In this document: piece after piece, positions 1-64,000 of the stretch
How the letters are laid out: each line of letters begins with the position of its first letter
Position numbering within the stretch: position 1 is the stretch's first letter
Virus record (IMG/VR): IMGVR_UViG_3300045988_086557
DNA length: 64,000 nucleotides
Reading direction: 5' to 3' (one strand)
Source of the DNA: a virus
Program-made: the position numbers and the translations under genes
Notes under the pieces: generated by a model
Database searches by the model: none
What the model saw: the letters and a program-made list of their open reading frames with translations, nothing else
What the model was told of the DNA's origin: nothing

Positions 1-137
1 GAGAGGAAATCTATGAGATATTTTGTTAAAATACCAAGCAGAGGAAGAATACAAAGCTAGAATATTTGAATAACAATTTCAGGCATATTAATTCCTCCTT
101 TATATTATATATAAAACAATAGGAAGATAATTTAACT

Positions 138-845
<708 letters not shown>

Positions 846-879
846 TTATATAAAATTTTATTATATAATATATATAAGA

Positions 880-1128
880 TTACCAAGGATAATCTCTAGC
901 AATCAAAACATCGCCTTCTGGCATTATAAATTTATATCTACCATCTGAATAAACATCATCAATAGAGCTTCCATCTTTTATTAAATATACATTATCTGAT
1001 ATTCCTGCACTCATAGGACTGCTGTAAACAATTTCTCCAGGGGTTGCTCTTACTGGATAGCCATATTGAAGGCTTGTTTTATCTATTATTGAATACTTTT
1101 CCGTCTGAAAAGTTTGGTTAATAATCAT
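880..1128 (-). CDS. hypothetical protein (82 aa, TAG-free), in tail-fibre neighbourhood
   Basis: intact ORF in track; between recombinase and tail-fibre-like genes; no recognisable motif. Confidence 0.35.
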   Translation of the reverse strand: MIINQTFQTEKYSIIDKTSLQYGYPVRATPGEIVYSSPMSAGISDNVYLIKDGSSIDDVYSDGRYKFIMPEGDVLIARDYPW

Positions 1129-1259
1129 GTTCGCACCTCCTACAAAATTATATATATCTATATATCATTTTCTGGAATTTTTTGGGCTTTAAAAGTTAAA
1201 CTATTTTCTTGTTGATTTATACACTAAATGCCTGAATTATTATATATATCTATATCTTT

Positions 1260-1530
1260 TATTGTTGGAGTTGGACAAATTATCTATTTGCCCTCATCGC
1301 TCAATACTCCAATTATATTTACTGTTTGAGTATTATTAGACCAAGCTGATGAATATAGAGTTATCAATTTAATAATAGGTTTAAGTGCAGAATTTGCTAA
1401 TATAGTATTGAACTCCTTTTCAGTTCCAGTAAACCCTCCTTCTTTAGCTGTTTCATAAGCAGATTTACCGTTTAATCCAGGCTACCCTATTCCAGCAACC
1501 TTTTTCCCATTTACTTTTATCATAGTATAA
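1260..1530 (-). CDS. hypothetical structural protein (TAG-containing)
   Basis: manual translation through 2 in-frame TAG gives a continuous Gly/Thr-rich protein; boundaries approximate. Confidence 0.3.
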
Positions 1531-1559
1531 TACTACCTCCTAAATTTAATTAATATTAC

Positions 1560-2160
1560 CTCCAGTAGAAGTAATTGTAGCGGGACCAATAATTTTATAT
1601 GCTATAACTTGATAATTATTATTTATTAATATAGCTCCCAAACTTTCATATGCAGACTGAGGAGTAATTTTAAGTCCTGAAGAAGAACCGGCATTTATAG
1701 TTATAATACTATTTTTTATCACTTTATAATTATTTTTCTACACTACCCATACTGACATTGGCGCATTTTCATATTCTATTATTACAGTACATCCACTTAT
1801 ACCACTCAATGATTCAAATATAATATCCACCGTTTCTATAGGGGTTTCTGTTGTAATCTATCCTATCTTATCTGCCATAGTTGAAAAACTATCGGTCGCC
1901 GCAGTTTCTACTCCTTTGTCAGTGACTGCGGTCGCTATTAGGGTTTTGCCCTCACTGACATCGGTAAAAAGCTCATCAATAGCTGATTGAACATTAGTGG
2001 CTTTCATACTTGAAGTTTCATTATTATATTCTATTGATGATGCAGTAAGATTTTCATTATCTTCTTCATCAAATTCAATAGTATAAGGTCCTAACCCTAA
2101 TGTTTCTTCCATTTCTGCGCTACCGCCTCCTGGTACGGTAATAGCATTTTGGTTTTTAAC
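1560..2160 (-). CDS. tail-fibre-like protein (TAG-containing), includes ORF-track fragment 1858..2112
   Basis: Gly-rich N-terminus, 'NVQSAIDELFTDV' segment, Thr/Ser/Gly-rich C-terminus typical of fibre proteins; continuous only through TAG. Confidence 0.35.
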
Positions 2161-2271
2161 CTATCCAGTTAAAATACATTCCATAGATATTTTCTCCTTT
2201 CATCTAAAACCTTTAAAAAAGTACACTTTTTAACAGGAAAAATACTTCTTCTGTCTAGATAACAAAAAATT

Positions 2272-2298
2272 GGGAAAAGGGTAAGAAACCCTTTTCCC
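2272..2298. terminator. bidirectional stem-loop 'GGGAAAAGGGT aagaa ACCCTTTTCCC' between convergent/divergent blocks
   Basis: 11-bp perfect stem in AT-rich intergenic DNA between minus-strand fibre genes and plus-strand DGR target. Confidence 0.4.
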
Positions 2299-2509
2299 AA
2301 AAGTGAGTATCTTACTCTTTTCAAATATATATGAAAGAAAGAGTAGATAAATTATATATAGTTGACCAAGTTCAGTAAAGTGTACTTTTTCTCGGAAATT
2401 GTTAATGACTTTCTAAAAGACTGGAGCGAAGATCGCTTCCATCCTCGACCTTCTATCTAGTAATTTAGATTTGTTTATAGCAATAGCTAGATAGAAGGAG
2501 GTAAACAAT

Positions 2510-4264
2510 TTGCCTAAATGTATTTTAGCTGAGTAGGGTGGAAAAGGTGGAGGCTCTCTTTCTCTTGTAAAAATTGAAGTAACCACTCCCCCTAATAAAA
2601 CGAGCTATCTTGCTGGTGACACATTTAATCCTGCTGGAATGGTAGTTACCGCATCTTACGGCAGGGATGGTGTTATTGTAACAGCAGAAGTAACTGGATA
2701 TCAAGTTACTCCAAGTCCTTTAACAGACGGAGTTACTGAAGTAACTATTACTTATTCAGAACTCGGTGAAACTTGTCAAACTGCATAGAAGGTAACTGTT
2801 ATTCATAAACTTCTTAGTATTTAGGTTACTACTAACCCAACTAAGATGACCTATGAATATGGCGACACCCTTCAAACAACAGGAATGGTAGTTACAGCGA
2901 GTTACTCTGATAGTAAAAGCGCGGCTGTCACAGGTTATACGTGCTCACCAACATCCTTAACTACAGTTGGCAGCTAGCAAATTACTGTTTCTTATATAGA
3001 GAATGAAGTAACTCAATCTGCGAAATTTACGGTAACTGTTGAGCGTAAATCTGTCGCTAAACCAACCTGGAAAAGTAATCTTACCTATACAGGTAATAGT
3101 CAATCAGTAAGTGGAACTTCTTATTGGAATAATTTCAATACCACTTATATGACGATTGGTGGAACTACTTCCGCTACTAACGCAGGAACTTATACAGCTA
3201 CATTTACTCTAAAGAGCAACTATAGATGGGCTGATAAGACAACCGATAATCTTGATGTAAACTGGGTTATTAATAAAGCCGCGGGTAGTTTAACCGTAAA
3301 TCCAACTTCTGTTGCTCTTGATGGAGATAATTATAGTGCTGGCGTTAAAGTTACTATTACTCGCGCGGGAGATGGAGCTATTAGCTATACTCCAACTAGT
3401 GTTACTGGTCTTACCCTCTCTTTAAGTGGTAATATTCTTACTATTAAAGGTGATGGCAGTACAGCTATTTCTTCTACCACGATTACTATTAAAGTTGCGG
3501 CCGGAACTAACCATACTGCTCCAGGTAACAAGACTGTTACAGTAACAGCAAGCTATTGGGAGTGGGGTTCTGAAACTGCTACTGGTGATGCTAAGTGGTG
3601 GGCTGGATTAAAGACCTGGGCAGCTAAGGCTTCTTCCAGTGAAAGAAAGAAATGTGTAGGTAAAAAGAAACTTGTAAGTCTTTCTAGTGCGGTACTTGGT
3701 GCCAACGCTGCTACAATGATTTGTATTGGTGCTGATTAGGATGGAACTGGAACATTAACTTTCCAGACTGCGGGAACTTTACCTAACAGTACATCATTTG
3801 GTAGTAACGCGTTATGGAATGGTTCAACCGCTCAATCCTTGTGCAATGATTTTGGTAATAGATGTAGCGCAACCGCTTCTATTAAATCTGTTACTAAGAA
3901 GACAAGTTCTGCTAGTAATGGTAATTAGAATAATACTGCGGATGTTCAAACAACTGCAAAATGTTGGCTACCTTCTGAATGTGAGATGGGATTTACTAGC
4001 TCTAGCGGCTATGCTAGTTCTTATTAGGAGTGGACTGTTGGAGGAAGTTAGACGGCCTATAGTTACTATACAAGCAACTCTACTAGAGTTAAATACCAGA
4101 TGAACGCCAATGGTTCGTTGACGAATTCAACGATGTGGTATTGGGAACGGTCCCGTTACTACAGCAACTCGAGCGACGTTTGCTATGTCATCAACGATGG
4201 ATCTGCGAGCTACGACTTCTACCGCCACAGCTGCGGGCTCGCGCCGGCTTTCGTCATTGGATAA
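2510..4264 (+). CDS. DGR target protein (about 584 aa): tandem bacterial Ig-like repeats and a C-terminal C-type-lectin-like variable region; 7 in-frame TAG
   Basis: TTG start 9 nt after AGGAGG. Repeated 'KVTV...VTT.P.KT.Y..GDT....G.VVTASYSD' Ig-like units. 3' end contains the VR (4148..4247) ending in a GC-rich IMH. In frame with track ORF 3149..3739. Confidence 0.8.
4148..4247 (+). repeat. DGR variable repeat (VR), 100 bp, at 3' end of target gene
   Basis: 83/100 identical to TR at 4871..4970; all 17 mismatches fall at positions that are adenine in TR. Ends with shared GC-rich 'GGGCTCGCGCCGG' (IMH-like). Confidence 0.9.
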
Positions 4265-4345
4265 TACAGCAAAATAACAATTCGGGACAGTTAAGGTTAA
4301 ATTGTCCAATAAAAAAATTATATATTCAAGTGAGGGAAATTTTAA

Positions 4346-4840
4346 ATGTCTGTAAAAGTAAAGGATAGACACCTATCAAAACAAGACTGTCTTTATAAAG
4401 CCCGTGAATTGGTTGGCTACATTTTAGTCTTAACTCGTCCTAGAGAATTTGATAAGGATGGAAAACAAATCTGCAAACCTGGACTGCTTGGAGAGGGTCA
4501 ACCTCTTCAAGCGTTCGGGTACGATATAATTAAATGCGGAAAGGGTATACACGCTTGCTGTTATGAGGCGTGTAGGATAAACTTAAAAGATAAAGAAACC
4601 CTTACAAAAAGAAATGAATATCACAATAGAGCGATTGAATATTGTGATAGTATATTTCGACAAATCGACCTATGTATTTATTAGTATGCTCAGAACAGCA
4701 AAAAGAAAAGAAGATCTTTTGAACATCTAGCTAGATTGACTAAGAAAGTAAAAGAATCAATCCAAGATAGAAAAAATAGAGATAAACTTATAGTCGAGCA
4801 TAGATATTCGGCTCCTAAAACCCATAGGAGAGGTCGATAA
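4346..4840 (+). CDS. DGR accessory protein candidate (Avd-like by position), about 164 aa with 1 in-frame TAG
   Basis: small basic helical protein encoded between VR and TR immediately upstream of TR-RT (canonical avd position); no strong sequence match recognised. Confidence 0.4.
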
Positions 4841-4870
4841 TATTTTTCTGCGGTTAAATTCTGTATCTTT

Positions 4871-4970
4871 CGGTCCCGTAACTACAACAACTCGAACAAC
4901 GTTTGCAATGTCAACAACGATGGATCTGCGAACAACAACAACTACAACAACAGCAACGGGCTCGCGCCGG
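4871..4970 (+). repeat. DGR template repeat (TR), 100 bp, AAC-codon rich, non-coding
   Basis: cognate of VR; adenine-specific mismatch pattern; followed by structured spacer with hairpins 'GCTGCGGAGCAGC' and 'GTAGCTAccactaTAGCTAC' before the RT gene. Confidence 0.9.
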
Positions 4971-5279
4971 ATTAGATGGAGCTATCATGTTGCGAGTTAA
5001 GCTGCGGAGCAGCGCAAACGAGCAACGCCTAAATAGTACCCCGGAGTATATTATTATCCATCTAATTAAGGTTTACTCTGGATTGCACTCACTATGTGGG
5101 GAAGAGATTGAGAGACCATTAAAGAGCTTTGCTCTACAACTATCGAATAATATACTATAGGTAGATCTGCCTTTTCATCTAAGGAGAACTTAACCATTTC
5201 ACTGAAAAAGTGGATAAAGTAAGACTGTAGACGTGGAGCTCGAGTAGCTACCACTATAGCTACATGATAAGGAGAAAGT

Positions 5280-6497
5280 ATGTCTGAAATAAATCAAGAT
5301 ACTACTTTCGAGCGTTTTTGTAGTTTTGACACTATGTATGATGCGTCTTATAAGGTATGCCGAAACGTTCGATGGAAAGATAGTACAATTAATTTTGAAG
5401 AGAATAGGATAGAAACAATTTTAAAAACAGAAGCTGATCTGCGAGCGTGTGAATACGAATAGCTTGTGTTTAGTTGTTTTTCGATAATCGAACGAGGCAA
5501 ACCAAGAGATATAAGAGCGTGTCATATCAACGACAGACTGGTACAAAATGCGTTATGTGAACAAGTTTTATTACCAGAATTAACTCCTAGATTTATCTAC
5601 GATAATTGTGCTACTTTAAGAGGAAAAGGAATAGACTTTGCTTTAAAAAGAGTAAAGAAACATCTTCAACAAGCTCATAGAGAATATGGATTAGGAAAAG
5701 ATTTTTATGGGTTAAGAATTGATATTCAAAAATATTTTGATTCTATTGACCATAAATCTTTAAAGAAAGCGGCTAAACGTTTGATAAAAGATAAAAGAAT
5801 TTATCAACTATGCTGTTATTTAATAGATACATTTTCTTTTAAGCTAACAAAAGATTCCTCTCCCATACCAGGAAAAGATTATTATATTAGTAAACGGCAC
5901 AAATACACGAGAATTAGTACCACTAATTTTAAGCCTGGCCGCAAATACTATGAATATGATAATAAAAGTCTTGGATTGGGAAGTCAAACATCACAATTAT
6001 TCGCATTGCTAGCATTGAACGAAATTGACCACTTCATCAAAGAAGAGTTACATATTAAGTATTATGGTCGTTATATGGATGATTTATATTTATTCCACAA
6101 TGACAGTCAATACTTAGCCGAATGTGAAAAGAGAATAGAAGTTCGCTTAAATAAGCAAGGATTAAAGATGAATAAGAAAAAGACTACTATTACTAGAATC
6201 TCTCCTATTCATGCGGACGGCAAACGTCACGCTCCATTAAAATACTTAAAGTGGAACTTTTATCTCACAGACACTAATCATATAATACAAATTCCTTTTA
6301 AAAAGAAAGTGGCTCATTAGCGCAGAAAGTTAAAGAAAATGCAAGCGCTATGGTTAGAGGGTAAAATTTCAACAGATGAAATTTAGAAATCCTATCAAGG
6401 TTGGAGGGCACATATTTCTAAAGGAACTTGTTTTTATATAATTCAAGATATGGACAATTATTTTCGTTCATTATTTAAAGGAGTTGAAATAAAGTAA
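5280..6497 (+). CDS. DGR reverse transcriptase (about 405 aa; 3 in-frame TAG)
   Basis: 'ERGKPRDIRACHINDRLVQNAL', 'RGKGIDFAL', DGR-specific 'LGSQTSQLFALLALNEIDHFIKEE' (replaces the QGxxxSP motif), 'YYGRYMDDLYLF' (YxDD), C-terminal 'SYQGWRAHISKG'. Track ORFs 5280..5462 and 5466..6320 share one frame. Confidence 0.9.
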
Positions 6498-7157
6498 TGT
6501 ATATTCTATTAAATAGAGAGAATGTAGTAGTTGATATTCTTTCAGAAGCACGTTACATTAAACTGCAATCCTCAAATGGTATTGTCGTTGCCTGCGAGGA
6601 AGAAGAGGGAACTGGGGTTATCGGCTCAAATGGAGATACACATTATACTCTAATTAAAGCCGATGTATTAAATCAATCTAATGCTGTAAAAGTATTAGAG
6701 ATAGAAACAATTCCATCAGATGTTACTCCTAATTATTCAATATATAATCAAGAAGATGGAACATTCACTTCTGATTTAGATTAGGCAAAGTATGACAAAC
6801 AAGAGGAAAACAAGAAACTATTCGCAGAGTATCTTGCTACCCACCCACTAACTTGGGTTGATGGAAAAGAATATGGAATTACGTAGGAGGACCAGTCTGA
6901 GATTAGCTTAAATCTCAATCAATATCAAGTCGCTCTCGCGGCTGAAGTAGAAAATCCTACGCTTGAGTGGCACGCTCGACACGAAGAATGTGTGCCATGG
7001 AGTTTAGAGCAATTATCCGCTCTAAGTTTAGCTATTTCAAATGTGGTATATCCCAAATATCATTTAATGCAAGAATATAAAACTTAGATATTCGAAGCTG
7101 ATTCAATAGATAAATTAAAAGCTATTGAATTAAACTATGAAGATACCGACAGTGAGT
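6497..7157 (+). CDS. hypothetical protein (about 220 aa, 3 in-frame TAG)
   Basis: ATG overlaps RT stop; continuous through TAG; no motif recognised. Confidence 0.4.
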
Positions 7158-7594
7158 AAAAATATAATTCTATTTGCAGTTGGAGGAACTCTATATTACG
7201 GTATAGAGTTCCTCTATAAAACTTTTATCAGCTTTGGAACTTGTCATTGGTCTATGTTCTTATTGGGCGGCTTATGCTTTTTATTAATAGGACTAATGAA
7301 TGAGAACGTTCTTTGGGAAGAATCTATTCTTACTCAAGGAGTAAAAGGCTCTTTAATCATAACTGCTTTAGAATTAATCTTTGGTCTAGTATTAAATGTA
7401 AAACTAGGCTTAGGTATTTGGGATTATTCTCACGTTCCATTGAATTTTATGGGGTAGATTTGTTTACCATTCTCTATCGCCTGGTTCTTTTTAAGCCTTT
7501 TGGCAATAGTATTAGACGACTACCTAAGATGGAAATGGTTTGGAGAAGAAAAACCGCATTATCATTTATATAGTAAACCTCCTTGCGAGAAATA
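7137..7594 (+). CDS. 4-TM membrane protein (DUF1113/PF06541-like; possible holin-like function), 1 in-frame TAG
   Basis: hydrophobic segments; 'GIWDYSHVPLNFMG.ICLPFSIAWFFLSL' resembles Firmicute PF06541 membrane proteins. Confidence 0.35.
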
Positions 7595-7642
7595 AAAAAA
7601 ATGGGGAGAACCTTAATTTCAAGGTTCTCCCCATTTTTTTTA
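7593..7642. terminator. bidirectional intrinsic terminator
   Basis: A-run, 12-bp stem 'GGGGAGAACCTT aatttc AAGGTTCTCCCC', T-run; sits between convergent plus and minus operons. Confidence 0.75.
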
Positions 7643-8422
7643 TTTTACATCAATGATAATAATAGCAATATCATTTGTTGGTTTTTCTTTTGTATAAAAG
7701 GTAATTCCAACCCCAACTGATGCATCAGCGTGATCAATTTTACTATACTCTTCAAGATTAGAAGTATAACTAATAATAGGTGGCACATTACCTGCTTTTC
7801 CGCAAGTTAAAGAAGTATTGGAATAAGTATATGTATACATATCTTCATTTAATACCCAACCTGATGCAGAAAGAGTTGCTGGATAAGCTGCCGTAGTACT
7901 TCCACTAATCTAGTTATCTGTTTCCAATTTGCTATACACATCTAAATTAGTTCTCGCCCCTGCTGCATTAATTGCCCCAGTTCCACCAACTGAAATTGGA
8001 AGCGTTCCAAATTGCGGAGCGCCAGCTGTAGCGGCAAATAAAGCGCCAGTTCCTTGCAATCCTGTTACACCATTCTCGCTATTTCCGATAACAACCTAAC
8101 CAGCCTCAATTTCAACCATCTTTACCGCATTAGTTCCATTACCAATTAATAAAGCATTTACAGTTAGACTATTATGTCCAGTTCCGCCCTGAGCTACAGT
8201 GGCAGTCATATTTTTAAGAAAAATATCATCAATATCAATCTCAGTAATATCATTCTTTAGAACTTGAGCAGCATAGGCATTTACCTGCAAACGCCCACCT
8301 TCTTCATTACTAATATCAATAAAGAGATTTCCTTTATCTTCTGTGAAATAAGCGTATCCTTCATGAAGAGGTACACTATTCAAATTATCTTCTGGTCCTC
8401 GAAAAATCTTAAATAAAGCCAT
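7640..8422 (-). CDS. tail fibre / receptor-binding-like protein (261 aa, 2 in-frame TAG), last gene of late operon
   Basis: AAAGGAGGG RBS; conserved N-terminus 'MALFKIFRG...EGYAYFTED.GNLFID', Gly-rich collagen-like middle 'GGTGHNS...GTGALFAATAGAPQFG'; track ORFs 8096..8422 and 7640..7840 share one frame. Confidence 0.5.
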
Positions 8423-8455
8423 TTTAGGCCCTCCTTTATACTCTCTAAATATAAA

Positions 8456-10366
8456 TTAAGGTATTAAATCACTAAAACTTCCCCAAGATAACAACTCTTC
8501 TATCTATTCGGCAGAATATGTCTATCTATCTTTATTTGTAATAGCTCCACCGATTAAAGTGTTGATATAATGAACGCTATAAGTTTTATTTGTTACCTCT
8601 CCACCATCTTCATTATTATAATCATTATCAATAAGGTTAGCAATACCTCCGGTTAGTTGAACTCTTCCCCATACTCCATCGGCTGCTTTATAATACCAAT
8701 AAGAAGTTTCCTAATTAGTCTCATATTCAACCCAAGTAATAGAGAAAATATCCTCTGCGCTGATTTCTCCATCGTAATTTTCTTCGATGTAATTTACGCC
8801 ATTCTATAAAGAATCCTTAATTGTTTCAGTTTCGTTAATAGTGTAACTTTTAACTATTTTAAGAGCTTCTCCAACAGGACCTTTTAAGTTTCCTTTGTTC
8901 TTAACCCATGTTCCATTAGAGCCTAATGAATAAATATCTCCTGTATCAGTATTTAAATACAGATCTCCTGTTTTAGCTCCATCAACAGTAACATTTAAAG
9001 ATGTATCAGAAACAGTTAATCCAGCAAATAATTTAGATCCTCTTGGAATCTAGAAATCAAGATTTACTGTATCAGAAGAAATAATCTTACTAGAGACAGA
9101 TCCCTCTTCATCAATTCCTATAAAATCAAAAGAAACTCCGTATTTAACCGCGGATGGCAGCCCAAAGACAAGTTTCCAAGCGGTTTCTTCTGTATTAGTA
9201 AATTCTCTTACTACAGTAGGTGCAGTTGGTTCATACCCGCTACCGCCATTTGTGTAAGGATCTAATTTTGTTACTTCTATTTCAGGCAATGGAGACTAAA
9301 TACAAGCAACATATTGGAAAGTGCAAGTTGTACCCGACTTCTTTGTTACCTTGTAAATAAAACCGGTCGGTGCATTAATATAATAATCACCAATATTATA
9401 ATCTGCAAAAGCTTCATTCGTTTCTTCATAAATCCCAGCAGTTCTTTCCCCTAATAGTTCACCATAATAAAACTTAATAGATTCTGGTAAACTAAATTTT
9501 AATACCGGAGAATTAATATTAGTATTATTTATCTAAACTGATGGGTTTTCCTCTGGACCTACAATAATAGTCTCTGGATTTCCCATTACCTAGCTTTGAG
9601 GTAAAAAGAAATTAATAACTGGATTATTTATATCATCAAAATTTATCTCAAAATATGGTGTTTCATTAGAATCAAGAACTGTTGTAGTTCCTTCCTATAA
9701 TGATTGAGATACAGGTAATTGGAATTTAATTGCCGGTCTATTTATAGAATAAGAACCAGACGTTTCTAAGGATACTGTAGGTTCCTCTCCAACATTTAAT
9801 AATTCAACCAGTGCCGTTTCAATAACTTGTGATTGTGGCAAAGATAATTTTAAACTTGGATTATTTATATCCGTTGTATCTAATTCCGCAGTAGGATTTT
9901 TATTGCAGTCTAGAACAGTTGTTTCACCTAATTGAATATTTTGACTCTAAGGTAGCTAAAAAGTTAGCCACAATCTATCTAAATCTGTATTATCCCAAAC
10001 TACATTTGGATCTTTGTCGGCATCAAGAACTTCTGTATCATGTAAGCTAATTCTTGGTGTATTTCCTGTCATGGAAGCCTGCATCTCATAGCTTAGGCCG
10101 CCCGCAGACCCACTTCCATCTTTATCATTAAAAACTTTTTTCCAAAGGGTAGAGTTATAACTTTTACCATAATTCTATAAATCTTCATTCTTATAAATAT
10201 CATAATTTGCATCACTTGGCAAACCATACGATACAATAACGAAATCTCCAGGGAAAATAGAAGATGTCCAACCCTTTGTTAAATCTCTATCCATCTAATA
10301 TTTACTAGTAAAGATTTGCTTAATTTCAAAATCTATACCTTTAGGTCCTCCATAGAAACTCTCCAT
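8456..10366 (-). CDS. tail protein with about 35-aa internal repeats ('...DINNP.LKFSLPQSQ...') (about 637 aa, TAG-containing)
   Basis: continuous reading through about 12 TAG; includes track ORF 9050..9289 in frame; repeat units seen at least 4 times. Confidence 0.45.
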
Positions 10367-10380
10367 AGTTTGACACCTCC

Positions 10381-10971
10381 TTATACATAAATAAAGTCAA
10401 TAATGACATTATATAAATCCTAATAATTTTCTGGAGCATCAACATTATCAGGATTTGGTAGTACATAAATGCCATTTACCCCCTGATTATATAAGCTTAA
10501 TGCTGTCTAATAAGCCTCTATATAAGCAGTCTAAATATTATTATATGCGTCCCAATAAGCCTTATATCCTTCTGGATCGGTATCTTGATCTGGCATATCT
10601 GGATTTTCTTTATAAAATCTCTCCAAATCTTCACTTCTTTTTTTGTCTGCGGCTTGCATTCCCGCAGTTCCTTGTTCAATAGCCTACTGAGATGCTTCTT
10701 CGTCTTTCTCATACTTTCTAGGTCTAATAAAATACATATTAGTAATAGCTATGTCATCATCTAGTTCATATATTCCAGTTCTACCAACCATAATAGTTTT
10801 TGATTCATTCATAACTATCTTAGTCCCAGCAGGAGCCTATACTCCAACTTTATTAAATTGAGAGGCCCCCACTTGGACAACAATATCACTGAATATATTC
10901 TACCCACTAGAAACATAACTACCACTGTTGTTATCTATTACATTATAATATATTTGACCAACAGTTGGCAT
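10381..10971 (-). CDS. hypothetical virion protein (about 196 aa, TAG-containing)
   Basis: ATG after AGGAG; start and stop in the same frame; acidic C-terminal half; differs from the overlapping low-complexity track ORF 10518..10712 (alternative frame). Confidence 0.35.
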
Positions 10972-10987
10972 TATCTCCTACTCCTCC

Positions 10988-12892
10988 TTATACTCTTGTT
11001 AATACTTCCGTGGCTGTAATACTCATAGTTCCATTATATGAAAGAGGTAAAGTGAATTGGGTTATCTAATAATTTCCACTAAGTCCACTGTCTTTATCTT
11101 CAACATAAAGAATATTATTTGGTTCCATATAATATTTTGGTAAACAAGTAATGGATATAGTTGTATTATAATTTAAATTCTAATACAACATTTCTCTAAT
11201 TTTATCAAAACAACTTGCATTTGTGGAGCTTATTGAAAATAAATTATAATACTCAGAAGTAAGAACAAAAAATCTCTAACCAATTCCTCTATATTCTGCT
11301 ATCAAATCCTGGTCTAATCCTTCAATAAATATAATATCAGGAGCTTCTATATTATATACGGAAGTTATATCAGAACTATTAATTACTTTAGTCCTTCTAC
11401 CTATCTCATTTATTGAATATTTTCCAATTTCTGAACCGGTATCTATAAAATCTAGCCAATAGTTTAGATTTCCTGGATTATTAAATACATCTGGATTCCA
11501 ATGATTATATTCATCCCATTTCCCATTTAGTGGATTATATAAATTGCGCCATTCGGCGATTAATTCAGAATCATAATAATTATCATATACACTATTTGTT
11601 ACTTGTGCGTTTAATGCTCTACGATATAATTCCTCTCTCCACTCATCGCATGGAGATCCAACTAATTCTACTTCATATCCTGATATTGAATAATCAGAAG
11701 ATATATTATTAAAATCATATCTTATAATTAATCCCGTTTCTTTATCACTCACAGCCCACATATAATATCCTGCTAAGTCAATTATTGGTTTGGTATCAAT
11801 AGCAAGATGATACCTAATATCAACTTCTACTCCAGATGTAGTGGTTCTCTTTCCCCAAACATAAAAATCATTTTTTATATTATCAAACTTTGGACTGCGG
11901 GTTATGGCTGTAGTAGTATCAAGATCGGTTAAAGAGTATAAAAACTTAGCATTATTATAGCTCTTTACATAATTTTCTGGAGATAACTCTGTTAAAGGAC
12001 TTCCAGTATTAAGATAATTCTTTATCTACTAAAAGATAAAGCGACCATCTATATCATAAAAATACTCAAAATTTCCAAGAACTTCAACTATTTTATCTAA
12101 TAGAGTAGTTACAGTATCTCCAGCATCTAAAATTAATTCTCCCGGATAAGTAAATTCAGTTTCTCTATATCCAGCATCCTATCCATAACTTATCATATGA
12201 GGAAAATCAGCGCTTGGAGAAAAGTCCATACTTTCATAATTATTGCTAAAATATATGGGTTTATCTCCTATATATTTAACCAACATCTTACAAGTTTCTT
12301 CTATGTCAGTAATAATAATATTTGTTATAGCTTCTCCGCCCCAATGGTTGACTGCTTCATATATAATTTGAAAGATAGTTGGATATACAATTTCTATATC
12401 TCCATCTTTTTTCTATATATAACTTTCATGAAAGGTTATGGAGCCTGGAAACGTCCCTCCTGCGGTTCCATCAAGTAAACACATTTTATCTTTTCCACTT
12501 ATAGAGATTGTCCATCCAGAAGTGGATCTTGCTGCCGATGCGTTAGATAAAACAAATAATCCACAAGGAAACCAAATTATATCTCCATATCTTGCATAAG
12601 ACTTTAACGGATTATTATATCCAACAAAAACTTTAACCTTCTTGTTTATTGAAATCTCATTATCTATATTTTCAATATCGCTATTATTCTCATTAGCCAA
12701 CATAGTTAGGTTAATTGTTCTACGAACAGAGGACGATCCATTAACACTTAAACTACCAGCAGTTATGTTGCCCTATATTTCTCTAATAGGTTTTTCATCA
12801 AAAGAAAGTAAAATAATTTTTGCGTAATGAGTTTTAATATTTAATTTATCAAGAGCTATAAGGAAATCCATATCATTTAAATAATCAAACAT
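10988..12892 (-). CDS. tail/baseplate structural protein (about 635 aa, TAG-containing)
   Basis: AAGGTGG RBS; contains track ORFs 11276..11761 and 12413..12703 in one frame joined by TAG. Confidence 0.4.
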
Positions 12893-12953
12893 AATACTAT
12901 TCCACCTTCATGCGCATTTGATTTGTTAAACATTTATAATTTATTACACAAAA

Positions 12954-15674
12954 CTAAGCACTTTCTAAAGCTATATATTTAACCATATTATCTAATGGAT
13001 TAAGAGTATACCTTCCAGTTGAGCCAATCTTTATAATAGACGGATTACTTCCATCTGGACTAGAACTAATTAAAAGGGTAGTTCCTTCATCTGCCTCAAT
13101 GTCAAGTAAAACAATATCACTAAAAGTATAATAAATCTCGCCATCTGTCAACTATCCATCATCATTTAATTCAAAATGAGTATTGTATATAAGCTCAACT
13201 TGTTTCTATGTCTCTTCTTTTATTATCTCGTAAATATTAATGGTTTTATATAGATTAAAGGTTGTATTATCAACAATAGTATCTCCCTATTTATCCTTAA
13301 CTAAAAACTTTTCCATATTTGGTGGAACATTACTAAATATACGATAAGTTTCACTGTTTCTATAATCGTAATTATAGAATTTTAAAACTCCATCTGTACC
13401 AGTAAAAATTCCAGAAATCTATCCCCAAATGCGAGAAGCATCAATAGCAGAAACGACTCCAACAGAAACGTCCTCAACCTAATTCAACTAGCAAACATAA
13501 TTTACAATAATAGGAACGCTAGACGCGGACAAAGATAAAGAATTTACATTTTCATTTAAATGATAAACTCTATTTGGAGCAACTAAAATTCTTGAACCAT
13601 TAACATTAATTTCGATAGTTGCGGATTCAGGACCATCAAGAGCGAGAATCAAATCTTTACATTCCTAAATCTGTCTATCATATTCAGAAGTATCCTCGTC
13701 ATCTCCCGCGGCTTCAGATTTAAGAGCTTCTAATTCTAGTAATCGTGCAGTCAAATCTATTTTTGGATATTGCTCAATCTAAATATCTGTAACTTGAATT
13801 AAATTAAGTTTATATCCTCCGCCTATACTAACTTCTTCCTGCTCTCTTATCTTTGCATATAAATCTATATTTCTACCATAAATTCCACTTAACTATCCGA
13901 AAGAATTTATTCTATCTTCGCTAGCCAAACTTTCAAATTTACCAATATTTATTATATTAACTTCATTTAAATTTTCTATGGTATTCTCTAAAACTTCATA
14001 CGCAGTAGCAGAAAAAGAGTAAATCATGCGGCCGACCGTATTATTCGGAGTCAAAGATACATTCAGCAAGCCTATAATTATATTTCCTTCGGTAGAAGAT
14101 TTAAAGAGCTTATAATTAAAATCATTTAAAAATTCTTCCACTTTTTCTCTAAATATTCTTTCAATAAAAATATTATCATTTGTTAAACTAGTTGAGATAG
14201 ATAATTTATTTTCATCTGTAGAAACTTCAGAATAAGTTTCCTACTTCTCTTGACATTTTCCTCTGGTTACATTGTTTTTAATAAATTTGTCTTTGGGAAT
14301 TACTAATTCATTATTGTAATAAAGTCCATCATCTTTTAAAGAGAAAAATGTCTAATCTTCATCCATCTAAAAACTTATTAATCCAGAAATTGGAAACTCT
14401 GCATAATAAGCCTTACCATTCTAAACCAAATGAGGATATTTACTTCCTAAGGTATCTTGTTTACTTCTTAAAGTAGTATGTTTAAAGCTGGATAATGTCT
14501 AATTAAGAGATAACTTTAACTATATATTATCCCTATAAATATAGCTATATTGGAAATCAACACTTCTACCTTGGTTACTTGTATCATATACCTAAGAAGT
14601 CCGCAACCCTGCTGAATTTTCCTATTGTATGGCATATTTATATCTTATACCACTTTCAATAGTAAAATCAACATGAATAACTGAATCATTTAATACTTGA
14701 TTAGAAAATTTAAGATATTTTAAATCTTCCCATATCTAATAATTACTTTTTTCAGAACTTCTTGTTATTACATAACTACCACTAAGTCCATTTTTAGCAG
14801 TACAAAATATTTTTATACAACCATTTTCTCGACAATATACATCATTATCCTCAACTCTAATAGATACTCCCTCTAAATCTCCCAAATAGGTCCTATTAAC
14901 TGAAAAATTATAAGGCTCTGATTCTCCTTCATATTCATTGATAGTAATAATAGAGTAGACTACTGTATAGCTTTTATTATTGGTTAACACGGTTTTAAAT
15001 CTATAAGTATCGGTATTATTAATAGAACCATTGTGCTATAACCATCCAGATGTTTCAAGTAAATAATTGGGATCTTTAGAGGCTCCTTCATACAAATCAA
15101 ATTTATATCTATCCAATAATTCATTACTAGCAGAGCTAATATTAAAGCTTCCTATAAACAAAGGAGTAAGAGTTGCCTCTATTCTTTCAGTAGATATAAC
15201 ATCTTCTCGTTTAGCTTCATCGTTTTCTATTTTAATAATTGGTGTATCTATAGCCTTGATTATCATTACAGTAGACCATTCAGAAAAGGCTCCCGCGTCT
15301 ATCTGCTATTGTTTCCAAGTGGCAAATTCTGATAATGAAGTATACATTGGATTTATACCAAAACGCATTTGTACTTTGTATAAATAGCCTGGCTACCAAG
15401 ATTCGGCTAATTCGCTTCTATTAATTGATACAAAATATTGATTTCCTAAAGACCCTATCGCAGAAGGAGCTTTATAAATAGTTCCATCTGGATATTGGTC
15501 TGTATTTACAATACTTTTATTATTAGACTAACGAACTAACCGCACTTGTACATGACCTATATCATTAAAAGACGTAATTGACTATAGCGTAAAATTTATC
15601 TGATATACGTTCACGCTAGAAAGAAATGCTGGCTATGTACTCTACAAAGTAGGCGGATAAATACTAATTGGCAC
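12954..15674 (-). CDS. large tail structural protein (about 907 aa, TAG-containing)
   Basis: GTG after AAGGAGG; track ORFs 15036..15266, 14736..14990, 13893..14141 and 12954..13151 all lie in this frame and are joined only by TAG codons. Confidence 0.45.
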
Positions 15675-15744
15675 AATTAACGCCTCCTTTTTCTCATCTA
15701 AAATATTTAAAAAATCTTATATTTTTTATAAATATAATTGGCCA

Positions 15745-15776
15745 AGAGGCTGACGAGTTTTACTCCTCGTCAGCCT
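15745..15776. terminator. perfect 12-bp GC-rich hairpin 'GAGGCTGACGAG ttttactc CTCGTCAGCCTC' overlapping the 3' end of the upstream minus-strand gene
   Basis: read directly; only strong GC palindrome in this AT-rich stretch; no clear T-run, so it could be an RNA stability or processing element rather than a terminator. Confidence 0.35.
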
Positions 15777-16131
15777 CCACCATAAAATATAGAGTATTCA
15801 TAACTTTTAAAGGAATATCATACCCCTATAAAATATCAATAGAAAAAGTCGCTAATGGAACACTAGTATTAACCGCCAATAAAGCATTTAATTCTTGATT
15901 AGCCGCTTCCCTTTTCTCCTCTGAAATCTAATAGGTTATATCATCAACTTTTTCTCCATATCTTTCAATAATCTTTTTTCGTTCGTTATAAATATCCTCA
16001 GCAATAGGAGAAAGAATTTTAAAATTTCTTATTACTGCATATGATACGCTCGCGGGAAGAAGTGAGCAATCTTGTATTGTAGAATTTAAATTCTCAACTG
16101 CTTCCAAAATATCCTTGTTTAACATTTTCAT
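15759..16131 (-). CDS. hypothetical protein (about 124 aa, 2 in-frame TAG)
   Basis: track ORF 15928..16131 continues through TAG to TAA inside the hairpin. Confidence 0.35.
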
Positions 16132-16152
16132 AATTAAGACTCCTTTTTCTCT

Positions 16153-16892
16153 TATGGCGAAACCGCATCTGCTAAAGCTTCAAATAAAGCTGCACTAATC
16201 AAAGTTTTATCTGCGGTAACTCTTGAAGTCCCGCAAGCAGATGCCATAGAATTATAAACACTCGCAGTTATCCAATCACCACGAGAAACTTTTAAATTAT
16301 TGTATGAAGAATACTGATTTGACTAGTTTCTCCAACTTTTATATTTACCAACCTAGTCAGCTAACTAATTCCATTTGCTGGCTGTAGCATAATCTGCTAT
16401 ATAATCTCCAGGACTGCATCCAAAAGAAAAGCTAGTTGGTTGCGTATATACAGTTACACTATCAGATGCAGATCCTAAACTAACTGTTGTCCTAGACGTA
16501 GTTGGCCCAGTAGTTGTTGTTACATCTTCATATATTGGATTCCCATTTTCATCTTTTCCTACTTCTTCTCTATGAGTAGACCATCGAGTTACAGTAGTGG
16601 TTTTCGTACATCTAGCACTTAATGTGCCTCTAACTGTGTTTGCCCTTCCCGCGGTTAAACCAGTAAAATTATGAGTTGGTTCTTTTGAACTAGAGCTGCC
16701 TCCATCACTAAAGCTCCAACTCCATACTGTATTGCTATAAGAAATAGTAGTTCTAGAACCGTTTTTACTATCTCCCGTAGTAGTCGTTCCAGAATCACTT
16801 GGATATACCCATCCTACCGCAGTACAACTTATTGAAGCATATCTCTATCCAACACTAGAGTAAGAAGGAGAATGTAAAGTTACAGAACCCAT
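16153..16892 (-). CDS. hypothetical Ser/Thr-rich virion protein (about 246 aa, TAG-containing)
   Basis: manual translation 'MGSVTLHSPSYSSVG.RYASISCTAVGW...' continuous to TAA. Confidence 0.35.
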
Positions 16893-16906
16893 ATACTATC
16901 AACTCC

Positions 16907-19900
16907 TTACGCAAATTGGGCATAAATACCATCCTATCCAGATTTTGGCACATTCATATGGAATTGATTTGCATTAACCCAAATACCTGCTCCTTCAGTA
17001 TTTAAAGCAATATTTCTGGCAGATTTAAGAATAATACTCTACCCTCTTCCAATAGTTGCAATACCAATATTATCAGTTACTCCATCATCATCCTCACCTG
17101 GAACATACCCCAAATATCCAAGATAAGTGTTCCAATTCCTTCCCATATAAATCTGTACCTAATTAGTTTCAAGACCTTCATCAGATAATCTTGTTACACC
17201 ATTTCTAATATCACTTTCAGTGATAGTCCAGCCACCAATCTCACCGTTATTGCAAGTCAAAGTAGTTGCATTAATATCTCCACTAATATCTACATTATCT
17301 GATTCAAAATCATCACACACAATTCTACCATTTGAATATAGTGTAGTTCTTCCTCCAGAAATTCTATTAGAACTGATAGTCCAGCCACCAATCTCACCAT
17401 CATCTGCGTAAATTGAACCATTAATTGTTGCATTTTTACACTACATTTCTCCAGAGCTAGTAACATAAAAGTAAGAGGATCCAGAGAAGACTGGTCTATC
17501 TGCTGTACTACTAGAACTAGCTCCTGCCCAAAAACGATAAGTGCCTGAGCTCGCTATTCCAGTTCTATAATTATCACTAGTTAACTTATTAGAAGAAAGA
17601 ATCCAACCTCCAATATTTCCCTATTTAGCAGTAATTAATCCGCCTTTAGAAACAGAAAATTTAGCACTTGATGCTGTAGCACTTCCTGCCCAAATAGCAA
17701 AATCATTATTATTAGTAGGAGTAGAAGTATTGGTTGGAGATTGGCTATTTAATTCAACTCTCGTTGAGCCAGAGCCGCTATATAGTCTATTGGTTTCAAT
17801 AGTCCAACCATTAGATCCTGTTTTCGTTCCTCCAATTTTACCAGAAGAGGCGTAAATAGTCCCTGAAACTTCTGCATTGGTTGCTTTTACAGTTCCATTA
17901 TATTTTACTGTAAAAGCTCCTCCGCCAATCTTTATAGCTTCGGTAGATCCATCTGCTTTAAGATCAGCAAGAGTAATAGTCATTCCATTAGAGGCATCCC
18001 CACCTTCTTCTGAAGAATTCCCTCCACCATAAATCTTCGCTGAAGTTCCATCAATAATGATCTATCCTCCACCACTTTTAGCTCCAAAAAACGCTGTTCC
18101 ATTTTCCATTAAACCAAAAGTATTAACTCCAGCTTTATAACCATATAAACCTATTTTATCTTGAACGCTATCTTTTCCCATAACTACACCAGTAAAACGA
18201 TTAAAACTATCTTTCTCTCCTGCTCCAATCTATGGAGCTAAGATATACTAACCATTTTCTTCATCAATTTGTAGCTATGTGCCATCCCATCCATTTATTA
18301 GCTCATTGCCATATGTATCAAGATATAAAATAACGGGATGGTAGATATATTTTCCTTCGTATTCACATTTTAATAAAGCAATATTATTATCTTCAAAAAT
18401 AAAACTAGATGCAGGTTCAAGATAATAAAGATTATCTTTTTCTTCAACTGTTAAAATTTCTTTTACAAGAGAAGAAATATTACGACTATAATCCTAATTA
18501 TTAACAATAAATTCAATGTTATTGCTATAAAAGGATGGATTAACACCAGACGCAGTATATTTAATATAAGAAGGAATAGAACTAATATCAATATTATTTA
18601 ATTCATCATCACTAAAATTAACAGCAACATCAATAGGGTAATTACAGTAAATTTCATAGGCTCTATTATTCTTATTGTCATTAATAGTTACCTAAACTTT
18701 TACATATCCGCCTGCGGGATTTGAGATCAACTATGTTGTACCACTTGCTATTTTGCGGTCATCATTCTCGCCTTCCCGCAATTCAATATTAACACCAGTC
18801 CATTTATAAGATAGGGTGTAATTACCATTATTATTGATTAATTCTCCATCTTTATATACATAGCATCTTATAGGTAATTCATTTACCCAAGATTCATCTC
18901 TATAAACTAATGGAGTTAATCCAGATAGTTTCAATCCAGTGTCAGGATCAAATGGTCTAATAGCACTTACGTATGTAGTACCATTTGTACCCTAATCACC
19001 ATCTTTTAAGAACAGAATTTCTTTTCGGAAAGAATATTCTTGCTCATCCATAGTGATTATACGAACTAAGATAGTATTATTGTTAAAATTAACTTTATAC
19101 TTCTACTTAATAGTATAATGTAAAATATTACTATTGTCAACCCAGAGGTTTTCAATCATAGACTCGCTAGGATTATATCTTGAATTAGTAATATCTTTTC
19201 CATCTGGACCAATCCATTCTACTTTATAAGAAGTTCCTACACCATCTTTCCAAGTTAAAACAACTTGAAGAGTACGTTCTTTTTCAGCGTCTTCAATAGC
19301 TATATCTCCATTTGCATCATATCTGAATGTATCTTCTCCATTATAGGTAATTGTTACATCTTCTTCAGAAGAGCTATTTGTGACAAGATGTTCTAATACA
19401 GAGATAATCTCGGTATGTTCTTTATTATAAACTCCACAAATAAAAGTGACAGAAGAGTACAATAACAAATTAGTAACTGTGATGGAATTTTGCTATAATC
19501 CAACTGCTGTATAGCTTCCATCTGGATAAAGCATATACCAATCTCCAATAAGAACGGTGTTATCCGCATTGTTCTAAATTTGAATGATAATATCTTCTCC
19601 TACTGTTGTTTGTTTAAGCTGAAAATCATAGTTACTTGTTAAATTATATATCATTACTTCCGCACTCAATGTTACGCTATCATTATATATAACCACTAAT
19701 TTATACTACTTCTAATGTTTCACTTGCTCAGCCTTAAGTGTCATCGTATTGCTCTCGGACGCTGTGACGGGAGCCCATCCTACACCACCATTTTTATCGT
19801 AAGAATCGCTACCTAACAAAACACTTACATCTCGCTCAAACCACTTACATTTACAAGTTTGTTCATCTATTATATTATCGCCCTAATAAATTAATCGACC

Positions 19901-20822
19901 AACTAAATCAAGAGAAGAGATCTCGTTGGTAAATGAATTTCCTTGCGGGGTCGAAATATCTAAATAATATAAATTATCTGTTAAATCTTTCTATTCAACA
20001 AACTAAATCTCTATATCCTTTACAAAAATGTTAGGTACAGTTCTATTCTCTTTATCTGTAACTACACCAGATTCCACATAACGATCATAGACAAAATTTT
20101 CTTCAAATAACTTAATCTATTTAAGTCCAGTTAAATAATTTTTTTGAGCCTTAATAACCACAGATTGCGGGCTGTAGACCTAAAAGCGATAGGGATCTCC
20201 ATTAAAAGAACTTAAATCAAGCTTATAAGAAACTATATCTCCGCTCTTTGTAAAAAACTATATATCTAAACCATAATTTCCTTTGGTATGTTCACAATGG
20301 AAAGTAGTTAAGAAAGAGGCTTTTATTCTAATAAGCTCATTGTTATTTGCATACTATTGGAATAGTCCATGATATCCTTCTTCATTACCACTATAAATAA
20401 TCTACTAACTTAAATCACTATCTGCTGGTGCGCCTGCTACGACGCCCCTTTCCGCATCTTTGTCATAATCATACATTGTATCAAATGTTGGGCTTTTTTC
20501 TATTATTGAATTAGAAAGCGACAGCATCTCTCCATATGATAATGATTGTTCATTTGTCTTACAAACAATTCTTTTTCTTGCAGATAAATCATCCTGGGGA
20601 ATAGTAACATATACAGTATCCCCTACTTTATACTGCTTTTTTACATCATCCGCAAAAGCAGAAACTATATTTCCAGAATATTTAACTTTATACTCTCCGC
20701 TATCAAGATTAACAATACTACTAATCTCTGCTGAAATAGTCTTATCATAAGTTAATTTTGATAGTGCTTTATCAACTAGAATATCTATCGTCTAAAAGAT
20801 AGATTCAGAAGCAGTATTCATT
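16907..20822 (-). CDS. giant tail protein (about 1300 aa) with C-terminal repeated 'G.IGGWTI' beta-helix-like units; candidate tail-associated lysin/receptor-binding protein
   Basis: includes track ORFs 19103..19468, 18731..18934 and 17621..17983 (same frame) joined by TAG. Repeats 'GKIGGTKTGSNGWTIETNRLYSG', 'GNIGGWILSSNKLTSD', 'GEIGGWTISSNRISGG', 'GEIGGWTITESDIRNG'. N-terminal start/frame not fully verified. Confidence 0.4.
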
Positions 20823-20845
20823 ATTTATCCTCCTTTTTCTCATAG

Positions 20846-20880
20846 GGATAATAGGGGAGGAAATCTCCCCTATTATCCCT
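20846..20880. other. perfect 15-bp stem-loop 'GGGATAATAGGGGAG gaaat CTCCCCTATTATCCC' at the TMP stop, preceding the next gene's RBS
   Basis: read directly; no T-tract; candidate RNA processing/stability or translational coupling element. Confidence 0.5.
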
Positions 20881-23800
20881 TTCTTCTATTTGCCCATTGA
20901 GTAGCATCATCAGCTAAACTACGAATAGCATCTTGAATTTCATCAGAAGATGTCGCATTTGGGAACTCAACTCGCTCAATATTTATATACGGTTCAACTG
21001 TGTTATCTGCTGGAGTAATCTAAGTATTAGATCCTAATCTTGATGCCATAAGATTAGAAATAGATAGTGCATTTCCATCAAGCGCTTTCTCTATAGAAGC
21101 TATAAAACTAGGTTCAAAAGCTCTTATAGCAGAAACCGCCGCGAGAATATTTTTCGTATCTTCTTGATTTAAAACTAACTCTTTTTCGTGTAAGAAAGCT
21201 AATTTAGCATTATCAAATTCTCCAGTATAACCCCCTGTATCAAATCCGCTTATTTGACTTTCTTTTAACCAGCCATATGCAGAATTATTAGACTATACAT
21301 GAATCGGATATGGTCTGCCTTTGGCTATATTAGTTATTTTAACTTTCTTGCCGGGCCCACGTCTACCTGCTGGATCTGTGCCATAAGAATCATGATAATA
21401 AGTTCCACCAGTATAAATGACTTCGTCTCCTACTTCTGGGATTCCATTGCCACTTCCAGTTCCTCCACTGGAAGATCCGCTATTACTATTGCTAGAGTTA
21501 TTATCAGAAGATTGATCTGAATTAGCGGGAGGTAAATCATCTTTATCTATTCCTCCAGCGCTTTCTATTGTATTTCCAGCTGCTCTAGCAGCCTCCTCAA
21601 GAGCCCTTATATATTCTCTAACTGATTCAGCCATATCTAAATATTCTTGACTTAAATCTTGAATAGTGCTTATCTATTCTAACATCTAAGTGACAGCTTC
21701 TGATCCCGCATCAGAACATAACTCTGTAGAAGTTGTAACATCATCAAGATAACCTTCTAAATCATCAAGACTTGTTCCAGTCTAATCTGCAACTCCAGAG
21801 ACAGTAGTTTGATAATCTTCCATCGCTCCGCTTGCTTCGTTCATGGCCTTAGATAGAAAATCTTCAAAATTTCCAGCATTAGAAGTCATATTAGCAAGAT
21901 CTTTTGCGAAAACATTATCAAATAAATCAATAAGTTTTGTATTACTTCCAACTATATCTTGAATCTATTCATTATCAGATAATAACAAATCAATAATACT
22001 AGAGCCAGAATTAGCTATAATATCCTAAATTTCTTGACTTGTAATTCCAGTTAGATCACTTACCTCGTCTCCCGCAACAATAGCCATATCAATTAAGGCT
22101 TTATTACCGGCTTCGGTCATATCCTAAATAGCGATCTGTTTTTCGTTCTCTAGATCCTTAACCTTCTGCGTATAATAAGAATAGATTTCTTGCGCGCGGG
22201 CAGATCTTTCCTCATCAGTCAAGGTCATATCAGAATAAATCTCTTTTATTTTATCCTGACATTCTTGCCAAGTAGAAATAATTTCTCCAGTAACGTCTTC
22301 AACCTATTGTTTAGCTATGTTATACCATTCATTCTCTGCATCAAGTAAATTCTATTCCGCATCTGCTATCTAACTCGCATCTGCGGTATATTGATAATTC
22401 CAGTTGCCTTGACTATCTCTTACTAATCTAAGTTGATTCTTTGCATTTTGAGCATCTTCAAGAGCCATCTGAGCCTAAAGAACATTATACTTAGCTTCAA
22501 GAATTTCTAGATCATATTCAGATAAAGTATTATTCTCTCTACGAATATCAATTTCTTCTTGTAACTATTTCAACTAATCTTTCATTTTAGAATTAGTGGC
22601 TTTATCAATATCCTATTGAAGTTTATTATACCAAGAAGATACTTCATATGCTTCATTTACTTTATCTAAATATCTATCTTCTTGCTCAATGTAATGATCG
22701 AACTTGTCTTGTAGCAAATCTAAGCCAACTCCGCCAGAAACCGCCTATCCAAATTCGTATACGGCTCTTTCAATAGCCTAAGTATACATCTCTTGTGCAG
22801 TTTCCATAGCGGCTTGCGCGGAACTTAACATCGCCTATTGAGCTTCATTATATTCTTCTAATAATGCATCTCGATTAGCTTTTAAACCATCATATGCTGG
22901 ATCTGTTTCATCACCATCTAATGCATCTAACGCACTCTAGGCTTCTAAAAGTTCCTATTTAATGCCGTCGTACCACTATTTATTTAACTGCGCATTTGCT
23001 ATTTGAGCTTTCATTGTTTCTTCGCTTACTTTTTGGAGCTATTCAAATCCTTCTTCGGTTTTATATGTAACCCCCTAAAGTGTATACAATTCTTTTATAA
23101 GTCCAAGAACTGATTCATTATGATCAAGTTGATCAGTAAATTCAGCGAATCTTTCAGATGCAGCGTCTAATGCATTTGGCAACATTTCTTCAAGACCCTC
23201 TACCCAATCAAGTAGAGCTTCTGCGGTAGAAATTATTTTACCCTATAAATCAGATATTTTACTTATAATTCCATCAATATCAGTCGCATCCGTTGCGTTA
23301 GCCAATTCTTCTTGATAACTTTTAAGTGTTTCTTCATAATCCTTGATTATTTTTATATTTTCGTTCACACTATTTTCATCAATATGAGCGACTTCAATAC
23401 CATGAGTTAATTCGTCACCAAATGATTCTGCGATCTTTTTAGTTAATTCACGAACAGCATCTTTAGCATCTTTTATTTCTATTACAACTTCAAGTTTATA
23501 TTCAATCTAGTTCAATCTATTATCTGCAATATTTCTTTCTAATTCTTCCTATTCATCCTTTACTTCTTGAATTTTGTCAAGAGTTTCTTCATATTGGGCG
23601 AGAGCATCCTAACGAGCTTGGAATAATTCATCAGCAGCTTCCTTTTGTAACTGCCAACTATCATATTCTGCCTATCTAGCTTCCTATTCATCTTTAGTAA
23701 GATTACTAAAGGTAACTAAAAAAGCATTATAATCTGCCAAGAAATTATTATTATAATCATCTATTATAGATTGAAGAACACTTTGATAATCTTCAATTTC

Positions 23801-26800
23801 TCCATTTTCATCAAAAATAAGAGAATTATTAAACAACCCTTGAAGATCTGCCTAGTCTTTTGTAAGATAAGTTTCAGCTTCATTAAGTAGTTTGTTATAA
23901 TTAGCTTGCTATTTCTCCAATTCTTGAAGTTCTCTCTAGTATGCTTGAAGTTTATTGGCTCCATAGGCTCTATCTATATTATTTCCAATATCATCTAATA
24001 AATCGTTCTAATTCTCAATTTCGCGAGTTATTTCATGGTATCTATCTTCAATATCCTTTAGAGTCTTTTCATCTTCTTCGTCATACTTAGTGCCTTCATT
24101 ATCTCCGCCACTTGAACTTCCCTTTACTCCTTCTATAGCTCCATCAATAGAATCTAATAATTTGCTCTAGGCTATTTTTGCTGCTGCTATAGCCTCATTA
24201 TACCCATCAATACTCCCCTAATAAATGGCCCTTAGCGCTTCTCCAACTGCCTAAGATTGCTTAGCTTCAAGTGCCTCACTAGCATCACCATAAATATTTA
24301 AATCGTCTGCGGTTACAGGTTCTACATCTAAATTTGCAGTTAAAGAATTTAAGAAATCATCAGCGTTACTCGTATCTATTGTTGTTGCAGCCGAACTATC
24401 AAAAGAAACAGCAGAAGTATCAAAATCTTGCTTAGTAACATTATCAGTTCCTATTTGAGATACTTGAATTCCAGTAGCATATGCCGCATCTCTAATTTTT
24501 TCAAGATTAGCAAGAACATTTTGAGTATTTAACTATACATTAGTACTCATGTTCTGCGCGCCCTAAGCAGAATACTCACTAACATTAGTCCATAAAGTCT
24601 ACTAATTTGTATCTTGTGCGGTTAAACTATTGACCTAATCATCTAACATTTCTCCATTAGCAAGATTCTAAGCATTTACATATCCCGCTAATAAAGTTCT
24701 CTTCTGCTCATCTGATAATTCGTTTATAGTTAATTCTCCAGAAGCTAGCTGATCAGCGATCTTAAGCGAAGCTTCAGCCTCTCCTCGTTTAGCCTCTAAA
24801 AGAGAAATAAGATTTTGAAGCATATTAGATTTGGTATCAGCATCAACAGCTAATTGCCCCTAAGAACTATTATAAAATGCTTGATACATCTCATCTGTTA
24901 AAGCAAATGTACCATCCCTTAATAATTCCGCGTTAGCTATAAAACCTGGATAGATAGATTCAATAGCCTTAGCTGCTTCTCTACTAAAACTCCAAACTTG
25001 TTCTCCAGCTTCATTGGTAGTCTAGCTTACTCCATCAGAAATAGCATCGAATACACTTACAATTCCATCAACGGAATTTTCAATCTAATCTAATTGATTC
25101 TAAAAATTTAATTCTGCATTTATTTGTAACTAAGCTGTGCTAGAATCTATATCATCCTATAAACTACTAATTAGCTACTCTGCTAAAGTTACAGTATCAA
25201 TTTTATCTTGAGCTTCTTTTGTCCCATACTCAAATGCACTAACTACGTTATCCGCAGTTTCGGTTTTAAAAGATTCCCAATCAAAATTTTCACCTAACAA
25301 ATCCCAATCAATCGTATAATTATCAAGATTAAATTCTTCTCCGCTATTTAAGCTACCTTGATAATCATTATACGCTTCTCGAACTTGTTCCCAAGCATAA
25401 ACAACTTTTTCTGCACGTTCTAATTCAGAATCGCTATATTGATTTAAAATATCCTATTGCTCAGTTATTCTCTTTTTTGCTTCACTAATCTAATCTATTA
25501 ATCCATTATTGACAGCCTAATAGGACTCATTTATAATCCTCTATAAATAACTCTATTGTTCAACCAAAGTCATAGCAAGGAACTAATTAAAATCAATAAT
25601 TCCTTTTTCTTGATTTCCCCAATCAACAGTTTTAGAAAGTGATTCTAATCCTTCTCGATCTAAATCTCCATCTCCAAGAGTTTCTAAGACAGATTGTGCA
25701 GTAGTTAAAGATTCTGTTGCGTTTTCAACTTCGGAAATAGCATCAGTATATTTTTTAGCACTGTCATAGGCATCCTAAAAAGTCTCCTATGTTAAAGCAC
25801 CCCAATTTAATAAATTTAATACAGAAGTATCATAATTTTCATCTGTAAAAATAGATTCAAGATTACTTTTTAATTCTTCATCATTGACTAATTCTTCAAC
25901 CTCTAAAATTGCGTCATAAATATCTTTAAAGCCACTAATATCAGGATTCAGAGAAGTAGATACTAAATCATTGATTATATCGTTTAATTCTTCGCCTTCA
26001 TATCCAGCAGAAGTGAGCGCCTCTGTAACTTCGTTAACCCAAATTTTATACTACGCTAAACTTGATACTTGATCATCGGTAATAGTCTAATTATTAAACT
26101 CTCCAAGCTATACCCGAATAGCATTTATACTCTCTTTAGTTTCTTTATATTGAGTGACAACCTCTTCCATTTTATCTCGCCACTCAACAGCAGCATTGTA
26201 AAGTCCAGATGCTCCTCTTTCCGAAACAGTCATGCTATTATTCATCAAATTAATAGCATTATTTAATTGATCATAAAAATTAATTAATTCTTCTGTATTA
26301 TTTGGGTCTATAGAAAAAGCTAAGTTTCTTCTTCCACCAATTACATTGTCATTCCAACTACTATATAAAGCGTCCACATTATTGAGAAGAATATTAGATG
26401 CAGTATCTTCTTCGGTGCCATTCCAAAAATCATTAAAACCAGTAAAAGACCCCTCATAATTTCCACCAAAATATACGTGGCCCACGCCCTCTCTCGCGGT
26501 TTCAAGAATGAGAGTTTCATTCGCACGTAACGCTTCTTCTTGGGACTACAAAGTTTCCTAAAGTTCTCTTCTTTGAGCTTCTTGAGCAGCTTTTAAAACA
26601 CTATTATAATCTTCATACTATCCACTTAGTCTAGCTAATGCACTGCCTTCTAAATCATACGCTTCAGCCAACTAACGAGTTAAATCATCTAACTCTTCTT
26701 TTCCATCCCCAGTTTCTTGATAAGTAGATAAGGCATTTTGAGTAGATTGAATTAACTCTCTATTCGCTTGTGCTTCTTCTTTTTTTGCATTTGCCGCATC

Positions 26801-29599
26801 AATAGAGGCCTAAGCAGCAGCCAAGGTTGCTTCATGCTATGCTTTTATAGCACTTGTTATTGCAGTAATCGCTATTATTGCTACCATAATTGCAGCAGTT
26901 AAGATGCCGGAAGCCATAACGGCTTTCTGCTTCGCCATAGCAAGCTATTCTGTCGCTAAAGCCTCTACTGATGTTGCCGCGGCGTCCGCTGCTGCTGCAA
27001 CAGCATGAGCAGTAGTTAACATATTTAAAGTTTTATAAACAGAAATAATAGAGGGTAGTAACATACCAAGAGAAGTAAACAAAGCTACAATTCTTTCAGT
27101 TGAAGTCATATCTTCATCAGAAAAAATTCTTCCAATGCTCTAAAAAGCATTCATAATCATAGTTAAACTAGAAAGAGAACTTCCAACCTAAACCAATATT
27201 GTAGCCCAATCTCTCGTTGGTATTAATGCTTTTGTAATTACACTAGGGAACTTCGCTAACAATTCCTAATATCGAGCCTCTTGTTCAGTTGTTCTTGCAG
27301 TAACAGACTCCAATTTTGTTAATTCATTAATATAAGAAGTAACTACTCTTGGATCGGCTCCCATAGTCTATAAAATAGTCCCAAGTTCACGAATTTGCAA
27401 TTTTGCATTTTGAGACTAATTTTTTAACCCCTCTAATTGCTAAGTCAGCCATTCAATCTAAGCATAATTATGTTCTTTTCCCGTAATACTAGATAATAAA
27501 TTACGAAGGCTGTCTCTAGTCGCAGTTCCAGCGCTTTCAAGTTTTTTAAATTCTTGATACACTGTATCAAGTTTTGTAGATTGCTAAATTAAACTAGTTA
27601 ACTAAGTAGTAACATCATTATAAATTTTATCAAGGTTACTATTAGCTCTTATATTTAACTAAATTTGATTACTTTTATTTCTACTATTAAATTTATTTAT
27701 TTCTGCTTTAACTTCTTCTTGCCAGCCATCTTTTATTCCTATATTAAAATAAATAGTATCTCTAAGATTTAATACATTTTCCCTAGACTAAATCTACTAC
27801 TAAGAATATGTCTTTAACTAATCTTGCAAAATACTTAATTTTAACTGTTCTGTCTAAATTAATCTACGACCATTAGCATCCATCGCGTCGTAGTTACTAT
27901 TTATTTGGCCCTATATATTAGCCTAGTCAACCATAATATTAAAAAGATTTTTTTCAGCCTAAGACATAGAGTTTGTTAAGCCTAATTGAGTTGCTATCTC
28001 AGCCGCTGATGCCTACAAATTTCTTGCTCTATTCTACTCTAATCCAGATAGAACTTTTATATTAGCCACCATAGAACGCATTGATTCAGCAATCTTATTT
28101 CCATAAATCCCATTAATCAACAAAGCGGTACTAGCTAAAATACCATTTAACCCTCCCATTGCATCAATGGCGTCTGCAATACCAGATAAAAATGGAGTTA
28201 AGACATTATCTGCATTTATATACAAATCTGGATTTATGACACTATCATAAATATCCTCAGCAGATGCTTTTACTCTATCTCTAGCAGCTTCCCAAGATTC
28301 AGCATAAATATCTGCCTGTTCCTAAAGAGATCCCTCTGCTCCATAAGCACTAGCTAAATTCTCCTAAAAGAAATCCCAATTATCCATAAGTGCAATAAGA
28401 CGAGTATATTGGCGAACTCCGGCTACGGTCTAAGCCAAAGCAATCTACTAGTCATTAGATAAGGTCTCCCATTTTGAACCCATTTCATCAAGTAAGGTAT
28501 CCATAGTTTTAATCTCACCATTAACATCAAAAATATCAATACCCACTTTTTCAAGAGCTTTAGAATATTTATTTAATGTAGTGCCATCATCGAGAGTTTC
28601 TCCAAGATTTAAGCCTTGGATACGAGCAAATAAAGTTCTAAATGCTGTACCTACTGTATTAGCAGACTCACGTGTCGTAGCAGTGACAGTAGCAAGAGCA
28701 GAAGCAGCATATTCGTAACTTAATCCAACTGTATCTGCTACAGAGGCAAATTGTTGGATACCTTCTGAAATTTCATCAGAGCTAGACGCTGTATCGGCGC
28801 CTAAACGCACCATTACATCAGCATAATATTCAAGACTCTTACTTCCATCATAGAAGTTGTTCCAAACTGCGGTCAGCTGATCCGAAGCGGTCTATGCACT
28901 AATTCCTGCGGCATTAGCCATTTTAATAGTAGTTTCAGTTCTATCTAAAACTTCCTATTCAGTAAGACCCTATTGATAATAAATCAAAGCAGCATCACTA
29001 TATTCAACAGTAGTTGTACTTAATGCTTTTGCTGCTTCATTTGCCTATTGAGCAAATTTAGCCATGTCTTCCGCAGAGTTTTCAGTAACTATACGAATAT
29101 TTGTTAATGATTCATTTAGATCTTGTGCATACCCATAAGCTGATTCTATGGTTCCCACAAAACTATTTAACGCGGTGGAGGTAATCTGCCATCTCATAGT
29201 ATTTTTCATAGTAATCCATAACTAATCGAATATTTTGCCAGTGCGCAATGCTGGAAGCTCCGCTTTTTGAATCGCTGTTGCTACATTTAAAAAAGCCTTT
29301 TGCCCCTCGGTACCAATCGAAATTAACGAGTTGGCATAATCTTTAAGAGTTCTTCCGCTAGATTTTAAACTATTTTCAAAAGCTACTAAATCTAACTTTC
29401 CAGTCCCTTGATTAAATGCCTAATGCATATAAGTAGATAACTCTAGCGCAGACTAAGAAGCTTGTCGCAATTCTGCTGTAACTTTAGAACCGGCACTGAT
29501 TTTATTTAAAGATTGAACTGCCTCGTTTACTGCTCTGTAAAGTTCAGCAGTATCAACATCAAACCCAATCTAATAATTTAATCTTCTATTATTAGCCAC
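20873..29599 (-). CDS. tail tape measure protein (about 2900 aa if uninterrupted), TAG-rich
   Basis: TP901-type TMP core 'TAFRTLFARIQGLNLGETLDDGTTLNKYSKALEKVGIDIFD', hydrophobic segment around 26.8-27.2 kb, heptad-rich repeats. Track ORFs 28448..28813, 28034..28225, 26108..26485 and 21293..21634 all lie in one frame and are separated only by TAG. GTG start after AGGAGG. Full continuity not verified codon by codon. Confidence 0.65.
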
Positions 29600-29704
29600 A
29601 ATCCTTTTCCTCCTTTATCACCCATAAAACAAATAAGGCTCTTGAGAATTATATCTCAAGAGCCTTTTAATTCTCTATCTAATTTGTAAATTATATTAGA
29701 TTTA

Positions 29705-30244
29705 TTAATCTTTTCCAACCACATCTTTAATTACTGATAAAGTTTCAAGATTCTCACCATTTTTAATTTTTTCCATTATATCAGTAATATATGTATCTAA
29801 TCCAGAAGCATTTTTATTCATCATTTGGATAATGCCTGCGGCAGAGTTATTATATCTTGCTATATCGCTTAAAGTATCTCTAACTAAGTCTTCAATAAAA
29901 GACAATTCATCTACTGGAATAGCACTTCTAATTGCATCAATAACACCATTAGTCTCTAGTGTATCATAAGTTTTGGCAATATTTTCATGCACATCTTCTT
30001 GCTCAAAAACAATTCCACCATACCATCTGCAAATAGCAATAGCAAAATAAGTTTCTACTCTTACCGGACTAAAACACCCAGTCATCTCATCTATCGCTAA
30101 ATCTGCGACAAAAGTAATAAGATTTGTTTTATCTGCAATCGGAAGATAATTAACCACAGATAAAATCTTATCTTCTCCAATTTTTACTTCTGTATATTTA
30201 ATTTTAGGCTCCAAACCCAAATCTTTAAAAGTAATTTCACTCAT
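29705..30244 (-). CDS. tail assembly chaperone (179 aa, TAG-free)
   Basis: acidic small protein immediately upstream of TMP; position and size typical of gpG-like chaperone. Confidence 0.45.
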   Translation of the reverse strand: MSEITFKDLGLEPKIKYTEVKIGEDKILSVVNYLPIADKTNLITFVADLAIDEMTGCFSPVRVETYFAIAICRWYGGIVFEQEDVHENIAKTYDTLETNGVIDAIRSAIPVDELSFIEDLVRDTLSDIARYNNSAAGIIQMMNKNASGLDTYITDIMEKIKNGENLETLSVIKDVVGKD

Positions 30245-30309
30245 TGTAAAAACTCCTTTATCTCATTTATATTTTTATTATACTAGAAAAATTAACTATT
30301 GTCAAGTTT

Positions 30310-31740
30310 TTAATATGCGTATTTAGACAATATATTATTGTTTAATGTAGCAGAAATTGTTAATTTACTTATGACTTCATTAACTATATTACTACGAGTT
30401 AAAGCGTCTAATACATTTGGACCAGTATTTCCATACCACTTATTACCAGTAGAATTTTCTCCCCCAATAGAAACTATTTCATGACCGCTATTGCGAACTA
30501 TGTCATCACAAATATTATTTATAATACGCTAAATAGAAAAAACTTTACCATTAACAATAAGTAACTGACCAAGATGTCCTTTAGAAGAAGCTAGACCGCC
30601 AGAAGAAACCCATTCATTAAAAAATGAGGCGGCTACCGATGCACGAATATTATTAAAAGATTCTTCAAAATCTGATCCAGTGAATCTATGAGCAATCATA
30701 TTATAAGCAAGATATTTTTCTGGCTAACCAGAAAAATAATCCCCTACATTTATATTTGAAAAAACCTAAATTCTATTTGCAGATTTCTTTTTATTCTACC
30801 ACTTTGCATTAACATTAGCACTAATTTCTATATTAAATACTTGATTACCCTTAGTTACTGACAAATTAAAAACATCATTATTAAAAACTTTAACAGCACC
30901 TCTACTTCCATTGTCAGAAGTAGTATTCTATCCTCTATCAACCCACTTTAATTTTCCACCAGACTACTTAATAGCAGTATCTAATATACTATCCGCAGTA
31001 TTAATTCCAATAGATATACCTTCTGCGACTATAGCTTGACTAATCTAATTTCCAATAACTTTTCTAAAAATATATGATATTGTATTAGCAAAAGATCTAG
31101 AGTTTACACTTCCACCTTCATTTAATCTTGAAACCGCTCTACTCAACGAATCTATTACTTCTTTCGCTACATTGATATCCCCATCTTCAATGGACATAAC
31201 ATAGTGCTGCTAAGAATTATCTATCTAAAAACTAGTACCAACTAGCGATCTTCCTATCTAGGTTAAAGCATCAAGAACACTGACATTTATCATATTGGCT
31301 TTCATAAGAGCCTATATCAATAATCTAAAAAAATCATTAACTCTTTTTATATCAGGTGTCCCATTAGCCAACAAATTATTAAAATTGCCAGCCTATTGTA
31401 ATATAGTATTATAATTTTCAAAATTTACCTATCCACCGGCTAATTCAATTCCTTCATTGATACCTGCCGCGATCTAATCAAGAGTAGAATCCAATAAGGT
31501 ACCAATCTATAAATCACTTAAAACTCTCAATCCGCTCGCGGCAACTGGACCCTTAGATTGCATCTATTCTTGAATTGATGCAATCTAAGTCTCAATTCCC
31601 GCAGTCTTCATTTTACTCATTGCCTCTTGATACTATCCACTAAAGAGAATATTTGCGGACTCTACATCTCCATATTCTCTTAAATGACTACTATGATAAA
31701 CAATATAATTTAAAGACCAACGCTATACATAATCATAAAT
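30310..31740 (-). CDS. hypothetical tail protein (about 470 aa, TAG-rich)
   Basis: continuous translation through about 10 TAG between the major tail protein and the chaperone; C-terminus '...SGHEIVSIGGENSTGNKWYGNTGP...'. Confidence 0.3.
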
Positions 31741-31811
31741 ATTAACATCCATACTCCTATATCTCCTTATAAAAAGAAAAAGGGAGGACTTTATTAAGTC
31801 CTCCCTTAAAA

Positions 31812-33203
31812 TTAAATGGTGTCATCGCTAACAGAGACTAACTTATTGCGCATTTTTGCGCCAGAATAAGTGCTTGTGCTTTCTGCAAAACTGAGCTTGT
31901 TATTAATAGTATAACTCTTCTCAAAGTCTCCGTTAATCTTAGTAATCTTAGCTGTAATAGGAGTTGTATTACTCTCCTTAGTAAGAATTACTAATAGGCC
32001 ATCTGCCAATTCTGCGCCATCTACGGTTTGAGTCTTTGTATTGCCCTCAATACGGTCATCAGTAGAGAAGTATTTCTCATATGCTGGATTAGTTGTTACT
32101 ACAGTATACTTGGTACTATCGCTCTCTACTGGAATTTGGAGGCTAATTTGTGCGGCTTCTGGAATTGTATCTCCATAAGCCTCAGTATCATAAGCCTTTC
32201 CTGTTACAGTACCAGTTACATCAAGTTCCGCCTCTGTGGCACTGTTAGAAACAAAATTTACAGTTACATCAGCAGCTTCACTCTCATAAGTACCAACATT
32301 CTCAGAGCATGGCTCACGAGATCCTTCGGTTTCCCCAGTTTCATCAGTAATTACCTGAATAGCGGCAAGAACTTTATGAGTTTGATCAAACTTAGTGTAG
32401 TCTGGGAAAGCGTCCATTGTGAATGTAAAGGTAGATGGATCACCGTTAGCAGCCATGCTGAATGTGAAGTTACTCTGAACCTTACAGTTAGGAATAATAA
32501 ATTCAGCAGGCATATCTACGCCATCGCTCTCACGGCGGAATAGAGTAGAAGCTTCAAGATAATAGTTTCCACCAAACTTATCAGCGGTAATCTCAATCAT
32601 CTGGGCGCCACCAGTGCGCTTTACATAATAGTCAACTAAAACGATAGTACCAGATGGGAGCACTCCCGCATGAGAATAGCAAGTTAAAGTTGATTTTCCG
32701 TCCTCTGTATAAGAAACAGAAACAGGAATGCATGGTTCAGCATTAACTTGACCATCATCTCCTAATACCATTACAAAAATGTCAGCAGAACGATGATACA
32801 TTTCATTTTCATGATCTGCAAATCCATTCCAGCAAGCTTTATCAGGAATCACGATAGTGTTAGCTGTTTCAACTTCTACCTGAGAAGTTTGATGAACGTA
32901 AATTGGAGCTTCTTTTGTTGCATCAAGCAGACCTGCACCAGAAAGAATAGAGAAGCTCTCTGGAGAAAGTAAAGCATCTTCCATTGTAAATGTTAGAGTA
33001 CGCTCACCTTCCCAAGCAATCAATCTAGTATATCCACGTCCGCCCTGTGCGTATACAGTTGTTGCAGCACCTTCAAGAGTAGAGGTTCTTAAAGTGTCAA
33101 AGTACAAAACTGGTTCATTTTTATAGAACTTACGATTACCTAAAGTCTGATAGCTTTTGGCACGAAGTACTACATCGCAAATCTCACGAATACCAAAACG
33201 CAT
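31812..33203 (-). CDS. major tail protein (tube/sheath-type) with C-terminal Ig-like extension, 463 aa, TAG-free
   Basis: longest uninterrupted ORF of the late region, located after the head-tail joining genes and before the chaperone/TMP. Confidence 0.55.
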   Translation of the reverse strand: MRFGIREICDVVLRAKSYQTLGNRKFYKNEPVLYFDTLRTSTLEGAATTVYAQGGRGYTRLIAWEGERTLTFTMEDALLSPESFSILSGAGLLDATKEAPIYVHQTSQVEVETANTIVIPDKACWNGFADHENEMYHRSADIFVMVLGDDGQVNAEPCIPVSVSYTEDGKSTLTCYSHAGVLPSGTIVLVDYYVKRTGGAQMIEITADKFGGNYYLEASTLFRRESDGVDMPAEFIIPNCKVQSNFTFSMAANGDPSTFTFTMDAFPDYTKFDQTHKVLAAIQVITDETGETEGSREPCSENVGTYESEAADVTVNFVSNSATEAELDVTGTVTGKAYDTEAYGDTIPEAAQISLQIPVESDSTKYTVVTTNPAYEKYFSTDDRIEGNTKTQTVDGAELADGLLVILTKESNTTPITAKITKINGDFEKSYTINNKLSFAESTSTYSGAKMRNKLVSVSDDTI

Positions 33204-33239
33204 GAGCTAATTCCTCCTTAATTTTTAGGATGTATATCT

Positions 33240-36200
33240 CGCATCCATGATTCAACTGGTTTATCTGGTTTGCCGCCCGCAAGACGAACCCGCAAGTCAA
33301 CATCCCATTCAATAAACGCATTATATCTTTCCATCAAATCAAATATCTAAAACATATTTAGATTTAAGCAATCCTCTAAACTCATTGTATTAGATCCGAT
33401 TGTCAAGATAGATATATAGCGTGTTAGAACACTCTCATTATTTCCTTTGCTTTTGATTTCTGCTACTTTTCGTCTACCGCGCATTAACTTTTCAGCAATT
33501 TCTTTAGCTCGGTCATTAGCTGGATTATAGATAACATTATTTCCCTAAAATAGACTGTTTACACACAAAATCTCTTTTAGTACGCTTTGAAAAATATCAA
33601 AGTTATTATCATCTATTAACAAAGGCTAATTTTCTCCTTGCTTAGTTAAAATTATTGAATTTCTAGTTATTACTGGTATATAATCAGGAAATAATAATGT
33701 AAGTAGCATAATAACAGCATTTTTTTTATCTTTATCCTGTGACTATTCTAACACCTTCATCAATACTTGAAAATTAGTTAATGATGATAAAAGAGTTTCG
33801 TCCTATATTAATGATTCTTTATCTAAACATAAATATTGAACTGCCATAAAAAATTTTGTCTCTCCCATAAGAGCTATCTCTTTAATGACGGGAACGTGAA
33901 TAGTAAGTTGTAATTCAGGAATGGGAATATCAATCCCGGCCATTAAAGCTAGTCTATAATCAAGCAAGTGGATTTACCTTATCTTCATTTCCGCGAATAG
34001 CAAGATATGTTAGAGACAAACCAGCAAATTCTTCATCATATATATATGGCGTAGCTGATACAAATTCTAGCTCTCCTATACCCGTTAAATGAGTTCCATC
34101 AAGCATTGAATCTATCTCTCCCGCAATTCGATAAGGTCGTAAATCATAATCTCCCAAATCCCAATTATCATAATGACAAATAATATCAATACCAAATGTA
34201 TTATCTCTATATTCAGGATTTGTAGAATTTCTAACCATAGTGCCATAGATCAATCTTAAATAAGATTTTTCTGGTCTATCAACCTTTATCTTAGGAACAG
34301 CAGAAATCTACTTAGTATCAATCATTTCCTTTATCATATCTCCTGTAACGGTCGGTTTACTTTTCCAATCTCTAGTATTATAAGTTAATAATTTCAAAAC
34401 ATTCTAATTAGAAAGTATTCTTTCCATAATCAGAGAAGCATCTTTCTACATACCTAACAAACTAGATTTAGGATACTCATAAGTATTTTTTTTCATTTCA
34501 ATTCACTCTCCTTAAAATAAAGATTCTACTACAATAACTTTTTCCAGTACAGTATTATCCTTCTTCCATACTAGAGTGAATTGACCATGAGTAGTTTTAT
34601 TCCACACCAACTAAACAGATTTATTTCCATTTGGACATAAAGTTACAGGAACATTCTTTTCTAATATTGACCAAGCTCCATTAGCTTCTTCTACAGAATA
34701 AGATTCTTCTATCATTGGTTTAATAAAAGTCTCTCCCATAATCCCGCTATTTGGAGTAGGATCTTCTGGTTCGAATATTAAACCATCTTTCATACTATTT
34801 TCTATATCATCAGTGTCTCTATTTATATAATCTTCTTCTGCACTAACTTCAATTACATTCTTCATACTTATATCATCTGGAGCCTAAACTTTCCAACATC
34901 TTCCAGCGAACAAAAATTCGCTATATCTATCAAAAGCATGAATAGTTTTCTCATTTCTTGGCATAAGTATGTTTAAGCTAAGATTAGGTTTATCCAATCT
35001 TTCTTGATTCTTCTAAATAGACTCGATTTGGGTTTCAACTGGACCTCGAATCGCAGCCCAAGTCTAACACCAATTCCCTTCCTAATCTTTAAACTTAATT
35101 CTATATCTACAACGTCTTATTTCCCCTCTAAAATAAGCGTCCTCAGTTATTTCTTCAAGATAAATTATCCAGTGAGTGCCAGTTTTTTTCCACTCAAAGA
35201 CATCTCCAGGCCCATATTGATTAATATGATCTATGGAGATTATCTTATCATCATAGTCCTGTTTCACTTTATCTGGATTAATAAGCGCACGACACATAGG
35301 ATAAATATTCATATCTGGATCAACAGCATCTAACGTTGCATCTAAAACCTAGGTTGACTTCTAGACTAATTGAACGGTACAGGCTTGATAAGAATATAAT
35401 AATGCTTTCTAAAGAGTTCTCCATTTATCTTTGATCATTCTATCTTCCTAGTGAATACCACCCTACCATTCAAATCTTTTTCGCATTAATTCAAGATTCA
35501 TCATCTCTAATCACCTACGCCAACAAATCAATACATCTAAAGACTGTTTTTCGATAAATCATAAAATCATTACAGACATTTGAAGATAACCCTTCCAGTT
35601 TAGACAATAAAATAAGTCCCTCAACTCTATCTTTATACATTTTAACTAATCCACTAATTTCTTCTGTTATTACATTCAAATGGTTTACCCAGTCTTCATT
35701 ATTCTCTCTCATTGGAATTAACTTCCATAACTAATTAATCAATCTCTTTAAATCCTACTCTTTTGTTTCTAATGGGAAATTAATATCATATTTATCCATC
35801 AAAAACACTCGTCTCTCTTAATGTTGACCAGTTTGATTTATAAGAGCCTTGATCATCAATTAGTTTTCTTCTTTTATAGAGACGCTGCATATGATGACTT
35901 TGACGTTCTGCTTCCTTTTTCAACTCTATTAATTTGGCTAAATGATTGGCCTAGGAAGTCATTTTAAAATCTGTTCCAGAATATTTCATTCTCGTCTATT
36001 CTATTGAAGCCACCTGGCGTTGTAACCAAGTATTATACATTAGAATAGCAAGAATATTTATTTCTTCTGTCGTTAAATGTGCAGAAAAGGCTGGAATAAT
36101 AGTTGCTATTCCAGTCTCTTCATCATTGTTTTCTATATTGGTAAAACTGTATAATGGAAAACGAGGGAATTCAAAACCAGGAAGAGCATCCATTAAGATA

Positions 36201-36350
36201 TTATATAAATCTTTTTCGGTATCTTCCTATGTCCATTCCATATACATATCATCAGTAATTTTACCAAAAAATCTATCATAAATTTCTTCAAAGGGGGTCG
36301 GATCGCCCTAAATTGGATATTTCTTATTATCCATGGCTATAACCTCCCTT
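33240..36350 (-). other. block of small head-tail joining / head completion / tail completion genes (about 6 ORFs, TAG-containing)
   Basis: track fragments 33960..34253, 34611..34865, 35082..35312, 35515..35712 and 35996..36193 extend through TAG into 100-230-aa proteins; position between capsid and tail genes. Confidence 0.35.
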
Positions 36351-36353
36351 ATG

Positions 36354-36887
36354 TCAATCAGAAATAGCTACTCTGCGTTTTGGAGCATCCTCACTTGTAG
36401 TTGACACTCTTCTTACAGGTTTCTCTTCCTTAGGATTCTTTTTATCATCTGCTGTTAATTCTAATGCTTTAGTAACATTAAATCCTAATTGTTTTTCCAA
36501 AGCGTCTCTTTTAGACATATCATTTAAGGGAAGAGAAATAGCATGGGATTTAATCAGATCTTTAGTGCCTTCTGGAGCAAAATCAAGAGCATCCTTAAAT
36601 TCATCTAAAGAACACGTATTCATCCAAGAATCAATCTCTTCTTCTTTCATCCAATACTCTGGTTCAACCCTACCATTAATAAGATATTCAACAATCTCTC
36701 TATCATCCACAAGCAAGTAATTATAAATTAATTTGCGGCCTCCAGGTGTTTGTACTAGCTTTTCTAGTTCAGATACTTCAAGTTCCTTATGTTCTCCAGG
36801 GTAAAACATACGGCGCACGCCCAATTCAGGCAATCTATATACAACACGACCTGCGCTCTTATTATAAACAGTGCAACTATTTTTCAT
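36354..36887 (-). CDS. hypothetical head-associated protein (177 aa, TAG-free)
   Basis: intact ORF directly downstream of the major capsid gene. Confidence 0.35.
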   Translation of the reverse strand: MKNSCTVYNKSAGRVVYRLPELGVRRMFYPGEHKELEVSELEKLVQTPGGRKLIYNYLLVDDREIVEYLINGRVEPEYWMKEEEIDSWMNTCSLDEFKDALDFAPEGTKDLIKSHAISLPLNDMSKRDALEKQLGFNVTKALELTADDKKNPKEEKPVRRVSTTSEDAPKRRVAISD

Positions 36888-36951
36888 AATTTTTATCTCC
36901 TTTTTCTCAATAAATAAAAGGGGATAGGGATATTTCCCTATCCCCTGTCAA

Positions 36952-38004
36952 TTAACCATTATTTGGATTTGGGTTAGTATTATCAAGCTCGCCTTGAAGT
37001 TCAGTATCAACATAAGAGAAGATGTTATTCGCCATCATTACACCGACACCAACCTTACGGTAAACCTGAATATCACGAGACCAGTCGTCATTATCATTGC
37101 GTTCGCGCACGTGGGTAGTACCTTCAAAAGCAACTTTTACAGGACGGCTCTCAGCTCCACCAGGAATAATCCAAGCATAACCTGGATCGATCATCTTTTT
37201 GGAGTTAGTCTCATCCTCAAGAGTTTGAGGTAGAATTACCACTCTAGTTCCCTTGTAATTTGCAAGATAACCAGTTCCCCAATACTGATCTCTCATGTTG
37301 TCAGAAATCCAAGCATCATTATCTGGAATCATTTTTACTGCAAACTCACGAGTGCAATAAATAGTTGGCTGACCATAAGCAGTAGCAGTATTTACAAGAT
37401 AATCCATAGTTGGTTCGTCAAAACCAGCAACAGCACAACGGTTTGCCGCGGGAAGCTGATTGATAGAACCCATAAGAGCTTGAGCAATCTCTCTATAAAT
37501 AAGCTCTTGCATACCCTCTGTTACAATTTGAGTAAGTTCTGCAAAGTTTACTCTTCCATCAAGGAACTCCTCAAATCCGATACGAGCAGCTCCACCAATG
37601 GCGCTTGTTCCAACTTCGAAGCTCTCAGAACCAAGCTTAAAGGTCTCATACACACCAGCAAGCCCCACACGAGTAATGAATTGCTTAGCGCGAGTAAGTC
37701 CAGTTCTACGAGTAAATACAGGCTTGTCGCCTTGTGCGAAAGTTCTAATCTCAGCAAAATTGCCATAAGAATTGAGTAAACGATTAGGAACAACTTCGTC
37801 CATAGTCTGCTCAATTAAAGAGAATAGAATATTTTTATTTTCTCTATAAAGTTCATCTGTGCCAACAAATTCATTTAGCTCATTACGCAAAGTAGTATTT
37901 AAAGCGTCATAGCTAAAAGACTCTCCTTGATAGCTATAGGTACCAGAAGGATTTGCATTAGCGACAGTTTTCATTAAACTAAGTAAATTAGCTTTATCTA
38001 ACAT
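36952..38004 (-). CDS. major capsid protein (350 aa, TAG-free)
   Basis: size and position after the scaffold/decoration genes; HK97-like capsid features. Strong RBS; no in-frame TAG in 350 codons. Confidence 0.6.
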   Translation of the reverse strand: MLDKANLLSLMKTVANANPSGTYSYQGESFSYDALNTTLRNELNEFVGTDELYRENKNILFSLIEQTMDEVVPNRLLNSYGNFAEIRTFAQGDKPVFTRRTGLTRAKQFITRVGLAGVYETFKLGSESFEVGTSAIGGAARIGFEEFLDGRVNFAELTQIVTEGMQELIYREIAQALMGSINQLPAANRCAVAGFDEPTMDYLVNTATAYGQPTIYCTREFAVKMIPDNDAWISDNMRDQYWGTGYLANYKGTRVVILPQTLEDETNSKKMIDPGYAWIIPGGAESRPVKVAFEGTTHVRERNDNDDWSRDIQVYRKVGVGVMMANNIFSYVDTELQGELDNTNPNPNNG

Positions 38005-38023
38005 TCTTCTTCACTCCTTCCAA

Positions 38024-38713
38024 TTAACCTACACGCTGTACTTTTACACCAGGTTGAAGATCTGGCATAGTATACACTTTTACTACTGCAAAGATAGGAT
38101 CTAAATCTCCACCTTTAGCAGAAGTTTCAGTATCTTTAGTTAAATATCCATCAGTATCAATCTTTAGACGATCGCCTACTGCAAGTTCTCCGGCATTAGC
38201 CTTAATGGTATTAGTAGTCCAAATATCGCCAATACTAATCTTAATTACGCGAGGTACCATTTTAGTTCCTTCTGGCATCAATGCAGGATAAGTAAATGTC
38301 TCCATATTTTTCTTATATGCTACATCACTACCTTCGCGCACAGCTTCTCCGGTATAATCACTTATTGTAGCAAGTGTAGAAACTGTTTGTCCAATTGGAC
38401 TATATACACGAGCATTATAATTATCCTTAATCATAGCAAAATCAGCATCAGTTTCGCGATCTCTATAAATCTTTACTTCATTAAATACCATCATCCAGGC
38501 GCCAGAAATAGCTTCCGTACTAAAATCGCATACGCCTTTTGCATAATCATACTTTACAAATTGACCGTTCTCAAGAATCTCAATAGTGCTAGCTGCGGGA
38601 AGCTGAGCATATACTTGACCATTTCTTGGAGCGGAAAGATGGTTTGGCTCCACTTGACCATATCCATACTGGACAAAAGTGGCATTACCTAATCTTTTAG
38701 AACTCTTAGCCAT
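38024..38713 (-). CDS. capsid decoration-like / second capsid protein (229 aa, TAG-free)
   Basis: between scaffold and MCP as in SPP1-like head modules. Confidence 0.35.
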   Translation of the reverse strand: MAKSSKRLGNATFVQYGYGQVEPNHLSAPRNGQVYAQLPAASTIEILENGQFVKYDYAKGVCDFSTEAISGAWMMVFNEVKIYRDRETDADFAMIKDNYNARVYSPIGQTVSTLATISDYTGEAVREGSDVAYKKNMETFTYPALMPEGTKMVPRVIKISIGDIWTTNTIKANAGELAVGDRLKIDTDGYLTKDTETSAKGGDLDPIFAVVKVYTMPDLQPGVKVQRVG

Positions 38714-38726
38714 TCTTTAATCCTCC

Positions 38727-39965
38727 TTAAATACTGCTTTTAGCAGTTTCACGAATTGCTTTTACCCAATCAGGAACGTTGTCAGTTTCTGGATTATTTA
38801 AATTAAAAAGTCCCTTTGGGGTATTATCTTCTTCTTTATGCTTTTCTTCAAGATTGAAATTTACTTTATTTCTAACACAAAGAATAGATAATTTAGCTTC
38901 AATATCATCTAAAGAATAAGTATCAATATGCTCAGCGACATCTTTCTTATCCTCATCACTTAACATATAGAAACTATCAATCATTTGTTGTTTACTTTGA
39001 CGTTCAGCATTAAGTTTAAATTCTCTTAGTGCTGCAACTTCATTATCTAGATTAGTTTTTTCTTGCTCAAGAGCAGAGTACTTAGTCTCTAGATCGGTAA
39101 ACTTTGTAAGTAACTCTGTATATTCTGTTACTTCTTCAAGATTATACTTCTTATCTTGAGGAGCGTTCTTTTCCTTCTCTTTCTCGGAAGTTGGAGCAGG
39201 ATTTTCAGAAGTCTTCTTATCCTCTTCGGGATTAGGAGTATTTTTCTTGAAATCGGTAGGTGCTTTATTCTCTTTCTCCATAGGTTCTTGAGAGCCTCCT
39301 TTATTTAAAGTTTCTTTTAATTGATCCATCATAGAATACATCATAGTTTTAAGTTTCTAAAACTCTTGATTATTCTCTAAAGAAAATTGAGAACTAAATT
39401 GAGCTCCCTCGAAACAAGGCTCAACATTTTCTCCGAGAACACATAATTTCTCAATCAATGCCTCATTGTAGATAAAGATTCTTTCATTTGTTTTATCATC
39501 TTTTGTCCAAAATCCTGATTGATTTTCTTCATTCAATTCCATAGAATGGTTATTGCCATTCTCCAGGATTCTTTTAGATTCTGGATAAACGCTAGTCCAA
39601 ATGTATACATCTGTCACAAGATATTCTCTTTCTACGCCTTCATCATTGAACTTCTAAAACCATACATTTGCATTTGTAGGAACAAATCCATATGGTCTTG
39701 TGGTATCAACAATAGCAAACTTACCATCTCGAACAATAATTTCTCTATTGTGGCCTTCAAAATCATTTATTTCATGATTAAAATATCCAACAATAGGACT
39801 TCCTGGTAGTTTACGTCCCATTTCCGCGGCCACTTCTTTGGTAATTACAGTATGGTTGCGGTTAGGTTGCTACCCAACGTAGCAAACTTTGCAGACACCT
39901 TTACTAACTAGAGGAGAAATCTAAGTGTTCTAAATATATTCCATCGTATTTAAAATGGGAACACT
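38727..39965 (-). CDS. prohead protease-like domain fused through an in-frame TAG (39345..39347) to a coiled-coil scaffolding domain
   Basis: 'SPIVGYFNHEINDFEGHNREIIVRDGKFA' resembles the N-terminus of HK97-family prohead proteases. Track ORFs 39357..39617 and 38727..39344 are in the same frame, separated only by TAG. C-terminal part is a Glu/Lys-rich coiled coil. Exact start unresolved. Confidence 0.45.
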
Positions 39966-39997
39966 AATATGCAAGTTCAATCCCTCCTTTATGACGA

Positions 39998-41614
39998 ACT
40001 TTCTTGATTAGCTATTGTCTTATCTGACTTTTCGCCATCTTCTTTTTTGGGCCTGCCGGCTCCATTAGTATTAGTTGAACTTGTCTACTTATTCTAAGAA
40101 TTAGTTTTAGATGACTAATTATTATTACCCAAATCTTTTCCGCTTCTGGTATTAGAACTCATAGGTGGAATCATAATTTCTGCCAAATTCAATACTTCGT
40201 TCTCAAATGTTAATGTAGCTAATATACTCGATTGAGAGTGACCTAAAGCAATCTGTGGCAACATCTTAGAATAACCCAGTTGAGCGTGTTCTTTATATAA
40301 TTTAGATAACTCTTTATAATTAAACTAGGTAGTTTCTAACATTTCCGCTCTAAACTCATAATGATTTTTGCGATTAAATTTCTCTACTACTCGATTTAAT
40401 AAATCTGTAAACATGAGAGGAATATCTCTTACGCTAGATTCATCTGTCAAAATAGAATTTGTAACTGCAATATTGCCATCTGCATTAAACAAATTATGAG
40501 TTACACCTGAGTTATTATAAACTGTACGTTCAACTTTTTCCAAATCGTCTGTTGTTGTATTAGAATTATTATCTTTTGTATCAATTTTTTCAATATCTGC
40601 AAAAGTTGTTAATACATCTACACCAATAGCTCGTTTTAACATAGTTACAGCATTATTATGAATATCCCTTGCTTCATCAACATCAAAAATCAAATCTCCA
40701 TTTTTATCAAGAGGCAACTTCTAAATAATAATTTTTAATAATTGTTGCATTGTCTTTTGACGATCTAATTCTTGTGCTTGATCCAAATCAATAATAGAAG
40801 GAATAACCCCAGCTAGAAAAGGAAATTCATTATCATTTAGACTAAACTTTACAGAAATACTAGGATCTAGTGGATACCATACAGTAGTATCACCTGGATA
40901 ATCCCCTTTTAATTTTCCCTGTTTATAAAGAATATATGCCTTTTGAATATCCTGTGGAAAAATCTTTAATATCTAGATTTTATATTGCGGATTGGCAAAA
41001 TAAGTGTCAAAAAACTAAAGATTTAATTCTACTATTGGATTAGGGCCCTAGAAATATCTACTTCTGCAATATGAAGCTGGTAATTTCTAAATTGCAAATC
41101 TATCTCCAAAATCAACAATTACACCATAATAAGCTCCTTCTTTAATAATATCTAATGATATATTTCCAAGCATTCTCTTCACACTAGATTTATCAAGGTA
41201 AAGCAAGACCTTTGAAAAATCTTTCAATAGCTTATCTTTATCTTTCTACGCATCTACTGTGTATGGAGTAATATACCAATCAAATCTATATAAGAAGGCT
41301 AAATATTTACATAATCTATAATAAATACCGCTACTTTCATAAAAGTAATTAGAAATCTCTCTTAAAGTCTTGTAATCATGCTTATAAATAGCATTTAATA
41401 CAAACTTTTTATCTCCATAATTTCTATTTATCTTTTTATATGTGCCTAGATTAATAAGCGCATCATCCACAGACCGTAATCCAACTCGCATTTTTGCATA
41501 ATCAACAGTATCATAGTTCAAAAAATCTTCTTCCTATTGATAACGAGTAATAATACCTCGATCTAGTAGATCAAAACCTTTAGCTCTTATTTCTTCCTAT
41601 CGACGTTTTAACAA
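39998..41614 (-). CDS. portal protein (about 538 aa, about 8 in-frame TAG)
   Basis: follows the terminase; track ORFs 41246..41521 and 40325..40717 in one frame; TTG start after GGAGGTG; low-complexity C-terminal tail. Confidence 0.55.
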
Positions 41615-41632
41615 AATATCACCTCCAGGTGT

Positions 41633-41988
41633 TAATATCCAGCTTTACTCATTAAATAATCATAAGAGATGATATTTTCCTCCGTATAGGGAACTTCAAT
41701 GAGGGTAATACCTTTTAATGCACAAAATCTACGCTTTTGATTATCATTATATTTCTATTGGTATAATCCTCTATTTCCACCAAATTTACTAACAGCCTAA
41801 TAATGCTATTTACCCTGATACTCAATTAAAAAATCAAGATTTCCATCATCATCAAAAACAGCAAAATCAAAACGAAGTGGCCTGCCACTTGGTGCTTTCA
41901 GCCCAGGAAACTCATACTCTTCTTTAAAGTTCATGCCATTTTGCTCTAATATCTCATGAATTTTAATTTCTCCACGACTGGCCTTCAT
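41633..41988 (-). CDS. small PD-(D/E)xK-like nuclease-fold protein (about 118 aa, 2 in-frame TAG)
   Basis: 'RFDFAVFDDDGNLDFLIEYQGK' D...E.K-like signature; ATG 4 nt after the TerL stop. Confidence 0.3.
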
Positions 41989-41991
41989 ATC

Positions 41992-43737
41992 TTACACCTC
42001 ACTCATAAACATAAAATCTGAAAATCTTCTACTTTTACGCTTGCGTTTACTATCTTCTTCCTATTTAATATAATATAATCCATATTCAAGCGCAGAGAAT
42101 TTATCTTTGGGCACAGACTTATTTGCCTGTTTTAAAATAATATTTACACCCTCATTTTCTTCTCGCAAATTTAGCATTTCTTCTCTTAATATAGAAGTTA
42201 AAGTGAATGGTTTTAAATATTCTGCCCGCTCTTCTGGTTTCATGGCTTGACCTTTCTTGGTACCAAGTAATTTATTTCTAGCAACTTTTTCGTCGATTAA
42301 AAATCTTAACTTTCCAGCCCGCAACTATGTCTAAACATTGCTATGGGCTTCGGTATTAATTGGCGCATTTGCCTTAATTTCATAAATAGCATCATATTCT
42401 GTATTATCTGTTCTAAATCGTTTGTATTCTCCATCCTCATCATTAGCTACACCAAAATCAGGAAAAACTTCATTGGTATCTGGCACTATTTGTGGTTTAA
42501 CCATATAATCCATCAATCCAGCACCAAGTCCATTACCGTCAATAACAATAATTTTAGCTTTATAATCATAATATAATCTTTTTAGCTTAATTGCCTAATC
42601 TTCAAAATGTTCATCATCCATAGTATATATATTAACAAGAGACTTAATCGCTGGTCCTTGAGACTGAGGGGTTACTTTAAATACACATACAACAGATTGA
42701 CATTTCTTTCTTCCTACATCAACAGAAAGAACATAATATGCTTGAGCAGAAGAGCGCCCGGAAGATTCATATTCAGGCTAAAGCAATTTTCTACTTCTAT
42801 CAAAAGCATCACCATTAAAGAAGGCATCTTCTACGGTGCCACTCCATTTAGATTCATACTCTCTATCAAATGATGCTTCATTAAATGTACCATCTTGTTT
42901 TAACTCCTATACAAAGTTGCGGGATTGTAATCCCACTAGCACAGGAATTCTCCATGTTCCGCCCATTACAATACTCTTTTCGGGTTCTAGTATCATGCGC
43001 ACTAGCAAAGTAATCAACTTATTATATGGGAATGTGTTTTTCCACCCCGCAGTAGTAACATAAATCTAGGATTTATTGAGTGTTTCTTCTTCATGAACAG
43101 ATCCATCTAAACATCTTCTATCAACGTTCATTAGAGGGATTAAAACTTCATTTAAAATATCTCCATCTACACCAACGCACTCCTCAATTAATCCTCCATG
43201 TCTACGCTTACCACGAGAAGATTCTCTAGCAGCAACGTTGTCAAAATAAGATCCATTTTTGAAGATATACTTACAATAATCTTTTCCTTCCTAAGTCTTA
43301 CCTCTTCGCCAATCAATCTCTCTCTAAAGCGCGGGAATCGCATTACAAATTTCCTAGACTTTTTCTTTTGCTATACCTGCTGCCTGTTCTTTTCCACCAG
43401 AAGTAATGAATAGCTTACATCCAGGATATAATATACATCTACACATAAGCACCATTACTGATAAGAATGACTTAGAATAGGCACGGGGAAATACCATGTA
43501 TACATACTTATATCTCATGGCCGCCCGCAAGAAAACTCTCTAATAAAAATAAAAATTAATTTCTTTTTTTCTTGTCTCGTCTCCTCCGGTCTACAAAAAG
43601 TCAATAAACATATCTGGATATTCTCTCCAAAAAGCTATATACTATCTTGCTGCTGGAATTATCGCACGAACTCTTTCTTCGGAAAGACCAATTTTCTTAT
43701 TATTATTTGAAAGGTTTAATAAATCTTTTAATGCCAT
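41992..43737 (-). CDS. terminase large subunit (581 aa, about 12 in-frame TAG)
   Basis: N-terminal 'PDMFIDFL', Walker-A-like 'VFPRAYSKSF', nuclease domain 'IYVTTAGW', 'KIIVIDGNGLGAGL', 'LRFLIDEK'. Track ORFs 42331..42516 and 42061..42324 share the frame. Confidence 0.8.
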
Positions 43738-43740
43738 ATA

Positions 43741-44910
43741 TTAAACCTCCTTTAATATATTATTTAACATTTCCTCATCTTTGTCTCTTTCCGACTCTTT
43801 CATATCTTCATACTCTTGATAATCTTCTTCTGTTAATTCTGGATGCTCGTAATTAAATAAATCTTCATCCTCATCGCTATCTTCAACATCAATATTTGCC
43901 TCGCGTTCTCTGTCTTTAACTATTTCTCTTAACGAAGCTTCGATCATATTACCAAGATTCATTTCCTCTGTAACTAGAGTATGAGTATATTGCTGTAAAT
44001 CCTAAAGAGTTCTATCTACTTTATCTTGGGGTCCTTCCGTATAATATCTAGGAATAAAACCCTCTCTTTCGCAAAGGGCTACTAATTCACCTATTGAATC
44101 TACAAATTCACCGGATTCGCCTTTGTTCTAAGCAGCCGTAAATTTGCCGCTTTTCATTAAACTATCATAGGCTTTTTGCATCTTCTAAAAGCCATCAATA
44201 TCTCCAGCATCAATTAACTAATTTGCTTTTAAACTAGCTTTACATACCATAATAAGAGTATCTTTATGGCCTGCTCCTTGAATATCATAAGAACTCATCA
44301 TATCATTGTAAAGCTGCTCCATTCTTACTCTTTCTTCCCAAGAATATCCGCGGCCCCATTTAAGACGTAATACTAATTTATCTTCTTCGGTTAGCTAATC
44401 ACCAAAATCATCATCTTCCTCTGGATCTTCATATTCTGGAGTTCCTACAGGGGCCTAAACATCCTCTAATTCTTTTGGTTTTGGAGGAGTTCTATCAATA
44501 GACAACTGCTCTTGGATTTCATCTTCTGTAAATCCTTGAGCTTTCATATTAAGAACTTTTTTATCAATGGAATCTTTCTCTAGCGTTTCTGTATCTGCCC
44601 AAGTGTATTTATTCCATTGCTTTAATTTCATTTTAGATAAATAGCGTCCAATAATAGTTAATCCAGTAACTTTCTTTGGATCTTTTCCATATTTCTCCAA
44701 TAAACCATTCCATTCTTCTTTAATATATGGAACGTCAATCTCCTATAAAATCCATTTATAAGTTTCTGGATTCCAGTTATCTACGTGCATAGTAAGACAC
44801 TTTTTACAAATATCCATCTTTCCATCTGGAGGATACTTCTCTAAATTTTTTGATGTATAAAACTATGTATCATCCATAGTTTTACCACATTTTTTACAAT
44901 AATGGCTCAT
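43741..44910 (-). CDS. Zn-ribbon protein with acidic C-terminus (about 390 aa; 7 TAG); possible small terminase by position
   Basis: 'CKKCGKT...CKKCL' N-terminal ribbon; gene directly upstream of TerL; no strong family match recognised. Confidence 0.3.
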
Positions 44911-44916
44911 TTATAA

Positions 44917-45963
44917 TCAACCTCTTTTCTTATTGCGACAGCGCTTACAGATACTATATAAGTTATCTTTGCTTGTCTTATTCTTTGAAAAGAATTGATT
45001 ATGGGCTGGCTTTAATTGCCCACACTTAGAACATTTTTTCATTGGGTATCCTTTTTGTTTATACTACCAACGTAAAAAATCTTCTAAAGCCTCTTCCGCA
45101 ATGAGTTTAGGAATCTTATTTCTCCATAGGCTAGAAATATATTCAACACTATATGTTTTACCAAACTCATTTTTTAATATTTCCTATATTTCGTTATTCT
45201 ACTTTTTATCAATTTTGAGTTCAACAATTCGTAAATAGATTGGAAAGTCTTTGAGAGCTTTATCACATATTTCTTCAAATGATTGAATTAAATACCATGT
45301 ATCTCCCTCAAACTAATCATAACTATCCTCTTTTAATTTTGAATAATTGCATAAAATAGCAGAAACAACATTGGCGTCCATTAGCGAAATACCCTTTACT
45401 ACTACCTCCTGTCCATTAAGATAACTCTAATCATCAAGAGGAATATGAGTTCTTACGGATCTCGTTAATTTACATGGTATAATAGGTTTCTAATATGCTT
45501 GCTTAATGATATACTAATCTTTTCGCATCTCTATTAATGCTTTTTTCATCATATATGCCTATTTTGTCCCAGCAGCGCGTTTTAAAGCGCCCTCCCAGAC
45601 ATTAATGGTTTCTCTCAACTATTTTAAACATGGTATAGTATCTAAATCTTTCTGTGTAATAGAAATCTTTGGCTAAAATATAACATTTTTATTTTCTGAC
45701 ATTAAACCATAAATGCCATCCTCGCCATTTTCCATCTATGACGCAAGCCCTTCGAAAGAACATTCTCTTTTATTAACAGTAGCCATTCTATTATCTGTTA
45801 ATATATTCTTTTCTTTTTTCTCTTGCTTTTCCATACATAGAACTAAATAATCTGCTAATATTTCTAAATAACTCGAACTAAGGTTCGGATTTTCTGCGAT
45901 TATTTTTTCGACAAGCGCCTTCCGTTCTTCTGGAGACTCAATAGTATAATCTAATTTTATCAT
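44917..45963 (-). CDS. first gene of the leftward operon: hypothetical protein with C-terminal Zn-ribbon (about 348 aa, TAG-containing)
   Basis: AAAGGAG + ATG (MIKLDY...) downstream of the leftward TTGACA-N16-TATTAT promoter; ends 'CSKCGQ...CKRC'. Confidence 0.35.
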
Positions 45964-45984
45964 ACTGTCATCTCCTTTTATACT

Positions 45985-46052
45985 CATATAATAACAAAAA
46001 AAAACTAGATTGTCAAATCTTATTTGATTAATTTATTTAAAAATGCTATAAT
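45985..46052. promoter_or_regulatory. divergent consensus sigma-A promoters (leftward TTGACA-TGnTATTAT; rightward TTGATT-N17-TGcTATAAT)
   Basis: hexamers read directly in the 100-bp AT-rich gap between the oppositely oriented gene blocks. Confidence 0.5.
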
Positions 46053-46088
46053 ATAATTATAAAAATAAGATAGGAGATTTGTTTGCCA

Positions 46089-46421
46089 ATGTTCTTTGAC
46101 GAACCATATTTAGATTTACCGGAAAAAGCATAGTATTATTTTAATATCTTAATAATCAGTATTGCTATATCTCCATAGTATGCTTAGGAAATCTTCCAAA
46201 ATAAAGCAATAAGTTTATGGGATATTTAGGGAGTTAATGATCCTAGACCTATTGCTATTCATATATATACTTCTTACCATATTAATAAAGATTTTGACTA
46301 TGAAGTATAGTGTATTCCTCACTAGGTATTAGAAGTTAATGAAAATGAAATATCTTTCTATGAAATGATTGATTACGATACTAGTGACCCTTGGAGGCTT
46401 GATCCAGATGCAATAGATTAA
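46089..46421 (+). CDS. hypothetical protein (about 110 aa, 7 in-frame TAG)
   Basis: ATG after GGAGATT; continuous only through TAG. Confidence 0.3.
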
Positions 46422-47193
46422 TATAAAAGAATATTTTCAACAATAGGTAAACAAATTGCGGGAGATTAGTGGTAATGTTCCATCACTCATGATTATCGAC
46501 GCAACAGCCTAGGATCTCGCGAATCAAATTTATATTCGTAATAAAATAAAAGACTTTAATGCTCTTGGTTGGGAAGCAGAAGTGTTTAGAGCGAATAGTT
46601 CAGTAGAGTTAAGATTACTCTTAGGCCATGCAAAAGACTGGGATGCGGTAATAGTTCAAATGCCAGTAGCAAATGGAATTGATTTCAATTATAGTCAAAT
46701 ACCTATCTCTAAAGATGCGGATGGTTTAAATCCTATGAGCAATATTACTCCAGCAACAGTAAGAGGAATTATAGACTATTTGGATGAATGTGGTTTTAAC
46801 TACGAAGGTAAATCTGCTGTTGTTTTGGGAAGAAGCGATATTGTAGGAAAGCCAATGGCTAAAGCTCTACTGGATAGAAATATGACCGTATCAGTATGTC
46901 ATAGCAAAACAGATATAAATACAAAACTCTATTTAACAAGGCAAGCAGATTTAATTGTCTCTGCGGTAGGAAAATTTAGCTTAACAAGAGAAGCCTGTCC
47001 TAACGCTATTGTTATAGATGTTGGTATTCGCAGAAATGAAGCAGGAATTATTCTTGGTGATTTTGTAGAAATTGATGAAATCGCAAAAAGAAATAATGTA
47101 TGGTCAACTCCTGTCCTCGGAGGAGTAGGTCTATTAACAAGATTGGGGTTGATGAAAAATTGTTTATAGTTAGCGAAACAGGCGCAAAGATAA
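46408..47193 (+). CDS. folD: bifunctional methylene-THF dehydrogenase/cyclohydrolase FolD (about 261 aa); N-terminal 58 codons contain 4 in-frame TAG, C-terminal 200 codons none
   Basis: 'DLANQIYIRNKIK' (cf. 'DPASQVYVRNK'), 'DAVIVQMPVANGID', 'KDADGLNP', 'AVVLGRSDIVGKPMAKALL', 'TVSVCHSKT', 'IVIDVGI', 'STPVLGGVGLLT'. The track ORF starts internally at GTG. Confidence 0.85.
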
Positions 47194-47546
47194 TGAAATT
47201 TTCGGGAGATTTTGACAAATATGCTGAAGAAGTTCTTCATATTAACAATCCCTTTCGAAAATTTTATCATACACAAAGTCCTTCAGTATTTAAAACTAAC
47301 ACCGATGGTATCATAACAATAGATATGGAAGAATCTCGAAAAATATATGAAGAAACAAAAGTAAATAGAGAAGAATGGATTAAATTAAGAGATAGATATG
47401 TCGCAGAAAGAATACTGCGGGAACTTGGATATGAAGTTCTATTAACCTCGTCTTATTTTGAATACTATCCTGATGCTATTCCTTGTGAAGGAGCGTCAGG
47501 GCAATGCACAATAGACTGTAGAATGAATGGGTGTAAATATGAGTAA
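47193..47546 (+). CDS. hypothetical protein (117 aa)
   Basis: ATG overlaps folD stop (TAATG); Cys-rich C-terminus. Confidence 0.4.
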   Translation: MKFSGDFDKYAEEVLHINNPFRKFYHTQSPSVFKTNTDGIITIDMEESRKIYEETKVNREEWIKLRDRYVAERILRELGYEVLLTSSYFEYYPDAIPCEGASGQCTIDCRMNGCKYE

Positions 47547-47726
47547 AATGTGTCCTTGTATTGATTATTGTTATAATAGATTCGGTCGGTAGTACACACC
47601 AGACTGCGACAATACTTGCGATTATGCAATTAAAGTTAAAGAAAATAAAATTCTTAAAGAATATTTAAAGAGATTGGCGGCGGAAACAAATAGTTTACAC
47701 ACTTTATTTGAAGATTGGGATAATTA
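47539..47726 (+). CDS. small Cys-rich protein (62 aa) with one in-frame TAG
   Basis: 'MSKMCPCIDYCYNRFGR.YTPDCDNTCDY'. Confidence 0.35.
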
Positions 47727-47771
47727 AATTATCCACTTCTGCCCAACCGCACGGAAGAAAGGAAACTGCAA

Positions 47772-48539
47772 ATGAGACGAGAAGAGCTCAAACAATACGC
47801 GCAATCGCATTACGCAGACATTAAAGTGAGACTCAAGGAAGATACAGATCGCGCAATTATAAACTCTGAAATTTTTGGCCCCAATCTTCCTTTTCCGCAA
47901 AAACCGCGAGAAACCTACCATAATACCTTTTATCTTAAAGATCAAGATAGCGTATCCTGTCTATTCAGTTTAACCGATCGGAGCAAGACTGCGATCTTAA
48001 ATTATGCAAGCTATAAACATCCAGGTGGTTACTTCCTTGGAGGCAGCTCTGCACAAGAAGAGGCATTGTGTCACGAAAGCAACCTTTATCCTATTCTTCT
48101 TGCTTTTGATGATACTTATTACGCATGGAATAGACAGAGACTAAATCGAGCCCTATATCTTGATAGAGCTATCTATACTCCTGATGTAGTCTTTGAAAAA
48201 GACAATGGTAGAAAATTAGCTGATGTAATTACTTGTGCTTCTCCTAATTATAGAACAGCACATACTTATCAGCAAGTTCCTCTTTCTCTAAACAATAGGA
48301 TAATGGAAGAGAGAATTAATTTTATGTATCGGATTGCCGAGGCTAAGGGAGTGGAAAATTTAATCGCGGGAGCCTGGGGCTGTGGTGTTTTTATGCAAGA
48401 TCCATCAACGGTCGCCACCTTGCTCGTAAACGCAGCCCGCAATTATAATATTCCAAATATCTATTTTGCGATTCCAAACCGCAATTCCCGCAATTTTAGA
48501 ATTTTCTTGGAGGTTTTGGAAAAATGTTCAAGCAATTAA
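47772..48539 (+). CDS. macro-domain / bacterial-type PARG-like (TIGR02452/DUF2263-like) ADP-ribose-processing enzyme, 255 aa
   Basis: 'LNYASYKHPGGYFLGGSSAQEEALCHESNLY' and 'GAWGCGVFMQDP' match family signature blocks. Confidence 0.6.
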   Translation: MRREELKQYAQSHYADIKVRLKEDTDRAIINSEIFGPNLPFPQKPRETYHNTFYLKDQDSVSCLFSLTDRSKTAILNYASYKHPGGYFLGGSSAQEEALCHESNLYPILLAFDDTYYAWNRQRLNRALYLDRAIYTPDVVFEKDNGRKLADVITCASPNYRTAHTYQQVPLSLNNRIMEERINFMYRIAEAKGVENLIAGAWGCGVFMQDPSTVATLLVNAARNYNIPNIYFAIPNRNSRNFRIFLEVLEKCSSN

Positions 48540-48961
48540 TTATTGCGAGACGAGACTTAAATATGTCTCCAGGGAAACTTGCCGCACAAGTTTCCCATGC
48601 TTCTATTGCTTTTCTTTTGGAAAAGTTATATTGGGGAAGTAAAGAAGTTGTTAAAGAAAGAGACGGTCTTATGTATCATATAGGAATAAGCCTCGATAGA
48701 GACTTATTCCATAATTGGATAGCGGAAGCGGAGACCAAAGTAGTTTGTAGAGCGAAGAATAAGAATGATTTGTTAAAGGCTGTTAAGATAGCAGAAGAAT
48801 TAGGATGGGAAGAGAATAAGGATTATTGGCTTATCTATGATGCTTGTAGAACAGAGTTAGAACGCGAAGGCCCGGAAGGGACTTTGACGTGTATTGGATT
48901 TAGGCCAATGGAGGCGGAAGAAATTGACAAAATTGGGAAGAAGTATCAGCTTTATAATTAA
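48524..48961 (+). CDS. peptidyl-tRNA hydrolase, PTH2 family (145 aa); overlaps upstream gene by 16 nt
   Basis: 'IIARRDLNMSPGKLAAQVSHASIAF', 'KVVCRAKN', 'YWLIYDACRTELEREGPEGTLTCIGFRP'. Confidence 0.7.
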   Translation: MFKQLIIARRDLNMSPGKLAAQVSHASIAFLLEKLYWGSKEVVKERDGLMYHIGISLDRDLFHNWIAEAETKVVCRAKNKNDLLKAVKIAEELGWEENKDYWLIYDACRTELEREGPEGTLTCIGFRPMEAEEIDKIGKKYQLYN

Positions 48962-49166
48962 TATAGTTTTGATTTTACTATTGTTGACTGCTTGCGTGGA
49001 GGAGAACAATCGTTATCCAAGGCTAGAGTATATTCCTACAATGTGGAGATCTGATGCGATTAATATTAAATTAGAAGATGGATATATCTTAAAAGGATAT
49101 GAAACGATAGAAACTGAGGATGGATATAATTTGATTTTTAGTTTTGAGGCAACCGACGATGGATAA
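48894..49166 (+). CDS. small predicted lipoprotein (start uncertain, possibly internal near 48960)
   Basis: signal/lipobox-like 'IVLILLLLTAC'. Confidence 0.3.
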   Translation: MDLGQWRRKKLTKLGRSISFIINIVLILLLLTACVEENNRYPRLEYIPTMWRSDAINIKLEDGYILKGYETIETEDGYNLIFSFEATDDG

Positions 49167-49287
49167 AGTATTAGTATGGTTTGACGGTAAGCATTATTAT
49201 AATATATGCGCAGTCTGTGGAGAATTATATCCAATTTACAAAGTAGAAGATCATATTATATATAATTTAAAGAAGAAGTGTAAATGC

Positions 49288-49320
49288 GGAGAGAAGAAGT
49301 GAGTTCTTCTCTCTTTTTCG
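49288..49320 (+). terminator. intrinsic terminator
   Basis: 'GAGAAGAAgtgagTTCTTCTC' + TCTTTTT. Confidence 0.5.
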
Positions 49321-49516
49321 TTATTGAGATTGAAAAGTTGATTTAGATTTTGAAATGGCGTGGCAGAACGATTTCACCAAAAAATTTCCAGTTTTTCCCA
49401 AAATACACGCCCCTCTTTCACATGGTAAAGTATTGAAGTGTAGTTGGCCTCTTTCGCTCGCTAAAGTACGAAAGCAAGAAAGCACGCCCCTAAAGGAATA
49501 CGCGCGCGTAAAGGGT

Positions 49517-49533
49517 TTGTGCAAACTGCACAA
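49517..49533. promoter_or_regulatory. perfect palindromic operator 'TTGTGCAaacTGCACAA' in an ORF-free GC-richer 220-bp region
   Basis: same TTGTGCAA half-site recurs in inverted pairs before 5 other early promoters. Confidence 0.5.
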
Positions 49534-49587
49534 CAAGATGTTATTTATTTTGTGCAAAAGAGAGAGAAAGAAATTTCAAAAAAACTA

Positions 49588-49712
49588 TTGACAAGTGAGC
49601 GTTTTGGTGGTAAACTGGACTTGTCCAGTAGGACAGAGACAAAAGCACAGCACTTTGAAAATTAAAAAATTTCAAAAAAGGTATTGACAAACTGCTAAAG
49701 GTTTGATACAAT
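49588..49712 (+). promoter_or_regulatory. two tandem consensus promoters (TTGACA-N17-TAAACT; TTGACA-N17-TACAAT)
   Basis: hexamers with TGn extended -10; the segment between them resembles the one in the 57.4-57.6 kb promoter array. Confidence 0.55.
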
Positions 49713-49765
49713 ACAGACAGAACAAAAGAGAATCACACCACAAAAAGAAAGGGAGTCAAAAGAGT

Positions 49766-50140
49766 ATGAAAAAGATTGATTTTACCAATGAAGATCGAGC
49801 CATTATTATGGAGTATATGGCGGCTAAGATGGCTAAGTCTGCGGCGGAGGCGGCGGAGAAAGCAGCTAAGGCTAAGGCTAAAGAGCTATTCTCCAGATTA
49901 GGTAAGGCTTTTAAGGCTACGGACAAAACAAGTTATCTATATGGCACGGTACAAATGCAGGGTAAGGCGAAAGCGGTGGTATATAAAGAAACTACCGCAA
50001 AAGGAACGGTTGACTGGAAAGCCTATGCTATGGCATTAGGTGGAACGGAAGCCGAAGCAGAGCAATTCCGCAGACCTTCCGATATTCGTACCTCTTTTGA
50101 TTGGGCGACAAAGACCCAAGAAGAAGAAATTAGAGGATAA
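49766..50140 (+). CDS. hypothetical Ala/Lys-rich protein (124 aa)
   Basis: AAAGGGAG RBS; ends TAA; followed by 14-bp perfect hairpin 50150..50185. Confidence 0.45.
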   Translation: MKKIDFTNEDRAIIMEYMAAKMAKSAAEAAEKAAKAKAKELFSRLGKAFKATDKTSYLYGTVQMQGKAKAVVYKETTAKGTVDWKAYAMALGGTEAEAEQFRRPSDIRTSFDWATKTQEEEIRG

Positions 50141-50407
50141 CAGTTTATAAACCCTGCCTTGCAAAACACAAGGCAAGGCAGGGTTATAATAATTAAAAGA
50201 AAGGGGTATACTATATGTATCAATTACAGGTTTTAGCCAATGAGAAAATGCGCTATTATGAACCATCCACCCTTTCAATGGCAAGATGGAAAGCCAGTCA
50301 CGAGATAGTCAATCCCAATCATTGGATTGTAGATTTATCCAGTGGAGAAATCGTAGATTAAAAAGAAGCTGACCTAACGGCTATACGGGGAGAAAGGATA
50401 AAAGACT

Positions 50408-50710
50408 ATGAACAATTATATTAAGTGGTTCGTTGGGCCTACTTTTAGAAAGCATGAATTTATTAAACTTTTGCGGTATAAGATGAATGTGCGTTCCGCA
50501 GAGGTAGAGGACGGCATCATCTTAGACCTGGATGCTTTTAATGCCATGCGAGTGGCCTATATGCCACACTGGGCTTATATCAATAGAAAGTTTATCAATA
50601 GCAATCTGCATACCAGAATTGCAAGCGAAGATGAATATAAGATTGCTATGGTTGGAGATACAATCGGTACTGAATGGGTTAAAGAACAGGAGGCAAAGAA
50701 ATGGAAATGA
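50408..50710 (+). CDS. hypothetical protein (100 aa)
   Basis: track ORF; ends TGA overlapping next ATG (ATGA). Confidence 0.45.
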   Translation: MNNYIKWFVGPTFRKHEFIKLLRYKMNVRSAEVEDGIILDLDAFNAMRVAYMPHWAYINRKFINSNLHTRIASEDEYKIAMVGDTIGTEWVKEQEAKKWK

Positions 50711-50853
50711 GAATTATTAAGCGGATAGGAGGCGGCATTTGTGCCGCTCTCCTACTCTGGACAGTTCTTAGTTGGGCTGATATAGTGGCGGATAACTGTG
50801 AGCCAAACCCACAGCACAGCGAATATAATATGTTCGTTCTCATGACTAAATAA
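50707..50853 (+). CDS. small membrane peptide (48 aa), translationally coupled
   Basis: 'GGGICAALLLWTVLSWA' hydrophobic core. Confidence 0.35.
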   Translation: MRIIKRIGGGICAALLLWTVLSWADIVADNCEPNPQHSEYNMFVLMTK

Positions 50854-50865
50854 TAGGAGGAAAAA

Positions 50866-51099
50866 ATGTATAGAGGGACTTATATCGACGCCATGGGCCG
50901 CAAGCGCAGAGAGATGGGATATTTCAGTCTTAATAAGCCCACTCTGAATAAACTCCATATACCAGTAATTGTCCAAGCGAGAGATAAGACAAGTGCGGCG
51001 AATAAAATCAATAGGAAATATAAATTGCGTATAAGTCCCAGCAATCTGCGGGAGGTGCCGATGGGCACGGGCTATCTCATGGAAACCATGGAGCTGTAA
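50866..51099 (+). CDS. hypothetical basic protein (77 aa)
   Basis: GGAGG RBS; track ORF. Confidence 0.4.
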   Translation: MYRGTYIDAMGRKRREMGYFSLNKPTLNKLHIPVIVQARDKTSAANKINRKYKLRISPSNLREVPMGTGYLMETMEL

Positions 51100-51112
51100 A
51101 GGAATAATACTT

Positions 51113-51216
51113 GACTGGCAATCTACACAAAGATTGCCAGTCATTTTTATGCACTTTTCCATATTGACTTTTCGCCGGGCCGCCAGCGTGCGCCGCGGCC
51201 CGAATTTTTATTTATT
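51113..51216 (+). terminator. cassette boundary module A: intrinsic terminator + GC-rich 'CGGGCCGc..gCGGCCCG' hairpin/T-tract
   Basis: 'GACTGGCAATC..GATTGCCAGTC'+ATTTTTAT; then 'CGCCGGGCCGCCAGCGTGCGCCGCGGCCCG'+AATTTTTATTT. Confidence 0.65.
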
Positions 51217-51246
51217 CGGCAATTTCAACAATTATATGACCGAAAG

Positions 51247-51313
51247 TTTGTGCAATTCGACGAAAGTTTTTCTCCCGAAATTACTTGACATTCCTTTTCC
51301 CATGTGTTATTAT
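51247..51313 (+). promoter_or_regulatory. module A operator half-site TTGTGCAAT + promoter TTGACA-N17-TATTAT (TGT extended)
   Basis: read directly. Confidence 0.6.
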
Positions 51314-51366
51314 ATACTTGTCCAAAGGGACAGGTCACAAAAAGAATTTGAAAGGAAGTAAAAAAA

Positions 51367-51606
51367 ATGACTTTAGATATGGTTGCTTGGTTACTTTCTC
51401 CGCTTGCAGAAGATACTATGTTCTTTGACGGGGAGGGATTCGAAATTATCAATAAGAATACCCAAGCTCATTACCATGAATTACCTGATGGTAGAATAAC
51501 TCTGGGAGGAGACGTAATCGAGGTATCTAAGGAATGGGTTCTGGGACTTCAGGTAACCGGCATTGAGGCAAGAGATAACAATTTAATCATTTATGTAGAT
51601 GGTTAA
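51367..51606 (+). CDS. hypothetical protein (79 aa)
   Basis: GAAAGGAAG RBS; track ORF. Confidence 0.45.
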   Translation: MTLDMVAWLLSPLAEDTMFFDGEGFEIINKNTQAHYHELPDGRITLGGDVIEVSKEWVLGLQVTGIEARDNNLIIYVDG

Positions 51607-51668
51607 GAAAACTTGCGGGAGTGGAGGCCACAAACCTCTACTCCCCACGATAAAAAGGAGGAATAAAT

Positions 51669-51884
51669 ATGATTGCTGTTATTAAATTTGAAAGTGCAGA
51701 AAAGTCTGTGGAGTTTGGAAACACAATTTGTAATATGGCTGGCTGGTGTTTGGGTCATCCTCTCAATTCCAATGTTACCGGCTGTGTTTGTACACTTGAT
51801 TTTAATACCGGCGACAAGCAAGATAGAGCCTTATATAATTATCTGCTAAAAATTGGAGCTTTCGAGGAGGTGGAACTAAAGTGA
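51669..51884 (+). CDS. hypothetical Cys-containing protein (71 aa)
   Basis: AAAGGAGG RBS; track ORF. Confidence 0.45.
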   Translation: MIAVIKFESAEKSVEFGNTICNMAGWCLGHPLNSNVTGCVCTLDFNTGDKQDRALYNYLLKIGAFEEVELK

Positions 51885-52085
51885 GTATTGAGCGTTTACC
51901 GCATACATATCCTATCGGTTCCACTGTTTGGACAAATAAGGGATATGGCACAGTTCTACTTCACATTGGTAAATACCATCTGGTTTGGCTACAGAGATTA
52001 GGGCTGGCGTAATGCCGGCCCTATTGATTTTTTCAAAAAAATATATTATAATAATTATAGAAAAATAAAGAAAGGAGTTTTTCTA

Positions 52086-52202
52086 ATGACCTTAGAAGTG
52101 CTGAAAGCACTCGCGGTTATTTTGGAGTTCTGTTTGAACTAGGATTCTTGCAAGAATTGTCCTATGTCTCAGTTCTGCCAGAAAATGCCTTGCGAGTGGT
52201 AA
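52086..52202 (+). CDS. small Cys-rich peptide (about 38 aa) with one in-frame TAG
   Basis: 'MTLEVLKALAVILEFCLN.DSCKNCPMSQFCQKMPCEW'. Confidence 0.3.
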
Positions 52203-52294
52203 ATGTTCCTTCCGATTGTTCTAAATCGGCGATTCCCGTGATGGAGTCGTTTTTCGCACGAGCCTAGGTCACTAGAATTTATTTATCAAAATGC

Positions 52295-52525
52295 AAGAAA
52301 CTACTTTCTCTCGCAAATTGGATTCAAGTGGTAGAATTATGATTCCGATTCGTTTGCGTGAACAAATGGGACTTACTTCCGGTTAGGAATACTATTTCAC
52401 TACTATGGTAAAAGATGGCAGAAAATACATCTGCATTGACTGCGGATCGGTTGATTCCTCACTTGAAGAAGCTATGAAAATTATCCAAGCAAACGGATTA
52501 AAGATTGTTGAAAATGCCGATTGAC
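52295..52525 (+). CDS. AbrB-family (swapped-hairpin) transition-state-regulator-like protein, about 76 aa, with one in-frame TAG at codon 32
   Basis: 'RKLDSSGRIMIPIRLREQMGLTSG[TAG]EYYF' aligns with AbrB 'RKVDELGRVVIPIELRRTLGIAEKDALEIYV'; start codon/RBS weak. Confidence 0.5.
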
Positions 52526-52564
52526 TTCTCAAAAGAAAGGGAGTTGTTGGTATGCAGAAATTAA

Positions 52565-52643
52565 TGACCTCCTGAAATTCAGGAGGTTCTTTTTTTATTC
52601 GTTCGCCCGGCCGTGCACCACAGGCGCGGCCGGAATTTTTTAT
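52565..52643 (+). terminator. cassette boundary module B: intrinsic terminator + GC-rich hairpin/T-tract
   Basis: 'ACCTCCTGaaatTCAGGAGGT'+TCTTTTTTT; 'GCCCGGCCGTGCACCACAGGCGCGGCCGG'+AATTTTTT. Confidence 0.65.
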
Positions 52644-52650
52644 CAAGAGG

Positions 52651-52743
52651 CAATTTGCACAATTTTAGGCTCGAATTGTTGTGCAATCTGATGGAAGATT
52701 TTTTCCCAAAATCGCTTGACTTTCTATCTGTTATCTGTTATAC
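52651..52743 (+). promoter_or_regulatory. module B inverted-repeat operator TTGCACAA-N16-TTGTGCAA + promoter TTGACT-N17-TATACT
   Basis: read directly. Confidence 0.6.
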
Positions 52744-52797
52744 TTGTATCATCAAGAGGGGAGAACAAAAGCCCTCGAAACAAAAGGAGAATGAGTT

Positions 52798-53031
52798 ATG
52801 TATCTGGTAATGGCTGACAGTAGAGAAAAGATTATCGGCGTTTCTGATACTGAAACTGGCGCACGCCATGCGGGATGGGACTGGCTCAAGGCCCAGTATT
52901 CCGAAAGCGAGTGGAGCCAAATTCTGGAAGATATGGACTATGAGAATGAAGGGGACTTGCGGCATGACCTTCTCATGGGCGCATATTGGGAAGATTTCGA
53001 TATGGAGATTATCGAGGTTAAGAGGGTATAA
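52798..53031 (+). CDS. hypothetical acidic protein (77 aa)
   Basis: AAAGGAGAATG RBS; track ORF. Confidence 0.45.
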   Translation: MYLVMADSREKIIGVSDTETGARHAGWDWLKAQYSESEWSQILEDMDYENEGDLRHDLLMGAYWEDFDMEIIEVKRV

Positions 53032-53060
53032 ACCCTCTTAACCAGAAAAGGAGTATATAT

Positions 53061-53213
53061 ATGACTACCTTCACAATGATTGTTTTGATTGCGTTTGTGG
53101 CCTGCCTTGCATGGCAGTTAATGGCGGCTGCTCAAAAGAGCTGTATTCGGCTTGAAATCATGTTTGCCGCAGAAATTCTAATGTTCGCATATTTGGCAAA
53201 AAATTTGATGTAA
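53061..53213 (+). CDS. small membrane protein (50 aa)
   Basis: AAAAGGAG RBS; single TM 'MIVLIAFVACLAWQLMAAA'. Confidence 0.4.
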   Translation: MTTFTMIVLIAFVACLAWQLMAAAQKSCIRLEIMFAAEILMFAYLAKNLM

Positions 53214-53217
53214 AGGG

Positions 53218-53246
53218 TTGACAAACCGCTTAAACAGTGGTATAAT
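53218..53246 (+). promoter_or_regulatory. consensus promoter TTGACA-N17-TATAAT (TGg extended)
   Basis: read directly. Confidence 0.6.
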
Positions 53247-53297
53247 CAATAATGTAAAGAGAAGGAAAACTCATTAAACCAGAAAGGAAATATTGCT

Positions 53298-53528
53298 ATG
53301 TATAGAATGACTGAGCAGGATAGACAGGGGATTATTCTTCTGCATAAGACCATGGAGGAGTTCTGCCCAGGAGAAGCAGCACAGGCAATGCTCCAGTCTT
53401 TGGGAAAATTCCTGCGGATCGGCATGTGTACTCCCGATGACGCGGCCGATATTATCAAGGGTATTTTCGATGAGGAAGCCGATAAGACAGTTGATGAAAT
53501 GACTATGATGGATTTACTTTCCTTGTAA
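53298..53528 (+). CDS. hypothetical protein (76 aa)
   Basis: GAAAGGAAA RBS; track ORF. Confidence 0.45.
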   Translation: MYRMTEQDRQGIILLHKTMEEFCPGEAAQAMLQSLGKFLRIGMCTPDDAADIIKGIFDEEADKTVDEMTMMDLLSL

Positions 53529-53536
53529 AAAAGGGG

Positions 53537-53565
53537 TTGACAAACTGCCCCTTCTGTGGTACAAT
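53537..53565 (+). promoter_or_regulatory. consensus promoter TTGACA-N17-TACAAT
   Basis: read directly. Confidence 0.55.
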
Positions 53566-53623
53566 AAGACTATGGAAGGGGCAGCCCCAAAAATAAATTA
53601 AAATAAGAAAGGGAGTTTTAGAA

Positions 53624-54022
53624 ATGCGTGTTACTAAGAGGATTGAAGCCTATATCAATGATGAGGTCAACAAGATTGCGAACGCCAAGCGAGAGGAAAT
53701 CAGAGCCAAGTATGCGGACGCTATGAAAGAGTTTGAGGATTTCATCGAGGAAGGCCGAAAAGAGATTGAGGCGCTGAATACAAGGATTATTGAGCGCGCC
53801 ACAGCGAAGGGATATAAGCTCCGCCGCTATTATGACCAGGAGTGTGCCAAGTCAAATATGTGCAGTCTTTACAACCCCATCAACCAAACGATGGATGAAG
53901 AGCTGTCCACTGTGACAAAGTGGGTAGAGGAAAATGCAAGTCTGATCTGCGTCAAGCTGGAAATGGGCGGCGACATGAAAACTCTGTCTACTCTGCTGGA
54001 CGAACTGCGGAAATCGCTTTAA
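53624..54022 (+). CDS. hypothetical coiled-coil protein (132 aa)
   Basis: AAGGGAG RBS; followed by 8-bp GC hairpin 54031..54067. Confidence 0.45.
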   Translation: MRVTKRIEAYINDEVNKIANAKREEIRAKYADAMKEFEDFIEEGRKEIEALNTRIIERATAKGYKLRRYYDQECAKSNMCSLYNPINQTMDEELSTVTKWVEENASLICVKLEMGGDMKTLSTLLDELRKSL

Positions 54023-54076
54023 GGAAAGGAGGCGCGGGAGTATAGGACTTGTATTCTATGCTCCCGCGATAAAAAA

Positions 54077-54535
54077 ATGAGAGCTGTTGGTATTGTTCGA
54101 CATATTGATGACCTAGGGCGTATTGTTATTCCTAGAGAAATTCGTAGGAGTATGCGAATTAGAGAAGGCGACCCTATGGAAATTTTTCTTGATGGCGACT
54201 GTATAGCCTTCAAGAAATATTCTCCACTATCTTTTTTCGTTGACCATGCCCACGAAATGCGAAATGCCCTTTCTGTTAATCACATTTCCGCGGCGATCTT
54301 CGATTCAGATAAACTTTTAAGCGGGCCTAGTTCTTTCAAAATTTCTATACCACCAGATGAATGGAGTAATATCAGCCAACCTGCGACAGCGTGGAAATCT
54401 ATGTTTATTACTCCCATTTTTTCTGATGGGGGACAAATTGGATTCATTTGTTACAAAAATCTGCACAATGATGAATCTATTCACGAAATGGTTAAATTAG
54501 TCGCAAGGTATTTTTCAAATATGGCTGAAAGATAA
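54077..54535 (+). CDS. SpoVT-like regulator: AbrB-type N-terminal DNA-binding domain + truncated GAF-like C-terminal domain (152 aa)
   Basis: 'GIVRHIDDLGRIVIPREIRRSMRIREGDPMEIFLDGDCIAFKKYSP' is near-identical in pattern to B. subtilis SpoVT 'GIVRRIDDLGRVVIPKEIRRTLRIREGDPLEIFVDRDGEVILKKYSP'. Confidence 0.75.
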   Translation: MRAVGIVRHIDDLGRIVIPREIRRSMRIREGDPMEIFLDGDCIAFKKYSPLSFFVDHAHEMRNALSVNHISAAIFDSDKLLSGPSSFKISIPPDEWSNISQPATAWKSMFITPIFSDGGQIGFICYKNLHNDESIHEMVKLVARYFSNMAER

Positions 54536-54619
54536 AAGAAGGGCTTCGGCCCTTCTTTTTTATACACTAAAAATTCGACGGCGCGCTGACGCACGCGGCG
54601 CGCCGAGTTTTCTTATTTG
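54535..54619 (+). terminator. cassette boundary module C: intrinsic terminator + GC-rich hairpin/T-tract
   Basis: 'GAAGGGCttcgGCCCTTC'+TTTTTTAT; 'CGACGGCGCGCTGACGCACGCGGCGCGCCG'+AGTTTTCTTATTT. Confidence 0.65.
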
Positions 54620-54648
54620 TAAGTTCTACACAATTTTTGTCTTGAAAT

Positions 54649-54695
54649 CTTGTGCAATTCGCCATCTTGCAATTATCCTTAAATTATGGTATTAT
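54649..54695 (+). promoter_or_regulatory. module C operator TTGTGCAAT(tcgccatc)TTGCAAT + promoter TTGCAA-N17-TATTAT (TGg extended)
   Basis: read directly. Confidence 0.55.
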
Positions 54696-54722
54696 TAGTA
54701 CAGAAAAAAGGAGGGGTACTAA

Positions 54723-54971
54723 ATGAAACCTTCAAAGTTTATTCAGCCCAATGAATACTTAACCGTGGCTGAAATTTATCGTAGACAATTCGGGCATACT
54801 ACTACCCCGGTTAATTATGAGGTTTATATACGAACTGTGCTTTTACAAGACCCTCTGATCTATATAGATTGTATGTCAATGCCTTATAAGGTATATCGGC
54901 GTAAAACTTTTTTTGAAAAACTTGTTGACAAGGTGTGCAATAAATGGTATAATAAAACAAAAGGAGATTGA
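54723..54971 (+). CDS. hypothetical protein (82 aa); its 3' end contains the promoter of the next gene
   Basis: AAGGAGGGG RBS; internal TTGACA-N17-TATAAT at 54925..54953. Confidence 0.4.
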   Translation: MKPSKFIQPNEYLTVAEIYRRQFGHTTTPVNYEVYIRTVLLQDPLIYIDCMSMPYKVYRRKTFFEKLVDKVCNKWYNKTKGD

Positions 54972-54977
54972 TATACA

Positions 54978-55439
54978 ATGACTAAAAAAATGCTCTGCTT
55001 TGACATGGATGGAACTATCGCGGACTTGTATGCAGTCCCTAATTGGCTCGAAAAACTCCGCAATGGAGACCCTACCCCATTCCGAGACGCGGCCCCTATG
55101 TGGGACATGGAAGCCCTCCGAAATGCGCTTCTAAAGGCAATCAATAACGGATGGGAAATTAGAGTAATTACATGGCTACCACCTGAAAGCACTCCCGAAT
55201 ATAAGAAAGCAGTCACAGCCGCAAAAAAGGAATGGCTTGCAAGGTATAAATTTCCGGCCCATAAATGTCATTGTGTGGCATACGGAACGACCAAAGCCAA
55301 ATGTGTATTCCGTAGTTTCTATGAACCGCCGTTTATCCTTTTTGATGATAATGATAAAATTAGGTACGGTTGGCATTTAGGAGATACAATAAATCCAGGA
55401 GAGACAGACATAATCGAATATATCAACAATTTGGACTGA
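54978..55439 (+). CDS. HAD-superfamily 5'(3')-deoxyribonucleotidase-like protein (153 aa)
   Basis: motif I 'LCFDMDGTIADL', downstream 'FILFDDNDK'; overall NT5C-like layout. Confidence 0.55.
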   Translation: MTKKMLCFDMDGTIADLYAVPNWLEKLRNGDPTPFRDAAPMWDMEALRNALLKAINNGWEIRVITWLPPESTPEYKKAVTAAKKEWLARYKFPAHKCHCVAYGTTKAKCVFRSFYEPPFILFDDNDKIRYGWHLGDTINPGETDIIEYINNLD

Positions 55440-55441
55440 AT

Positions 55442-55466
55442 GGGGCGGGGTGAAAATCCCCGCCCC
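55442..55466. repeat. hairpin 'GGGGCGGGGtgaaaatCCCCGCCCC', copy 1 of 2 (second at 58085..58107)
   Basis: identical 23-nt core at both sites, each immediately after a gene stop. Confidence 0.5.
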
Positions 55467-55488
55467 ACAAAGAAAGGGAGTTTTGTCA

Positions 55489-55683
55489 ATGCAAATTAAG
55501 AAAGTTAATAGGCTCATTTTTGATTCAACGGAAAAACAAACATTGAGAAATGCTTCAATTCTCATAAGCCAGATTAGCCGGAGCATGGAAGAGAATGAAA
55601 TTGATGATGATTTTCCTGTCTCTCTTGATGATCTGGTATATGGGATAGATGAACTAATCAATAGGGAATATATTGGATATTAA
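55489..55683 (+). CDS. hypothetical acidic protein (64 aa)
   Basis: AAAGGGAG RBS. Confidence 0.4.
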   Translation: MQIKKVNRLIFDSTEKQTLRNASILISQISRSMEENEIDDDFPVSLDDLVYGIDELINREYIGY

Positions 55684-55688
55684 AAATA

Positions 55689-55773
55689 CCCCTCTCATTA
55701 TTGAGAGGGGTATTTTTTTATTGTCGTTTGGGCGGCCCGCGCTTGGGCGGTGCGGGCCGAATTTTTTTCTTTG
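55689..55773 (+). terminator. cassette boundary module D: intrinsic terminator + GC-rich hairpin/T-tract
   Basis: 'CCCCTCTCattattGAGAGGGG'+TATTTTTTTA; 'GGCGGCCCGCGCTTGGGCGGTGCGGGCCG'+AATTTTTTTCTTT. Confidence 0.65.
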
Positions 55774-55778
55774 TAGAT

Positions 55779-55849
55779 GTTGCACAATTTTGGCGGCGAA
55801 AAGTTGTGCAATTTGCCATCTTGCAATTCTCCCAAAAGTATGGTATTAT
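55779..55849 (+). promoter_or_regulatory. module D inverted-repeat operator TTGCACAA-N19-TTGTGCAA + promoter TTGCAA-N17-TATTAT
   Basis: read directly. Confidence 0.6.
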
Positions 55850-55980
55850 TATCATGTCAGGAGGGAGAGGCCAAGAAATCAAGAGGTCGCGAACTCTTAG
55901 AAAGTAAAGGAAGCAAAGTATACGGCTAAATTTCAATTAGCTACTGAAAGGATTAAGCCAAAAAAACTTTCCTTTTCCTC
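55850..55980 (+). ncRNA. candidate small non-coding transcript (about 130 nt) between the module D promoter and a second promoter
   Basis: consensus promoter upstream, no ORF longer than 17 codons, no RBS; second promoter TTGACA-N17-TATAAT at 55981..56009 serves the exonuclease gene. Confidence 0.25.
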
Positions 55981-56043
55981 TTGACACCAAGCCTTAAATG
56001 TGCTATAATAATACCATCAAGAGAAGAAAGGACTTGATAGATT

Positions 56044-56868
56044 ATGATTGATAAGCGCAGACATTATGTGCTGGTGGTTGACACTGAAACCGCCAACACA
56101 CTAACCGAAACCGTTCCCGCTGAAATCGGAGAGGATGGGGAGATTATTACTCCTGAGCGTGTCCGCATGGATATGTCAAATGTACTGGTATATGACTGCG
56201 GTTGGGCTGTAGTAGATACCAAGGGCAATATTTACGAAACTGCAAGTTTTGTAAATCGGGACATTTTCAATGACGAGCGAGACTTAATGCGGACGGCCTA
56301 TTATAATTGGAAAATCCCCCGCTATGTTGAGGAATTGCGGGCCGGCACTCGCAAGATGGCTACTACTTATGAAATCCGTCAGGCTATGCTTGATACTATC
56401 GAGCGATACGGAATTAAGGAAGTGGCTGCTTATAATGCCCGGTTTGACGATAACGCTCTGCGGGTCACTCAACGATGGGTCACTTGCTCTAAGTTTCGCT
56501 ACTGGTTCCCGTTTGACAGTGTGGAAATTTGGGATATTATGAAGATGACACAAGATGTTATCTGCAATATGCCCACTTATAAGAAATTCTGTCAGGAAAA
56601 TGGATATATCCAAGCCAATGGCGTTCCCCGTAAGACTGCGGAAATCGTGTGGCGGTTTATCTCTGGAAATACCGATTTTGAGGAAAGTCATACGGGGCTT
56701 GAAGATGTTCTCATTGAGGCGGAAATCATGTGGTACTGTATGCGCCAACATAAGCCCATGAGAAAGGCCCTGTATGAGAATAGGAAGGAATTTCCTCCTA
56801 TGACAGACTTTCAGCGTCAGCTTTCCGCAAGTATGCGGAATGTACCTACTATTCGAGTCGGGGCTTAA
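56044..56868 (+). CDS. DnaQ-like DEDDh 3'-5' exonuclease (274 aa)
   Basis: Exo I 'VVDTETA', Exo II 'AAYNARFDDNAL', Exo III 'SHTGLEDVLIEAEI'. Confidence 0.65.
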   Translation: MIDKRRHYVLVVDTETANTLTETVPAEIGEDGEIITPERVRMDMSNVLVYDCGWAVVDTKGNIYETASFVNRDIFNDERDLMRTAYYNWKIPRYVEELRAGTRKMATTYEIRQAMLDTIERYGIKEVAAYNARFDDNALRVTQRWVTCSKFRYWFPFDSVEIWDIMKMTQDVICNMPTYKKFCQENGYIQANGVPRKTAEIVWRFISGNTDFEESHTGLEDVLIEAEIMWYCMRQHKPMRKALYENRKEFPPMTDFQRQLSASMRNVPTIRVGA

Positions 56869-56911
56869 CGCCCCGCTCCATAAAAAATATCTGAAAAGTA
56901 TGTAAAAAACC

Positions 56912-56940
56912 TTGACAGCTTCACCGAATTGTGGTATAAT
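56912..56940 (+). promoter_or_regulatory. consensus promoter TTGACA-N17-TATAAT (TGg extended)
   Basis: read directly. Confidence 0.6.
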
Positions 56941-56987
56941 TTAATCATCAAGAGGGAATAACCCTCATAAAAGAAAGGGAGTTTTGT

Positions 56988-57138
56988 TATGATGAATTTC
57001 TATTTTAAGACTGCGGCAGGCCATGTGTTTGCGGGTGTCGGCAAGGATGTTGACCGTGCCCGTTCTGATGCTAAGCGCAAGGCCGGTTCTCTTTGGTCGC
57101 CTTCGGCCAAGTGCTTCAAAATCGGGAACGCTATTTAA
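56988..57138 (+). CDS. small basic protein (50 aa)
   Basis: AAAGGGAG RBS. Confidence 0.4.
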
Positions 57139-57153
57139 GACGTTTCCGACTAA

Positions 57154-57232
57154 AAGAGGGGTTTTACCCCTCTTTTTTTTATACAAAATTGAGCGGGTCG
57201 CGCAGGAGCGGCGCGACCCGAGTTTTTCTTTG
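57154..57232 (+). terminator. cassette boundary module E: intrinsic terminator + GC-rich hairpin/T-tract
   Basis: 'AGAGGGGttttaCCCCTCT'+TTTTTTTTA; 'CGGGTCGCGCAGGAGCGGCGCGACCCG'+AGTTTTTCTTT. Confidence 0.65.
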
Positions 57233-57236
57233 TAAA

Positions 57237-57624
57237 TGTTGCACAAAAATTTCAACCCCGTTTTGTGTAAAATTCTGCACAAAAACTTTCTCCCAAAATT
57301 CCGATTTTTGTGCAATTTGACGCTTGCAATCTGCTTTTGCTTGTGGTAAAATACATTCAGAAAGTGAGAGAGACGAACGGCAGACAGCGACAGCGAATTT
57401 CTCAAAAATCTTTCAAGAATCTCTTGACAAGCCTTTGAAGATGTGCTATAATAAGTACAGAAAACAAGGCAATGCACCTTGAAAATTAAATAAAAAGGGC
57501 TTGACAAACTTTCCAAAGTGTGTTACACTATAAGGGAGGTTGAGAGGGCAAACAAGTAAAGAGCAAAAGTTCTTGAAAAAAGTTTGAAAAACCTCTTGAC
57601 AAGTACCAAATAGTGTGGTACAAT
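57237..57624 (+). promoter_or_regulatory. module E: operator pairs (TTGCACAA...TTGTGTAA, TCTGCACAA...TTGTGCAAT) followed by four tandem consensus promoters (-35 at 57324, 57425, 57501, 57596)
   Basis: four TTG(A/C)CA-N17-TAnAnT hexamer pairs, each with TGn extended -10, within 300 bp upstream of the gene at 57673. Confidence 0.6.
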
Positions 57625-57672
57625 ATAATCAAAGGACAAGGACAGTCCTAAAAACCAGAAAGGATGTATATT

Positions 57673-58074
57673 ATGGACGAGAAGAAAATCCGCATTACTA
57701 AGGCCCAGCGTTTTGAGGACATTAAGGCCCTCTTGACTGACGGCGAGGTAAAGTATGGCACTACCATCGAGGTGGCTATTACTGTCATTGACCATGAGCT
57801 GGAGCTTCTGCGTAAGAAGAATAGCTCTAGCGGTGACAAGAAGCTGACTCCCACCCAGCAGGAGAACGAGAATTTTAAGGAGCAGATTATGGAGTATCTG
57901 GCTGGTCTGGATGCCGATACCGATGGCGTAACCTGCACGGAAATTTTCAAGGCTATTCCTGATCTGACGGCCTATTCTAACCAGAAGGTCGCCGCCCTTG
58001 TGCGGCAGTTGAAACTCGATGGTCGAGTGGTCTGCACGGAGAAGAAGGGCAAGTCCCTCTTTAAGATGGCGTAA
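57673..58074 (+). CDS. putative winged-helix DNA-binding regulator (133 aa)
   Basis: C-terminal 'GVTCTEIFKAIPDLTAYSNQKVAALVRQLKLDGRVVCTEKKGKSLF' wHTH-like; AAAGGA RBS; heavily promoted. Confidence 0.4.
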   Translation: MDEKKIRITKAQRFEDIKALLTDGEVKYGTTIEVAITVIDHELELLRKKNSSSGDKKLTPTQQENENFKEQIMEYLAGLDADTDGVTCTEIFKAIPDLTAYSNQKVAALVRQLKLDGRVVCTEKKGKSLFKMA

Positions 58075-58212
58075 CCCCGTATAGGGCGGGGTGAAAATCC
58101 CCGCCCTAACTTATAATATGGGGGTGATATTATATCCAGTCGCATTAGTGACGCTGAACGGATTGCAAGGTATAAAGCCCTACAATTAACGCCGGAACAG
58201 GAGGCGGAGTTA

Positions 58213-58530
58213 TTGGCCTATGATAAAGCGGTAGAGGCTGATAAAAAGACTGAATACGATTTACCGCCAGATAAGGCAAAAATTGCCCAAAAGTTTGCCC
58301 ATGCGGGGACGAGAAAGGCTCCAACGGCATATAAGTTTACGCCCCGGCAACGCAAGCCAAACGCCACGAAAGGCGGTATAATCGCGGAATTGGCAGAGTT
58401 TTTGGAAAAAAACAGTCAATTCTCTATCGCTGACTTGTCTATTACTAACAAAGAAAGGCAGATTGCGTTTTCTATTGGTGGGGATAGTTTCGAGTTGACG
58501 CTTGTGCAAAAGCGTAAGCCGAAGAAATAA
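58213..58530 (+). CDS. hypothetical basic protein (about 105 aa; TTG start in track)
   Basis: track ORF; followed by GC hairpin 'GGGGTAGGgtcggCCTACCCC'. Confidence 0.35.
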   Translation: MAYDKAVEADKKTEYDLPPDKAKIAQKFAHAGTRKAPTAYKFTPRQRKPNATKGGIIAELAEFLEKNSQFSIADLSITNKERQIAFSIGGDSFELTLVQKRKPKK

Positions 58531-58586
58531 CGGGGTAGGGTCGGCCTACCCCGGCCCTACCAGAAAAGAGGCAAGTTATAGTTAGT

Positions 58587-58937
58587 TTGCAGACAAGGAG
58601 AAAAGAGTTCCTATATGTCGGACATTATATCGACAAAAAGGGGCGCTATATTCTCAAGATTGGTACGACAAATGACCTTGAACGCAGAGCCGCAGAGCAT
58701 ACGAGAAATTATAAGCGGGCGCCAGATTACACCATGCCGGAAGATGGTTCCTTTATCTATGATTGGCATATCAAACTTTCCAAGTATAATACCCTACGAT
58801 ACGAGGATGTAAACCGGACTTTGTGGCAGAATATGGGAATTGGTCGTTTTATCAGAAATGACCGTTTCTTGTGCGACACTCCCCCGGCCATGGTTACGGT
58901 GGTTATTCGCAAGGCATATCCAATAATTCTCAACTAA
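58587..58937 (+). CDS. GIY-YIG / T5orf172-like nuclease-domain protein (116 aa)
   Basis: 'FLYVGHYIDKKGRYILKIGTTNDLERRAAEH' matches the GIY...YIG..T.N...RR..EH pattern; preferred over overlapping 65-aa ORF 58615..58812. Confidence 0.5.
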   Translation: MQTRRKEFLYVGHYIDKKGRYILKIGTTNDLERRAAEHTRNYKRAPDYTMPEDGSFIYDWHIKLSKYNTLRYEDVNRTLWQNMGIGRFIRNDRFLCDTPPAMVTVVIRKAYPIILN

Positions 58938-58942
58938 AGAAA

Positions 58943-59023
58943 AATCTCCCCTTATGGGGAGATTTTTTTTATGCAAAATTTTGAGCGGACCGCTTGCGTG
59001 CGCCGCGGTCCGAATTTTTCTTC
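58943..59023 (+). terminator. cassette boundary module F: intrinsic terminator + GC-rich hairpin/T-tract
   Basis: 'ATCTCCCCttatGGGGAGAT'+TTTTTTTTAT; 'GCGGACCGCTTGCGTGCGCCGCGGTCCG'+AATTTTTCTTC. Confidence 0.65.
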
Positions 59024-59055
59024 TATTGTCATTTTCAACAATTTTGAATTGAAAA

Positions 59056-59102
59056 TTTGTGCAACTTGACAGCTTGACTTTCTCCCGAAAATGTGGTATC
59101 AT
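59056..59102 (+). promoter_or_regulatory. module F operator half-site TTTGTGCAAC + promoter TTGACT-N17-TATCAT (TGg extended)
   Basis: read directly. Confidence 0.55.
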
Positions 59103-59129
59103 TTAACCATGGAAGGGAGGTAAAAGAAA

Positions 59130-59270
59130 TGATGAATAAACTTAAAAACTCTATCATTCGTTTCTTAATTAAAAGAACTTGCCTTGACATTTCCACTATT
59201 TATTCGGTATTAGGACAAAGTACAGAAAAAGAAATGAAATTTTATATTAAAGATTATTACAGGAGATAAA
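59130..59270 (+). CDS. small protein (46 aa)
   Basis: GGAAGGGAGG RBS. Confidence 0.4.
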
Positions 59271-59274
59271 AGAA

Positions 59275-59727
59275 ATGGAAAGCTTAAAACAATTTCGTGT
59301 TAATTTTCAAGTTACCTTTTGGTGTGAAGGTCGCAAGGGTATCTTCTCTAAGAAGCCTTATAAATTTACGGTATCATTTCGTGATGATATTATGCTTTCT
59401 ACCTTTTTAATCAATGCTCGAACCGAAAAAGAAGCGGTTAAAACTGGAAAAAACTATGTTGAAAATATAGTTCAATGTTGGGTTGAACAGTCAGAAGAAA
59501 ATCAAGCCACCGGCGAATATATGATTTTAACTGGAAATATGGCTGATACAAAAAGATTTGAGTGGTCGCCTAAAATCTACGCCATTACTGGGTATGAAAT
59601 TAAATTTATTTCCTGCGAAATGGTTTGCGACTGGGCAAAAGAAAGGGTTGAGAGAGCGGCAAGAGAACTGACTATGGAGCAATTTAAGCAAGTTTTTAGT
59701 GAAATTCCGGCTGAGATTTTTCATTAA
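59275..59727 (+). CDS. hypothetical protein (150 aa)
   Basis: AGGAGA RBS; track ORF. Confidence 0.5.
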   Translation: MESLKQFRVNFQVTFWCEGRKGIFSKKPYKFTVSFRDDIMLSTFLINARTEKEAVKTGKNYVENIVQCWVEQSEENQATGEYMILTGNMADTKRFEWSPKIYAITGYEIKFISCEMVCDWAKERVERAARELTMEQFKQVFSEIPAEIFH

Positions 59728-59744
59728 AGAAAGGAGATTTTTAG

Positions 59745-59996
59745 ATGGTTGATATTGATTTCGACAAACTGAATGATGAGGAGTTGCAATGGTTGAGTGC
59801 TACCGCCTATAAAGAAGTGGCACTTAGAAAACAAAAAGCGCAAGAGAAAGATTGGAATAGTCTAATCGAAAAGATAGACGAGTATTGTAAAAAGTATGGA
59901 GAAATAACTATCGTTGGATATGGAGATGAATTTGTTTTTGAATCTCCGATACGGTGTAACTGTATAGGAGAAATCAATTTAGAAAACGAGGATTAA
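59745..59996 (+). CDS. hypothetical acidic protein (83 aa)
   Basis: AAAGGAGA RBS; track ORF. Confidence 0.5.
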   Translation: MVDIDFDKLNDEELQWLSATAYKEVALRKQKAQEKDWNSLIEKIDEYCKKYGEITIVGYGDEFVFESPIRCNCIGEINLENED

Positions 59997-60000
59997 GAAA

Positions 60001-60080
60001 AGAGAGGCTTTGGCCTCTCTTTTTATTTTATATTTCCTAAACTCGACGGGCCGGTCGCGGGCGACTCGGCCCGAGTTTTC
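60001..60080 (+). terminator. cassette boundary module G: intrinsic terminator + GC-rich hairpin (no promoter follows)
   Basis: 'AGAGAGGCtttgGCCTCTCT'+TTTTATTTT; 'CGACGGGCCGGTCGCGGGCGACTCGGCCCG'+AGTTTTCC. Confidence 0.6.
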
Positions 60081-61392
60081 CCGATCGGACCATAGCGCAA
60101 AATTTTCATAGCAACTTGGCCATAACGCAACTTCATAGCGATTTTCCCAAAATTCATAACGCCCTCTTCCAAACACCGATCGGCCCTACTTTACTTCTTT
60201 CTTTATCTAGCTCCGATCGGTCCAGCAATATTGGCTCTCTCGTCCAATTTTTTATAATAAAAATCTTAAAATTGTCAAGTATTCACAGTACCAAAACTTT
60301 CTAAAATACAACTAACAATAGCAAAGATATAGCTATGAAAAACAAATACGACCAGAGATTTCTTTCGCGGAACCGATCGGTTTAACACAATTTTATGATA
60401 AAAATAGCTCAAAAATAGAGATTTTAGCTAGATAAACCGATCGGCCCGCGATCTTTTACCTCTTGTTATCGCAAAATATAACAAAAAACCTCTAAAATCT
60501 TGCAAAAATGCGCGTTTTTCTAACAAATTTACTTAAAAATAAGCAAAAAATGCCTCGTTTTTCTCAAAATTTCTTGATATTCACAGAATTAAAACTATTA
60601 AAGATACAGCAAACAATAGCAAAGATGTTGCTAACTATTTGAAAAGAAAAAATCTTTTCCGCGGGATTCCGTTAAAGCGATCTTTTTATCTAGACCCGAT
60701 CGGTTCGACAATATATAAAAAATATAATATAATATATACATAAGATAAAGAAAAGGAGGATTTTAGTTTAAGAAGCATCATAACGCTTTTTCTAACTAAA
60801 AGAACTTATTATGAATAGTTATGAGATTATGATTCGTGATGCAATGCAGAATGGTTCCACTCAGGAGGAGATTGCAAAGGCATTTACCGATGCTATGAAT
60901 AGAATCTCCGAGGCTAATGCCGCAGACCGTGAGCGAGATAATCTTCTGGATGAGATTGAATCTACTTTTTATGGCAATGTTGATGATTTGTCTCTCACTG
61001 AGGATGACGTTGGCCGCGTGGCTGCGCTGGTTTATAGCAAGAGCAATCCTAAGTGGACAGCAAATGATATTAAGCAGTTTATGCAAGCTATGACTGTAAC
61101 TGCTAAGACTTCCGCTCGAGTAGTCAATGCAAAGAGTCTTGATGAAGTAATTGACATTGCTGTTGACTCTATTTCTGATGCTCTCGCAGGTAGTATGAAT
61201 AAGGCTAAGACTGATGAGGACAATATCATGGAGTTTTTGAGACATTTGAAGTAAGATAAACAAGAGGAAAAAGATTAAAGGAGAGAAGTATTGTAGCTTC
61301 TCTCCTTTTTTATATATATTATAATCGCGGAAGGCTAGGTTTACGATCGTTGTGACGAGTGTTGTGATGGTTCGTACCTAGACCCGATCGGC
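60051..61392. repeat. ORF-free repeat region: 7 copies of the palindrome CCGATCGG (some extended to AACCGATCGGTT), two about 75-bp direct repeats (60281..60360 and 60583..60660), 'TCATAGC/CATAACGC' short repeats
   Basis: CCGATCGG at about 60063, 60178, 60226, 60376, 60433, 60699 and 61380; it spans the gene 60811..61254. Confidence 0.6.
60811..61254 (+). CDS. hypothetical acidic protein (147 aa)
   Basis: track ORF; followed by terminator 'GGAGAGAAGtattgtaGCTTCTCTCC'+TTTTTTAT at 61276..61312. Confidence 0.5.
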   Translation: MNSYEIMIRDAMQNGSTQEEIAKAFTDAMNRISEANAADRERDNLLDEIESTFYGNVDDLSLTEDDVGRVAALVYSKSNPKWTANDIKQFMQAMTVTAKTSARVVNAKSLDEVIDIAVDSISDALAGSMNKAKTDEDNIMEFLRHLK

Positions 61393-61399
61393 ACCCAAC

Positions 61400-61600
61400 T
61401 CTACTATTTTATCAATTTCTATTATTTTTTTCTATTATTCTTACTAAAACTCTATTATTATTTCTTTCTCTATCCATCTTTATTAGATCTCTCTATCTCT
61501 CTCTTCTTATATCCTTACTCTCTCTCTTATCTCCTATTTTTTTAATTTGAAATTCTAAATCCCTTCTTCTCAAGATTTTTTAAATCGAAATTTCTAAAAC
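61400..61600 (+). repeat. about 200-bp strand-asymmetric polypyrimidine (CT-rich, about 85% C+T) low-complexity tract
   Basis: read directly; 'tctctctatctctctcttcttatatccttactctctctcttatctcc'. Confidence 0.6.
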
Positions 61601-61626
61601 CTTCCTTAATATGGCTACGAAGTAGC
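61601..61626. other. perfect palindrome 'AATATGGCTAC gaa GTAGCCATATT'
   Basis: 11-bp arms, 3-nt spacer, overlapping the 3' end of the minus-strand gene. Confidence 0.5.
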
Positions 61627-61989
61627 CATATTAATCTCCGCTATTCTCTCCATAAGATTATAAATTCTAGATTCTTTCTTGCTTTCTAACCGACTTTTTA
61701 ATTCTTCTACTTCCGCGGTTAGCTTAGCTATGGAGTCCTCTAAATCTTGAGTAAAAATATCTATATTTATCCTATTGCGATATTTATCTACTATAATTCT
61801 ACTTCTTCCTTCTACCTTTAAATTCTCTTCCATCCATTCTTCTAACTTATCATCAAATTTATTCTTTACAAAATATACCTTGCCTTCTTCTTCATCATCT
61901 TTAAAGTAAACCAATACTGGTTCATACTAATTTAATCCATTTTTCATGAATTGATAATTTTCTACCTTAATCGGTTTAAATACTTCCAT
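61615..61989 (-). CDS. hypothetical coiled-coil protein (about 124 aa, 1 in-frame TAG)
   Basis: track ORF 61615..61914 extends upstream through TAG to an ATG (MEVFKPIKVENYQFMKNGLN.YEP...). Confidence 0.4.
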
Positions 61990-62009
61990 GCTTTAATCCT
62001 CCTATTCAT

Positions 62010-62335
62010 CGCTTTTTCACAAATACATGAAAAAGTCGCGACTGTTATCTTAACTCTGTTATCTAATATATGTTATATTTGTTGTATTGTCAGAATACCA
62101 TGAAATGGATTTTTATTTACTTTCATGGTATTGTCAGAATACTATGTCATAGTATTGTTGGAAAGCTATGAAAATCCTTTTTATTTAATTTCATAGTATT
62201 ATCAGAATACCATGAAAACAATTTCATAGCTTTCCAACAAATACATGAAAATTTCATAGCTTTTTCACAATATGATGAAATCATAGTATTCTCAGAAATA
62301 CATGAAATTTTTCATAGTATTGCAGAAATACGATT
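62010..62335. repeat. iteron array: about 9 copies, both orientations, of a 22-28-bp unit ('TTTCATAG(T/C)ATT(G/C)TCAGAA(A)TAC(C)ATGAAAA'); candidate replication origin
   Basis: 'tattgtcagaataccatgaaa', 'tttcatggtattgtcagaatac', 'ttggaaagctatgaaaa' / 'tttcatagctttccaa' (inverted pair), 'catagtattctcagaaatacatgaaa' etc.; ORF-free. Confidence 0.6.
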
Positions 62336-62727
62336 AAAAAGAAAATTTCTCTCCGTCTGGAGCTATATAATTATACTTGTCGTCGTCACTATCAATAGGA
62401 ATCTCGTAAAAATCGTAATATCCTTTTCTCTCAACTGGAACTAAATATCCCTTTTTTACCAATCCATCTATTGCACTTGTATATTTCGCTCTCTTTATAC
62501 CAAGCTCTTTTTCTATAATAGTAGGCCCAAAATCATAATCAATTAACTTCTCAGATTGACTAGCAAAAAATATCCACAAAGAAAACTCTCCATCTGTCAA
62601 CTCTCTACGGGCCGCAAATAACGCTTCCTTATTAATCCTAGCATATATATTATTAGTATCACATGGTTCCTTATGAATATGATTAATAGTTCGCTAATTA
62701 GGACTTCTTCTTTTGTCTGCCATGGCA
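62334..62727 (-). CDS. winged-helix DNA-binding protein, candidate replication initiator/origin-binding protein (about 131 aa, 1 in-frame TAG)
   Basis: 'FSLWIFFASQSEKLIDYDFGPTIIEKELGIKRAKYTSAIDGLVKKGYLV' wHTH; 3' end abuts the iteron array; upstream part joined via TAG (MADKRRSPN.RTINHI...). Confidence 0.45.
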
Positions 62728-62936
62728 ATCATCCTCCAATAGCGAACTTATCCCTTTATACTTCTAAACTGCATCCCTTAAATCCTAACTATCTTCAAAA
62801 AGATAAACATTTAACCAAGGTTTCTAAACATTAGGAACAGTTCCAACAATAATAAAACCAAGATCACAGAGTTTGCGTGCTAACTTTACTGTAAAAACTT
62901 TATAAGTATCATTAGTCATTTAGTTTAATCTCCTTT

Positions 62937-63070
62937 AGTCTACTTTATTTTTCTCAATATATTCTTTTATAGCCCATCTAATAAGCTATGACAATTTAAT
63001 ATCGTGCTCTCTACAATACTTTTCTAACTCTTGTTTTTCTTCCTCAGAAATACGAGCTGCTATCTAAGCC
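62937..63070 (-). CDS. ribbon-helix-helix (CopG/Arc-like) regulator, about 44 aa, 2 in-frame TAG
   Basis: 'RISEEEKQELEKYCREHDIKLS.LIRWAIKEYIEK' RHH pattern. Confidence 0.5.
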
Positions 63071-63099
63071 ATATAAATCACCTCTCTACTATATCTTTA

Positions 63100-63411
63100 C
63101 TTTTATTATAACATAATTAATTGCGGTTGTCCAACTTTTTTAATATTTTTTTATTACAATTATACTATGTCCACAATATCAGATTTTAGACCAACCATTA
63201 GAAATTTTTGGACACTCGTTAGAAAAATTCGGACAAAAATGCCTATATGACCATTTTATTAAAATTCCTGCGGAATTGCCAATTTTTCTGCCTAAAAAAT
63301 TCCCGCATCCGTGAGAAATTATGACGGTTCGTTATAATCCATAAGATTTACTTGCGTATCTTAATAAAATATGGTAATATATTTATATAAATAAGAAAAG
63401 AGGTTTTACTC
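63100..63411. promoter_or_regulatory. divergent control region with 4 TGTCCA/TGGACA repeats and a rightward TTGCGT-N17-TAATAT (TGg) promoter
   Basis: 'ggttgtccaac', 'atgtccacaat', 'tttggacactcg', 'ttcggacaaaaa'; promoter hexamers just before the RBS of 63412. Confidence 0.45.
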
Positions 63412-63918
63412 ATGCCATTAGCTATTGGATTCTTTATATTACTCATGATTACATCTCTTATAGTATTATATAAAGACTGTGACTTTTTTGCAGAATATCT
63501 ATTCTCTACCGTTTTAGGGGTTATGCTTTCAGCATTAATCACTTTCTTATTTGTGATTATAATTTGTGGTATTGTTATTTTTGTTGAACCTGCAACTTAT
63601 TCTGCGAAAACCACTCAAACATATTCTATTACTGCTTTGAGTGATAATTTTAGTTCTTACGTAGGCCGTTATTATACAGAAGATGGGCTCTATTACTCAT
63701 TCCTGTATCAAACAGATAAAGGTATAACCGCCAAATCTATTGAGGCAGATCAGTCCTATATTAAGAATACAGATGATGCCCCATACATAGAAGAAAACAA
63801 AATCCGTTTTAAAAACCCAGTTTTGAATTTCCTGCTTGGACCCTGGTCTACCGAGTATACCATCTATATTCCAGAAGATTCATTTATCCAAGAGAATTAT
63901 GTAATCGACCTTGAGTAA
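63412..63918 (+). CDS. membrane protein with 2 N-terminal TM helices + extracytoplasmic domain (168 aa, TAG-free); candidate superinfection-exclusion/lysogeny-associated protein
   Basis: track ORF; AGAGG RBS; followed by terminator 'AAGACGCTCTtaaaAGAGCGTCTT'+TATTTTTTT at 63930..63962. Confidence 0.45.
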   Translation: MPLAIGFFILLMITSLIVLYKDCDFFAEYLFSTVLGVMLSALITFLFVIIICGIVIFVEPATYSAKTTQTYSITALSDNFSSYVGRYYTEDGLYYSFLYQTDKGITAKSIEADQSYIKNTDDAPYIEENKIRFKNPVLNFLLGPWSTEYTIYIPEDSFIQENYVIDLE

Positions 63919-64000
63919 AATAAAGACGCTCTTAAAAGAGCGTCTTTATTTTTTTATAAAATTATTATATAATATATATAGAAAGTTAAGGAAAGGAAGT

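Follow-up and report, generated by a model that had tools for sequence, protein, structure and literature searches.

A complete diversity-generating retroelement beside an invertible DNA segment in a TAG-recoded gut phage

Introduction

In the diversity-generating retroelement (DGR) of Bordetella phage BPP-1 (mtd-avd-TR-brt), the target gene, avd, TR and the reverse transcriptase (RT) gene follow one another in that order, mutagenesis is adenine-specific, and a receptor-binding domain with the C-type-lectin fold carries the VR at its C-terminal end. Both repeats finish at their 3' ends in a GC-rich element, the RT carries the IGxxxSQ and YMDD motifs, the accessory protein is a four-helix bundle, and a structured spacer RNA of about 140 nt separates TR from RT. 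The 'tentaclin' DGRs of gut Firmicutes phages, such as Faecalibacterium Toutatisvirus in the gut Clostridia-phage setting, also keep the TR between avd and RT and place the VR at the C-terminus of targets that join Ig-like repeats to DUF6273; such DUF6273 targets have already been published (bioRxiv 10.1101/2024.10.15.618418). DGRs with amber-suppressed RT genes are likewise known from zeta crAss-like phages, where most of them lack avd (PMC12386605). Because in-frame TAG codons interrupt the RT, its ORF is fragmented both by standard-code annotation and by DGR finders. Suppressor tRNAs are absent from many recoded phages (PMC9610469). Phage phAss-1 (Phassvirus), a human-gut phage of about 135 kb with a probable Clostridia host, reads TAG as Gln in its virion genes, and the paper describing it mentions no DGR or reverse transcriptase (PMC10607447).

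Receptor-binding or surface proteins are also varied by DNA inversion, as in the Gin/G system of Mu, the Cin/C system of P1 and Salmonella Hin/fljBA, in which a small serine recombinase lies beside a segment with short inverted crossover sites and inversion picks between alternative proteins. Mu and P1 swap the coding 3' ends of fibre genes, whereas the segment flipped by Hin holds a promoter-like element and not coding sequence.

The locus described here lies in a 64-kb window, the whole stretch of phage DNA that was analysed (64,000 nucleotides, to which all coordinates refer), and comprises a complete DGR at positions 2510-6497, in the order target-avd-TR-RT, next to an invertible segment.

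Results and Discussion

Setting of the retroelement and genetic code of the phage

The initial annotation had proposed a complete DGR in a TAG-recoded phage, and each of its elements held when tested. Tail-module genes flank the cassette on either side, in agreement with its earlier placement beside tail-fibre genes. About 60 loci, with Avd identities as low as 52%, share the cassette, and every relative has an intact RT, avd and TR.

TAG encodes Gln in this phage. The TAGs that are replaced in relatives become CAG or CAA (7 of 7), and the column of the Avd alignment that holds TAG contains Q in the majority of homologs. The longest stop-to-stop ORF measures 8742 nt with TAG read through, as against 1395 nt under the standard code. 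There are 3 in-frame TAGs in the RT, 1 in avd and 8 in the target; the count of 3 had been given correctly for the RT, but the 7 given for the target was wrong. No tRNA of any kind, and so no suppressor tRNA(CUA), is present in the 64-kb window, and a suppressor may sit in the unseen remainder of the genome of about 140 kb. RT, avd and target would be made only under TAG suppression, that is, late in infection.

The terminase gene TerL is closest to those of Enterococcus, Geobacillus and phAss-1 phages, with 44% identity to phAss-1. The phage is a gut phage of about 130-155 kb and a relative of phAss-1, although only a distant one, and its host is probably a member of the Clostridia. A crAss-like assignment was rejected on the grounds that TerL is closest to Enterococcus/Geobacillus-type large phages and phAss-1, not to Crassvirales. 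The locus shares with the zeta crAss-like DGRs a recoded phage, TAG codons in the RT ORF, the GxxxSQ motif and a C-type-lectin, tail-fibre-like target, but differs from them in phage order. It is likewise set apart from the Toutatisvirus DGRs by residing in a different, large (about 140 kb) and TAG-recoded lineage.

Target gene and repeat pair

The target gene (2510..4264, + strand) encodes 584 aa from a TTG start after GAAGGAGG. Its product consists of a short N-terminal motif, a Gly linker, Big_3 Ig-like repeats and a C-terminal DUF6273 domain, an architecture that is shared with the Toutatisvirus targets and replaces that of Mtd. The tandem Ig-like repeats, the VR close to the C-terminus and the CLec fold anticipated by the initial annotation were all recovered, DUF6273 having a C-type-lectin-type fold and the protein ending in ...CGLAPAFVIG*. 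The VR corresponds to residues 547-580 of 584, on the C-terminal ligand-binding surface of this fold, as in BPP-1. The context makes 'tail-fibre-like' a plausible description of the target, which would act as a receptor-binding protein. Copies of the target in databases are fragments cut at TAG.

The VR (4148..4247, +) covers 34 codons of the target and stops 4 short of the last codon, while the TR (4871..4970, +) is non-coding and contains 35 A in 100 nt. The TR had been called rich in AAC, and in the VR frame its 34 codons indeed include 14 AAC and 1 AAT; none of its codons is able to mutate to a stop. The direct repeat extends over 4148-4250 and 4871-4973, at an offset of 723. The TR has A at every mismatch between the two copies, and the probability that all 17 mismatches fall on A by chance, given 36 A in 103 nt, is 7.5e-10. 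Sixteen of these sites lie within the 100 bp, exactly in the order listed earlier. The mismatch at 4248/4971 lies one base past GGGCTCGCGCCGG; because C is found there in every VR of every relative, this site is a fixed repeat boundary and not a site of mutagenesis. Thus, of the earlier claim of 17 TR-adenine differences in 100 bp, the adenine rule stands, but the number of mutagenised sites is 16.

The GC-rich element GGGCTCGCGCCGG closes both repeats (4235-4247 in VR, 4958-4970 in TR), which bears out the common IMH-like 3' element described before and resembles the arrangement in BPP-1; homology between the repeats stops 3 nt beyond it. A single VR was found, with no second copy within the 64-kb window, and this differs from the Toutatisvirus DGRs. 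The DNA fold of 4230-4345, 3' of the VR, gives z = 0.0 and a weak, partly conserved 7-8-bp hairpin. No significant hairpin or cruciform was found in that interval, apparently a further difference from BPP-1.

Natural variation at the VR

Variation was read by comparing consensus assemblies that come from different samples. The TR is preserved among near-identical genomes, and their VRs differ at 15-26 sites, all of them TR adenines. In three loci (L003, L006 and L007), 1-2 of 200 flanking nt depart from the window sequence, as against 15-25 of 100 nt in the VR, the latter again solely at TR adenines. The closest pair, L089 and L090, shows 2 SNPs in about 8.1-8.5 kb, yet the VRs differ at 25 sites, every one a TR adenine, and the TRs are identical. 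Six of 7 related contigs keep all 35 TR adenines, and the other has a single A-to-T change; the search pattern dictated the non-A positions in this comparison. Every VR differs, and 32 of the 35 TR adenines vary among the 7 VRs. Twelve loci retrieved independently via Avd yield 233 mismatches at adenines and 0 at internal non-A positions. Of 28 contigs that have an upstream terminus, 15 end inside or beside the VR, including contigs of 29-144 kb. The population variability looked for at the VR is therefore present and adenine-specific in between-sample comparison, and by this evidence the DGR is demonstrably active in nature.

Accessory protein, reverse transcriptase and spacer RNA

The gene between target and TR (4346..4840, +) encodes 164 aa with 1 TAG, and its product is predicted to be a basic four-helix bundle that contains a conserved beta-hairpin insertion (KPGLLGEGQPLQAFG). 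An Avd-type bundle thus adjoins the TR, as in BPP-1, and the gene is assigned as a divergent avd by fold and position only. Four-helix bundles are a common fold, which counts against this assignment. The protein differs from BPP-1 Avd in being invisible by sequence and in its beta-hairpin insertion, and it belongs to a sequence-orphan family of about 90 members.

The RT gene (5280..6497, +) encodes 405 aa and matches Pfam RVT_1 (1.3e-16) and the PHROG RT (3.5e-84). The translation contains the motifs reported earlier, namely LGLGSQTSQLF, of the [I/L/V]GxxxSQ type, YMDD and SYQGW. Its best PDB sequence match is Bordetella bRT (8ub7_A, E 5.2e-15, 58.8 bits), with the SQ and YMDD motifs aligned, although the similarity is low and an insertion of about 50-60 aa separates two aligned bRT blocks. 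Group II intron RT (1.6e-7) and retron RTs rank behind bRT, and the NCBIfam models for group II, Drt and retron RTs match weakly, far below their curated cut-offs. The closest GenBank phage relatives of the RT include those of Toutatisvirus, with about 30% identity to FP_Toutatis; the best GenBank phage match overall is 35%.

A structured spacer RNA (4966..5272, +) lies between TR and RT, as in BPP-1, but at about 300 nt is longer. Its first domain (4966-5072) includes a long-range helix from the bases immediately 3' of the TR, and its second occupies 5170-5272. Of the 61 pairs in the RNAalifold consensus, 22 show compensatory changes; shuffles give 7.0 +/- 1.6 (0/500) and slid controls 1-5. 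No Rfam match to the spacer RNA was found.

Downstream of the RT, two ORFs on the + strand (6497-7159, a weak DUF4376 match, and 7137-7595, a PF06541 membrane protein) occur in the same order in relatives and probably belong to the same operon as the DGR. A strong bidirectional terminator with perfect 25-bp arms (7590..7645) separates this operon from convergent tail genes.

An invertible segment at the start of the operon

Upstream of the target lies a 175-bp segment (2216..2390) bounded by 14-bp inverted repeats, AAAAAGTACACTTT, at 2216-2229 and 2377-2390, each site being a palindrome around a central AC. The repeats are unique in the window and are conserved where the flanks have diverged. 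The core of the segment is inverted relative to its flanks when the window is compared with 61 loci from about 40 contigs. A second, independent flip separates L090 from L089, whose cores are exact reverse complements. The two flips, in clades with Avd proteins 69% identical, are bounded by the inverted repeats and exchange the inner half-sites. Flipped copies are limited to the window and one other genome, i.e. 2 among about 48 contigs, and the flipped-junction pattern is absent from IMG/VR. No earlier description of an invertible segment beside a DGR was found.

The initial annotation named a nearby serine recombinase, which was confirmed at 138..809 (- strand; maximal ORF, with a likely start near 761-770), and did not mention the switch. 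The recombinase has 6 in-frame TAGs and the motif YARVSSRDQ (YxRVSxxxQ type). It matches Pfam Resolvase (1.1e-30) and is nearer to Sin and other resolvases (Sin/Tn552 Bin3, 2r0q, E 1.6e-35) than to Gin (invertase 4m6f, 2e-15). In all relatives covering the region it is 75-97% identical and lies 0.15-2.7 kb left of the switch, and this linkage makes it a candidate invertase. Between recombinase and switch is a tail-fibre-like gene (1546..2184, -; PHROG tail fiber phrog_26419, 9e-11) that is transcribed away from the switch and whose N-terminus, MECILTGQ, resembles that of the DGR target. In other clades the left gene is different, but is again tail-fibre-like (phrog_4492, 3.5e-11) and has the same N-terminal motif.

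Inside the switch is a putative sigma-70/sigma-A-like promoter (2351..2379, -; TTTACT-17-TATAAT) that matches 10 of 12 consensus positions, one such match being the chance expectation for a region of this size; its -10 element is conserved across clades. It points left in the window, away from the DGR operon and toward the operon of the tail-fibre-like gene and recombinase, whereas in nearly all relatives it points toward the target. With the only nearby consensus promoter facing the other way, this copy of the DGR may currently be transcriptionally quiet. An intrinsic-terminator-like hairpin (2263..2300, -) with a 13-bp stem and a T run follows the promoter-like site; it is kept in the relatives inspected, including a clade at 77-80% identity, and its changes preserve pairing. 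The arrangement resembles Mu, P1 and Hin in its small serine recombinase and short inverted sites, with inversion that would pick between alternative receptor-binding or surface proteins, and Hin/fljBA in its promoter-like, non-coding segment. In contrast to Mu and P1, the segment lies between two divergent complete genes, one alternative being the whole DGR operon, and no such switch stands at the operon start of the Toutatisvirus DGRs. The cassette probably makes expression of the DGR operon phase-variable.

Proposed mechanism and alternative readings

The locus as a whole is best explained as an active DGR in a TAG=Gln phage of about 130-155 kb from the phAss-1 group, with Clostridia as the probable host, a reading to which we give a probability of roughly 0.95. 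By homology with BPP-1, an RNA covering the 3' end of avd, the TR and the structured spacer would be made, and RT-Avd would copy the TR into cDNA with misincorporation at template adenines. The cDNA would then replace the VR, GGGCTCGCGCCGG marking the 3' boundary. Up to 20 codons could be recoded in this way, on the face with which the C-terminal lectin-like domain of this Ig-repeat adhesin or fibre protein would bind its ligand, for about 4.5e20 possible protein variants, none with a stop.

A more tentative reading, to which we give somewhat less than even odds, has the recombinase flipping the 175-bp promoter-leader-terminator cassette. On either side of it a divergent operon would start with the gene for a putative receptor-binding protein, and the two proteins have the short N-terminal motif in common. 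One operon would comprise the fixed, clade-variable tail fibre and the recombinase, and the other the whole DGR operon. The phage would then join phase variation by DNA inversion with retro-mutagenesis, adhesin and machinery being switched together, and all switched genes would also be gated by TAG suppression. Because the recombinase would sit in an operon that is silent except in the flipped state, the switch would reset itself, and this would account for the observed predominance of the DGR-facing orientation, about 45:2.

That the element is a fossil, whose VR/TR differences are historical and no longer added to, would agree with the promoter-like cassette facing away from the operon in the window and with comparisons confined to consensus sequences. 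It is nevertheless very improbable, given VRs that differ at 15-25 adenine positions between flanks 99-99.98% identical, an RT, avd and TR intact in all relatives, and assemblies that break at the VR. The chance that the RT instead belongs to a retron, a group II intron or a defence (DRT/Abi) system, with the repeats coincidental, is negligible: the sub-threshold NCBIfam matches that point that way are outweighed by bRT as best solved relative, the [I/L]GxxxSQ motif, the adenine-specific TR/VR pair immediately upstream and the synteny with an Avd-fold gene and lectin target in about 60 loci.

The flipped segment could also have arisen by a rare chance inversion or by faulty assembly and have no role in the DGR, as its two flipped copies, the missing junction pattern in IMG/VR and a promoter prediction no better than chance might suggest. 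Either is unlikely, since two independent flips are bounded exactly by conserved inverted repeats with the inner half-sites exchanged, and since both these repeats and the adjacent serine recombinase persist throughout the clade despite replacement of the left flank and gene. The k-mers normally used by assemblers exceed 14 bp, and misassembly is therefore unlikely at inverted repeats of that length. A less remote alternative, though still less likely than not, is that the switch is of the cwpV type, working as an invertible terminator or attenuator, or that it encodes a small RNA, with the operon driven by another, unrecognised promoter. In both orientations the strong hairpin with its T run separates the promoter-like site from the flanking gene, a degenerate copy of the hairpin arm occurs in the leader, and the main late operon is not preceded by a similar cassette, all of which would fit this account. 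Against it, there is no other sigma-70-like promoter facing the target on the + strand from 2100 to about 6500, the -10 element is conserved across clades, and near-consensus sigma-A-type promoters are used elsewhere in the phage.

Implications

The core finding is of a kind already known, amber-suppressed RTs and DUF6273 targets both having been published, and as a DGR the element is ordinary, yet sequence data alone document it to an unusual degree. How fast it acts can be seen from natural near-isogenic pairs: L089 and L090, for example, are 2 SNPs apart but differ by 25 VR changes. The locus is a worked example of how standard-code annotation overlooks DGRs in recoded phages. It also defines the sequence-orphan Avd family and provides, for a DGR outside Bordetella, a spacer RNA model supported by covariation. 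If the invertible cassette controls transcription, DNA inversion, targeted hypermutation and stop-codon recoding would all act on one host-recognition locus, and this would be the first phase-variable DGR found in the literature.

Template and variable repeats

The DGR comprises a target gene (2510-4264, plus strand) carrying the variable repeat (VR), an avd gene, the template repeat (TR) and a reverse transcriptase (RT) gene. A repeat search of the window returns a direct repeat of 103 nt, 4148-4250 against 4871-4973 (offset 723), where the initial annotation had placed VR and TR. Exact column-by-column comparison finds 17 mismatches in the order that had been listed, and the TR base is A at each; for 17 random mismatches all to fall on A, given 36 A in 103 nt, P = 7.5e-10. 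The claim of 17 adenine mismatches within 100 bp holds for the adenines but not for the number of mutagenised sites. Sixteen lie within the 100-bp coordinates, and the 17th (4248/4971, A/C) is found one base beyond the shared GC-rich GGGCTCGCGCCGG. Because this position is C in every VR of all relatives, it represents the end of homology and not a mutagenised site, leaving 16. Divided into codons as the target gene reads VR, TR has 14 AAC and one AAT among 34; no TR adenine substitution can reach a stop codon, and in theory about 4.5e20 different proteins could be encoded. VR spans residues 547-580 of the 584-residue target. The proposed search for additional VRs with an A-to-N degenerate TR came back empty for both strands of the 64-kb window. 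One DGR feature, a hairpin 3' of VR, was looked for and did not reach significance.

Diversification among related contigs

Public collections were scanned with the TR after replacing every A by N, which fixes the non-A positions by construction. Among seven related contigs, six keep all 35 TR adenines and the seventh has a single A-to-T change. Their VRs are all different, with 12-23 changes each from TR, every one at a TR adenine, and 32 of the 35 adenines are changed at least once. As a control, three related loci (L003, L006 and L007) match the window in the 200 nt upstream of VR at all but 1-2 positions, and differ from it at 15-25 in the 100-nt VR. Because the first search fixed the non-A positions, the comparison was redone on loci retrieved independently via the Avd protein; in 12 such loci, 233 mismatches fall on adenines, and the internal non-A positions show no mismatch. 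Two contigs of sibling samples, L089 and L090, differ over 8,495 nt by two scattered SNPs, an inversion and 25 VR positions, all of the latter at TR adenines, while their TRs are identical.

The assemblies themselves are also informative. Twenty-eight Avd-retrieved contigs have a contig terminus as their upstream end, and 15 of these stop 95-250 nt upstream of avd, in or at VR (L010, L020, L027, L029, L030, L073-L075, L079, L080, L082, L087, L092, L097 and L098, with ends 99-244 nt from avd); contigs ending there include ones of 29-144 kb. Assembly breaks at VR are the usual signature of within-sample heterogeneity. Together, these sequence comparisons indicate that the element is a canonical, active DGR. 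The main points on which the initial annotation had made this reading depend all come out in its favor, including the confinement of TR/VR mismatches to adenines on exact realignment (17 of 17) and a catalytic YxDD in the translated RT, present as YMDD. Apart from small numerical corrections, the overall finding is real and its interpretation correct.

Reverse transcriptase, Avd and spacer RNA

The RT (5280-6497, plus strand) carries LGLGSQTSQ along with the catalytic motif. Among proteins of solved structure it matches the Bordetella DGR RT best (E 5.2e-15), with group II intron and retron RTs scoring lower. The closest RTs of GenBank phages are only 29-35% identical and include those of the DGR carriers Roseburia phage Shimadzu and Faecalibacterium phage FP_Toutatis. 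NCBIfam holds no DGR-RT model, and every RT match in it is under the cut-off. An insertion of about 50-60 residues (residues ~165-228, window 5772-5963) is found between the two blocks of the RT that align to Bordetella bRT, just N-terminal to GxxxSQ.

The Avd-like protein (4346-4840, plus strand) is recognisable by fold comparison only, using structure models built on the near-identical database copies P0001 and P0092; by sequence, nothing is found in Pfam, PHROGs, NCBIfam or a profile search against PDB. Between its helices 1 and 2 (residues ~30-50), this protein carries a beta-hairpin insertion with the nearly invariant motif KPGLLGEGQPLQAFG; it also has conserved cysteines (C72, C100 and C110), which Bordetella Avd is not known to have.

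The 300-nt spacer between TR and the RT gene is non-coding and strongly conserved. A MAFFT alignment of ten relatives, folded with RNAalifold, gives 61 pairs in two domains, with compensatory double changes in 22 pairs. Shuffled alignments yield 7.0 +/- 1.6 such pairs and reach 22 in 0 of 500 cases, and only 1-5 are seen when the 3' partners are shifted by 1-3 columns. Helix 1 pairs the bases directly 3' of TR (4966-4980) with 5057-5072. In Bordetella, self-priming needs downstream spacer sequence beside the TR 3' end, and the geometry of helix 1 would place the downstream spacer in a similar position. Rfam has no family for this RNA, with nothing meaningful in the whole window at the gathering threshold or in 2100-5400 in a permissive scan.

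Genetic code and phage lineage

When TAG is read through, the longest stop-to-stop ORF grows from 1395 to 8742 nt and total ORF length more than doubles; a contiguous minus-strand block of virion genes (about 7.6 to 46 kb) is visible only under this reading. In-frame TAGs number eight in the target, correcting an earlier count of seven, one in avd and three in the RT gene. In all seven cases where relatives have replaced TAG at a homologous position, the codon is CAG or CAA, and most homologs have Q in the Avd column containing TAG. TAG therefore encodes glutamine. A tRNA scan of the 64-kb window found none, and hence no suppressor tRNA is seen in it.

TerL shares about 50% identity with its counterparts in Enterococcus phages H1 and VRE9_4 and in Geobacillus virus E3, and 44% with the phAss-1 protein. 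This similarity rules out a crAss-like origin, an idea prompted by the one publication that connects DGRs with recoding, and places the phage in the wider phAss-1-related group of TAG-to-Gln gut phages. A Clostridia host has been proposed for that group (PMC10607447). Related contigs measure 130-155 kb, and two that bear the switch, L041 (CALCFD010000051.1, 147,780 bp) and L042 (CALWOP010000177.1, 148,971 bp), are binned into metagenome-assembled genomes named uncultured Eubacterium sp. and Oscillospiraceae; this binning is a weak hint of a Clostridia host.

Recoding is highly uneven along the genome. ORFs of 463 and 350 aa are among the abundant-looking virion genes without in-frame TAG (29705-30244, 31812-33203 and 36354-38713), and the plus-strand block at about 47700-57000 also has none. 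The late genes adjoining the TAG-free ones have 5-100 TAGs, and a 2908-aa ORF (20873-29599) has 101. In L036, the most divergent relative, the recombinase, left fiber gene and DGR target (1000-7000) are free of in-frame TAG, as is the target of another relative, L031 (5129-6898). Thus, the cassette occurs both in heavily recoded and in little- or non-recoded relatives.

An invertible segment beside the retroelement

Window positions 2216-2390 align to relatives in the opposite orientation to their flanks. This segment is intergenic, with a minus-strand tail-fiber-like gene (1546-2184) on one side and the DGR target on the other. Perfect inverted repeats of 14 bp, AAAAAGTACACTTT (2216-2229 / 2377-2390), form its two ends and occur nowhere else in the window. 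Each repeat site is a palindrome about a central AC, TAAAAAAGT-AC-ACTTTTTAA, and the inner half-sites are swapped between the window and relatives, as a crossover at the central dinucleotide predicts. The inverted repeats are kept even in clades where other sequence has taken the place of the left flank and left gene. Every relative covering the region also retains, 0.15-2.7 kb from the switch, a small serine recombinase (138-809; Resolvase, 1e-30) that most resembles Sin/Bin3; the best homologs of this recombinase in GenBank phages are only 47-56% identical and occur in unannotated fecal contigs.

The core of the segment faces the DGR target in all 61 loci first examined (about 40 distinct contigs) and is flipped in the window. 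A second, independent flip is found in a different clade, where the segment of L090 is the exact reverse complement of that in its near-twin L089 (1829-2003 in both contigs; ENA assemblies). The window and L090 thus have the flipped orientation relative to about 45 other contigs, and a junction-specific pattern search of IMG/VR found no further flipped switches. The exact repeat boundaries, the exchange of half-sites, the conservation of repeats and recombinase and the two independent flips give good support to an inversion that is programmed and recurrent.

Three clades each have their own tail-fiber-like protein as the left gene. Left gene and target share an N-terminal motif, M[K/E][A/C]ILxGQ in the former and LPK[C/V]ILxEQGGKGGG in the latter. 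The genes diverging from the switch begin with [K/E/Q][C/A/V][I/V]L..Q/G, followed in the target by a Gly-rich linker. Outside the 14-bp repeats, this shared start creates another inverted repeat (28 nt, 79%; 2153-2180 / 2517-2544), with equivalents in the relatives L015, L036 and L089. The start motif could be a virion-docking peptide or a second recombination site.

A possible regulatory role for the inversion

The segment contains a sigma-70-type promoter match (TTTACT-17-TATAAT), a single consensus match that is no more than chance would give in a region of that size. A terminator hairpin (13-bp stem and T run) lies about 45 nt past it, and both the -10 element and the hairpin are kept across clades. 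From the switch to the RT gene, the plus strand shows no second consensus promoter, and its first terminator is a strong bidirectional one at 7590-7645. The target, avd, TR, RT and two more ORFs thus appear to form a single operon delimited by the switch. This bidirectional terminator is a perfect 25-bp inverted repeat separating the DGR operon from the convergent tail-fiber genes.

Depending on its orientation, the cassette would direct transcription either to the fixed-fiber/recombinase operon or to the DGR operon. Because the hairpin sits between the promoter match and either operon, read-through or antitermination must be assumed. Upstream of the hairpin, the leader that follows the promoter-like site includes a degenerate copy of the hairpin 5' arm, GAAAAGAGTAAGATAC versus GAAAAGGGTAAGAAAC (2274-2289, plus strand / 2307-2322, minus strand), which could permit alternative pairing as in an attenuator. 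That the cassette is a general late-promoter or antitermination module was rejected, since the rest of the window has no comparable cassette or leader motif. A weak point of the switch reading itself is that no such cassette stands ahead of the main late operon, which has a near-consensus sigma-A promoter. Two sigma-A-type promoters close to consensus, TTGACA-17-TGnTATTAT (minus strand) and TTGATT-17-TGnTATAAT (plus strand), diverge at 45988-46052, the boundary of the virion block and the plus-strand block. Regulatory coupling of the switch to the DGR is a tentative reading, to which we give a probability of roughly 0.4.

Relation to published systems

TAG recoding is common (PMC9610469), and Zeta crAss-like phages have explicitly been reported to carry DGRs in which suppressed amber codons break up the RT gene (PMC12386605). 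The combination noted in the initial annotation is therefore already published as a phenomenon; this locus adds a case from a different phage lineage, with a sequence-orphan Avd. By blastn, the cassette is without a relative in GenBank phages, and a literature search found no report of a DGR coupled to an invertible promoter or element, an invertase or phase variation. The DGR is of moderate interest for that Avd and for its covariation-supported spacer RNA, and the adjoining invertible cassette is the feature that deserves follow-up.

Follow-up and report, generated by a model that had tools for sequence, protein, structure and literature searches.

Absence of the reassigned TAG codon from capsid and tail tube genes of a code-15 gut siphophage, probably through translational selection

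In the late operon of a gut siphophage that reads TAG as glutamine, five genes contain no in-frame TAG at all, among them those for the predicted major capsid protein (MCP), a decoration-like protein and the major tail protein (MTP), whereas the remaining genes of the operon are dense with it. The absence is specific to the reading frame, has persisted through the divergence of 14 lineages, accompanies a codon bias, lies at one end of a gradient running through the other genes, and coincides with terminator-like hairpins. These observations bear out the proposal, made in a sequence-only reading of the same DNA, that TAG is selected against where output matters. TAG in this operon is probably a non-optimal Gln codon that translational selection has removed from the genes of highest output.

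Results

TAG-free genes in a TAG-rich operon

The window is a stretch of 64,000 nucleotides (IMG/VR record IMGVR_UViG_3300045988_086557) from a gut siphophage of the phAss-1 / SPbeta-like group, which uses genetic code 15 (TAG read as Gln). Readthrough of TAG restores coding density: minus-strand coverage by ORFs of at least 100 aa rises from 16.3 kb under the standard code to 52.3 kb. TAG also aligns to Gln codons of homologues, being mixed with CAA and CAG, in alignments across lineages, in 10 of 12 conserved Gln columns of TerL and 9 of 11 of the portal gene. A tRNA gene search found none in the 64-kb window and none near the structural module of 14 related loci; phAss-1 has three suppressor tRNA genes with anticodon CUA (PMC10607447).

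The late operon occupies 7640-46032 on the minus strand, as do all genes described below unless stated otherwise. Gene starts were taken as start codons with Shine-Dalgarno support. Counted from those starts, in-frame TAG is zero in five late genes (MCP, decoration-like, MTP, and genes of 179 and 177 aa), which confirms the zero counts reported from the sequence alone for the first four. The 21 other late genes, 11,141 codons in all, hold 287 TAG (1 per 39; the sequence-only estimate for the neighbours was 1 per 30-50 codons), and 52% of their Gln codons are TAG. (The total joins 19 late genes, with 281 TAG in 10,921 codons, to two small genes found later.) Against that 52%, the five TAG-free genes have 0 TAG among 37 Gln codons (P 1.4e-12); for the four genes first named, the probability of zero TAG is 1.5e-14 per codon and 6e-12 per Gln codon. 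Chance is thereby excluded.

An artefact of composition, in which these genes contain few glutamines or their DNA avoids the TAG or CTAG motif, has a negligible probability. Gln is indeed scarcer in them, at 2.6% of codons against 4.9% in the others, but the 37 Gln codons that they do have are all CAA or CAG, out-of-frame TAG occurs at 2.28 and 1.78 per 100 codons (elsewhere 2.72 and 2.43), and CTAG is at its normal level; together the TAG-free Gln codons and the normal out-of-frame TAG refute this explanation. Because out-of-frame TAG is normal, the constraint acts on translation and not on DNA.

Positions 29705-38713, the interval given for the TAG-free islands, are not a single island: they comprise three TAG-free patches with six TAG-bearing genes between them. 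Five of the six are head-tail connector/neck genes at 33218-33943 (5 TAG), 33960-34496 (3), 34512-35504 (10), 35491-35799 (3) and 35792-36334 (4), homologous to genes of Enterococcus phage EF1 in the same order. The sixth (480 aa, 30310-31752) lies between two TAG-free genes and has 19 TAG, which account for 70% of its Gln codons; no gene of the set has a lower GC3, and no gene family is less conserved. Upstream of the capsid genes, within 38727..46032, are a prohead protease/scaffold-like gene (5 TAG), the portal gene (12), a small gene of 118 codons (3), TerL (13), a TerS-like gene (8) and a sigma-factor-like gene (11). The TMP gene (2908 aa, 20873..29599) has 101 in-frame TAG, so the loss per TAG should be small, roughly 1% or less. 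The sequence-only counts were close for TerL (about 12) and right in giving TMP far more; that for the portal gene (about 8) was too low.

The capsid genes and the tail tube gene

The first patch begins with the 229-aa decoration-like gene (38024..38713), directly upstream of the MCP gene and with no TAG among 8 Gln codons. By position, its product is a capsid decoration or "capsid stabilizing"-like protein, the gene lying where the annotated "capsid stabilizing protein" lies in Bacillus phage Thrax1; its homologue in EF1 (E 1.6e-14) likewise lies upstream of MCP, and its codon bias resembles that of MCP (CGY/Arg 0.87, ATA/Ile 0.02). The 350-aa protein encoded next (36952-38004, 0 TAG in 13 Gln codons) is identified as the probable MCP by synteny and by distant homology to the annotated major capsid proteins of Bacillus phages Thrax1 and Kirov; its phAss-1 homologue is 52% identical. 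The MCP sequence has no match in PDB or in local Pfam or NCBIfam libraries. Its AlphaFold model is poor (pLDDT 46), which leaves an HK97 fold unconfirmed, and gave no significant Foldseek match. Just past the MCP terminator is the 177-aa gene (36354-36887, 0 TAG in 2 Gln codons), whose product matches phrog_30998 (E 3.7e-6) and is homologous to the EF1 gene at 11222-11896. This fifth TAG-free late gene is absent from the sequence-only reading.

The 463-aa protein encoded at 31812-33203 (0 TAG in 12 Gln codons) is a siphophage tail tube protein with extra beta-rich domains. It is 29% identical to the "major tail protein" of Thrax1 (BLASTP, E 4e-23) and matches phrog_2729, "virion structural protein" (E 1e-55). 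Foldseek places nine tail tube proteins of siphophages first among the matches of its model (probability 0.98-1.0, low TM-scores); the top matches have probability 1.0 and E 7e-7 to 2.5e-4, the model being only partly confident with a low-confidence core domain. The stop-to-stop ORF around the MTP gene does contain one TAG, in the Shine-Dalgarno spacer upstream of the ATG.

Conservation across lineages

The comparison set is 14 representative lineages whose MCPs are 52-99% identical. Across them the MCP, decoration-like and MTP genes together have 2 TAG in 396 Gln codons, against 602 in 1997 for their neighbours (Fisher P 7e-52), so the avoidance is conserved among these diverged relatives. 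Gene by gene, the orthologue counts are 1 of 188 for MCP, 1 of 128 for the decoration-like gene and 0 of 80 for MTP, with 4 of 65 for the 177-aa gene, while TAG takes 13% to 53% of Gln codons in the other gene families; the protease/scaffold-like gene is intermediate, at 12.7%. The share of TAG falls with rising GC3 across lineages (rho -0.81, P 4e-4). Within the MCP alignment, CAA and CAG have turned over in 6 of 6 conserved Gln columns, and TAG occurs in single sequences at tree tips, in columns where most relatives use CAG. MCP variants carrying a single TAG are present in two genome assemblies, L004 and L005, from the same species.

Codon bias and terminator-like hairpins

TAG is only one of the codons that these genes avoid. 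Arg is encoded by CGT or CGC in 61% of cases in TAG-free genes and 22% elsewhere, and Ile by ATA in 5% and 31%; by chi-square tests within each amino-acid family, usage differs significantly in 15 of 18. ATA, CGA, AGG, TCG and GGG are purged to a degree similar to TAG, whose log2 ratio of -5.6 across lineages is about equal to those of TCG, CGA and AGG. The avoided codons include GC-rich ones (GCG, CGG, TCG, GGG) as well as AT-rich ones (ATA, TTA, AGA), so a simple shift in GC content does not account for the bias. Scored on held-out genes, codon bias correlates negatively with the share of TAG among Gln codons (rho -0.77, P 1.7e-4), and the correlation persists when only TAG-containing genes are considered (rho -0.69). 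Between gene families, TAG takes a larger part of Gln where ATA takes a larger part of Ile (rho 0.94, P 1.3e-7). Shine-Dalgarno strength, one of the proxies for expression suggested with the original claim, does not tell the TAG-free genes apart from the rest. EF1, a standard-code relative, shows the same codon bias in its MCP and MTP genes, and the same hairpins.

Hairpins followed by a T-run, like intrinsic terminators, stand 6 nt past the MCP stop (36919..36946; 12 pairs, 7 G-C) and directly past the MTP stop (31780..31807; 12 pairs, 6 G-C); a third hairpin lies between the 179-aa gene and the TMP start (29635..29666; 13 pairs, 6 G-C), its 5' arm AAAGGCTCTTGAG being kept in relatives. All three are predicted rho-independent terminators. 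Within 18 kb no other terminator-like hairpin on the minus strand is as strong, and all three follow TAG-free genes directly (chance 0.015). The 60 nt past the MCP stop have a fold energy of -23.3 kcal/mol, against medians of -3 to -12 after most other genes. The MCP hairpin is found in 11 of the 14 representative lineages with differing stem sequences (-19.6 to -26.2 kcal/mol), and the MTP hairpin (-23.4 kcal/mol) in L003, L006, L044 and L046. In EF1, likewise, hairpins follow MCP (-22.5) and the MTP homologue (-17.3). These data support the view that the MCP and MTP hairpins mark the ends of high-output transcripts.

The 179-aa gene

The third patch is the 179-aa gene (29705-30244), directly upstream of TMP. 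Its 0 TAG in 2 Gln codons is not significant in the window alone, but becomes so with its orthologues, which have 0 in 47 among the 14 representatives (single TAGs occur in L019 and L029). It is weakly codon-optimised (CGY/Arg 0.38, GC3 0.26), with low ATA (0.06). Ahead of it is a sigma-70/sigma-A-type promoter, TTGACA-17-TATAAT (30277..30305, 12/12 consensus), of which 11-12 of 12 positions are kept in 10 lineages while the flanks diverge. Its product, a putative virion protein, matches phrog_30570 (function unknown) and has no Pfam or NCBIfam match and no homologue in EF1 or Thrax1. It had been labelled a tail chaperone; that label comes from position, no homology to tail assembly chaperones (gpG/gpGT-like) having been found.

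Discussion

Explanations for the absence of TAG

Strong codon optimisation for mass production is the probable reason why the capsid, decoration and tail-tube genes lack TAG. Mutation biased toward AT, mainly from CAG to TAG, would keep making TAG, and in low-output genes TAG could drift up to about half of Gln codons. Most of late protein synthesis would go into the capsid, decoration and tail tube proteins; protein identity, codon bias and terminators all point to their genes as the most highly expressed. The cost of each TAG may lie in slower decoding by a limiting suppressor tRNA, in a small chance of termination, or in both. If each TAG in a high-output gene costs yield, selection would remove it there, together with ATA, CGA, AGG, TCG and GGG, and would keep CAG, the preferred codons presumably matching the host tRNA pool. 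RF1 is the host factor that terminates at TAG, and the sequence-only reading had suggested that TAG decoding is slow, leaky or in competition with RF1. The data bear out that TAG is a poor codon; they give no specific sign of a leak or of competition with RF1, since sense codons such as TCG, CGA and AGG are about equally depleted and the base following TAG carries no termination-related signal. Nor does the position of TAG along genes show any signal.

One might suppose instead that accuracy rather than speed is at stake, truncation at TAG yielding dominant-negative fragments that poison the self-assembling lattices of capsid and tail tube. The most strongly affected proteins are polymerising subunits, and the 177- and 179-aa genes avoid TAG with modest general codon optimisation, as this would have it. 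We nevertheless consider it unlikely: CGA, AGG, TCG and ATA cannot truncate a protein, yet are equally depleted in the same genes, TMP has its 101 TAGs although its truncation is presumably harmful too, and the one-TAG MCP variants do exist within the same species. A recent arrival of the capsid and tail-tube genes from a standard-code phage, or too little time for TAG to accumulate in them, is very improbable and is effectively refuted. Standard-code relatives do exist in the same phage group (EF1; PMC10607447), and the GC of capsid and tail-tube genes (0.38-0.40) is above that of their neighbours (0.30-0.35). But the TAG-free state is found in every lineage from 52% to 99% MCP identity, the three TAG-free patches are not contiguous, the avoidance of GCG, CGG, TCG and GGG is unlike the legacy of a GC-rich donor, and the synonymous turnover of CAA and CAG at conserved Gln sites means that there has been ample time for TAG to appear.

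A different kind of explanation is that the TAG-free genes are exempt from a code-switch gate, remaining readable by the host under the standard code before, or without, the suppressor tRNA of the phage; it predicts that they accumulate early or independently of the late programme. The plus-strand block at 47.7-64 kb, presumed early, is almost TAG-free as well (30 of 37 ORFs), so that in this genome TAG-free does mean readable under the host code. Those early TAG-free genes, however, are without the bias that sets MCP, the decoration-like gene and MTP apart (ATA/Ile 0.17, CGY/Arg 0.30). A gate is binary, and the graded relation of TAG share to codon bias among genes that contain TAG, with its parallel in ATA, is therefore not predicted by it. 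The MCP and decoration-like genes, moreover, have no promoter of their own and lie downstream of the TerL, portal and protease genes, all TAG-rich, within one operon, and a phage would gain little from capsid protein while portal and protease, which contain TAG, were missing. For these genes we regard the exemption as quite unlikely. The 179-aa gene, which lacks strong codon optimisation, fits translational selection less well, and its weak optimisation together with its own conserved promoter and hairpin means that it may be TAG-free for another reason; for this gene alone, exemption from the gate is as good an explanation.

Relation to known systems

Translational selection biases highly expressed genes, phage capsid and tail genes among them, toward host codon preferences. 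The pattern described here is probably a clean but fairly ordinary case of such codon-usage selection: the bias falls on what are presumably the most abundant proteins, is coherent across amino-acid families and graded across genes, avoids ATA, CGA, AGG and GGG while preferring CGT, and appears also in standard-code EF1. What differs from the classic case is that one disfavoured synonym is a reassigned stop codon, and because TAG takes 30-52% of Gln codons in weakly selected genes, its removal leaves visible islands.

Capsid genes free of the reassigned codon, in phages whose other late genes use it, have been noted before: a Crassvirales code-15 phage is reported to have a TAG-free MCP, for which a translational-bias reading was offered that likewise invoked host-adapted codon bias of phage capsid and tail genes (preprint 10.64898/2026.08.21.746148), and a Zeta-group crAss-like MCP is without in-frame recoded stops (PMC7886860). 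Those are remarks on MCP in single genomes of podophage-like viruses; the present case concerns an unrelated SPbeta-like siphophage and takes in decoration and tail-tube genes, 14 lineages and a quantitative tie to general codon bias. In the protist Blastocrithidia, too, in-frame reassigned stops are avoided in highly expressed genes, their frequency falling with rising expression or CAI, which was read as translational burden (PMC12153298); the phage, unlike the protist, brings a new code into a host that uses the standard one when it infects.

Stop-codon recoding has been proposed as a regulator of late or lysis genes by Borges et al. (10.1101/2021.08.26.457843), who sought families enriched in recoded stops and pointed to lysis genes and a crAss-like tail tube family. 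As in their work, early genes here can be read under the standard code, and recoded stops are found in late structural genes. In our case, however, it is the depleted families that are informative, and the share of TAG resembles a mutation-selection balance rather than a designed gate. Whether late-gene TAG use in code-15 phages at large is set mainly by such a balance, and not by an evolved timing gate, we can suggest only tentatively, as a possibility that we hold to be less than even. If it were so, the TAG share of each gene family would be a quantitative readout of translational demand, and the model in which recoding regulates late or lysis genes would need revision. In a minor variant of the same idea, the 179-aa cassette, which has a conserved sigma-A promoter and terminator to itself, would be code-independent and active outside the late programme.

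Among described relatives are phAss-1, of the proposed Phassvirus, and related SPbeta-like gut phages (PMC10607447). Like the present phage, phAss-1 uses code 15, has a genome of about 130 kb or more and an exceptionally long TMP, and carries TAG in its TerL, portal and TMP genes, besides the similarity in MCP; there is no nucleotide-level match between the two, so they belong to different genus-level lineages. The phAss-1 paper does not discuss TAG-free genes (PMC10607447), but its MCP homologue is annotated intact under table 11 and is therefore TAG-free too.

Genetic code and late operon

The 64-kb window has a G+C content of 35%. Its minus-strand ORF coverage grows from 16 kb to 52 kb once TAG is read as sense, and a single long minus-strand late operon (7640-46032) becomes visible. 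Strong AAGGAGG-type ribosome-binding sites precede nearly all of its genes, among which PHROG matches and homology identify those for a TerS-like protein, TerL, portal, a prohead-protease/scaffold-like protein, the major capsid protein (MCP), a 229-aa protein encoded directly upstream of MCP, connectors, the major tail protein (MTP) and the tape measure protein (TMP). The late gene order is the same in Bacillus phage vB_BanS-Thrax1 (Thrax1), where the depositors' annotation gives a prohead protease, a "capsid stabilizing protein," the major capsid protein and, farther downstream, the major tail protein. The nearest described relative is phAss-1 (MCP 52% identical), a gut phage using code 15, in which TAG is read as Gln, and carrying three suppressor tRNA(CUA) genes (PMC10607447); a megablast search of the phage collection with this region finds no deposited phage that matches at the nucleotide level. 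A Gln reading of TAG in this phage is directly supported by aligned TerL sequences, in which relatives show TAG alongside CAA and CAG in 10 of the 12 conserved Gln columns. No tRNA gene is found by tRNA scans of the 64-kb window and 14 related loci, and an Rfam scan of the window likewise finds none.

TAG-free genes in the window

Counted from start codons backed by ribosome-binding sites, in-frame TAG is zero in the genes for MCP (36952-38004, 350 codons), the 229-aa protein (38024-38713) and MTP (31812-33203, 463 codons), and in a 179-aa gene (29705-30244) upstream of the TMP gene, all on the minus strand, confirming what the sequence-only reading had reported for these four. A fifth TAG-free late gene, missing from that list, encodes 177 aa just downstream of MCP (36354-36887, minus strand). 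The remaining late genes contain 281 TAG in 10,921 codons, a count made with a 120-codon gene filter that excludes two small minus-strand genes with 3 TAG each: one of 118 codons (41632-41988) in an apparent gap between TerL and portal, and one of 102 codons (35491-35799) in an apparent gap among the connector genes. With these two added, the total is 287 TAG in 11,141 codons, or 1 per 39 codons. The first estimates for individual neighbors were about right for TerL (13 TAG rather than about 12) and too low for portal (12 rather than about 8), and TMP (20873-29599, minus strand, 2908 aa) does have far more, at 101. TAG makes up 52% of Gln codons in the TAG-bearing late genes. The claim that zero TAG in the four genes is extremely unlikely by chance stands (P = 1.5e-14 per codon, 6e-12 per Gln codon), although the 179-aa gene, with 2 Gln codons, is not significant alone within the window.

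The interval 29705-38713 does not form a single island; its TAG-free genes lie in three patches with six TAG-bearing genes between them. One of the six, lying between MTP and the 179-aa gene (30310-31752, minus strand), encodes 480 aa and has 19 TAG, 70% of its own Gln codons. It shows the top TAG share and the lowest GC3 in the operon, its family is the least conserved of all (25-33% identity in comparisons that give 76-80% for MCP), and it has no match in PHROGs, Pfam or PADLOC.

Persistence across lineages

A scan of IMG/VR with MCP yields 51 related loci, with MCP identities from 55% to 99%. For each locus, code-15 ORFs were called, orthologues were assigned, and codons were counted within aligned regions; pooled counts refer to 14 representative lineages, including phAss-1. 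TAG accounts for 1 of 188 Gln codons in MCP, 1 of 128 in the 229-aa protein, 0 of 80 in MTP, 0 of 47 in the 179-aa gene and 4 of 65 in the 177-aa gene. Its share is 13% in the protease/scaffold-like gene and 22-53% in all other genes. Taken together, MCP, the 229-aa protein and MTP have 2 TAG per 396 Gln codons, versus 602 per 1997 in the remaining genes (Fisher P 7e-52).

The six conserved Gln columns of MCP interchange CAA and CAG freely. TAG appears in MCP Gln columns only as single-sequence cases among close genomes (related loci L004/L005, L052 and L018), at positions where most relatives have CAG. Lone TAGs in otherwise TAG-free genes of individual assembled genomes occur at MCP column 319 in L004 and L005, in L052 and L018, and in the 179-aa gene of L019 and L029, again where CAG is the codon of most relatives; one such case involves genomes 99% identical to the window. 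A single TAG in MCP is therefore tolerated at least temporarily, and CAG-to-TAG mutations arise and are carried briefly, but are not retained.

TAG follows ordinary codon bias

That phage capsid and tail genes are codon-adapted is well established. The TAG-free genes of the window are strongly biased in their overall codon use. CGT and CGC supply 61% of their Arg codons versus 22% elsewhere, ATA supplies 5% of Ile versus 31%, GGT, CTT, TGC, AAG and GAG are raised, and CGA and CGG are nil. Comparing MCP, the 229-aa protein and MTP to other genes over the 14 lineages gives log2 ratios of -5.6 for both TCG and TAG, -5.3 for CGA and AGG, -3.6 for GGG, -3.5 for ATA and -3.4 for TCA; depletion of TAG is no greater than that of several sense codons. 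The strongest enrichment is in CAG, CTG, CGT, TGC, AGC and AAG. Since the GC-rich codons GCG, CGG, TCG and GGG are also avoided, the pattern is a signature of translational selection rather than a shift in GC content.

The relationship is graded. A codon-bias score contrasting MCP and MTP with TMP, TerL, portal and one tail gene, with Gln codons left out, correlates negatively with the TAG share of Gln in 18 held-out genes (rho -0.77, P 1.7e-4), and still does among only those that contain TAG (rho -0.69). With lineages pooled, the TAG share of Gln rises with the ATA share of Ile across 15 gene families (rho 0.94, P 1.3e-7). Between lineages, ordinary late genes with higher GC3 have a lower TAG share (rho -0.81), which fits a supply of TAG by AT-biased mutation. 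Shine-Dalgarno strength, strong for nearly all late genes, does not discriminate the TAG-free ones.

Hairpins, promoter and a standard-code relative

Operon-internal terminators are the usual route by which capsid and tail-tube messages come to outnumber those of downstream genes. Terminator-like hairpins directly follow MCP (36946-36919) and MTP (31807-31780), and another directly follows the 179-aa gene (29666-29635), all on the minus strand; these are the three strongest minus-strand terminator-like hairpins within 18 kb, a placement expected by chance with a probability of about 0.015. The hairpin after MCP is found in 11 of 14 representative lineages with differing stem sequences (-19.6 to -26.2 kcal/mol), versus a median fold of -3 to -12 kcal/mol after most other genes. 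As predicted terminators, the hairpins are independent signs of high output. The 179-aa gene also has a perfect TTGACA-17-TATAAT promoter (30277-30305, minus strand), of which 11-12 of 12 consensus positions are kept in 10 lineages (loci L003-L052) while the flanks diverge; this predicted promoter and the hairpin make the gene a self-contained cassette within the late operon. Its codon optimization is weak.

Enterococcus phage EF1, which uses the standard code, has the same arrangement. Its MCP homolog shows an ATA share of Ile of 0.00, a CGY share of Arg of 0.83 and a hairpin after the gene of -22.5 kcal/mol; the corresponding values for its MTP homolog are 0.09, 0.91 and -17.3 kcal/mol, whereas four neighboring connector and neck genes have ATA shares of 0.26-0.39. 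The high-output signature is therefore older than the recoding, and TAG avoidance extends it.

Proposed mechanism and alternatives

The best-supported explanation combines mutation, a small cost of TAG, and selection scaled to output. Gain of a suppressor tRNA would make TAG usable as a Gln codon, AT-biased mutation from CAG to TAG would raise its frequency in weakly selected genes, each TAG would carry a small translational cost, and selection in proportion to output would strip TAG from the genes responsible for most late protein synthesis. Computed completion of TMP, with its 101 TAGs, is 0.6% at a 5% loss per TAG, 36% at 1% and 90% at 0.1%, from which we infer that TAG must be decoded efficiently in late infection. 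An MCP carrying the roughly seven TAGs expected would still forfeit about 7% of its yield if each cost about 1%. The base following TAG, sought as a sign of release-factor competition, is no different from that following codons overall (P 0.48), and TAG position along genes is near uniform (KS P 0.07). The sequence-only reading had proposed selection against TAG where translation matters most, with TAG decoding being slow, leaky or in competition with the host release factor RF1. The general proposal of selection is supported. The cost may be slow decoding, competition with RF1 or harm from truncated subunits; a depletion no greater than that of several sense codons, the lack of a next-base pattern and the near-uniform TAG positions lend no specific support to RF1.

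Several other explanations are refuted or weakened. The TAG-free genes are somewhat Gln-poor, yet low Gln content is refuted by their 37 Gln codons, every one CAA or CAG (P = 1.4e-12). Avoidance of a DNA motif is refuted as well: out-of-frame TAG per 100 codons is 2.28 and 1.78 in the TAG-free genes versus 2.72 and 2.43 in other genes, and CTAG is not avoided, so the constraint is confined to the reading frame. Transient TAGs at MCP sites where CAA and CAG interchange exclude chance, insufficient time and recent acquisition from a standard-code phage; horizontal transfer is refuted by the TAG-free state in 14 lineages, the CAA/CAG turnover and the codon pattern. Harm from truncated subunits might also keep TAG out of the capsid and tail-tube genes, an idea that loses weight because TMP is rich in TAG and sense codons are depleted equally.

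Alternatively, the TAG-free genes may be those translated before the code switches. This would account for an apparent early block of small genes (47700-64000, plus strand), where 30 of 37 ORFs preceded by a Shine-Dalgarno sequence lack TAG, and may account for the 179-aa gene, given its conserved consensus promoter, own hairpin and weak codon optimization. It leaves unexplained the gradient and the codon optimization of MCP, the 229-aa protein and MTP. The early block has a GC3 of about 0.41 versus about 0.20 in the late operon, an ATA share of Ile of 0.17 and a CGY share of Arg of 0.30; the block is compatible with the standard code yet lacks codon optimization of the MCP type.

Relation to earlier work

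Highly expressed genes of Blastocrithidia are reported to avoid reassigned stop codons (PMC12153298). Among phages, Yutin et al. noted one Zeta crAss-like MCP without alternative coding (PMC7886860), and a 2026 preprint reports that the MCP of an amber-reassigned Crassvirales phage is free of in-frame TAG and interprets this in the same translational terms (10.64898/2026.08.21.746148). Borges et al. tested solely for gene families enriched in recoded stops (bioRxiv 10.1101/2021.08.26.457843), and the phAss-1 paper leaves TAG-free genes undiscussed (PMC10607447). The effect is thus of a known kind, and the present case is a new and well-documented instance from a different phage lineage, adding tail-tube and decoration genes and a quantitative tie to ordinary codon bias. 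It shows that, in a phage, a stop codon given a new meaning acts like any poor codon, tolerated at low protein demand and purged at high. TAG avoidance offers a simple, testable gauge of the remaining cost of TAG decoding. Per codon this cost is small, because TMP carries so many TAGs, and it is nonzero, because MCP, the decoration-like 229-aa protein and MTP exclude TAG over long evolutionary times. The finding tempers the view that recoding serves chiefly to regulate late genes. For annotation, it carries a practical warning: capsid and tail-tube genes of recoded phages look "standard-code" and are unfit, alone, for diagnosing the genetic code.

Protein identities and other features of the window

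Two results support the identity of MTP: it is homologous to an annotated major tail protein (E 4e-23), and the Foldseek matches of its partly confident model are siphophage tail tube proteins. For MCP, the evidence is synteny together with a distant homology to annotated capsid proteins; its AlphaFold2 model (28-sequence alignment) has a pLDDT of 46 and no significant Foldseek match in PDB. PDB chains searched by sequence and by profile give no match to MCP, MTP or the 229-aa protein, nor do searches of the TAG-free proteins against Pfam, NCBIfam and PADLOC. The 229-aa protein is called decoration-like from its position and MCP-like codon bias. The "tail chaperone" label first given to the 179-aa gene comes from its position upstream of the TMP gene; neither EF1 nor Thrax1 has a homolog. 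At E <= 1e-5, more than 7,000 protein database entries match MCP and at least 8,000 match MTP (precomputed families PF27364 and PF27173), so this phage group must be very common in metagenomes.

A sigma-factor-like gene (44917-45963, minus strand; phrog_5767, E 1.5e-38) opens the late operon; it contains 11 in-frame TAGs, and its product has a zinc-finger/HNH-like region at the C-terminus. A promoter-like site matching 11 of 12 positions lies just upstream (46016-45988). On the plus strand, the window encodes a complete diversity-generating retroelement (2510-6497). Downstream of its target gene (2510-4264; Big_3 and DUF6273, variable repeat 4148-4250) come an Avd-like ORF (4346-4840), then the template repeat (4871-4973), then a reverse transcriptase (5280-6497; RVT_1, E 1.3e-16). 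Template and variable repeat differ at 17 core positions, each of them an adenine in the template, and in-frame TAG occurs 8 times in the target gene, once in the Avd-like ORF and 3 times in the reverse transcriptase.

Follow-up and report, generated by a model that had tools for sequence, protein, structure and literature searches.

A partly recoded gut phage and the features of its early arm

The window (the whole 64,000-nucleotide stretch of viral DNA analyzed here) carries a minus-strand late arm and a plus-strand arm of small genes, which opens with a 110-codon ORF (orf110) and folD, continues as a block of genes free of TAG codons, and is interrupted by a divergent cluster of minus-strand regulators (Table 1). 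On sequence grounds, its source is a gut phage of ∼146 kb that uses TAG as a glutamine codon (code 15) and is distantly related to phAss-1. Recoding is borne out by ORF length: with TAG read as sense, stop-to-stop ORFs reach 2914, 1306, and 944 amino acids (aa), and the maximum under the standard code is 465 aa. In alignments of homologues, TAG stands opposite Q at 48 of 95 and 25 of 51 distinct sites, and in folD TAG falls at invariant Gln positions of the family alignment. The same arrangement is found on many independent contigs of 113 to 150 kb, so it is not an artefact of assembly. Collection blocks with this lineage number 559 to 1,314, which makes it very common. The phage seems to be of the virulent type, with Clostridia-like gut bacteria as suggested hosts, for which MAG bins give a hint only.

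Table 1. Features of the early arm and its borders
Feature	Coordinates	Strand	Remarks
First late-arm gene, 348 aa	44917..46016	−	11 TAG; PHROG label "sigma factor" (phrog_5767, E 1.1e-38)
TTGACA-17-TATTAT (TG) promoter of the 348-aa gene	46016-45988	−	conserved in three clades
TTGATT-17-TATAAT site	46024-46052	+	ahead of orf110
orf110, 110 codons	46089..46421	+	6 TAG; first gene of plus-strand unit
folD, 261 codons	46408..47193	+	fully recoded; TAG at codons 3, 13, 35, 254
TAG-free ("code-neutral") early block	47193..61254	+	∼27-28 small genes, no TAG as sense or stop
Cys-rich ORF, 62 aa	47539..47727	+	one TAG, codon 18 (47590-47592)
PARG-like gene, microbial type	47772-48539	+	Pfam PF10021, 93.9 bits; TAG-free
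PTH2 peptidyl-tRNA hydrolase	48524-48961	+	Pfam PF01981, 80.5 bits; TAG-free
Sigma-70 promoter cluster	49588..57624	+	consensus match; TGn extended −10, A-rich upstream tracts; first hexamers start at 49588, 49684, 51285, 53218, 53537, 54925, 55981, 56912, 57424, 57501, 57596
∼190-nt cassette, six copies	51150, 52581, 54555, 55707, 57170, 58960 (span 51150..59135)	+	repeat families D1, D3, D6
TAG-permissive island inside early block	52024..52633	+	TAG at differing Gln codons by clade
Promoter-like TTGATT-17-TATAAT	52024-52052	+	start of island
Cys-rich ORF, 38 aa (Cys38)	52086-52202	+	TAG codon 19
AbrB/SpoVT-type swapped-hairpin DNA-binding protein, 77 aa (predicted)	52291..52524	+	TAG (Gln) codon 32, 52384-52386
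Island terminators	52566-52588, 52607-52633	+	
SpoVT/AbrB-type regulator, 152 aa	54077..54535	+	Pfam MazE_antitoxin, 33.6 bits; TAG-free
Conserved early gene, 274 aa	56044..56868	+	phrog_20187; TAG-free
Divergent regulator cluster	61606..63133	−	all members with TAG
127-aa ORF	61606-61989	−	2 TAG
∼8 repeats of ∼30 nt	62005-62341		in regulator cluster
HTH_36-like gene	62334-62723	−	1 TAG
DUF5659-like gene	62698-62919	−	3 TAG
RHH/DUF6290 gene	62935-63072	−	2 TAG
TGGACA-17-TATAAT (TG) promoter	63133-63105	−	of regulator cluster

TAG is absent from the early block as sense and as stop

Minus-strand late genes contain 22.6 in-frame TAG per 1000 codons (279 TAG in 12,353 codons), and 52% of the Gln codons of the TAG-bearing ones are TAG; across homologues, TAG makes up 0.27 to 0.43 of the Gln-type codons of late genes. 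The early block was curated to 28 genes with 3,123 codons, for which the late rate predicts 70.5 TAG (P(0) = 1e-31). It has none in frame and 92 out of frame (43 + 49), and its genes stop with TAA (24) or TGA (4), which confirms for 47,193 to 61,254 the claim of an earlier reading of this DNA, made from the sequence alone (the sequence-only reading), that the plus-strand genes lack TAG and end in TAA or TGA. The block resumes at 63412-63918 and runs on for ∼9 kb past the window end, giving an early arm from 47.19 kb to ∼72.7 kb in window-equivalent coordinates. This extension adds 15 genes with 2,248 codons and no TAG, some of them at a GC content of 0.30 to 0.36; TAG is the stop codon of 0 of the 43 genes.

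A gene-by-gene census of 44 loci found no TAG in ∼28,000 codons of 30 early genes from relatives at 70 to 99% identity. Homologues of the PARG-like gene, PTH2, and the 152-aa regulator have none in 2,269, 2,403, and 1,050 codons, respectively, and the 274-aa gene, which served as the anchor for locating the source contigs (113 to 150 kb), is present in 559 collection blocks. Gene set and order are the same in clades down to 60 to 70% protein identity, TAG-free each time, and the partition is present in every relative examined (14 loci compared). The lack of TAG in the relatives' early genes argues that the partition is real, ancestral, and selected. Strains differ by indels of small genes.

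Promoters of the early arm and the suppressor tRNA

The early arm is built as many short promoter-gene-terminator units. At least 12 near-perfect sigma-70 promoters lie in the block; five of those in the cluster are 12/12 matches with TG, and all 9 plus-strand sites in the 64-kb window that match at ≥11/12 with TG lie inside it. When the copies of the cassette were aligned, each proved to combine a GC-rich hairpin terminator, a TTGCACAA-N16-18-TTGTGCAA inverted repeat, which is a candidate operator, and a promoter. Both the promoters and the Shine-Dalgarno sites of the early genes are very strong. The label "early" for this arm follows from promoter consensus and gene content. Host-takeover or early modules of large Firmicute phages, Bacillus phage SPO1 among them, are likewise made of many tiny genes, each with a strong consensus sigma-A promoter, strong ribosome-binding site, and terminator, on one strand adjoining the late arm; the likeness meant here is one of layout, and SPO1, unlike this phage, uses the standard code throughout. 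Between the 46024 promoter and a terminator at ∼49300, TAG-bearing and TAG-free genes are intermixed in one operon-like unit, so TAG status is specific to the gene and not to the unit.

The suppressor tRNA(CUA) lies outside the window, and its position was inferred from IMG/VR contigs at 98 to 99% identity (L019:20132-20207 and L020:18996-19070). It would sit ∼27 kb past the window end and close an array of 29 to 30 tRNAs that starts ∼8.8 kb after the window; its acceptor stem matches that of the phage tRNA-Gln(UUG). A 12/12 TTGACA-17-TATAAT (TGn) promoter (L019:19666-19694) precedes it by ∼440 nt with no terminator between the two, and L020 has the same promoter sequence. An immediate-early suppressor promoter had been named in the sequence-only reading as evidence against a temporal program. 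The promoter does belong to the class of the early promoters and so, in form, speaks against such a program; any delay would then have to arise as the tRNA builds up and competes with RF1, rather than from the suppressor being transcribed late.

TAG-bearing regulators in and beside the early arm

The exceptions listed earlier, namely, the AbrB-like gene, two Cys-rich peptides, and the minus-strand RHH/HTH genes at 61606-63072 (1 to 3 TAG each), are real. The genes exempt from the TAG ban also include orf110, folD, and the sigma-labelled first late gene; a sigma fold was not confirmed for this last product on checking. Homologues of orf110 have a TAG fraction of Gln-type codons of 0.62, and those of the minus-strand cluster 0.36 to 0.62. 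In the 62-aa Cys-rich ORF, the sister clade has TAG or Q at the codon-18 site plus a second TAG.

The nearest known counterparts of the 77-aa protein are the transition-state regulators AbrB, Abh, and SpoVT: its N-terminal ∼50 residues match AbrB in profile (search against the PDB, E 4.6e-5) and in fold (structure model with pLDDT 70; best Foldseek match, the AbrB N domain 1yfb at probability 1.00, then SpoVT), and the phage region has two such genes (77 and 152 aa). Unlike those proteins, it has a short C-terminal helix, an in-frame TAG, and sub-gathering Pfam scores (MraZ and MazE_antitoxin, both slightly under the cut-off). This gene acquired TAG in independent events at Gln codons 25 (twice), 32, and 40, and the cotranscribed Cys38 did so at codons 19 and 32; the TAG fractions are 0.18 and 0.29, respectively, and 0.00 for the neighbours. 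By our estimate, ∼6 Gln-to-TAG events fell in ∼6 Gln codons of these two genes and 0 in ∼84 elsewhere in the early arm, and an even spread would produce this with a probability of (6/90)^6, or ∼1e-7. The two genes form a genuine, family-wide TAG-permissive island.

One interpretation makes the single TAGs of the AbrB-like, Cys-rich, and RHH/HTH genes an adaptive translational timer: the mRNAs would be early, and full-length regulator, made once tRNA(CUA) passes a threshold, would drive the switch from early to middle or late genes, for example by binding the TTGCACAA..TTGTGCAA palindromes. The repeated gains in a 77-codon gene and Cys38 next to ∼26 genes that never gain a TAG speak for it, as do the sigma-70-type promoters ahead of TAG-bearing regulators (52024, 63133 [minus], and 46016 [minus]), an apparently bona fide AbrB-type DNA binder by profile and fold, and six candidate operator palindromes adjoining early promoters. 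However, 5 of the 11 distinct AbrB-like sequences have no TAG (L037, L039/L042, and L032/L034), its position is not conserved, and a TAG fraction no higher than that of late genes fits a simple relaxation of the ban. A cut at residue 24, 31, or 39 would remove half of the ∼50-residue swapped-hairpin domain, so that the product is cut in mid-domain and not, as had been proposed, truncated after its DNA-binding hairpin. Truncated products would not fold or function, which leaves an adaptive timer unproven; moreover, the early-type suppressor promoter may keep the delay short, and binding of the protein to the palindromes is hypothetical. The suppressor-dependent timer of the sequence-only reading thus keeps its AbrB/SpoVT-like protein in a TAG-permissive island but lacks a TAG conserved in position and present in all lineages, and we regard it as a tentative possibility.

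Demand for efficient, high-level translation could also purge a slow or leaky TAG from strongly expressed genes, early or late. The strong promoters and Shine-Dalgarno sites of the early genes are in keeping with this, as are five TAG-free late genes in the window and, family-wide, a major-capsid-like gene (1 TAG in 3,782 codons) and the adjacent 229-aa gene (0 in 1,773), both of which prefer CAG. Maximal expression of all 43 early/middle genes, of every size and function, is hard to credit, however; the TAG-free late genes have a different codon bias (CGT, ATT, GGT; GC3 of 0.25, against 0.41 in early genes), and efficiency alone cannot explain why TAG is also shunned as a stop. As the source of the partition, efficiency seems unlikely to us; it is compatible with a timing model, not exclusive of it. 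Since the late capsid-like gene and its neighbour are TAG-free, expression level or decoding efficiency also shapes TAG use, and avoidance, judged from codon counts, is not purely temporal.

folD and the start of the TAG-free block

Pfam detects both domains of folD (THF_DHG_CYH, 33.9 bits; THF_DHG_CYH_C, 128 bits, with the alignment reaching residue 259). A sharp code boundary or mosaic junction had been placed inside this gene, with 4 TAG in the first 58 codons, none in the next ∼200, and a TAG-free stretch from ∼46.58 kb. The fourth TAG is in fact codon 254 (47167-47169), a sense codon opposite Q, D, or E in homologues that extend beyond it, and 46.58 kb is the GTG of a standard-code ORF (46582-47169) that terminates at this TAG. 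The TAG-free block therefore begins at 47,193, where the TAA of folD and the ATG of the following gene overlap, and not within folD. By its codons, folD precedes the boundary and belongs with the recoded genes, with no internal switch; its GC3 (0.24) is like that of late genes, and its TAG count is 7 over both halves in a sister clade and 0 to 2 in 70%-identity clades. On phage-sized contigs, homologues ranging in identity from 98% to 47% are full length. Comparison of the halves, meant to reveal separate origins, found no mosaic junction: the N half diverges faster than the C half in every pairwise comparison.

A rise in GC, reported earlier, does occur (∼0.30-0.34 to 0.37-0.45; GC3, 0.22 to 0.41). 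Early-block codons are GC-richer, with fewer of the A-ending codons that the ∼30 phage-encoded tRNAs serve (early versus late shares: ATA, 15% versus 31%; AGA, 33% versus 62%; TTA, 19% versus 52%). Import of the block from the host or from a phage using the standard code, joined in or near folD, would suit this rise (∼0.33 to 0.40-0.45), the small-gene indels, a recombination breakpoint inside the early arm (identity to L004 jumps from ∼80% to 99.6% at ∼54.5 kb), and the weak Pfam score of the folD N domain, but it is very improbable, because the same genes recur TAG-free and in order across clades, no gene retains the TAG stops that such an import should leave, the TAG-free state is not restricted to the GC-rich stretch and reaches low-GC genes at 63 to 72 kb, and folD is late-like in GC3, has TAG at both ends, and is uniformly more diverged in its N half.

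Relation to known recoded phages

The temporal reading had already been set out by Borges et al. (bioRxiv 10.1101/2021.08.26.457843; Nat Microbiol 2022), in whose model standard-code early genes are followed by a switch and by recoded late and lysis genes. As in those phages, TAG occurs in part of the genes, with structural and packaging genes recoded; there is a standard-code-compatible block, an own tRNA(CUA), depletion of TAG as a stop, and presumably a standard-code Firmicute host. Unlike in them, no tRNA synthetase/release-factor "code change module" was found in the ∼110 kb examined, the suppressor ends a 19-kb tRNA array, follows an early-type promoter, and is not adjacent to the lysis cassette, TAG-permissive regulator islands lie within the early arm, and capsid genes are TAG-free. 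Tracing the TAG-free state gene by gene across the family goes beyond that work.

Among described phages the closest is phAss-1 (OQ749652), of the proposed Phassvirus group, which also recodes TAG to Gln and has tRNA-Sup genes (PMC10607447). Shared with it are a human-gut origin, a genome of ∼136 to 150 kb, tRNA-SUP-CTA, ∼30 to 36 tRNAs, TAG in TerL, portal, and tail genes, distant links to Enterococcus EF1-like and SPbeta-like phages, and a major-capsid-like protein (52% identical). Megablast found no nucleotide similarity between the two, which indicates a different genus-level lineage. An early/late code partition is not analysed in the paper on phAss-1.

A probable temporal partition of the code

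We conclude, with a probability of about 0.78, that the locus is the early arm, transcribed by host RNA polymerase, of a TAG-to-Gln phage with its own tRNA(CUA), from which selection keeps TAG out. Consensus promoters, the absence of TAG as sense or stop, and a partition in all relatives uphold the proposal that early genes are readable by a naive host and that TAG-bearing genes depend on the suppressor. Early genes would need correct translation both before and after the suppressor builds up, so that selection would purge TAG in either role. Host-like codons would be retained by selection as well, so that no foreign insertion would be needed to explain the GC rise. Late genes, decoded by the tRNAs of the phage, would drift to AT-rich codons, the change of CAG to TAG (C to T) included.

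Several TAG-permissive genes follow sigma-70-type promoters. Their full-length products would appear only after tRNA(CUA) outcompetes RF1, so in terms of translation these genes would be delayed-early or later. Transcription of the suppressor itself is probably early, from its perfect consensus promoter, in which case tRNA accumulation would set the delay. The single TAG of the AbrB-like gene may be an adaptive timer or may be tolerated because the protein acts after the switch.

The early genes are free of TAG

A curated set of 28 plus-strand genes (47,193-61,254 plus 63412-63918; 3,123 codons) contains no in-frame TAG, while the other two frames of these genes hold 43 and 49. At the late-gene rate, 70.5 TAG codons would be expected (probability of none, ∼1e-31), and no gene of the set uses TAG as its stop (24 TAA and 4 TGA). 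Fifteen further genes past the window are also TAG-free, which brings the total to 43 genes and 5,371 codons; several of the fifteen have a GC content of only 0.30 to 0.36, so the TAG-free state is not a by-product of a GC-rich stretch. The sequence-only reading had reported a TAG-free early region with a rise in GC content, and both observations held, as did the exceptions that it named: an AbrB-like ORF, two Cys-rich ORFs, and minus-strand genes do carry TAG codons (see the table of features).

Recognizable genes of the block encode a microbial PARG-like protein, a PTH2 peptidyl-tRNA hydrolase, two AbrB/SpoVT-type proteins, a conserved 274-aa phage protein, and a T5orf172/GIY-YIG-like protein. 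The PARG-like macrodomain gene overlaps the PTH2-type gene in the first early operon, near folD; PARG-like, PTH2, and folD are an unusual combination in a phage that manipulates how translation terminates. In a sister clade (L004:4609-5061 and its equivalents in L026 to L028), the homologue of the early gene at 49766-50140 has TAG at the position of the window gene's TAA stop and goes on for 26 more codons, possibly representing a TAG stop that is read through after the code switch.

Features of the window and of related contigs (L-numbers) with position, strand, and TAG content
Feature	Position	Strand	TAG
Retroelement target protein, 541 aa (Big_3, DUF6273)	2639-4264	+	7
Reverse transcriptase, 405 aa (RVT_1)	5280-6497	+	3
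Late genes among TAG-rich neighbors	29705-30244, 31812-33203, 36354-36887, 36952-38004, 38024-38713	-	0
12/12 sigma-70 site	30305	-	
First late gene, 348 aa	44917-45963		11
folD, 261 codons	46408-47193		codons 3, 13, 35, 254
62-aa Cys-rich ORF	47539-47727		codon 18
PARG-like and PTH2 genes	47772-48961	+	
Two tandem promoters	49588-49712	+	
Six cassette copies	51150-59135	+	
5' terminator of Cys38/AbrB-like unit	51999-52023		
TTGATT-17-TATAAT site	52024-52052		
38-aa Cys-rich ORF (Cys38)	52086-52202		codon 19
AbrB-like ORF	52291-52524		codon 32
Two 3' terminators of the unit	52566-52633		
Three tandem promoters	57424-57624	+	
Four minus-strand genes	61606-63072	-	1-3 each
∼30-nt repeats	62005-62341		
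TGGACA-17-TATAAT (TG) site	63133-63105		
tRNA(CUA)	L019:20132-20207; L020:18996-19070		
tmRNA	L017:20629-20949; L021:7487-7802; L020:9158-9488		
ROOL RNA	L020:12035-12630		
Twister-P1-like match	L017:16286-16343; L020:6228-6285		
Array homing-endonuclease genes	L019:3518-4135, 8622-9611; L020:250-1197, 9575-9973		present

The late genes read TAG as glutamine

With TAG as a sense codon, the window yields ORFs of 2914, 1306, and 944 aa, compared with a standard-code maximum of 465 aa; reading TGA as sense left the ORF lengths in the window unchanged. When TAG was translated as Gln, the minus-strand genes from 7.6 to 46 kb gave full-length matches to PHROG families (portal, TerL, virion structural, and others), and the late minus-strand genes contain 279 in-frame TAGs in 12,353 codons. 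In diverged homologues, Q was the commonest partner residue at TAG sites (48 of 95 and 25 of 51 distinct sites in the two directions of comparison), followed by E and K, and the conserved Gln sites of folD and of the AbrB-like gene agree with this assignment.

In an exact-protein look-up, the 274-aa gene (56044-56868) occurred in 559 collection blocks; these lie on independent contigs (113 to 150 kb) that share the gene order, most of them 99.5 to 99.9% identical to the window across 45 to 64 kb. The arrangement of the window is thus not an assembly chimera. A megablast search with both arms against 50,697 phage records, including phAss-1, gave no match. Whole ∼148-kb relatives (L045 to L048) are binned in MAGs named Oscillospiraceae, Eubacterium, and Collinsella; we rejected these bins as evidence of the host. 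They likely contain free phage contigs rather than prophages, and they point weakly to a host among the Clostridia.

The TAG-free block begins after folD

A code boundary had been proposed within folD, with all TAG codons in its first 58 codons. The gene does contain three TAGs near its 5' end, but the fourth is codon 254 of 261, and the proposed start of the TAG-free region at 46.58 kb is the GTG of a standard-code ORF (46582-47169) that ends at this fourth TAG. Both FolD domains lie in one continuous protein when TAG is read as Q (residues 5 to 259 of 261; PF00763, 33.9 bits with a cut-off of 32.8; PF02882, 128.1 bits). The TAA stop (47191-47193) shares bases with the following gene's ATG (TAATG), and in 23 related loci and database homologues the position of codon 254 is Q, D, E, A, or T, followed by 3 to 7 more residues. 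The alignment of the C-terminal domain to residue 259, the overlap, and the homologous residues show that codon 254 acts as sense. The TAG-free block therefore begins at the junction between folD and the next gene, and not at a point within folD.

The sister clade with ∼80% identity (L026 to L028 and L004) has seven TAGs in folD, one of them occupying the invariant Gln position of GNQIYI and another falling in the C-terminal half, and clades with ∼70% identity have zero to two; the three TAGs at the 5' end are a lineage-specific accident. A mosaic junction inside folD, with separate origins of the two halves, had been offered as the alternative. The N-terminal half is indeed more diverged than the C-terminal half (0.39 to 0.53 versus 0.68 to 0.79 between clades), but this holds in every pairwise comparison and also for database homologues (77 to 47% identity), which are all full-length and in many cases lie on phage-sized contigs. 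Together with a GC3 of 0.24, which is the late-gene value, this argues against separate origins, and we rejected the junction.

An ancestral code partition, specific to genes

In 14 loci with 70 to 99% folD identity, the late genes upstream contain 4.6 to 18.5 TAGs per 1,000 codons and the plus-strand genes downstream almost none. We then took a census of TAG/(TAG+CAA+CAG) per gene over all distinct homologous sequences of 44 loci. This fraction was 0.27 to 0.43 for portal, TerL, and their neighbors, 0.62 for orf110 (a 110-codon ORF at 46089..46421), 0.18 for folD, 0.50 for the 62-aa Cys-rich ORF, 0.36 to 0.62 for the minus-strand cluster, and 0.00 for 30 early genes (∼28,000 codons). Values above zero also came from Cys38 (0.29), the AbrB-like gene (0.18), and g82 (54723-54971; 0.12). 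We rejected g82 as a TAG-permissive gene: its TAG is one event in one clade, aligned to Trp, eight codons from the end, and is probably a tolerated nonsense change. Across these homologues, the code partition is ancestral and specific to genes.

Codon usage differs along the same line. The late TAG-bearing genes have a GC3 of 0.22, with TAG at 52% of Gln, ATA at 31%, AGA at 62%, and TTA at 52%; in the early genes, GC3 is 0.41 and the respective values are 0, 15, 33, and 19%. Family-wide synteny and the complete absence of TAG stops argue against a recent import of standard-code DNA, although the early arm does show recombination and gene turnover: L004 shares 76 to 87% identity with the window left of a strain breakpoint at ∼54500 and 99.6% right of it, and other strains differ by indels of whole small genes at 52.7 to 54.6, 59.0 to 60.0, and 63.3 to 63.9 kb. 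We infer a single cause behind the GC rise and the lack of TAG. Early genes would have to be translatable by the host apparatus in its unmodified form; late genes would be read with the phage tRNA set and could drift toward AT-rich codons, including from CAG to TAG.

Predicted promoters of the early arm and of the suppressor tRNA

From 49.6 to 57.6 kb, the plus strand has at least eleven sigma-70 sites (10 to 12 of 12 consensus positions); almost all of them have TGn and an A-rich upstream stretch, and five are perfect. All nine plus-strand sites of the window with at least 11/12 and TG fall within these 8 kb. Strong intrinsic terminators set apart the short units, and the block resembles an early arm, its early expression being judged from promoter consensus. 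A cassette of ∼190 nt, present in six copies, combines a GC-rich hairpin terminator, the inverted repeat TTGCACAA-N16-18-TTGTGCAA, and a sigma-70 promoter; that the inverted repeat is the operator of one small regulator is only a guess. Consensus promoters also occur in tandem, at intervals of 77 to 96 nt without an intervening ORF; these may be stacked or may drive small RNAs. A link between a second, AT-rich promoter class (repeat families D7, D10, and D12) and TAG-bearing genes was considered and rejected, the same motif being found 5' of TAG-free genes at 55981, 60705, and 63362.

No tRNA turned up when the window and the first six loci were scanned, and an Rfam search of the window found no family. 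By walking from the window end along near-identical (98 to 99%) IMG/VR contigs, we reached an array of 29 to 30 tRNAs plus a tmRNA, which begins ∼8.8 kb past the window and spans ∼19 kb. Its last member, a tRNA(CUA), lies ∼27 kb past the window on the strand of the early genes. The acceptor stem and G73 of this suppressor match the phage tRNA-Gln(UUG); in the anticodon and T arms it is similar to tRNA-Trp. Descent from either tRNA would be compatible with Gln charging, as amber suppressors derived from tRNA-Trp illustrate, and the suppressor is predicted to be charged with Gln. A 12/12 TTGACA-17-TATAAT site with TGn lies ∼440 nt 5' of the tRNA and is also present in a relative with 82% identity; the interval holds a TAG-free 108-aa ORF, and no terminator-like hairpin was found in it. 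A theta (HDV-like) ribozyme beside the suppressor was rejected, given no Rfam match and an ORF with a Shine-Dalgarno sequence directly 3' of the tRNA.

Other array tRNAs serve precisely the A-ending codons that the late genes favor (Ile-UAU, Arg-UCU, Leu-UAA, Lys-UUU, and others). The tmRNA (Rfam, 72 to 77 bits) has the ARAGORN tag peptide DNDYFENYLAA. A ROOL RNA (RF03087, 350 bits) lies between two tRNA-Gln genes of the 82%-identity relative, and a sub-threshold twister-P1-like match (46 to 52 bits) lies beside tRNA-Ser. Homing-endonuclease genes (GIY-YIG, HNH-like, and LAGLIDADG) scattered in the array carry TAG codons, one of them within an IYIGQT motif; adjoining small ORFs carry none.

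A TAG-permissive unit and other TAG-bearing regulators

Cys38 and the AbrB-like ORF form one unit with its own promoter-like site, bounded by a 5' terminator and two 3' terminators. The 77-aa protein matched AbrB (4.6e-5) and Abh (2.2e-4) in profile searches against the PDB; a Foldseek search with its model (mean pLDDT of only 70) returned the AbrB N-domain first (probability 1.00) and then SpoVT, and the Pfam families MraZ and MazE_antitoxin scored 0.6 to 3 bits under cut-off. By sequence and predicted fold, it is AbrB-like in its N-terminal DNA-binding domain. Its TAG lies at codon 32 in the window clade, at codon 25 in the L026 clade and independently in L029, and at codon 40 in the L030/L036/L044 clade, and is absent from L037, L039/L042, and L032/L034; every one of these sites is Q in the remaining lineages. 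Cys38 has TAG at codon 19 or 32 or none. We estimate ∼six independent Gln-to-TAG events in the ∼six Gln codons of the two genes and none in ∼84 other early Gln codons; under an even spread of the events, such a pattern would have a probability of ∼1e-7, as calculated from the family comparison. Such clustering indicates that the two genes are truly exempt from the TAG ban, and in most lineages full-length AbrB-like and Cys38 proteins would require the suppressor.

The exemption could have been selected as a timer, as the sequence-only reading held for the AbrB-like protein, or merely tolerated since the proteins act after the switch. The presence of TAG, the AbrB likeness, and the recurrent gains stand, but TAG is not kept in all lineages, and it makes up no larger a share of the Gln codons than it does in late genes. 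The further claim of a product truncated after its DNA-binding hairpin fails: a cut at residue 24, 31, or 39 removes strands 3 and 4 of the ∼50-residue swapped-hairpin domain, and the truncated product cannot be a functional DNA-binding hairpin.

The minus-strand cluster encodes RHH/DUF6290, DUF5659-like, and HTH_36-like proteins and a 127-aa ORF, behind a sigma-70-type site. Between the 127-aa ORF and the HTH_36-like gene lie eight or nine partly palindromic copies of a ∼30-nt repeat (TTTCATAGTATTnTCAGAATACCATGAAA), which look like iterons or an operator array and perhaps mark a replication origin. The first late gene, for which 'sigma factor' is a PHROG label only, has a TTGACA-17-TATTAT (TG) site upstream, conserved in three clades. 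At 2639-7595 (+) of the window, a diversity-generating retroelement has TAG codons in both its target and reverse transcriptase genes; in L010, the reverse transcriptase region is disrupted.

Late genes without TAG

The gene for a major-capsid-like protein (350 aa) has 1 TAG in 3,782 codons family-wide, and its 229-aa neighbor has 0 in 1,773; both prefer CAG. Three more late genes of the window also lack TAG, and just upstream of one of them (29705-30244) is a 12/12 sigma-70 site. These genes show that TAG avoidance is not only temporal; TAG seems to have a decoding cost, which abundant proteins avoid. Such a cost is a partial rival to timing and is compatible with it.

Discussion

For recoded phages, a model has been proposed in which early genes are translated in the host code, suppressor tRNAs appear early, and recoded late and lysis genes follow; an ancestral depletion of the recoded stop was noted as well (Borges et al., bioRxiv 10.1101/2021.08.26.457843). 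In later work, what triggers the switch is still described as poorly understood. The standard-code-compatible gene set of that model is present here (43 genes, in a family-wide pattern), and the phage fits it, with the temporal order read from promoter consensus. Of the temporal programme first proposed for this DNA, the TAG-free early arm thus agrees with the published model, and the boundary in folD and its mosaic alternative fall away. The nearest described phage is phAss-1 (OQ749652), a 136-kb human-gut phage that reads TAG as Gln and has 36 tRNAs and three tRNA-SUP-CTA genes (PMC10607447). The major-capsid-like proteins are 52% identical, and there is no megablast match, where more than ∼70 to 80% nucleotide identity and shared synteny with phAss-1 are expected within the genus Phassvirus; the present phage belongs to the wider phAss-1 group, outside the phAss-1 genus. 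It is of a known kind, a TAG-to-Gln phage with the early/late partition of Borges et al., and with it a very common, uncultured lineage from the gut joins the known phages of this type. New are the code-neutral early arm, established gene by gene and family-wide; the predicted early-arm promoter architecture, with a putative early-type promoter for the suppressor; and the TAG-free capsid genes and small TAG-permissive regulator islands with repeated TAG gains.

The code switch might further be wired into the regulatory cascade, with regulators deliberately kept TAG-bearing and the accumulation of one phage tRNA as the clock. The AbrB-like, RHH, and HTH proteins and the first late gene ('sigma factor' by label) would be transcribed from host-type promoters, and accumulating tRNA would convert these early transcripts into proteins that shut early promoters and open late ones. 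We consider this unlikely, at roughly one chance in four; if true, the repeated gain of TAG at differing Gln codons of one tiny gene would be a signature of selection for the gate.

That stop-codon recoding times phage development has so far been inferred from genomes only. The present family corrects an over-reading, in that no code boundary lies within a gene, and is an unusually clean family-wide case in which early genes are code-neutral, with no TAG codon or stop, and late genes drift to TAG. The small set of regulators that depart from their neighbors in TAG status offers concrete, cheap targets for the question of timing by recoding.

Follow-up and report, generated by a model that had tools for sequence, protein, structure and literature searches.

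The window analysed here is a stretch of 64,000 nucleotides from the genome of a siphovirus of approximately 145 kb, which reads TAG as glutamine and whose host belongs to the gut Clostridia (Oscillospiraceae/Eubacterium-like). In the middle of its first rightward operon, adjoining the packaging genes, lie two plus-strand genes, the products of which are predicted to be a bacterial-type PARG (DUF2263/TIGR02452; 47772..48539, 255 aa) and a PTH2-type peptidyl-tRNA hydrolase (48524..48961, 145 aa), both with an ATG start and neither with an in-frame TAG. The rightward unit is predicted to begin at a promoter-like site (TTGATT-17-TATAAT with a TG; 46024..46052, plus strand), which sits where the unit diverges from the leftward packaging/structural operon and is mirrored by a promoter-like site for that operon at 46016-45988, and to end at a terminator-like hairpin (49288..49314, plus strand) with an 11-bp stem followed by a T run, after which there is a strong promoter-like site at 49684-49712; each of these elements comes from a consensus scan only. 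Upstream of the pair and on the same strand, the unit opens with a gene for a 110-aa product without family match (46089..46421, six in-frame TAG), followed by a gene for a FolD-like methylene-THF dehydrogenase/cyclohydrolase (46408..47193, four in-frame TAG; PF02882 2.4e-37, PF00763 4.1e-08), a TAG-free ORF of 148 aa from its first ATG with a Cys-rich C-terminus and no Pfam or PADLOC match (47100..47546) and a small Cys-rich ORF of 66 aa with one TAG (47527..47727). Downstream, and again on the plus strand, an ORF of 90 aa from a TTG start (48894..49166) overlaps the 3' end of the PTH2 gene and may encode a small lipoprotein, given its lipobox-like LLLLTAC signal, and the last gene before the terminator-like site is a 52-aa ORF with CxxC...CxC spacing (49144..49302); neither has a family match. 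Pfam searches of 20 neighbouring proteins of the window returned only FolD and two AbrB/MazE-like regulators, with no ART, GNAT, ligase or NAD enzyme, and a nucleotide search of 47000-50200 against deposited phages gave no match.

Both reading frames are present on the plus strand and have 48524..48539 in common, which agrees with the 16-nt overlap given in the initial annotation. The accompanying description of the pair as translationally coupled does not hold: PTH2 has a ribosome-binding site of its own, a GGAGG read from the sequence at 48509..48513 (plus strand), inside the 3' end of the PARG gene and 10 nt before the PTH2 ATG, and the overlap, the spacing and the gene order all vary among relatives. 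The two genes overlap by 4 nt in L005 and L026, relatives with 65% PARG identity, and are separated by a 1-nt gap in L014, and in L182 their order is reversed with two ORFs in between. The overlap is ordinary tight operon packing and no more.

As judged from profiles and a structural model, the product of 47772..48539 is a bacterial-type PARG. It matches PF10021 (PARG_cat_microb) with an E-value of 1.6e-26 and 93.9 bits (cut-off 23.5) and TIGR02452 with 8.3e-51 and 173.1 bits (cut-off 50) over residues 17-245, and its profile matches the solved enzymes of D. radiodurans (5zdf, 1.4e-37) and T. curvata (3sig, 7e-32). The AlphaFold2 model (pLDDT 86.7) consists of a macrodomain fold with the N-terminal helical extension of TcPARG and DrPARG, and Foldseek aligns it to T. 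curvata PARG (3sij/3sig) with a TM of 0.82 and to 5zdc with 0.80, in comparison to only 0.43-0.57 for other macrodomains. The profile searches thus place the protein inside the PARG family and bear out its first description as a TIGR02452-type macro-domain protein; PHROGs holds no family for it. The published PARG signature, GGG-X6-8-QEE, includes the catalytic glutamates (PMC8120803). In the window it takes the form P84-G85-G86-Y87...Q95-E96-E97, with Q95-E96-E97 encoded at nt 48054-48062, and G85, G86, Q95, E96 and E97 are invariant in an alignment of 18 sequences; the QEE aligns with that of DrPARG. The GGG reads G-G-Y here, its third position being variable across the phage group. The diphosphate-binding loop, G200-A-W-G-C-G-V-F207 (nt 48369-48392), aligns with GAWGCGVF of DrPARG and is invariant as GAxGCGVF in the 18 homologues save for a W/F/Y position. 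The window protein therefore shares the fold, the QEE, the loop and profile scores far above the cut-offs with T. curvata PARG, DRB0099 and SCO0909; unlike the solved bacterial PARGs, to which it is 22-29% identical, it has G-G-Y for GGG and is encoded by a phage.

The product of 48524..48961 is likewise, by profile and predicted fold, a PTH2 peptidyl-tRNA hydrolase. It covers the full PF01981 profile (1-115; E-value 1.4e-22, 80.5 bits, cut-off 23) and falls in PHROG 1866, which also contains homologues from jumbo phages. It falls below the NCBIfam equivalog cut-offs of NF003314 (82.7 vs 126) and TIGR00283 (65.5 vs 82), which marks it, on sequence, as a superfamily member outside the archaeal equivalog group. 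Its model (pLDDT 85.4) has target-normalised TM values of 0.77-0.80 to archaeal and human Pth2 structures (1rlk, 3erj, 1wn2, 1xty, 1q7s). K18 (nt 48575-48577), D106 (48839-48841) and T110 (48851-48853) align with K18, D86 and T90 of S. solfataricus Pth2, and neither they nor a G-K...Q..H motif vary among phage, bacterial and archaeal sequences. A catalytic role of the three S. solfataricus residues was reported by Fromant and colleagues in 2005. In fold and catalytic residues the window PTH2 therefore resembles archaeal Pth2 (S. solfataricus, P. horikoshii, T. acidophilum Ta0108) and human PTRH2/Bit1, as the initial annotation had it. It differs from the archaeal enzymes in its length (145 aa vs 115-120 aa), in an inserted beta-hairpin at approximately residues 39-53, after helix 1, in a longer loop before the last strands (relatives reach 198 aa through insertions) and in reading D-A-C-R-T for archaeal D-A-G-x-T, with D-x-C-x-T found in most members of the clade. 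The family had been called rare in phages, which stands in so far as 16 of 50,697 deposited phage records contain it, although it is not new there: PTH2 of jumbo phages has already been described (Iyer et al. 2021; PMC7824862), and the window differs from these in that its genome, at 145 kb, is not that of a jumbo phage. Large phages were already known to carry both types of enzyme. On the conserved motifs and the models, the two genes of the window encode real enzymes that are probably active.

The reassignment of TAG, read as code 15 in the initial annotation, was confirmed by two observations: on TAG read-through the ORFs of 150 aa or more in the window sum to 58.6 kb, up from 17.9 kb, one example being a 2914-aa ORF with 101 in-frame TAG, and in TerL all four TAG codons (4/4) at columns invariant among three deposited-phage homologues align to Gln. 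For relatives, recoding status was judged by coding density together with in-frame TAG counts in TerL; the gain ratio on stop-codon read-through is an unreliable classifier where long antisense ORFs appear, and in L044-L047 a 2-3 fold gain on TGA read-through has no matching gain in coding density. Given that the early regions of recoded phages resemble the standard code, calls made from 12-kb loci are weak, and a survey anchored on TerL was run for this reason. Within the pair itself none of the 12 Gln-type codons is TAG, in comparison to approximately 50% in late genes, and both genes lack TAG in every recoded relative checked. This avoidance would allow the pair to be translated before suppression is set up, or without suppression. 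As the predicted operon also holds TAG-containing genes, early expression of the pair is a possibility only. A link of the pair to tRNA arrays was considered and dropped, since the window contains no tRNA gene and tRNA genes were found in just 4 of 41 related loci.

Of the two roles first put forward for the pair, one was to support the recoded code. In the form considered here, peptidyl-tRNA or other by-products, formed while TAG is both a stop and a Gln codon or once read-through of host mRNAs ending in TAG has given non-stop complexes, would be cleared by PTH2, with a possible contribution from PARG. Every clear adjacent pair (the window clade, L014, L182, L216, L190 and L191) is indeed found in a TAG-recoded phage, PTH2 lies near TerL in 15 of 29 recoded loci of the TerL clade and in 0 of 22 others, PARG-like genes occur in the TAG-recoded Lak phages and in one cluster of ~213-kb phages, where 5 kb separate the gene from a CTA suppressor tRNA, and two TAG-free genes could be in place before the switch of code. 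Nevertheless, this role is very improbable for five reasons: first, the adjacent pair occurs in a single subclade only (TerL at least 85% identical), into which all 15 PTH2-positive recoded loci fall, such that the correlation with recoding is real, yet completely confounded with descent and inseparable from ancestry. Second, within 9 kb of TerL, 13 further TAG-recoded TerL relatives carry neither of the two genes, and Phass-1, a described TAG-recoded relative, has no match for either protein. Third, each gene is found separately elsewhere, PTH2 in bacterial chromosomes and in cultured relatives and jumbo phages with ordinary-ORF records (Enterococcus H1/VRE9/EF1, Xanthomonas XacN1/Xoo-sp13, Pseudomonas and Stenotrophomonas phages) and PARG in Bacillus phage G and in those members of the same TerL clade whose TerL has no in-frame TAG. 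Fourth, PARG decays within the recoded lineages: in the subclade PTH2 is present in 15 of 16 loci and intact PARG in only 5, with PARG decayed or absent elsewhere, which makes PARG the more dispensable of the two. Finally, RF1-mediated termination at TAG frees the peptide by hydrolysis and itself creates no peptidyl-tRNA. To speak of a new accessory module for a code-15 phage goes too far: these are two independently mobile accessory genes in a common variable slot.

About 30 dereplicated phage PARG contexts were collected, and the neighbourhoods of the two genes in other genomes point in a different direction. Among 120 neighbour proteins from 23 dereplicated PARG homologue loci, RNA ligase is the most frequent (PF09414 three times, RNA_lig_T4_1 once), and PNK-like AAA_33/KTI12 and Metallophos each occur twice. 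Ligase or end-healing neighbours occur in L017, where a Pnkp-Rnl1 fusion precedes PARG, in L079, where PARG is followed by an RNA ligase, in L084, where it is followed by Metallophos, and in L086; in the L029 cluster a homologous phosphoesterase lies directly upstream of PARG. PTH2 keeps similar company, being found beside RtcB with a NadR-like gene nearby (L137), beside a Pnkp-Rnl1 fusion (L171, L194), beside a ligase and Metallophos (L124), beside Metallophos (L213) and, at 8 loci within the largest cluster, beside a PF09414 ligase. It also recurs near ADP-ribose hydrolases: near a PARG-like gene in the window clade, L058 and L216, near ARH in L171 and near Macro and ARH in five Faecalibacterium chromosomes. 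These associations were counted over a few dozen dereplicated loci and lack a matched control, and the accessory genes of large phages cluster anyway. A conserved partner of ~180 aa on the 3' side of PTH2 in Enterococcus phages, prophage-type loci and Faecalibacterium was considered and rejected, the proteins being unrelated by BLASTP.

The other role first put forward, anti-defence, is still plausible, whereas the targets named for it, DarT-like, ART and GNAT toxins, have no support at the locus: no GNAT was found nearby, no ART or recognisable defence or anti-defence gene was found in the window, and PADLOC gives no match for PARG or PTH2, their neighbours returning weak DEDDh/CARF-type matches only (E about 1e-3). 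DarG-type macrodomains belong to the same superfamily as the window PARG and share with it the idea of undoing toxic ADP-ribosylation; unlike DarG, which reverses ADP-ribosylation of DNA, the window protein lies in the PARG branch and not with TARG1/DarG, and has neither a DarT-like partner nor a PADLOC match. Together with the published biochemistry of PARG, the contexts found elsewhere favour RNA-directed ADP-ribosylation and RNA repair over these named targets. Of the hydrolases tested against RhsP2-type ADP-ribosylation of the RNA 2'-OH, only PARG-type enzymes reversed the modification, among them the bacterial DUF2263 proteins SCO0909 and DRB0099, and the non-PARG macrodomains of the panel were inactive on it (PMC11833690). 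These PARG-type enzymes are active on 5'-phosphate RNA-ADPr as well and gave E. coli protection against the toxin, and the DRB0099 operon also holds an RNA/DNA ligase and HD-Pnk (PMC11833690; 2025). Phage PARG homologues elsewhere resemble DRB0099 in adjoining RNA ligases and end-healing enzymes; the window PARG, unlike that of DRB0100-DRB0099-DRB0098, has no ligase or kinase/phosphatase partner within 64 kb. For PTH2, a part in ribosome rescue after tRNA cleavage has been proposed (Iyer et al. 2021; PMC7824862), and the pairing of PrfH with RtcB provides a precedent for a peptidyl hydrolase coupled to RNA repair. T4 Pnkp/Rnl1, RtcB-PrfH and DRB0100-DRB0099-DRB0098 share with the window the theme of freeing or repairing tRNA and RNA and of removing blocking groups, and homologues of both PARG and PTH2 are each found inside such RNA-repair or ribosome-rescue gene sets elsewhere. 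The window differs from these sets in that it lacks a ligase, a kinase/phosphatase and a release-factor-like component, and searches of its 64 kb of the ~145-kb genome found no homologue of Pnkp-Rnl1, PF09414 ligase, RtcB or Metallophos. By itself, the pair cannot reseal cleaved RNA.

Given that the region 3' of FolD is variable, with unrelated genes gained and lost among relatives, it is possible that the adjacency of PARG and PTH2 is incidental and that two accessory genes share a slot without functional connection. PARG would then undo ADP-ribosylation of protein or DNA, for example that caused by toxic ARTs of the host or by DarT-like enzymes, or serve in the turnover of marks left by a phage-encoded ART, and PTH2 would just raise the capacity for tRNA recycling during the burst of phage translation. 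PARG enzymes act on protein-linked PAR too, and the sequence data presented here favour none of RNA, protein and DNA as the substrate. FolD, the syntenic anchor of the slot, lies upstream of PARG and/or PTH2 in L014, L015, L182, L186, L190 and L191, and in two of these close relatives only one gene of the pair is present: L186 has FolD-x-PTH2 and no PARG, and L015 has FolD-...-AAA_28-PARG-DUF5662 and no PTH2. The excess of PTH2 over intact PARG in the subclade, the varying junction and gene order, the DHFR-PTH2 arrangement without PARG in Enterococcus phages and the chromosomal PTH2 genes that adjoin a HAD hydrolase in Faecalibacterium and Coriobacteriia also speak for independence, as does the lack of any fusion of the two domains among the 240 homologues listed; one PARG homologue is fused to a YAcAr/SLOG domain. 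Nevertheless, an unconnected pair is considered rather unlikely: PTH2 is found near three families of ADP-ribose hydrolase in unrelated settings, both genes separately adjoin the same families of RNA ligase and phosphoesterase, and the adjacency outlasts rearrangement, down to 41-46% identity (L028/L043, L182, L216), though within one phage lineage.

At the opposite extreme, the two enzymes may act in sequence on one tRNA acceptor end. In this scenario a host ART would ADP-ribosylate a ribose hydroxyl of tRNA, or of aminoacyl- or peptidyl-tRNA, after which PARG would strip the ADP-ribose and PTH2 the acyl group to give chargeable tRNA-CCA; alternatively, this clade of PTH2 may have shifted to acyl-ADP-ribose esters. 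Both enzymes cleave substituents of ribose hydroxyls, and the 1''-2' ribose-ribose specificity of PARG fits 2'-OH RNA-ADPr (PMC11833690). The recurrence of PTH2 with PARG, ARH and Macro hydrolases is consistent with such a scheme, as are the insertions of the clade, its D-x-C-x-T, unlike the archaeal enzymes, and its scores below the equivalog cut-offs. We know of no ADP-ribosylation of the tRNA 3' end, and none was found in the literature retrieved. Given also that the two genes are often apart, that no fusion protein joins them among the homologues listed and that the canonical Pth2 catalytic residues are intact, which favours ordinary activity, sequential action is improbable. A broader form of the idea, to which equally little probability is given, is that PTH2 and the ADP-ribose hydrolases (PARG, ARH, Macro) form a recurrent partnership that cleans ribose hydroxyls of tRNA acceptor ends or other structured RNA, the pair being a minimal counter-measure against an undescribed host or competitor system that ADP-ribosylates tRNA or aminoacyl-/peptidyl-tRNA, or that this PTH2 clade hydrolyses acyl-ADP-ribose esters.

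It is therefore suggested, tentatively, that the pair is an accessory set for the reversal of RNA and tRNA damage, which keeps the translation machinery working under attack. ADP-ribosyltransferases of the host or of a competitor would mark structured RNA at 2'-OH groups, or RNA ends at the 5'-phosphate, and PARG, by cleaving the bond that links the 1'' carbon of ADP-ribose with a ribose hydroxyl or terminal phosphate, would remove these marks. Stalling of ribosomes and drop-off would lock tRNA as peptidyl-tRNA, and PTH2, by hydrolysing the ester that ties a peptide or an N-blocked amino acid to the 3'-terminal ribose of the tRNA, would recycle it. The two genes would share this theme and would not form an obligate two-part machine, since each occurs without the other in close relatives. 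Patchy gain, loss and decay, as observed for PARG within one subclade, would be expected of a counter-defence gene that is useful only under certain conditions. The enzyme families, folds, conserved catalytic residues, TAG avoidance, distribution and neighbourhoods in other phages are shown here; which substrates the enzymes act on, when they are expressed and that they serve counter-defence is inferred from these.

For recoded phages, the distribution indicates that TAG recoding does not in general require the pair, which, in strictly avoiding TAG, belongs with the genes that have to function under the standard code. The loci collected here are candidates for PARG enzymes that may act against RNA-directed ADP-ribosyltransferases, and the little-studied PTH2 clade of phages and bacteria may belong to one translation-rescue toolkit with them. 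A functional link of PTH2 to ADP-ribose hydrolases, should it prove real, would suggest that tRNA suffers a kind of damage not recognised so far.

The two ORFs of the pair, both on the plus strand, lie where the initial annotation had placed them and overlap by 16 nt, and profile searches and structural models both bear out the families it proposed. The first ORF (47772..48539, 255 aa) matches PF10021, the 'microbial-type PARG catalytic domain' (1.6e-26), and TIGR02452 (8.3e-51), with scores far above the curated cut-offs, and an 18-homologue profile retrieves the solved PARGs of D. radiodurans (1.4e-37) and T. curvata (7e-32). Its AlphaFold2 model (pLDDT 86.7) aligns with the T. curvata and D. 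radiodurans structures at TM 0.82 and 0.80 respectively, whereas ordinary macrodomains reach only about 0.43-0.57. Neither the catalytic motif Q95-E96-E97 nor, apart from its W/F/Y position, the diphosphate loop G200-AWGCGVF-207 varies among homologues, while in the GGG-X6-8-QEE signature Tyr replaces the third Gly, a position that varies within the group. The protein is, on profile and predicted fold, a bacterial-type PARG. The second ORF (48524..48961, 145 aa) matches PF01981 PTH2 over its whole length (1.4e-22) and also PHROG 1866, and scores below two NCBIfam equivalog cut-offs. Its model (pLDDT 85.4), which has a beta-hairpin insertion after helix 1, gives target-normalised TM values of 0.77-0.80 with archaeal and human Pth2. 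Residues K18, D106 and T110, which show no variation from phage to archaeon, correspond in the alignment to K18, D86 and T90 in S. solfataricus Pth2, presumably its catalytic residues. By family and predicted fold this second protein is a PTH2 peptidyl-tRNA hydrolase.

In this phage TAG encodes an amino acid. When TAG is translated through, ORFs of 150 aa or more in the window total 58.6 kb instead of 17.9 kb and an unbroken leftward late operon emerges, in which a 2914-aa tape-measure-like ORF contains 101 TAG codons. Given that all four TAG positions of the large terminase (TerL) in columns invariant among three deposited-phage homologues align with Gln, the code 15 initially assigned is supported; late genes use TAG at about half of Gln-type positions. 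TerL is about 50% identical to that of Enterococcus phages H1/VRE9/EF1, Geobacillus E3 and an Alicyclobacillus phage and 44% identical to that of TAG-recoded Phass-1, and near-identical contigs of about 148 kb were binned with Oscillospiraceae and Eubacterium MAGs.

Other features of the window were observed alongside. Three consecutive late-operon genes (36354-38716, minus strand) lack TAG entirely, with TAG at about half of Gln positions in the neighbouring genes; one, a 350-aa ORF, may be the major capsid protein, and production of the most abundant proteins may be kept independent of suppression. Between 50000 and 60000, G+C is 0.40-0.44 against 0.30-0.35 elsewhere and genes are free of TAG; this block encodes two AbrB/MazE-like regulators (52291-52524 and 54077-54535) and a DEDDh-like exonuclease (56044-56868), and most of its other ORFs have no family match. 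A diversity-generating retroelement occupies 2417-6497 (VR 4148-4250, TR 4871-4973, RT 5271-6497), with a YMDD motif in the RT-like ORF. Its 103-nt repeats are 83% identical, every mismatch being A in the copy adjoining the reverse transcriptase, and a TAG-containing, Thr/Ser-repeat-rich ORF of 541-616 aa has the variable copy as its 3' end.

The PTH2 ATG has a GGAGG 10 nt upstream (48509-48513), and consensus scans place the pair within a predicted unit running from a promoter-like site (46024-46052) to a strong terminator-like hairpin (49288-49314). Together the two genes use CAA/CAG 12 times and TAG never, TAG being likewise absent from both in every recoded relative examined, and both enzymes could be produced without TAG suppression. 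Given that the predicted unit also holds TAG-bearing genes, a 110-aa ORF and the FolD homologue (46408..47193), early expression of the pair is suggested solely by its TAG avoidance. An ORF overlapping the last 68 nt of PTH2 (48894-49166) has a basic N-terminus, a hydrophobic stretch and 'LTAC', which resembles a lipoprotein signal, and may therefore encode a small membrane or exclusion protein.

The pair is retained in IMG/VR relatives with 97% and 65% PARG identity, and the slot after FolD is variable. FolD is followed by a 77-aa ORF, PARG and PTH2 (198 aa) in L014, by an 80-aa ORF, PTH2, two small ORFs and PARG in L182, by a 121-aa ORF and PTH2 without PARG in L186, and by genes including AAA_28, PARG and DUF5662 without PTH2 in L015; Enterococcus phages have DHFR-PTH2 with FolD a few genes off and no PARG. 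Among close relatives, PARG has decayed in L314 (4485-4967), L321 (3571-4284) and L327 (3890-4551), one copy having an internal deletion that takes out QEE, another being split over three frames and another truncated, with PTH2 absent in L314 and intact in the other decayed loci. The main rival explanation, though a somewhat unlikely one, is that the two are unrelated accessory genes in one variable slot; that either gene comes and goes without the other accords well with it. A wider survey of 80 PARG and 80 PTH2 loci from viral contigs found PTH2 within 6 kb in 5 of 31 PARG clusters (80% identity) and PARG nearby in 2 of 10 PTH2 clusters. PARG-like genes occur outside the clade in Lak phages, Bacillus phage G and huge phages, and PTH2 in Xanthomonas, Pseudomonas, Stenotrophomonas and Enterococcus phages and on Faecalibacterium and Coriobacteriia chromosomes. 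Separately, a CTA-anticodon tRNA (11525-11599; TAG suppressor, called tRNA-Pyl by ARAGORN) lies 5 kb downstream of the PARG-like gene in L031, a standard-code-looking locus from a cluster of ~213-kb phages, and this large PARG cluster may thus also be TAG-recoded.

In a TerL-anchored survey of 80 relatives, with 'near' meaning within 9 kb, the subclade at least 85% identical in TerL and with enough flank (n = 16) had PTH2 near TerL in 15 (2 fragmentary) and PARG intact in 5, decayed in 3 and absent in 8. Neither gene was near TerL in any of 13 more relatives whose TerL contains in-frame TAG or of 22 whose TerL lacks it; PARG lies far from TerL in two relatives without in-frame TerL TAG (contigs 3300044856_000229 and 134682). 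Six TerL relatives (69-72% identical; L367, L371, L379, L382, L383, L386) have 1-3 in-frame TGA and zero TAG, and the clade therefore seems to include TGA-recoded, TAG-recoded and standard-code members. The initial annotation had suggested, as one of two candidate roles, that the pair serves the recoded genetic code. However, this is very unlikely for three reasons: first, its sole positive signal, the confinement of the pair near TerL to a recoded subclade, is confounded with ancestry. Second, many recoded relatives lack both genes near TerL. Third, RF1 termination generates no peptidyl-tRNA. The earlier interpretation is partly supported, its enzyme families and recoded phage being right. 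The adjacent pair marks one recoded lineage rather than recoding at large, and neither gene depends on recoding.

Flanking proteins of dereplicated loci (PARG set, 23 clusters, 120 proteins) were scanned for neighbours; no matched control accompanies the resulting counts, so the associations are suggestive only. RNA ligase is the commonest family near PARG (PF09414 three times, RNA_lig_T4_1 once), followed by PNK-like AAA_33/KTI12 and Metallophos (two each), with a Tad8 Thoeris inhibitor and an RNase T-type exonuclease. PARG directly follows a Pnkp-Rnl1 fusion in L017 and directly precedes RNA ligase in L079, Metallophos in L084 and RNase_T in L086, with an RNA ligase just 3' of the latter; in the L029 cluster (12 loci) a homologous phosphoesterase is directly 5' of PARG. 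PTH2 has RtcB immediately downstream and a NadR-like gene nearby in L137, a Pnkp-Rnl1 fusion nearby in L171 and Lacrimispora L194, Metallophos and an ATP-dependent ligase on its flanks in L124, Metallophos nearby in L213 and, in 8 loci of its largest cluster, the same PF09414 ligase 1.5-3 kb upstream. ARH lies 3 kb upstream of PTH2 in L171, and a Macro protein and ARH lie two genes downstream in five Faecalibacterium species. In F. prausnitzii UT1 (L208, 3617-10816) a conserved chromosomal cluster, also seen in L202, L203, L206 and L211, runs TudS, HAD, LMW phosphatase, pentapeptide protein, PTH2, two unknowns, Macro, ADP-ribosylglycohydrolase and PNP/UDP phosphorylase; only remnants of its Macro-ARH part persist in L204, L207 and L209, and Coriobacteriia retain the HAD-PTH2 pair. 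A 389-aa protein, P0086, fuses a PARG-like domain to PF10686 (YAcAr/DUF2493, SLOG-type), linking the PARG group to proteins predicted to bind nucleotides or ADP-ribose derivatives.

RhsP2-type 2'-OH RNA ADP-ribosylation is reversed, among macrodomain, ARH and NADAR hydrolases, only by PARG-type enzymes, including the DUF2263 proteins SCO0909 and DRB0099, which also clear 5'-phosphate RNA-ADPr and shield E. coli from the toxin; the DRB0099 gene is flanked by an RNA/DNA ligase and HD-Pnk (PMC11833690). PTH2 was noted in group 2/3 jumbo phages by Iyer et al., who proposed that during RNA repair it strips tRNAs on jammed ribosomes of their peptides (PMC7824862). A peptidyl hydrolase coupled to RNA repair has a precedent in the PrfH-RtcB pair. 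PARG and Pth are both missing from a 2022 survey of viral NAD/ADPr systems, and a limited literature search found no description of PARG-PTH2 adjacency. It is tentatively suggested, as the best-supported reading, that the pair are accessory enzymes keeping the translation apparatus usable under attack, in which PARG would take ADP-ribose off RNA and PTH2 would recover tRNA from peptidyl-tRNA, substrates and purpose that we infer. A sharper version is improbable: the two proteins would work on one and the same tRNA end, or the substrate of this PTH2 clade would be acyl-ADP-ribose. The two enzymes add new members to known families, in a lineage from which neither had been described, and their pairing is a lineage-specific arrangement that may plausibly have a functional theme.
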